A DNA stretch of 16,519 nt from an uncultured Deinococcales bacterium. Lineage in GTDB: Bacteria > Deinococcota > Deinococci > Deinococcales > JAAFIG01. Under the pieces are notes generated by a model, which was not told the origin of the DNA, did not search any database, and worked only from the letters and a program-made list of their open reading frames with translations. Where the stretch lies: positions 1-16,519 of the forward strand of contig CAXTTL010000102.1 of the NCBI GenBank assembly GCA_964247135.1, written 5' to 3'. A program made the position numbers and the translations under genes. Positions 1 through 16,519 of this stretch are shown here, in pieces. Every line of letters begins with the position of its first letter. Positions within the stretch are counted from its first letter, which is position 1.

Positions 1-168
1 TTTGATGGTGTCCAAGGCATGGTCTTATATTAAGCTAAAATTGCAGGAGTCAGTATCTTGGAAAGATTCTTATTAAACCAAGCAGTTTCAATCTAACCCC
101 TTCCCTCGAGTTTTCTTGGGAAGGGGTATTTTGAGCAAAGCACTTCTTAAAACGTCAGAAAGGAACTC

Positions 169-531
169 ATGATCTCGAGGTTGCATCATGTACAAATTAC
201 CATTCCAAGTGATGGTGAAGCCATCGCTCGAGCGTTTTATCTTGATTTGCTGGGCTTGATTGAGATTCCAAAACCAGATTCCTTGAAGGCTCGAGGTGGG
301 TTTTGGCTGTTGCTGGCGTGGCAAGAAATTCATGTTTCGCTCGAGGATGGCGTCAATCGTTTGGATACCAAAGCGCATCTTGCCTATGAAGTCACTGATC
401 TCGGGTTTTGGCGCTCGAGGTTGCTGCTTGCGGGTTTTGAACTGCTCGAGGGCGTGCCAATCCCTGGTTTTGACCGATTTGAAACCCGTGACCCTTTTGG
501 CAACAGGCTCGAGTTTATCTCAAAGATTTAA
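169..531 (+). CDS. VOC / glyoxalase-bleomycin resistance family protein
   Basis: 120-aa ORF with the VOC signature 'LHHVQITIP...ARAFY..LLGL.EI.KP', 'HLAYEV' and C-terminal 'RDPFGNRLEF'. A purine-rich AAGGAA lies just upstream of the ATG. Confidence 0.9.
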   Translation: MISRLHHVQITIPSDGEAIARAFYLDLLGLIEIPKPDSLKARGGFWLLLAWQEIHVSLEDGVNRLDTKAHLAYEVTDLGFWRSRLLLAGFELLEGVPIPGFDRFETRDPFGNRLEFISKI

Positions 532-548
532 TGCTCAATGCCCGAGTT

Positions 549-1298
549 TCAAGCGTCTTGGAGTGATGCGCGCCCAGTTCGTAAGCAACCTGCACGGTCA
601 GGTCTGCCGTTAAACTCGGCTTGACGGGCGGCAGCTTCCCAATCGTAGACAACCATAAGTTGCTGAATGTTCCAAGCGTTTTTGGCTTGCGTGAGCACCG
701 CACATCTGGCATGTGGACTGCCAGATTGCATCACATGAGGCACGGGTTTGTCGTGCTGATAGGCGGGCTGCCCAACGCTGCCTGGATTGACGACCAAACG
801 CCCATCTGAAAGCAGCACCGTTCTGGCAACATGCGAATGTCCACAAAAAATCACTTGATTTGGCACATCACCAAGTTTGGTAGCGATGGTGTGATCTTCT
901 TCAAGAAAAACACCCGATGTATTGATGCGCTCGAGCAAACAAATTTCGTCATCCAGTGGTGTAGCGTGAACCAAGAGTATCCCGTTGACTTCTCGTGTTT
1001 TAGGGAGTGAGTCAAGATACTCGAGTTGTGCGGCTCTCAAGCTGGTTTTCACAAATTCGAGGCTGGCTTCAGCGATCAGGTTTTCAGGGGTGTCGACCAA
1101 GATTCGATCTGTGTTGCCGCGAACACAGAGGATATTTTCGGCTTGCAGCAACTCGAGGCTTCCTCTTGGCTCGAGAGAGCCAAAAACGGTGTCACCCAAA
1201 TCATAAATTGCATCTACACTTAAATCGCGCAGGTTTCTCAAAACCGCTTCGAGTGCCAGAAGGTTACCGTGAACGTCAGCAATGATGCCCAGTCGCAT
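549..1298 (-). CDS. Metallophosphoesterase (YfcE/MJ0936-like, calcineurin-like fold)
   Basis: Motifs ADVHGN, DLGD, RGNTD, VHAT, CGHSH and NPGSVG. Start moved from 1355 (TTG) to the ATG at 1298 (MRLGIIADVHGN), which lies 6 nt downstream of a TATGAT -10 box on the minus strand. Confidence 0.9.
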   Translation of the reverse strand: MRLGIIADVHGNLLALEAVLRNLRDLSVDAIYDLGDTVFGSLEPRGSLELLQAENILCVRGNTDRILVDTPENLIAEASLEFVKTSLRAAQLEYLDSLPKTREVNGILLVHATPLDDEICLLERINTSGVFLEEDHTIATKLGDVPNQVIFCGHSHVARTVLLSDGRLVVNPGSVGQPAYQHDKPVPHVMQSGSPHARCAVLTQAKNAWNIQQLMVVYDWEAAARQAEFNGRPDRAGCLRTGRASLQDA

Positions 1299-1366
1299 CT
1301 CGAAATCATAGTTGATGTTTGAGCGGCTCGAGGTTGGGTTTGTATTTTGATCCAAGTCCAGATTTC

Positions 1367-1382
1367 TCGTAAACGTTTACGA
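1367..1382. promoter_or_regulatory. Perfect 16-bp palindrome TCGTAAACGTTTACGA, LacI-family operator-like, in the glgP promoter region
   Basis: Perfect dyad with an AAACGTTT core typical of LacI/GalR operators. It lies just upstream of a TGnTATGAT extended -10 (1387-1395). Confidence 0.65.
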
Positions 1383-1386
1383 AGCA

Positions 1387-1395
1387 TGTTATGAT
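1387..1395 (+). promoter_or_regulatory. Putative extended -10 promoter element (TGTTATGAT) for glgP
   Basis: TG-n-TATGAT match about 90 nt upstream of the glgP ATG. A GGAGG RBS precedes 1484. Confidence 0.45.
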
Positions 1396-1436
1396 GGTAA
1401 TGTCTTACGTTCGTCACCAAGAAGCCCCGTGAATAC

Positions 1437-1448
1437 GGAAGCGCTTCC
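1437..1448. promoter_or_regulatory. Perfect 12-bp palindrome GGAAGCGCTTCC, LacI-family operator-like, in the glgP leader
   Basis: Perfect dyad with an AAGCGCTT core (LacI/cre-like), about 35 nt upstream of the glgP start codon. Confidence 0.6.
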
Positions 1449-1483
1449 AGGTTGTCACAGAACCAGAGTCCTGGAGGTCAAAC

Positions 1484-4009
1484 ATGCAAGCCATCGGTAC
1501 CATTACCGTCACACCCAAACTTCCCAGCGTCATCAGCAGGCTCGAGGAACTGGCACAAAACCTGTACTGGAGCTGGAATCCAGCCGCCAGGGATTTGTTC
1601 CGCGAAATTAATTTTGAGGTCTTCACCCTCAGCCACCATTCACCCATGCGGGTGCTGCTCGAATGTCAACAGGCAGATTTTGATCGCGTCGCCGCCGACA
1701 AAAATTACCTCGAGCAATTTAAGACCGTCATGTCCGACTTTGACGCGTACCTGAAACGCAAAGACACCTGGTTTAAAGCCTCGCACCCCAAATTTGCCGG
1801 CAGCATCGCCTATTTTTCGATGGAATTTGGCTTGCACGAAAGCCTGCAAATTTACTCTGGCGGTCTGGGTGTGCTGGCGGGCGATCACTGCAAAAGCGCC
1901 TCCGACCTCGACCTGCCGTTTGCCGGCATTGGTCTGATGTACCGCGAGGGCAGCTTCCACCAAAACCTCAACAGAGACGGTTGGCAAGAAGAATGGTACG
2001 AAACCATTGTGCCCGAAAGAATTGGCGCGATCCTCGAGAGAGACGAAAGCGGCGCAGCCATCAAGATTGGCGTTGAAATCAACGAACGTCAAGTGTTCGT
2101 GCAAATCTGGCGCTTGCAAATCGGACGGATTCCGCTGTATTTGCTCGATGCCGCAGTGCCAGAAAACAACGAGACAGACCAAAAACTGACCGCACGTCTG
2201 TACGGCGCCGGCGGCGATTTCCGCGTGGCTCAAGAGCTTTTGTTGGGTGTCGGCGGCGTTCGCGCACTACGTGCCTTGAACATTGCCCCAAGCGTCTTTC
2301 ACATGAACGAAGGTCACGCCGCGTTCCTCGGACTTGAGCGCATCCGCGAGTACATGCTGGAGGGCTTAAGTCGCCTCGAGGCACTCGAGGCGGTTGCCGC
2401 CAGCGGCATTTTTACCACCCACACGCCAGTCCCAGCCGGCAACGACGCGTTTGCACTCGATATGATCGACAAAAAGCTCGGCAATTACTGGCTGAATGCC
2501 CTGCAAACCAGCCGCGACGAATTGATGGCGCTCGCCATGCACCAACAACCCTGGGGCGCATCCTTCAGCATGACCGTGCTGGCATTGCGCTGCTCGAGGT
2601 ACGCCAACGGCGTCTCGGAACTTCACGGCGAGGTATCGCGCGGCATGTGGAATTTCTTGTGGGCTGGCGCCGAAGTCCAAGAAGTGCCGATCACCCACGT
2701 CACCAATGGCGTTCACACCCGCACTTTCTTGGCGAGCGAGCTGGCGGAACTCTACGATGCGCACTTCAAGAAAAACTGGGACGACACCTTGGAACGACCT
2801 GAAAGCTGGCTGGTGGATAAAATCCCAGATGCCAAATTGTGGGACGCGCGACTGGCGCTGAAACAAAAATTGATTCGCTTCACCCGCAGCCGACTGCAAC
2901 GCCAAAATGAACGCAACAACGTCGGCTCGAGTTCGATGGTCTTGCACGACCAAAGCCTGACCATCGGATTTGCCCGTCGCTTTGCCACCTACAAACGCGC
3001 CACGCTGCTGTTCCGCGACCTTGAGCGTTTAAAGCGTATCGTCAACCACCCCACCCGCCCAGTGCAATTTATTTTTGCCGGCAAAGCCCACCCCGCCGAC
3101 AACCCAGGCAAAGAATTTATTCAGGCACTCTGGCGCTTCTCGCAAGATCCCGAACTGCGCGGCAAGGTCGTGTTTTTAGAGGATTACGACATGAACGTTG
3201 CCAGGCATTTGGTGCAGGGCAGCGACATCTGGCTCAACAACCCGCGCCGTCCACTCGAGGCATCGGGCACGAGCGGCGAGAAAGCCAGCCTGAACGGCTG
3301 CATCAACTTTAGTATTCTCGACGGCTGGTGGCGCGAGGCGAGCGACGGCACCAACGGCTGGAACATTGGCTCGGAACGCGAATTTGGCGAGGACGACGAC
3401 AGCCTCCGCGCCCAAGACGACGCCGATTCGCAAAGTTTGTATGACATCCTCGAGTTTGAAATCGCGCCGCTCTATTACGGCGACAAGATTGGCAACCCAG
3501 GCTGGCTTAAGGTGGTCAGGAACGCCATCCGCACCGTCGGACCCAAATTCAGTATGCAGCGCCAAGTCCAGGATTACACCAACGACCTGTACGCCAAAGC
3601 CCAAATCAACGGCGCCAGGGTCTCGAGCCAGGACTTTAAAACCGCCAAAGAGCTGGCAGCCTGGAAAGCCAGCACCCGCGCCGCCTGGGGCAACGTGCGT
3701 TTGGAAGCCACATTGGAGCAACCAAACCACATTTTGACCCCAGGTTCGAGCGTCAATGTCAGCGCTCGGGTTTTTGCTGGCAGCCTCGACCCACAAAGCC
3801 TGCGGATTGAAACGATTCTCGAGAATGGCACGGTCATTTCAACGCACTCCGACCTCAAATTAACCCGTCAAAACGAAGACGGCTGGCTCGAGTACACGGG
3901 CAGCGTGATCACGCCTGAAGCTGGCGCATTTAAAGTCGGCGTTCGTGCCGTGCCGTACCGCCAGGACCTGACCAACCCACTCGAGCTTGGATTGATTCGC
4001 TGGGCTTAA
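1484..4009 (+). CDS. glgP: Alpha-glucan (glycogen/maltodextrin) phosphorylase, GT35
   Basis: 841 aa with AYFSMEFG, YSGGLGVLAGDH, HMNEGH, FTTHTPVPAG, TNGVH, GFARRFATYKR, FAGKAHP and the PLP-lysine motif EASGTSGEKA. GGAGG RBS upstream. Confidence 0.97.
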   Translation: MQAIGTITVTPKLPSVISRLEELAQNLYWSWNPAARDLFREINFEVFTLSHHSPMRVLLECQQADFDRVAADKNYLEQFKTVMSDFDAYLKRKDTWFKASHPKFAGSIAYFSMEFGLHESLQIYSGGLGVLAGDHCKSASDLDLPFAGIGLMYREGSFHQNLNRDGWQEEWYETIVPERIGAILERDESGAAIKIGVEINERQVFVQIWRLQIGRIPLYLLDAAVPENNETDQKLTARLYGAGGDFRVAQELLLGVGGVRALRALNIAPSVFHMNEGHAAFLGLERIREYMLEGLSRLEALEAVAASGIFTTHTPVPAGNDAFALDMIDKKLGNYWLNALQTSRDELMALAMHQQPWGASFSMTVLALRCSRYANGVSELHGEVSRGMWNFLWAGAEVQEVPITHVTNGVHTRTFLASELAELYDAHFKKNWDDTLERPESWLVDKIPDAKLWDARLALKQKLIRFTRSRLQRQNERNNVGSSSMVLHDQSLTIGFARRFATYKRATLLFRDLERLKRIVNHPTRPVQFIFAGKAHPADNPGKEFIQALWRFSQDPELRGKVVFLEDYDMNVARHLVQGSDIWLNNPRRPLEASGTSGEKASLNGCINFSILDGWWREASDGTNGWNIGSEREFGEDDDSLRAQDDADSQSLYDILEFEIAPLYYGDKIGNPGWLKVVRNAIRTVGPKFSMQRQVQDYTNDLYAKAQINGARVSSQDFKTAKELAAWKASTRAAWGNVRLEATLEQPNHILTPGSSVNVSARVFAGSLDPQSLRIETILENGTVISTHSDLKLTRQNEDGWLEYTGSVITPEAGAFKVGVRAVPYRQDLTNPLELGLIRWA

Positions 4010-4030
4010 AAATTGAATTGTACAAAGAAG

Positions 4031-4062
4031 CTGGGGCTGAAATTTTTGATTTTCAGCCCCAG
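4031..4062. terminator. Intrinsic terminator hairpin, probably bidirectional, between convergent glgP and a lipoprotein gene
   Basis: 12-bp perfect stem CTGGGGCTGAAA / TTTCAGCCCCAG with an 8-nt loop, followed by ACTTTATT. Confidence 0.8.
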
Positions 4063-4080
4063 ACTTTATTCCTCTAACCT

Positions 4081-4431
4081 TCATGGAATATCACGAACGA
4101 AACTCAAGTTTTGAGCGTTCAATTTCAACTCGAGCGTGTTGCCATCAAACTTTTCTATCGTGGCATTCTGGACGGCTTGCCTGACTCGCTTGCCGCCAAC
4201 ATTCGCGTAAAATTCAAGCGTTAAGGTTTTATCTTCGAGTTTGTAGCTGCCTTGTAGCGGCAATTTTTGTCCCTGCAAAACACTAAAAACCCCACTCGAG
4301 AAACGGATTTGATGCCAACCGGCGGTTGCCGAACTGTTCCAAGTCCCCTGAAGTTGAGGCTCGAGATTTTCGGCTTTATTGCACGAAACCAAAACGATAA
4401 CAGCGAAAAGTGCGATTGATATTTTAAACAT
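4081..4431 (-). CDS. Small hypothetical lipoprotein (possible lipocalin-like beta barrel)
   Basis: Signal peptide with lipobox LVSC, then 'LQGTW' and alternating beta-strand patterns ('GSYKLEDKTLTL'). Start placed at the ATG at 4431 after an AAGGGA RBS; the ORF track starts at 4446. Confidence 0.75.
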   Translation of the reverse strand: MFKISIALFAVIVLVSCNKAENLEPQLQGTWNSSATAGWHQIRFSSGVFSVLQGQKLPLQGSYKLEDKTLTLEFYANVGGKRVRQAVQNATIEKFDGNTLELKLNAQNLSFVRDIP

Positions 4432-4481
4432 GTATTCCCTTTTCAAAACCTGAATTTCAACACCATGTTACCCGAAGTTTC

Positions 4482-4703
4482 TCAACCTCGAGAGTGTTGC
4501 AATTCGAGCAGCACCCGCGATTTGATGCCATCACCAAAGAACGCCAAACCTGCATTGACCACGCACAAACCAAGTGTGCCGAGCCAAAACCACGGCTCGC
4601 CCAAATTTTTTAAACGTGCCGCCTCAAGCGTGAGTGACAACCCAAAACCGACCAAGCTTAAACCGAGCGGCGAAAAAACCAACCATTTTGTGCGCAAATT
4701 CAT
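4482..4703 (-). CDS. Small two-helix membrane protein, hypothetical
   Basis: 73 aa with two hydrophobic segments (SPLGLSLVGFGLSL; WFWLGTLGLCVVNAGLAFFG). The ATG is 6 nt downstream of a TAATCT -10-like box. Confidence 0.7.
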   Translation of the reverse strand: MNLRTKWLVFSPLGLSLVGFGLSLTLEAARLKNLGEPWFWLGTLGLCVVNAGLAFFGDGIKSRVLLELQHSRG

Positions 4704-4765
4704 GACTTCAGATTACTGTTTCTCGAGGCATCACAACGCGTTCGTGGTAGCTTCAGAACCAGACC

Positions 4766-5635
4766 ATGAACCTTGACTGGCGTTGGACTGCGTTGTTCTT
4801 GTTGCCACTTGCCTTGCTGCTGGGCGTCTTCATGCTTGTTCCCGCCGTGGTCGGTTTGGCTGAAAGCTTCACGAACTTCTCGCCACTTTCAAACGCCCCG
4901 TGGCACGGTGTTGGACCCGAGAATTACCAACGCGCCCTGTCCAATCCCGAAATGCTGGCGGCGACCCGCAACATCGCCGTCCTGACGTTACTCACGGTCA
5001 GCCTCGAGTTGAGCCTTGGACTGTTGCTGGCGTTTGCCATGCATCGAACGTTTCGAGGGCATTCGTTGGTACGAATCTTGTTGCTGACGCCCTGGCTGGT
5101 CAGTCCAATCGCCAACGGCGTTCTGTGGCACAACGTCTACAACCTCGAGTCTGGACTGCTGAACTTCATCCCTCGGGTTTTGGGATTCGCCACTTTGCCA
5201 GACCCGCTCGGTCATGGCGGCGCCCTGTTCGCCGTGGCAATCGCCGAAATTTGGCGCAAAACGCCACTGGTCAGTTTTTTAGTGCTGCCAGGAATGCTCG
5301 GGATTCCCAAAACGTTTTTCGAGCACGCCAGGCTCGAGGGTTTAAACGACTGGCATCAATTTTGGCAGGTCGTCTTTCCTCGAGTCAGGCTGCTGCTGCT
5401 GACCACCTGCTTTTTGTTGGTTGCCGATGCCCTGGCGATGGGCGAGCACCTGCTGATGCTAACCGGTGGCGGTCCAGGCTCAGCCACCGTGACGCCGGCG
5501 TTGTTCAGCTATCAACAAGCGATACAGTCCTACAATTGGGCGCTGGGTTCAACCATTGCCTGGTTGGTCGCTGGCGCGGTTGCCATTGCCGCCACAATCT
5601 ATCTGTTCATCATGCGCCATGAGGAAACATCATGA
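4766..5635 (+). CDS. Carbohydrate ABC transporter permease (MalF/UgpA-like, CUT1)
   Basis: Multiple TM segments, 'VG.ENY', 'LLTPWLVSPI', EAA-loop variant 'FEHARLEGLNDWHQFWQVVFP', and 'LTGGGPG'. Confidence 0.9.
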   Translation: MNLDWRWTALFLLPLALLLGVFMLVPAVVGLAESFTNFSPLSNAPWHGVGPENYQRALSNPEMLAATRNIAVLTLLTVSLELSLGLLLAFAMHRTFRGHSLVRILLLTPWLVSPIANGVLWHNVYNLESGLLNFIPRVLGFATLPDPLGHGGALFAVAIAEIWRKTPLVSFLVLPGMLGIPKTFFEHARLEGLNDWHQFWQVVFPRVRLLLLTTCFLLVADALAMGEHLLMLTGGGPGSATVTPALFSYQQAIQSYNWALGSTIAWLVAGAVAIAATIYLFIMRHEETS

Positions 5636-6474
5636 CCCGCTCGGGTTTCAAGGCTCGAGATCGCGGTTTTCTCTGGCAGAACATTTTGATTGTGCTGGCG
5701 GTTGTTTTCAGCCTCTTGCCACTGGTTTGGACGCTGTTGGCTTCCATTGGCATCTGGGTCAACAACAACACGACACCCCCCTCGTGGCACGGCAGCCCAA
5801 GCTTTGAGCCTTTCGCCGGCGCCGTGCTTGCCAAATCTGGATTTATCACATCAATACTCAACAGTTTTGGCATCGCGGCATTGACCGCCCTGATCGCAAC
5901 TTTCACGGCTTCTCTCGCGGCTTACGCCCTGGCTCGAGCGCGATTTTCTGGGCAGAACTTGCTGGTGCACGTGTTGCTCGTTTTGAGCGGTCTGCCCGTG
6001 ATCGCCTACATGATGCCACTGAAATCAACATTGCTGGCGCTGCATCTTGGCGACACCTTTCTTGGCACAGCCCTGTCCGAAAGCGCCCTGTTCGCACCAC
6101 TGGCAACGTTTGTCGTGTTTGGTTATTTTAAAACCGTCCCGCTCGAGCCTGAACAAGCCGCGCAACTTGAGGGTGCGAATCCATTTCAAGTTTTAAGGCA
6201 CGTGGTTTTCCCAAGCTCGAGCCTTGGTATTTTTGCAACCGCGCTTGTGATTTTTGTGCTGTCCTGGAATCAATTTCTGCTGCCGAGTGCCGTGACGTTT
6301 CAACTCAAAACCGTGCCTGTCATCATCAACGATTTTTTTACCTTTGAACGCGAACCCGACTGGCAGACCGCCGCCGCCGCGTTGATGGCAGCGTTCATAC
6401 CAGTGATGCTGGTGGTCGCAAGCCTATTCCGTCTGCTCGAGCGCTTCAATTTGGGCGAAACCCGAGCAGACTGA
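5632..6474 (+). CDS. Carbohydrate ABC transporter permease (MalG/UgpE-like, CUT1)
   Basis: ATGA overlap with the previous gene. Motifs 'LNS', 'AAYALAR', EAA loop 'EQAAQLEGAN...HVVFP' and 'FVLSWNQFL'. Confidence 0.9.
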   Translation: MTRSGFKARDRGFLWQNILIVLAVVFSLLPLVWTLLASIGIWVNNNTTPPSWHGSPSFEPFAGAVLAKSGFITSILNSFGIAALTALIATFTASLAAYALARARFSGQNLLVHVLLVLSGLPVIAYMMPLKSTLLALHLGDTFLGTALSESALFAPLATFVVFGYFKTVPLEPEQAAQLEGANPFQVLRHVVFPSSSLGIFATALVIFVLSWNQFLLPSAVTFQLKTVPVIINDFFTFEREPDWQTAAAALMAAFIPVMLVVASLFRLLERFNLGETRAD

Positions 6475-6484
6475 GCACCTGAGT

Positions 6485-7030
6485 TTAAGCGTTGCGTTTC
6501 TCGAGCATCGCGGCGTTAAAGGCTGCCGATTGTCCTTTGGGAATACTCAGGCTTTGAAAATTCTCGCCCTGAAACATTTTGGCGAGGTACACGATCTGCC
6601 CGACGTGCCCAGGGTAATGCGCGAGTTGACGTTGAATCACCGCGATCACCGAATGCGGTTCACCACGAATCAAAACCGACCTAACGAAATCTTCGGGTTT
6701 CAAATTCTCGAGCGCCGAGAACAAGCAATTCCAACCCGATTCCCACAGCCCGAGAATTGCAGCTCGAGACAAATCTTCAGCTTCAAATTCGGCATCACGG
6801 TTTCGACTTGCGCTTTCACCGTCCGCATCAAAAAGACTGCCCCACCTCGAGATCATGTTGCCATGAAGATGCTTGACAATCACGGCAATGCTGTTCGAGT
6901 TGGGTTCTGGCAGCATGTTGAGTTGCTCGTCTGAGACTTGTGCGAGAGCGCCATCGCCATATTTTTTGTACTTTTTAAACTCGGCGAGGCTCGAGCTGAG
7001 AAAGTCATTTATCAAATCTTCGAGTGTCAT
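6485..7030 (-). CDS. DUF1572 family protein (DinB/YfiT-like superfamily)
   Basis: 'SNSIAVIVKHLHGNMISRW...DGE...RNRDAEF' and 'QRQLAHYPGHVGQIVYLAK'. The ATG is 6 nt downstream of TAGCAT. Confidence 0.85.
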   Translation of the reverse strand: MTLEDLINDFLSSSLAEFKKYKKYGDGALAQVSDEQLNMLPEPNSNSIAVIVKHLHGNMISRWGSLFDADGESASRNRDAEFEAEDLSRAAILGLWESGWNCLFSALENLKPEDFVRSVLIRGEPHSVIAVIQRQLAHYPGHVGQIVYLAKMFQGENFQSLSIPKGQSAAFNAAMLEKRNA

Positions 7031-7115
7031 ACGGTTATGCTACGAAAATATGATGTTCGCCGAAAGTATTTTTGGATGCTCGAGATTGATTGGGTAAAAA
7101 AGTTATGATCGGGTT

Positions 7116-7670
7116 ATGAAAATATTCTCAGTCTTGGTTTTAGGATTTGCGTTGACTGCCTGTGTTCCTGCAACATCCAAATCCAATGCAGTTTCACATG
7201 GTTTTCCAGTTGGCACAAATGAAGTCTGGAATCTGAAAATTCTGGACAAAGCGGGTGCGCTCCTGATTAACGAAAATTTCAAACTCGATGGAAGTTTTCG
7301 CTCCTGGACACAAACTCAAGCCGCACCCACAGGTTCTGGTACGGTTATGTTTACCAATAACGAAGTTTATCAAGTTGGATTGGTCAGGTTTGTTTTGCTG
7401 CCAATATATTCGGCTGACATCGGACGAATTCGTTCAGATAAACATTCTGGCGTTCTAGCGCATTATTTTGACCGAGAAAGTGGTTCAGACTCTTACGAGG
7501 TTTATTCGGACATTGACAAAACCAAGTCCAATCAAAATGCTTGTTTCCTGGGATTCAAAGACTCAAATCATTTGCAAGGCGGCGCGGTCAAATTCCAGGA
7601 CGAAAACTCGAGTGCTACCGATCCAGTTGGTACTTGCACTTTCACCAAACTCGAGCCTGCACCAAAATAA
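7116..7670 (+). CDS. Hypothetical lipoprotein
   Basis: Signal peptide with lipobox LTAC and a beta-rich mature part with two further Cys. The ATG is 6 nt downstream of TATGAT (7104-7109). Confidence 0.75.
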   Translation: MKIFSVLVLGFALTACVPATSKSNAVSHGFPVGTNEVWNLKILDKAGALLINENFKLDGSFRSWTQTQAAPTGSGTVMFTNNEVYQVGLVRFVLLPIYSADIGRIRSDKHSGVLAHYFDRESGSDSYEVYSDIDKTKSNQNACFLGFKDSNHLQGGAVKFQDENSSATDPVGTCTFTKLEPAPK

Positions 7671-7671
7671 T

Positions 7672-8229
7672 TCATTCCTCGAGCCAGACCGCAAAAAACC
7701 GTGTCAAGACGGGCATGATGGCGTAAGTCATGGTGCAAACCACGATCATGGCGTTTAAAATCAGCAGCTCGAGTTGCCCCAGCAATGGGCGCAAGACTGG
7801 CGCGACCAGGTAATTGATGGTGATGCTGAGCGGCAGCAGTCCAAGCAGTGTCACCAAAATCATTTTCCAACGCGGCGGGTTGCGCAAGGTGACCGAACCG
7901 GCGGGCGTAAACCAAAACTCGAGTCCTGGTGTAAATTGCTCGATGGGTTTGCCGAGCGTTAGAGGTTTGACGCGCTCGAGCCAGTGCTTGCGCTCATTGG
8001 ATTTGTGCCAGGTGCGGTAATCGGATTCCGATGCAAAACGAAAAATCACCAGGTATTGATTGTTGCCGCCAGCCACGGGTCGCACCACGCCCACGCCCAA
8101 ATGCCCTGGAAAACCAGTGGCTGATTCGCTGATGTCACGCACCCAAGCCTCGAACGCCGCCTCGAGTCCTGGTTTGACGTTGCGAGCCACCGCGAACGTG
8201 ACCGGACGATTTTGAGAAGTTGCGGTCAT
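7672..8229 (-). CDS. Antibiotic biosynthesis monooxygenase (ABM)-domain protein with C-terminal TM helices
   Basis: 'RNVKPGLEAAFEAW...FPGHLG...YLVIFRF....W..S.ER..W', 'GLEFWF', 'PPRWKM', then two hydrophobic helices. Start placed at the ATG at 8229, 7 nt downstream of TAGAAT; the ORF track starts at 8247. Confidence 0.85.
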   Translation of the reverse strand: MTATSQNRPVTFAVARNVKPGLEAAFEAWVRDISESATGFPGHLGVGVVRPVAGGNNQYLVIFRFASESDYRTWHKSNERKHWLERVKPLTLGKPIEQFTPGLEFWFTPAGSVTLRNPPRWKMILVTLLGLLPLSITINYLVAPVLRPLLGQLELLILNAMIVVCTMTYAIMPVLTRFFAVWLEE

Positions 8230-8269
8230 GCTCGAAATTCTAACCATTCAGATCACAACCAAAGCGTTT

Positions 8270-9148
8270 TTAATGACACGTTCCGACACCCGCATCGCCA
8301 AACGATTTTCCAGGTTCGGGCAAGAATTTAAATTTGTAACCCGAGGCGGCAAGCTCGAGCTTTAACACGCCGTAGGTGTCCGAATTAAAAGTTTGACTGT
8401 TGGGTTTTTTGATGCCCAAATGATAATGGCTGATGCCGCCAGAACCAACAATGATTTCGGTCGTGCCGCGTTGGTCCGCTTTGCCTGCCGCGTTCATTGC
8501 CGCGAACCGTTCATAGGTGTGCTCATGACCATTCAGTACCAGTTCAACGTTATTTTCGCTCACCGCTTTCCAAATGTCTTGCATAAAATCGTTGTCGCCG
8601 TGTTCCGCGCCGCTCGAGAATCTGGGGTGATGCCACATCACGATTTGGCAGGTGCTGGGGCTGGCTTTCAGGTCGCTCCGCAACCATTTTTCTTGACTCG
8701 AGCCTGCCTCGCAGCCGCCCACCGCCCAGCAATTGCTGTTGATCACCGCGATGTGCCACGCGCCGAGGTTGTACGAATAATAGCCTTTGCTCGGGTCGCC
8801 GGCTTTCGTGCCGAAATAACCGTAATAACCTGTGGCGTGGGGGGTGTTGTAATCGTGGTTGCCTGGGACTGGACGGGTTTTGGCTTTAAAGCCGCCCCAA
8901 CTTGGGTTGTAACAATCACCAAATTCTTGGCTTGTACCGTTCGGGTATACGTTGTCACCCAAAGTAAAAACGCCCGCGCCTGGGTTTTGGGTCAGGACGC
9001 CAGCCACCAGTTTTGCGGTCGCTTCGTCGCCAGCACTGTTACAACCCGCAATGTCGCCAGCGCCAACCAGCACGACGCTTTGCGGCGCCGAAAGTCCGTC
9101 GCAGGCGAGCAGAACACCACAAAAAACAAAGATCAAAGTCAGTTTCAT
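8270..9148 (-). CDS. Secreted/lipoprotein metallophosphoesterase (purple acid phosphatase-like)
   Basis: Lipobox LLAC and motifs AGDIA, LGDNVY, PGNHDY, WHHP, GHEH.YER. Confidence 0.9.
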   Translation of the reverse strand: MKLTLIFVFCGVLLACDGLSAPQSVVLVGAGDIAGCNSAGDEATAKLVAGVLTQNPGAGVFTLGDNVYPNGTSQEFGDCYNPSWGGFKAKTRPVPGNHDYNTPHATGYYGYFGTKAGDPSKGYYSYNLGAWHIAVINSNCWAVGGCEAGSSQEKWLRSDLKASPSTCQIVMWHHPRFSSGAEHGDNDFMQDIWKAVSENNVELVLNGHEHTYERFAAMNAAGKADQRGTTEIIVGSGGISHYHLGIKKPNSQTFNSDTYGVLKLELAASGYKFKFLPEPGKSFGDAGVGTCH

Positions 9149-9184
9149 ATTGACTCGAGCTTACCTCGGGATAGACTGCGAAAC

Positions 9185-9799
9185 ATGATTGACATTACCC
9201 GAGCGATTCACAACGACGCGCCGAACTGGTACGGCGATACGCCGGTGAATTATCAAACGCCGGTAAAAATCTCGAGTGGGGCAAGTGCCAACGTTGGCAG
9301 CATTACCATGAGCACCCACACTGGAACGCACGTCGATGCGCCGTGGCATTACGACGACGCGGGCATCAAACTCCATGAGGTGCCGCTCGAGACTTGGGTT
9401 GGAACGTGCATTGTGGTGAACGCTTTTGGCGTCTCGAGTTTGACGCCAGATTTGCTCGAGGGGCAGGATTTGAGCGGTGTGAGCAAAGTAATTTTTAAGA
9501 CTGGACAACCGAACGCTTGGCAGGAATTTCCCAGAATTTGGGCTGTAACCGACTCAAGTTTGCCGCCTTACCTGGCATCTCGAGGGATAAATTTGATCGG
9601 CACGGACGCGCCCAGTGCCGATGCGCTCGAGAGTAAAGACTTACCTGGTCACAAGGCGCTGGCAAAGGCAGGCGTGTGTATTCTCGAGAGTTTGGCACTC
9701 GAACATGTGAAGCCTGGAAAGTACCGTTTGATTTGTCTGCCACTGAATTTGATTGGCGCGGACGGTGCGCCCGCTCGGGTGATTCTCGAGAAGTTATAA
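9185..9799 (+). CDS. kynB: Cyclase-family metallohydrolase, kynurenine formamidase-like
   Basis: HTGTHVDAPWH motif, 'GTDAPSAD', 'H..L...GV.ILE.L.L', and 'LPL.L.GADGAPARV'. The real start is the ATG at 9185 (MIDIT...), 7 nt after TAGACT, not 8393 as in the ORF track. The family call is firm; the exact substrate is inferred. Confidence 0.8.
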   Translation: MIDITRAIHNDAPNWYGDTPVNYQTPVKISSGASANVGSITMSTHTGTHVDAPWHYDDAGIKLHEVPLETWVGTCIVVNAFGVSSLTPDLLEGQDLSGVSKVIFKTGQPNAWQEFPRIWAVTDSSLPPYLASRGINLIGTDAPSADALESKDLPGHKALAKAGVCILESLALEHVKPGKYRLICLPLNLIGADGAPARVILEKL

Positions 9800-9817
9800 T
9801 TATTGTGGAGGTTCAAA

Positions 9818-10081
9818 ATGATCGACAATTCGGTTTCGCTCGAGATTGAGGACTTGCCAGAGTTGTTTGGTGATGATGATTTTGCTGTCCAGGAGGCTTC
9901 GTTGGAGGCAATCGCGAGATTGCAAAGCAAGGGTATTGATATTTTTTACTTCGATGCGTATTTGAAAGTTCATGTTTTGGAAAAACCAAATGGTGATCGT
10001 TTTGAGATTCAGTACACGGGTAAACCAAAAGCCGATTTTGAGATTGTGAAGCCCTTATGTCCGATTCCACCACACATATAA
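9818..10081 (+). CDS. Small hypothetical protein
   Basis: 87-aa ORF with a GGAGG RBS before the ATG at 9818 and TATAAT at 9795-9800. Confidence 0.7.
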   Translation: MIDNSVSLEIEDLPELFGDDDFAVQEASLEAIARLQSKGIDIFYFDAYLKVHVLEKPNGDRFEIQYTGKPKADFEIVKPLCPIPPHI

Positions 10082-10116
10082 TTCTCTTAGAACGTAAAAT
10101 TGAGTAAACTATGTGC

Positions 10117-10353
10117 ATGAGTAAGTTCGAGTTGCTGGAACAACAAATTTTAGAACTCAATCAAGAAGAACTCGCTTTGCTGCGAGAAAAACTCGATGAA
10201 CTCGAGCTTGAGACACTCATTCCTGCGTTACAGTTAACACCCTCAAATGGCAAAAAAGCGCGAGGTCTACCTGATGGAATTATTTCGAGCAGCGGTGCTT
10301 CGATGAGCGATTCGATTCGCAAAATGCGTGATGAACGAGAATCAAGTTTGTGA
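10117..10353 (+). CDS. Putative antitoxin (VapB-like) of a type II TA pair
   Basis: Small acidic protein directly upstream of, and GTGA-overlapping, a PIN gene. The ATG at 10117 is 6 nt after TAAACT; the ORF track starts at 10111. Confidence 0.7.
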   Translation: MSKFELLEQQILELNQEELALLREKLDELELETLIPALQLTPSNGKKARGLPDGIISSSGASMSDSIRKMRDERESSL

Positions 10354-10772
10354 TTTTGTTTCTTGACTCGAGCGCGTTGGTTAAGTTGTATTCGGCGGAA
10401 GCGAACCGAAAAGTGGTGTTTTCTGCAATTGCCAAAGCTCGAGATGTTGCTGTTTCAAGTTTAAGCCTTGCAGAAGTTGCCAGCGCCTTAAAACGACATC
10501 AGTTGAAGGGGGGCTTTAGTCAAGCTGATGAACAGCTTGCATTTCAAGTTTTACTCGAGGATTGGGAAACATTTGATCGCATCGATTTGAGTGATTGGTT
10601 GGCAAAACAGGCGGCAGTCTTGGCTCGGTCCAAAGGTTTACGTGGCGCGGATGCAGTGCAATTGGCATCTGCCAGTTGGCTGACTCGAGAACGTCATGGC
10701 GTGCAGTTTTTGGCTTTCGATGTTCAGTTGAACGAGGCTGCTCGAGGGATTGTTCGGATTTTTGAACCTTAA
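10350..10772 (+). CDS. vapC: PIN-domain ribonuclease toxin (VapC family)
   Basis: 'LFLDSSALVKLY..E', 'SLAEVASAL', 'LRGADAVQLASA' and 'FLAFD..L..AA' give the PIN acidic residues. Confidence 0.9.
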   Translation: MILFLDSSALVKLYSAEANRKVVFSAIAKARDVAVSSLSLAEVASALKRHQLKGGFSQADEQLAFQVLLEDWETFDRIDLSDWLAKQAAVLARSKGLRGADAVQLASASWLTRERHGVQFLAFDVQLNEAARGIVRIFEP

Positions 10773-10807
10773 ATTTTGTTTCCAAATAACCGTGTCAGAA
10801 TACAGCC

Positions 10808-11638
10808 GTGTTGATTTACCAAATCCCAGGAACTTTAGAGACCCTCGATCACCTCACGCCTGCACTGTGGGAAGCTGGGGCGCAGGGACTCGAGGAACGT
10901 GATGGGCTGGTGCTGGTTTACTTTGAATCTCGACTCGAGTTGCCGTTTGGTGGCGTCTGGCTCGAGGCGGACGATACGGATTGGATTGCGCAGTACCGCG
11001 CAAGTTTGAAACCCGTCACGATTGGAAAAATCATCATCAACCCTGGTTGGGATTTGAGCCTAACGCCGAACTCGGACAAGATCGTGATTGACCTCGAGCC
11101 TGGTTTTGCTTTTGGCACAGGGCAGCACGAGACGACCCGCATGGCAATTTTGGCGTTGCAAGATCACGATTTGAAGAATGCTCGAGTGCTCGACGTGGGT
11201 TCGGGCAGTGGGATTTTGGCGCTGGTGGCGGCAAAACTCGGCGCAATAGTTCTGGCTGTGGACAACGACTCGAGCACCGTGCCTGTCGCTCGAGAGAACG
11301 CTGCGAAAAACAATGTTGAGGCAGAATTTGTCGATGGCATCCTGGAGACGGTGCTGCCTCGAGCGCCATTTGATGTGGTGGTGGCGAATCTGTTTGCAGA
11401 ACTTCACGACCTGCTGATGCCGCAGTACAAAACCGCGCTCGAGCCTGGCGGTTTGCTGTTGATGACGGGCATCATGGCGGGAACGGGTCAAGCCGACGCT
11501 GGCGAGCAAGTCACTTGGGACACCTCGAGCGGACGCGAGACGATGGTGATGACGGCACTGAAACGTGAGGGTTTTGAATTTGTTCGGCGCGTCCAAGATG
11601 GTGATTGGGTCTTGCTCGAGGCGCGAAAAACAGTGTGA
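10808..11638 (+). CDS. prmA: Ribosomal protein L11 methyltransferase
   Basis: 'EPGFAFGTGQHETT', SAM motif 'VLDVGSGSGILA', 'AVDND' and 'DVVVANL'. The short N-terminal domain resembles Thermus/Deinococcus PrmA. Confidence 0.93.
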   Translation: MLIYQIPGTLETLDHLTPALWEAGAQGLEERDGLVLVYFESRLELPFGGVWLEADDTDWIAQYRASLKPVTIGKIIINPGWDLSLTPNSDKIVIDLEPGFAFGTGQHETTRMAILALQDHDLKNARVLDVGSGSGILALVAAKLGAIVLAVDNDSSTVPVARENAAKNNVEAEFVDGILETVLPRAPFDVVVANLFAELHDLLMPQYKTALEPGGLLLMTGIMAGTGQADAGEQVTWDTSSGRETMVMTALKREGFEFVRRVQDGDWVLLEARKTV

Positions 11639-11666
11639 TCTCAGGTTCGGGCGGTAGACTTTAAAC

Positions 11667-12899
11667 ATGCGTAAGTTACTGGCTGTTCTGATTTCGTTTG
11701 CGGTGTTCACAACCTTTTCGCTGGCTCAAGCGCCAAGTCCAGCGCAGTATTTTCTCGACGAGGCATTAACCACGCTCGAGGAACGTTATTTCGGGTTTGC
11801 AACAATTGATTTTAAAACCCTTGATCAAAATGCCAACGCCAAACTCGAGCTTGCCTGCAAAGACCTTTTGCCGTGTCCTTTTGCGGCGGGCGAATCGACG
11901 CTCGACGATGTGCTTGCAGGTGTTGGGGACGGGCATACGTTTCGCTTGACGCCGATTGCCTGGGCGCAATTTGTCGCCAATTCGGACAATGCGCCCTTGC
12001 TGATGATTGGTCTGAAATTTGCGCCCTTGCCCGATGCCAGCGCGTTGGTGGTAACACGGGTGCTCGAGGGCAGTCCAGCAAAACTGGCTGGCATTCAGCG
12101 CGGTGATGTGGTCTGGGCGGTCAATGGGACGCCATTGGAGAATTTTAAATCTGCTGCCCAAGCCGTCAACGCCATCACAACGCTCGAGTTCAATAAGCAA
12201 AGCATCACGCTCGAGGTTTCAAGAGGAAATGGCGAACATAAAACCGTGAAGCTCGAGCCAGCCGAACTAAAACCGTGGTTGCCGAGTTACGAATTGCGCC
12301 CCGATGGCGTGGCAGTCATCACCTTTTACCAGTATCTTACGGGTGGTTTGATCGCCTCGAGCGTTCATGATTTTGTCAAACAAGCCCAAGCCGCCAAAGC
12401 TCGAGCGATGGTTTTGGACGTGCGCGGCTCTGGCGGCGGCAGTGGTTTTGAAAGCGTGGCTGCGGCTGGGGCGTTCACCGAACCTGTCGGCACACAGTTT
12501 GAAAATACTCGAGGCAAAGGCAAAATCGTGTACCAAAATGGTGAGATTGCCAACAGTGGTTTTAAAATTGGTAACCCTGCAAATTGGACGCAACCCGTGG
12601 TGGTGCTGACCAATCACATCTCGAGGAGCGCCGCCGAGTACATGGCGTTTTTCTTGCAAGAATCTGGGCGAGCCAAAGTGATTGGCGAAGCCACGGCTGG
12701 CGTTTTGAACACCAGCACCTCGATTTTCCCCCTGCCAGGAGGCTCGAGTCTTGCCGTGACCAGCGGACGCTCGAGCGATTTGAATGGCGTGCCTCACCCA
12801 GAACGGGTGACGCCCGACGTGGTCATGACCGACGACATGGCGGCATTGTCGCAAGGTCGTGATCTGATTCTGTTGAAGGCGCTCGAGATGCTGAAATGA
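11667..12899 (+). CDS. Secreted S41-family peptidase with PDZ domain
   Basis: Signal peptide, 'GDGHT', PDZ 'VLEGSPAKLAGIQRGDVVWAVNG', 'VLDVRGSGGG', 'VVLTN..SRSAAE', 'IGEATAG' and 'VTPDV'. Confidence 0.88.
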   Translation: MRKLLAVLISFAVFTTFSLAQAPSPAQYFLDEALTTLEERYFGFATIDFKTLDQNANAKLELACKDLLPCPFAAGESTLDDVLAGVGDGHTFRLTPIAWAQFVANSDNAPLLMIGLKFAPLPDASALVVTRVLEGSPAKLAGIQRGDVVWAVNGTPLENFKSAAQAVNAITTLEFNKQSITLEVSRGNGEHKTVKLEPAELKPWLPSYELRPDGVAVITFYQYLTGGLIASSVHDFVKQAQAAKARAMVLDVRGSGGGSGFESVAAAGAFTEPVGTQFENTRGKGKIVYQNGEIANSGFKIGNPANWTQPVVVLTNHISRSAAEYMAFFLQESGRAKVIGEATAGVLNTSTSIFPLPGGSSLAVTSGRSSDLNGVPHPERVTPDVVMTDDMAALSQGRDLILLKALEMLK

Positions 12900-13591
12900 G
12901 ATCACACCGTGCGTTTGTGGCGAAGCTCGAGCCAGTCGTGAAATTGATCGGTTCTGAAGCCTCGCATTTGCGGGTTTTGCGGGCTGGTGTTGGTGATCTG
13001 GTCACGCTGTTTGATGGCGCGGGACTCGAGGCAGACGCGAAAATATTGGCGCTCGAAGATTTTACAATCACACTCGAGGTTGGTGACTCTCGAATTGTGA
13101 ACCTCGAGCCACCGCAAGAAATCACGCTCGCCATCGCGCTTTTAAAGGGCGACAAGCTTGCCGAGGTCGTGCGTGCCGCCACAGAATTGGGCGTATCGAG
13201 GTTTTTGTTGCTGGTAAGCGATCACGCAGATGTTAAAGAAATCGGCGCTCAAAAACTCGAGCGTTTACAGCGCGTGGCGCTTGAAGCCAGCAAGCAATGC
13301 CGTCGGGCGGTCACCCCCCTGGTGCTCTCACCCATCAAACTGAAAACCCTAGAGCCTGTGGCTTGCGGTCTGGTGGCGCATCCTGGTTCGAGTTTGAAAC
13401 CTCGAGAAGCCGTCAATTGGGATTCGCCGATCACGGTTGCCACCGGTCCCGAAGGTGGTTTCTCGAGCTTGGAAATTGAGTGGCTCGAGTCAAAAGGTTT
13501 TAAAACGGTTGGACTTGGACCTCGGATTTTACGCGCCGAAACCGCGCCGATTGCGATTCTGGGCGCTTTGACGGCAGGTGAAGGCTATTGA
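12896..13591 (+). CDS. rsmE: 16S rRNA (uracil-1498 N3) methyltransferase
   Basis: 'SHLRVLR', 'KGDK...V.R.ATELGV', 'EASKQCRR' and SPOUT knot 'GPEGGFS..E', 'LGPRILRAETA'. ATGA overlap with the upstream gene. Confidence 0.95.
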   Translation: MRSHRAFVAKLEPVVKLIGSEASHLRVLRAGVGDLVTLFDGAGLEADAKILALEDFTITLEVGDSRIVNLEPPQEITLAIALLKGDKLAEVVRAATELGVSRFLLLVSDHADVKEIGAQKLERLQRVALEASKQCRRAVTPLVLSPIKLKTLEPVACGLVAHPGSSLKPREAVNWDSPITVATGPEGGFSSLEIEWLESKGFKTVGLGPRILRAETAPIAILGALTAGEGY

Positions 13592-13601
13592 TCGGCGACA
13601 C

Positions 13602-13771
13602 GGGGCGCATGGCTTCTTGACCATAAAATGCACCTACGGGCATGGTCGCTTCTTGACCATAAAATGCACCTACGGGCATGGTCGCTTCTTGACCATAAAA
13701 TGCACCTAACGGGCATGGTCGCTTCTTGACCATAAAATGCTCCTACGGGCATGGTCGCCATGCGCCCCTAC
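13602..13771. repeat. Four tandem 36-bp units enclosed by a 12-bp inverted repeat (GTAG-REP-like element)
   Basis: Unit GCTTCTTGACCATAAAATGCACCTACGGGCATGGTC at 13612-13647, 13648-13683, 13684-13720 (one extra A) and 13721-13756 (one substitution). Flanked by GGGGCGCATGGC (13602-13613) and GCCATGCGCCCC-TAC (13757-13771). Confidence 0.93.
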
Positions 13772-13789
13772 AAAAGCAAAAACGGCGAA

Positions 13790-13818
13790 TTGGAATTCTG
13801 GCGCGTAAGTTCTATCAT
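13790..13818 (+). promoter_or_regulatory. Putative sigma70-type promoter of lon (TTGGAA-17 nt-TATCAT)
   Basis: -35 TTGGAA at 13790-13795, exact 17-nt spacer, -10 TATCAT at 13813-13818. Confidence 0.55.
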
Positions 13819-13892
13819 GACCGAACGGCAGATTCGCCAGTTGCCATCACTCAACCAATCTTCACTTAGTTCACAAACACTTCACCAGAAAC

Positions 13893-13913
13893 CTTGATAT
13901 AACTACACTCAAG
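13893..13913. promoter_or_regulatory. HAIR-like operator (HspR binding site) upstream of lon
   Basis: CTTGATA-N7-ACTCAAG versus the HAIR consensus CTTGAGT-N7-ACTCAAG (12/14 matches, exact spacing), 28 nt before the lon ATG. lon is a known HspR-regulon member in Deinococcus and Streptomyces. Confidence 0.8.
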
Positions 13914-13941
13914 TTTCACCCGCTTTCAAAAAGGAGCAACC

Positions 13942-16455
13942 ATGCCTCGAGCACCGCGCAAGAAAAAAACCGACGACTCCACCTTCAACGTTCAAACCCA
14001 AAAACCAAAAATGAAAAACTCGGGCGTGGACACGCTTCGGGTGCCGGTCTGTCCGGTCTTGGGCAGCGTGATTTATCCAGGCATCATGCAGTCGGTGGCG
14101 GCAGGACGCCCGATCAGCGTCAATGCGATTCAGGCGGCGGTGGACGGCGCAAAAACCATTTTGATCGTCTCGCAGCGCGACAAGGACATCGAAAACCCTG
14201 GCGCGGGCGATTTGTTTGTGATCGGCACGCTTTGCAATATTTTAAGGATGCGCAAAAACCCTGACGGCACGGTGGAAACCCTAGTGCAAGCCCAAAGTCG
14301 GGTGCGGGTCACGCGCTATCACTTTGGCATCGAGTACATCGAAGCCGAACTCGAGGTGCTCGAGGATACCCATGTTGATGAAATCGAGACCCAGGCGTTA
14401 AAACGCGAACTTGACCGGCGCTTCAACGATGTCTTGAAAAACGGCAAGAATTTGCCCGTGGACACGGTCGGTTTTATTGTCGGACTCGAGCATCCCGGGC
14501 AGTTTGCCGACAACATTGCGTTCAATCTGGATTTAAAACTCGACGACCGACAGGGGATTCTCGAGGCGCTGGACGTGCGTGATCGTTTAAAGCGCGTCTT
14601 GGTGCTCTTGGACAGCGAACTCGAGCTGGGCGAAATGCAAAAACGCATTCAGGGGCAGGTCAAGGACGAGATCGACAAGAATCAACGCGAGTATTTCTTG
14701 CGCGAGCAGATGAAAGCGATTCAAAAAGAATTGCGCGGCGAGGAGGACGGCGAGGACGAGGTCGAGTTGTTCCGCAGCAAAATCGTGGCGCTCGGTTTGG
14801 TTGAGGAGGTGCAGCGCGAGGTTGACCGCGAGATCAACCGCATGGCGCGAATGCATCCCGACAGCGCCGAAGCCAGCGTGATTCGCACCTACCTGACCTG
14901 GATTACCGAATTGCCCTGGAACACCAGAAGTGATGACCAACTCGAGTTGACGGACGCAACCAAAATTTTGGACGAGGATCATTACGGACTTGAAAAAGTC
15001 AAAGACCGCATCCTCGAGTTTTTGGCGGTCAGACAATTGCGCAGAGCCAGAGCCGCAAAGGGCGAACTCGAGGCGAGCGAGGTCAACAAAGGACCGATTC
15101 TGGTGTTTGTTGGACCGCCCGGCGTGGGTAAAACCAGCATCGCGCAGAGTATTGCCAAGTCACTCGGGCGCAAGTACGTGCGGATTTCTTTGGGCGGCGC
15201 CCGAGACGAGGCGGACATTCGCGGGCATCGCCGCACCTACATTGGGGCGTTGCCTGGGCGCATCATTCAGGGTTTAAAGACGGCTGGCACCAAAAATCCG
15301 GTGTTTCTGCTCGACGAAATCGATAAGCTCGGCAGTTCGTATCAGGGCGATCCGAGCAGCGCTTTGCTCGAGGTGCTCGACCCAGCGCAAAACTCGACTT
15401 TTGTGGATCACTATTTGGGTGTGCCGTTTGATCTGAGTGAGGTCATGTTTATTGCCACCGCCAATTACCCAGAGCAAATCCCAGCGCCCTTGTTGGACCG
15501 CATGGAATTTATCGAGTTCAACTCGTACATCGAATCCGAAAAACTCGAGATTGCCAAAAAGTACCTGATGCCACGTCAAACGCTCGAAAATGGCTTGAAG
15601 GACAACCAGATTTTGGTCACCGACGCCGCGCTGCAAAAGCTAATTCAGAATTACACCCGCGAGGCTGGGGTGCGAAACCTCGAGCGCGAGATTGGCACCT
15701 TGCTGCGCAAGGCGGCACGTAAGGTTGCCACGGGTGACATCAAACGGGTGCGAATCGGCGAGAACGACCTCGAGAAATTCATTGGACCCTCGCGCCACCA
15801 GATTGAGGTCGAGGGCAAAGAGGACATGGTCGGCGTCAGCACGGGCATGTTTTACACGCCGGTCGGCGGTGACATTCTGTTCGTCGAAACCAGCGTCATG
15901 CCTGGTCGCGGTTTGGTCTTGACAGGTCAGTTGGGCGATGTCATGAAAGAGAGCGCCCGAGCCGCCTTGAGTTACGCCAAGAAAAACGCGGCACGCTTTA
16001 ACATTCCAGCCTCGAGCATCGACGAATCCGAGATTCACGTGCACATTCCTGCCGGCGCGATCCCCAAAGAGGGTCCGAGTGCGGGCGTAGCGCTGACCAC
16101 AAGCCTCATCAGCGCCCTGACGAACGTTCCAGCCCGCCACGATGTCAGCATGACCGGCGAGATCACCTTGACGGGGCGCGTGCTGCCAATTGGTGGTTTG
16201 AAAGAAAAAGTTTTGGGCGCGAGACGCGCCGGTATCAAACACGTGATCCTGCCCAAAGCCAACGAGGCAGACCTGCAAGAAATTCCGGCGCACCTGCGGC
16301 GCTCCATGAGCTTTCATCCGGTCGAGAACCTCGATCAGGCACTCGAGATTGCGCTGGTTGGAGGGTTGAAGGCGCTCGAGCGAACGGTCATCAGCGACAT
16401 CAAACCGAAGACACCACGAAAAACAAAAACCCAAGCGCCGAGCACACGGGCTTAA
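13942..16455 (+). CDS. lon: ATP-dependent Lon protease (LonA)
   Basis: N domain, '[17 protein letters not shown]', Walker A GPPGVGKT, '[13 protein letters not shown]', Walker B 'LLDEIDK', catalytic Ser in PKEGPSAG and Lys in IGGLKEK. AAGGAG RBS upstream. Confidence 0.98.
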
Positions 16456-16469
16456 ACCCGGGCGTAAGC

Positions 16470-16503
16470 AAAAGGGCGCAAGTTTATTGCGCCCTTTTAT
16501 TTT
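16470..16503 (+). terminator. Rho-independent terminator after lon
   Basis: Stem AAAAGGGCGCAA / TTGCGCCCTTTT with a 5-nt loop, followed by ATTTT. Confidence 0.9.
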
Positions 16504-16519
16504 GTCGGGTGAGATTCAA

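Follow-up and report, generated by a model that had tools for sequence, protein, structure and literature searches.

The hexamer CTCGAG is a highly iterated palindrome in an uncultured family of Deinococcales

The hexamer CTCGAG is a genuine highly iterated palindrome in the genome of an uncultured Deinococcales bacterium and throughout its family. Its excess is due neither to codon usage nor to a mobile repeat and, as far as searches reached, no cognate methyltransferase shared by the whole family and no restriction system of the XhoI type targets the word. The reading that is favoured here, at a probability of roughly 40%, is that the agent would be a reader of the exact hexamer that gives site-bearing DNA a transmission advantage through uptake, survival or recombination, that is, a form of molecular drive. 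A literature search found no published account of the enrichment.

The window, which is the whole stretch of DNA that was analysed (16,519 nt), contains exactly 120 copies of CTCGAG, or one per 138 bp, the first at position 105 and the last at 16375-16380; an earlier note on this DNA had put the number at about 120. Dinucleotide-preserving shuffles of the window (n = 200) gave a mean of 3.54 copies (sd 1.96, maximum 9), and none of the 200 reached 120. The 5.09-Mb genome holds 33,925 copies, about one per 150 bp, with observed/expected (O/E) ratios of 24.7 at order 0, 35.2 at order 1, 14.4 at order 2 and 1.24 at order 4 (the maximal-order Markov model). CTCGAG is the commonest hexamer of the genome and ranks 2-6 are taken by its own overlaps, whereas CGATCG has only 47 copies, CAGCTG 15 and GAGCTC none. 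The enrichment extends well beyond the contig of the window: all 386 contigs of the assembly (median length 9.3 kb) carry the word, at densities of 2.6-11.3 per kb (median 6.8/kb), and it is dispersed over them almost at random and nearly uniformly by position. All 14 called genes of the window, as the earlier note had said, and 96.4% of the 4,229 genes called genome-wide have at least one copy.

Selected features are collected in the table. In the Glyoxalase/VOC-family gene the sites lie at 174, 227, 290, 340, 414, 445 and 508, and offsets from 169 place 340, 445 and 508 in frame 0 (Leu-Glu), 227 and 290 in frame 1 (xCT-CGA-Gxx), and 174 and 414 in frame 2 (xxC-TCG-AGx), so that the frames assigned in the earlier note were correct, as was the number of copies reported for prmA. 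Among five sites that had been called intergenic, 7079 and 9154 do fall between genes and 105 precedes the first gene; 1327 and 4722, however, are within the listed ORFs 549-1355 (minus strand) and 4465-4776 (plus strand), the limits of which are provisional. The site at 9154 is kept in four of five genus relatives, and the fifth has CGAAAG between identical flanks. No gene in the window appears responsible for the motif, as had already been stated.

Table. Features of the window with their coordinates, strand and basis
Feature	Coordinates	Strand	Basis
Dispersed palindrome CTCGAG, 120 copies	105..16380	.	Match count against shuffles
Glyoxalase/VOC-family gene (PF00903), 7 CTCGAG	169..531	+	Profile match and site positions
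Intergenic CTCGAG	7079..7084	.	Between gene ending at 7030 and gene starting at 7116
Intergenic CTCGAG	9154..9159	.	Just upstream of gene 8270-9148 (minus strand)
prmA (ribosomal protein L11 methyltransferase), 11 CTCGAG	10808..11638	+	PF06325, 182.5 bits; sites from 10889 to 11615
Lon protease gene, 16 CTCGAG, 14 of which encode Leu-Glu	13942..16455	+	Lon domains

That codon usage is insufficient, as the earlier note had argued, is borne out by the coding DNA of the genome, in which 27,178 copies are present as against 3,810 ± 69 after a synonymous-codon (amino-acid-preserving) shuffle. The ratios of observed to synonymous-shuffle counts are 5.7, 15.0 and 11.4 in frames 0, 1 and 2, and those to codon-order shuffles 14.8, 26.7 and 21.0. 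Short intergenic gaps are denser in the word than coding DNA, with 2,048 copies in 216 kb (40 ± 6 expected), or 9.48 per kb and 46 times the zero-order expectation. These counts bear on the reading of CTCGAG as an ordinary by-product of codon or dipeptide usage, or as an assembly or cloning artefact, which is left with next to no probability. It could draw on the 63% of coding copies that lie in the Leu-Glu frame, on the low O/E at maximal order, and on high-GC viral contigs that reach 3-7 CTCGAG per kb, where GAGCTC is about equally common in many and a codon effect is the likely reading. The excess in frames 1 and 2 and between genes speaks against it, as does the absence from the genome of the reverse word GAGCTC, which encodes Glu-Leu. 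Under the shuffle and Markov controls proposed earlier, the signal survives the synonymous shuffle but is flattened by an order-4 Markov or strict codon-pair-preserving model, and by the latter two only because CTCGAG itself generates the enriched 5-mers and codon pairs. An artefact, which the earlier note had thought unlikely, is ruled out by the agreement of 19 independent assemblies, since all 18 other genomes of the family are enriched, including a single-contig chromosome, and the same locus is enriched as well in independent MAG records that come from other assemblies. The survey of 19 genomes, together with the synonymous-shuffle and intergenic counts, refutes the by-product and artefact readings alike.

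The force behind the word is sufficient to more than double Leu-Glu in the proteome, which agrees with the earlier view that it shapes protein sequence. Leu-Glu is the most over-represented dipeptide (O/E 2.37), whereas Glu-Leu is at 1.01, and 78% of Leu-Glu dipeptides are spelled CTCGAG. Of all CTC codons 44% are part of the motif, and of all GAG codons 45%. Lon orthologues of the family have 15-21 Leu-Glu dipeptides as against 8-12 in six Deinococcus orthologues, and in the alignment several of the family's Leu-Glu positions are IT, LP, KD, QE, LS or LD in Deinococcus.

Only the exact hexamer is affected. The nine classes of sequence one change away from CTCGAG have O/E ratios of 0.08-1.74 and are mostly near baseline, none being depleted save the one that contains CTAG. 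Neither CYCGRG nor NTCGAN shows general enrichment, and in all 19 family genomes CTCGAA and its reversed control are of about equal frequency. The flanks are near random (no base exceeds 39% at any flanking position) and palindromic extension by at least 1 bp occurs at 21% of sites with no extension of the arms, in keeping with the earlier assertion that the unit is the bare 6-mer. A mobile or dispersed repeat of the REP or MITE type was rejected, as the copies share no sequence beyond the core word.

The suggestion that a genome-wide mechanism maintains the motif is supported by its conservation in relatives. Copies in the window are conserved at 65-76% in five genus relatives, as compared with 38-44% for control hexamers. 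Losses and gains were followed in about 42 kb of three-genome alignment, covering three genus-level lineages with ancestors inferred by parsimony. Here 338 ancestral copies underwent 151 losses where 347 were expected (O/E 0.43), with similar values in all frames and in intergenic DNA, and 150 ancestors one change away gave 27 gains where 11.0 were expected (2.45-fold). Substitutions stand at an O/E of 0.61 within the six bases of the motif and 1.08 in the flanks, so that protection is confined to the motif; sequences one, two and three changes off evolve at background-like rates of 1.00, 1.06 and 0.95. Intact sites are therefore lost more slowly, and one-off sequences converted faster, than background, which argues for a DNA-level force on the whole 6-bp word. 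This force looks ongoing, and its population-scaled strength, as judged by comparing the number of motif copies with that of one-off sequences, would be about 3 per site. Parsimony nevertheless gives more losses (152) than gains (45) in the three lineages, which is unexpected under a simple equilibrium drive; possible causes are a non-star tree, mis-polarisation or a slow net decay.

The faster gains could also come from a sequence-specific mutational or templated process that writes CTCGAG, for example by short-patch conversion of near-cognates, with no advantage to the carrier. Consistent with this, when a motif position differs between two genomes while its flanks are conserved, at least three of the six bases differ in 21.1% of cases (52/246) as against 9.8% of control hexamers, a comparison whose control windows overlap so that its p-value is overstated, and lost sites show a mean of 1.65 changes (249 substitutions over 151 losses). 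A purely creative process would, however, leave the protection of intact sites (O/E 0.43-0.61) unexplained, one-step-off sequences evolve at background rates at matching positions, and there is no one-off depletion of the kind that a specific pathway such as very-short-patch repair would cause; on these grounds a writing process without carrier advantage is regarded as improbable.

The comparison with related Deinococcota called for in the earlier note places the enrichment in all 19 genomes of the uncultured family (five genera), at 4.3-6.8 per kb, and three sampled lineages elsewhere in the phylum have the same signature in all frames and in non-coding DNA, at about 10-fold. One large genus of the phylum, probably Deinococcus, is strongly depleted. 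Within this genome the density is 7.60 per kb in DNA shared with genus relatives and 4.58 per kb in unshared DNA, and the 5-kb windows poorest in the word contain a transposase and unannotated genes. A signal that is exact in its word, seated in the DNA, independent of frame and gene, nearly uniform in position, conserved above background and richer in resident than in accessory DNA could reflect weak selection per site, with an abundant nucleoid or chromosome-organising protein binding CTCGAG and motif density itself being the selected trait. For HIP1, conservation served as an argument for selection and a nucleoid role in the available portion of PMC5861425. Such selection is unlikely here: spacing is irregular, with no regular interval seen in the gap distribution of the genome's contigs, where gap lengths are distributed almost exponentially apart from a surplus of long gaps (the largest 2,644 bp) and counts are over-dispersed (variance/mean 1.88 in 5-kb windows). 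Moreover, no candidate protein was found, and a range from depletion to 6.8 per kb within one phylum would be odd for a core structural role. The over-dispersion says nothing for or against drive.

Maintenance linked to methylation, as in Elhai's model for HIP1, would require a CTCGAG-specific, possibly orphan, methyltransferase to mark the sites and methylation-dependent repair or an epigenetic function to favour intact ones. Such enzymes have exact-hexamer specificity and the genomes of the family are rich in methyltransferases; as far as the accessible text of the two sources goes, cognate methyltransferases accompany HIP1 and the alternate HIPs (PMC4390886), and CTCGAG is m5C-methylated in Halorubrum sp. 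BOL3-1 (PMC8112702). The link to a CTCGAG/TCGA methyltransferase made in the earlier note nonetheless went unsupported, as the C5, beta, D12 and gamma classes yielded no orthologue common to the family (19 genomes; gamma in 6). This genome encodes two C5 enzymes, each with orthologues in only three other genomes. The search for beta-class enzymes came up empty in 3 of the 19 genomes, among them the single-contig chromosome (G011). The sole C5 enzyme of G011 adjoins ORC/Cdc6-like and HD genes, and none of its orthologues exceeds 38% identity. D12 enzymes form at least 11 clusters, one of them paired with a SacI-family nuclease, and gamma-class proteins of this genome had no orthologues at the loci examined from five good genomes. 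In another D12 cluster the enzyme and a 397-aa gene make up a cassette. The same locus of this genome has a C5 enzyme instead, yet CTCGAG density here is among the family's highest. Substitution rates neither rise nor fall with distance from conserved sites, which is evidence against a role of the sites in guiding mismatch repair nearby. The methylation model is accordingly judged unlikely, if still a contender, although a set of non-orthologous methyltransferases might share CTCGAG specificity. An XhoI-type restriction system was rejected as the agent, since no XhoI-family endonuclease (PF04555) was found in the 19 family genomes. One of 12 other Deinococcota genomes (G021) has such a nuclease, adjoining a beta-class methyltransferase, an arrangement that favours the methylation model; tblastn of this nuclease against the present genome gave no match, and the adjoining methyltransferase has no close relative there (best 25% identity).

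Under the favoured drive, a protein would read exact CTCGAG with the specificity of a restriction enzyme, and DNA with intact sites would gain a transmission advantage between cells or between chromosome copies, most likely because DNA rich in sites would be favoured in uptake, survival or recombination. The outcome would be a molecular drive like that of Neisseria and Haemophilus uptake sequences and the proposed role of HIP1. The analysis brought no reader protein to light, and the part given to uptake or recombination is a conjecture. ComEC and DprA are present in all five family genomes tested, which is only compatible with uptake, and not supportive of it, because the same families match in non-competent control genomes. 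Within the phylum, natural transformation is classically associated with Thermus and Deinococcus, and the genera taken for these two either lack a specific enrichment or are depleted; competence alone therefore does not produce CTCGAG. A more specific form is possible, if on the doubtful side: a protein unrelated to any cognate methyltransferase might read CTCGAG in Deinococcota and bias uptake, recombination or repair, with the word spreading selfishly and being purged in the sister genus Deinococcus. If so, a selfish signal at one per 150 bp would be rewriting a proteome through its Leu-Glu excess, and, given the excess of multi-base differences at motif positions, sites might be written in steps of several bases.

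Among known systems the closest are HIP1 (GCGATCGC) and the alternate cyanobacterial HIPs, which like CTCGAG are short GC-containing palindromes, hyper-abundant lineage-wide within and between genes. CTCGAG shares the marks of this type, with over-representation above about 15-fold genome-wide, presence in all frames and in intergenic DNA that peptide and codon usage do not explain, lineage-wide distribution, and conservation between genomes above matched background. It differs in being another word in another phylum, of 6 bp and not 8, several-fold denser, and with no lineage-conserved cognate (usually orphan) methyltransferase found in the family. In the parts of these sources that are available, HIP1 is described as 15-300-fold over-represented and conserved (PMC5861425), HIP sites as occurring about once per kb (PMC4390886), and HIP1 as a proposed uptake-recognition sequence with DmtA and DmtC as cognate methyltransferases (PMC13756078). 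CTCGAG also resembles the DUS of Neisseria and the USS of Pasteurellaceae in being a family-shared word that is more frequent in resident DNA than in DNA acquired recently and is present in genes in several frames. Those over-represented words, which can likewise bias the proteome, are 9-12 bp long, asymmetric and non-palindromic, with about one copy per kb, and for DUS a pilin receptor is known. CTCGAG, a 6-bp palindrome with no conserved flank, is unlike them and seven times denser. A periodic distribution of HIP1 at the 10-90 kb scale is said to have been described by Xu et al. in 2018. As the recognition sequence of XhoI and PaeR7I, CTCGAG would be expected to be rare, since restriction targets are normally avoided, and it behaves in the opposite way to the targets avoided here, GAGCTC (with a SacI-family system) and CAGCTG (with a PvuII-like methyltransferase). 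Very-short-patch repair in E. coli similarly shifts oligonucleotide frequencies genome-wide, giving an excess of CCWGG and a deficit of CTAG, but its effect stays below about 2-fold and comes with the depletion of a particular one-off class, whereas CTCGAG is in 25-fold excess and only its CTAG-containing one-off class is depleted.

The hexamer CTCGAG occurs exactly 120 times in the window, as the earlier note had estimated by approximate count, against 3.54 ± 1.96 copies (maximum 9) in dinucleotide-preserving shuffles. Site positions bear out the frames assigned there to the copies in the gene at 169-531 and, together with a domain match, the 11 copies placed in prmA. The assembly of the genome studied, G000 (5.09 Mb in 386 contigs, 52.7% G+C, 84% complete), of which the window forms contig C102, contains 33,925 copies, or one per 150 bp, with observed/expected (O/E) ratios of 24.7, 35.2 and 14.4 under Markov models of order 0, 1 and 2. 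CTCGAG ranks first among hexamers, ranks 2 to 6 are taken by words that overlap it, and the runner-up palindrome is enriched only 3.7-fold. Sites are present on all 386 contigs (2.6-11.3 per kb, median 6.8) and number 8-64 per 5-kb window, the poorest of these windows carrying a DDE transposase and large genes that lack annotation. Gaps between sites are approximately exponential (mean 148, median 108, largest 2,644), except for a 3-base periodicity. Density is nearly flat with respect to gene position, apart from a peak of 16/kb directly after stop codons and a dip around the ribosome-binding site and start. Neither the window nor four low-density regions gave a match in Rfam and tRNA scans.

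The gap upstream of lon in the window holds a tandem array of a 36-bp unit (4.1 copies, 97% matches) that contains no CTCGAG and has no Rfam or tRNA match. Each unit includes a short hairpin, ATGGTC-N7-GACCAT, and folding of the array gives z = -5.2; the unit core occurs 11 times on six contigs of G000, and copies 88-97% identical lie on many contigs of the uncultured Deinococcales family (19 genomes, G000 included). Many palindromes are nearly absent from G000, including GGGCCC (1 copy), CGGCCG (3), AGGCCT (4), CGTACG (5), GGATCC (7), CCGCGG (11), GCATGC (17), ACTAGT (18), AGATCT (25) and the tetramer GGCC (380, O/E 0.016). Avoidance of GGCC is uneven in the family, with 15-29 copies at the Lon locus in three metagenome-assembled genomes (MAGs) versus 0-2 in the others.

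Coding usage was evaluated in 4,229 genes called by a simple and crude codon-model ORF picker, which omits genes cut by contig ends and gives a coding fraction of 80%. These genes contain 27,178 sites, of which 17,104 are read as CTC-GAG, while frames 1 and 2 hold 3,912 and 6,162. A synonymous-codon shuffle done gene by gene, which preserves the protein and per-gene codon usage, leaves 3,810 ± 69 sites (observed/shuffled frame ratios of 5.7, 15.0 and 11.4), and the excess over a codon-order shuffle is 14.8-, 26.7- and 21.0-fold by frame. The short stretches that separate called genes, here termed intergenic (2,007 gaps, 216 kb, 46% G+C), hold 2,048 sites, or 9.5/kb, against 40 ± 6 after shuffling, and 64% of them carry at least one. 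O/E is 3.45 under an order-3 Markov model and only 1.24 at order 4, because CTCGA and TCGAG themselves arise from the motif; C precedes 88% of TCGAG in G000. Maximal-order Markov and codon-pair models were dropped as tests, since it is CTCGAG itself that generates the 5-mers and codon pairs in excess. The explanation of the excess as codon usage or an artefact is excluded.

The signal at the DNA level measurably bends protein composition. Leu-Glu is the most over-represented dipeptide (22,007 copies, O/E 2.37; Glu-Leu, 1.01), and 78% of its copies are encoded by CTCGAG; the motif accommodates 44% of CTC, 45% of GAG, 32% of CGA and 29% of TCG codons. Lon contains 15-21 Leu-Glu dipeptides in seven family orthologues versus 8-12 in six Deinococcus orthologues, where conserved Leu-Glu dipeptides use other codons. 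Several of the family positions are occupied by other dipeptides in the aligned Deinococcus proteins.

A broader motif (CYCGRG, NTCGAN or an extended palindrome) is unsupported by counts of flanking bases and of one-offs, the sequences that differ from CTCGAG at one base. No flanking base exceeds 39% (G before and C after the motif), and the palindromic arms are extended at 21% of sites, which is not above chance. The nine one-off classes have O/E of 0.08-1.74, the lowest value belonging to the class that contains CTAG, and in each of the 19 family genomes the count of CTCGAA is close to that of its reversed control. G000 strongly avoids CCCGGG, GTCGAC and TTCGAA, and is neutral towards ATCGAT. 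The 33,925 copies of CTCGAG stand against 22,412 for all one-off neighbours summed, where the neutral expectation is 1 : ~18; this ~27-fold shift in ratio would correspond to a population-scaled bias of ~3.3 per site.

Five genus relatives, whose DNA is 83-86% identical to the window, each keep 65-76% of its sites as CTCGAG, other hexamers being identical in 38-44% of cases, and 22 of 62 sites are common to all six genomes versus 13% of controls. Site turnover was followed in ~42 kb of aligned DNA from G000 and the genus relatives G005 and G004, with the ancestral state taken by majority and background substitution rates estimated per codon position and base. The 338 ancestral sites underwent 151 lineage losses versus 347 expected (0.43), the ratio being 0.41, 0.53 and 0.48 in the three frames and 0.41 in intergenic DNA; 150 ancestral one-offs yielded 27 gains versus 11.0 expected (2.45). 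Substitution O/E is 0.53-0.77 on the six motif bases and 1.08 over 24 flanking positions, with no rate gradient around conserved sites past the first 3 bases, and sequences 1, 2 or 3 changes off CTCGAG evolve at background rates at the matching positions. Protection is limited to the six motif bases. A force acting at the DNA level, with an exactness like that of a restriction enzyme, protects intact sites and favours the creation of new ones in resident DNA. Selection for a nucleoid-binding site, under which the sites would be kept for a protein that binds them across the chromosome, is a doubtful account of this force.

Turnover also has features that count against a simple equilibrium drive. 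Losses outnumber gains in all three lineages (37 to 16, 44 to 17 and 71 to 12) under a polarisation by majority that is crude, and the tree may be non-star because G004 appears more distant. Differences at motif positions with conserved flanks involve at least three bases in 52 of 246 cases (21.1%) versus 9.8% of controls, in a test whose control windows overlap. At window sites 8697, 9154, 9433, 12400, 15679 and 15769, 3-5 of the six bases are different in a relative within identical or nearly identical 9-base flanks, and the swaps seen at motif positions include CTCGAG versus ACTGAT, CGAAAG and TTAGAA. As an account of the motif as a whole, a templated mutational process that writes it is improbable. 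Density is 7.60/kb in DNA shared with relatives versus 4.58/kb in unshared DNA.

The most likely mechanism, to which a probability of roughly 0.4 is given, is a bias in uptake, survival or recombination driven by a reader. Here, a protein specific for CTCGAG would favour site-rich DNA at one of these steps, and the motif would spread by molecular drive. The competence genes comEC and dprA were found in all five family genomes tested, and likewise in non-competent controls.

Methylation-linked repair or function, in which a modification enzyme would maintain the motif, is unlikely, and the enzymes that might be responsible were traced across the family (coordinates are given in the table below). 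G000 encodes two C5, several beta-class, one D12-class and four large gamma-like methyltransferases, none with a family-wide orthologue, the gamma-like proteins having been judged in the loci compared. The C5 enzymes on contigs C14 and C178 are sporadic in the family, the beta-class enzymes on C189 and C207 are without orthologue-level conservation, and the large Eco57I-like and N6_Mtase proteins (C112, C21, C192 and C169) are unconserved in the loci compared. Two further candidates were rejected for their affinities. The enzyme on C36 is close to M.PvuII, with a target that is presumably CAGCTG (15 copies in G000). The D12 enzyme on C320 adjoins a SacI-family nuclease gene, and the target of that system is taken to be GAGCTC (0 copies in G000, 3-25 in most family genomes). 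The D12 enzyme itself is 76-93% identical in six other family genomes, in an order unlike the genus relationships, which suggests transfer within the family. Judged from sequence, several G000 methyltransferases would be parts of restriction systems with targets that the genome almost lacks. Elsewhere CTCGAG is a methylation target, carrying m5C in Halorubrum sp. BOL3-1 (PMC8112702).

A vertically inherited D12 gene, D12-a, forms a cassette in four genus relatives with a gene of 397 aa that has no Pfam match. In G000 the locus holds a C5 methyltransferase, and only 22 residues are left of the 397-aa gene; the cassette was rejected as the agent, being replaced in G000, yet motif density and turnover there resemble those of G005. 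In the single-contig family chromosome G011 no beta-class enzyme was detected at E 1e-8 or better, and its single C5 enzyme adjoins ORC/Cdc6-like and HD genes. An XhoI-family nuclease was found in none of the 19 family genomes. G021, a Deinococcota genome outside the family, keeps 3,937 CTCGAG (1.7/kb) despite encoding one, and the closest G000 relative of its accompanying methyltransferase is 25% identical.

Coordinates of methyltransferase and restriction loci and of the tandem array
Feature	Location	Remarks
M.PvuII-like methyltransferase	G000 C36:20010-21059 (L088:1378-2427)	E 1.5e-149 to PDB 1BOO
D12 adenine methyltransferase and SacI-family gene	G000 C320 ~1060-3000 (L368:320-2244)	PF09566, 29.7 bits; 4-base overlap
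Restriction-modification swap locus (D12-a)	G000 C14:35000-38100 vs G005 C6 (L211)	adjoins nucleoside hydrolase gene
XhoI-family endonuclease convergent with beta-class methyltransferase	G021 C1:74900-76800 (L396:5897-7794)	
36-bp tandem array	window 13612-13758	

The density of CTCGAG ranges from ~0.01 to 6.8/kb across the 219 Deinococcota genomes counted, among which kin genomes are not independent. All 18 other family genomes (five genera) are rich in it, with 12,028-35,442 sites or 4.3-6.8/kb, and the Lon locus carries 3.7-7.8/kb in family MAGs of 43-60% G+C; the closest Lon-locus records are titled 'MAG: Deinococcales bacterium'. Two Meiothermus MAGs have 1.2-1.8/kb at this locus (4-6x), three Trueperaceae MAGs ~1/kb, and thirteen named Deinococcus loci (among L012-L026 and L034) 0-1 site per 2.9-8.5 kb. 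The large genus g7 (83 of 201 Deinococcota genomes) has merely 26-1,010 copies per genome, and no XhoI-family nuclease was found in the three of its genomes searched; it appears to be Deinococcus, a name drawn from the separate named Lon loci. In a second genus (30 genomes, ~2.2 Mb) CTCGAG and GAGCTC are about equal in number, and several other genera stand at 2-3.6/kb. Three enriched lineages outside the family, sampled at 41-140 kb each, show ~10x enrichment, with all frames at 3.6-11x the synonymous shuffle and uncalled DNA at 6-13x expectation. The trait thus extends through the phylum at varying strength, reaching its extreme in the family and being inverted in the apparent Deinococcus.

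Among viral sequences, a three-site pattern scan returned at least 120 stretches, the densest of the matches listed having 64-72% G+C. Some such high-GC IMG/VR contigs (L295, L335, L350, L278 and others) carry 3-7 CTCGAG/kb, many with about equal GAGCTC, which is attributed to codon usage for Leu-Glu and Glu-Leu and set apart from the enrichment described here. No likely phage of the family was seen among the viral matches listed, and the window permease had no match at 1e-30 in the plasmid collection.

The quantitative gradient within the phylum, where counts run from near absence in a single large genus up to 34,000 copies, suits phylogenetic profiling for the responsible gene. Cultured genera appear to be among the lineages of intermediate enrichment, and binding, methylation and uptake would therefore be testable at the bench. 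XhoI digestion would yield fragments of ~150 bp from G000 DNA, and odd behaviour is expected on family genomes from oligonucleotide binning, from codon models and from gene finders trained elsewhere.

To our knowledge, work on highly iterated palindromes has been confined almost wholly to cyanobacteria, and what HIP1 does there is a matter of debate even after 30 years; a 2024 bioRxiv preprint reportedly treats HIP1 together with transformation. Judged by analogy, HIP1 is the closest known kind, being likewise hyper-abundant, independent of reading frame, conserved and spread through a whole lineage (PMC4390886, PMC5861425, PMC13756078). The last of these papers correlates HIP1 with gene-family presence by phylogenetic generalised least squares (PGLS). 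Literature searches found no report of CTCGAG over-representation or of any highly iterated palindrome in Deinococcota; supplementary tables, which lay outside these searches, may list other palindromes. CTCGAG differs from HIP1 in word, phylum, length and density, and no conserved methyltransferase was detected here. It represents a second, independent case of a highly iterated palindrome, in another phylum, with a shorter word at higher density.
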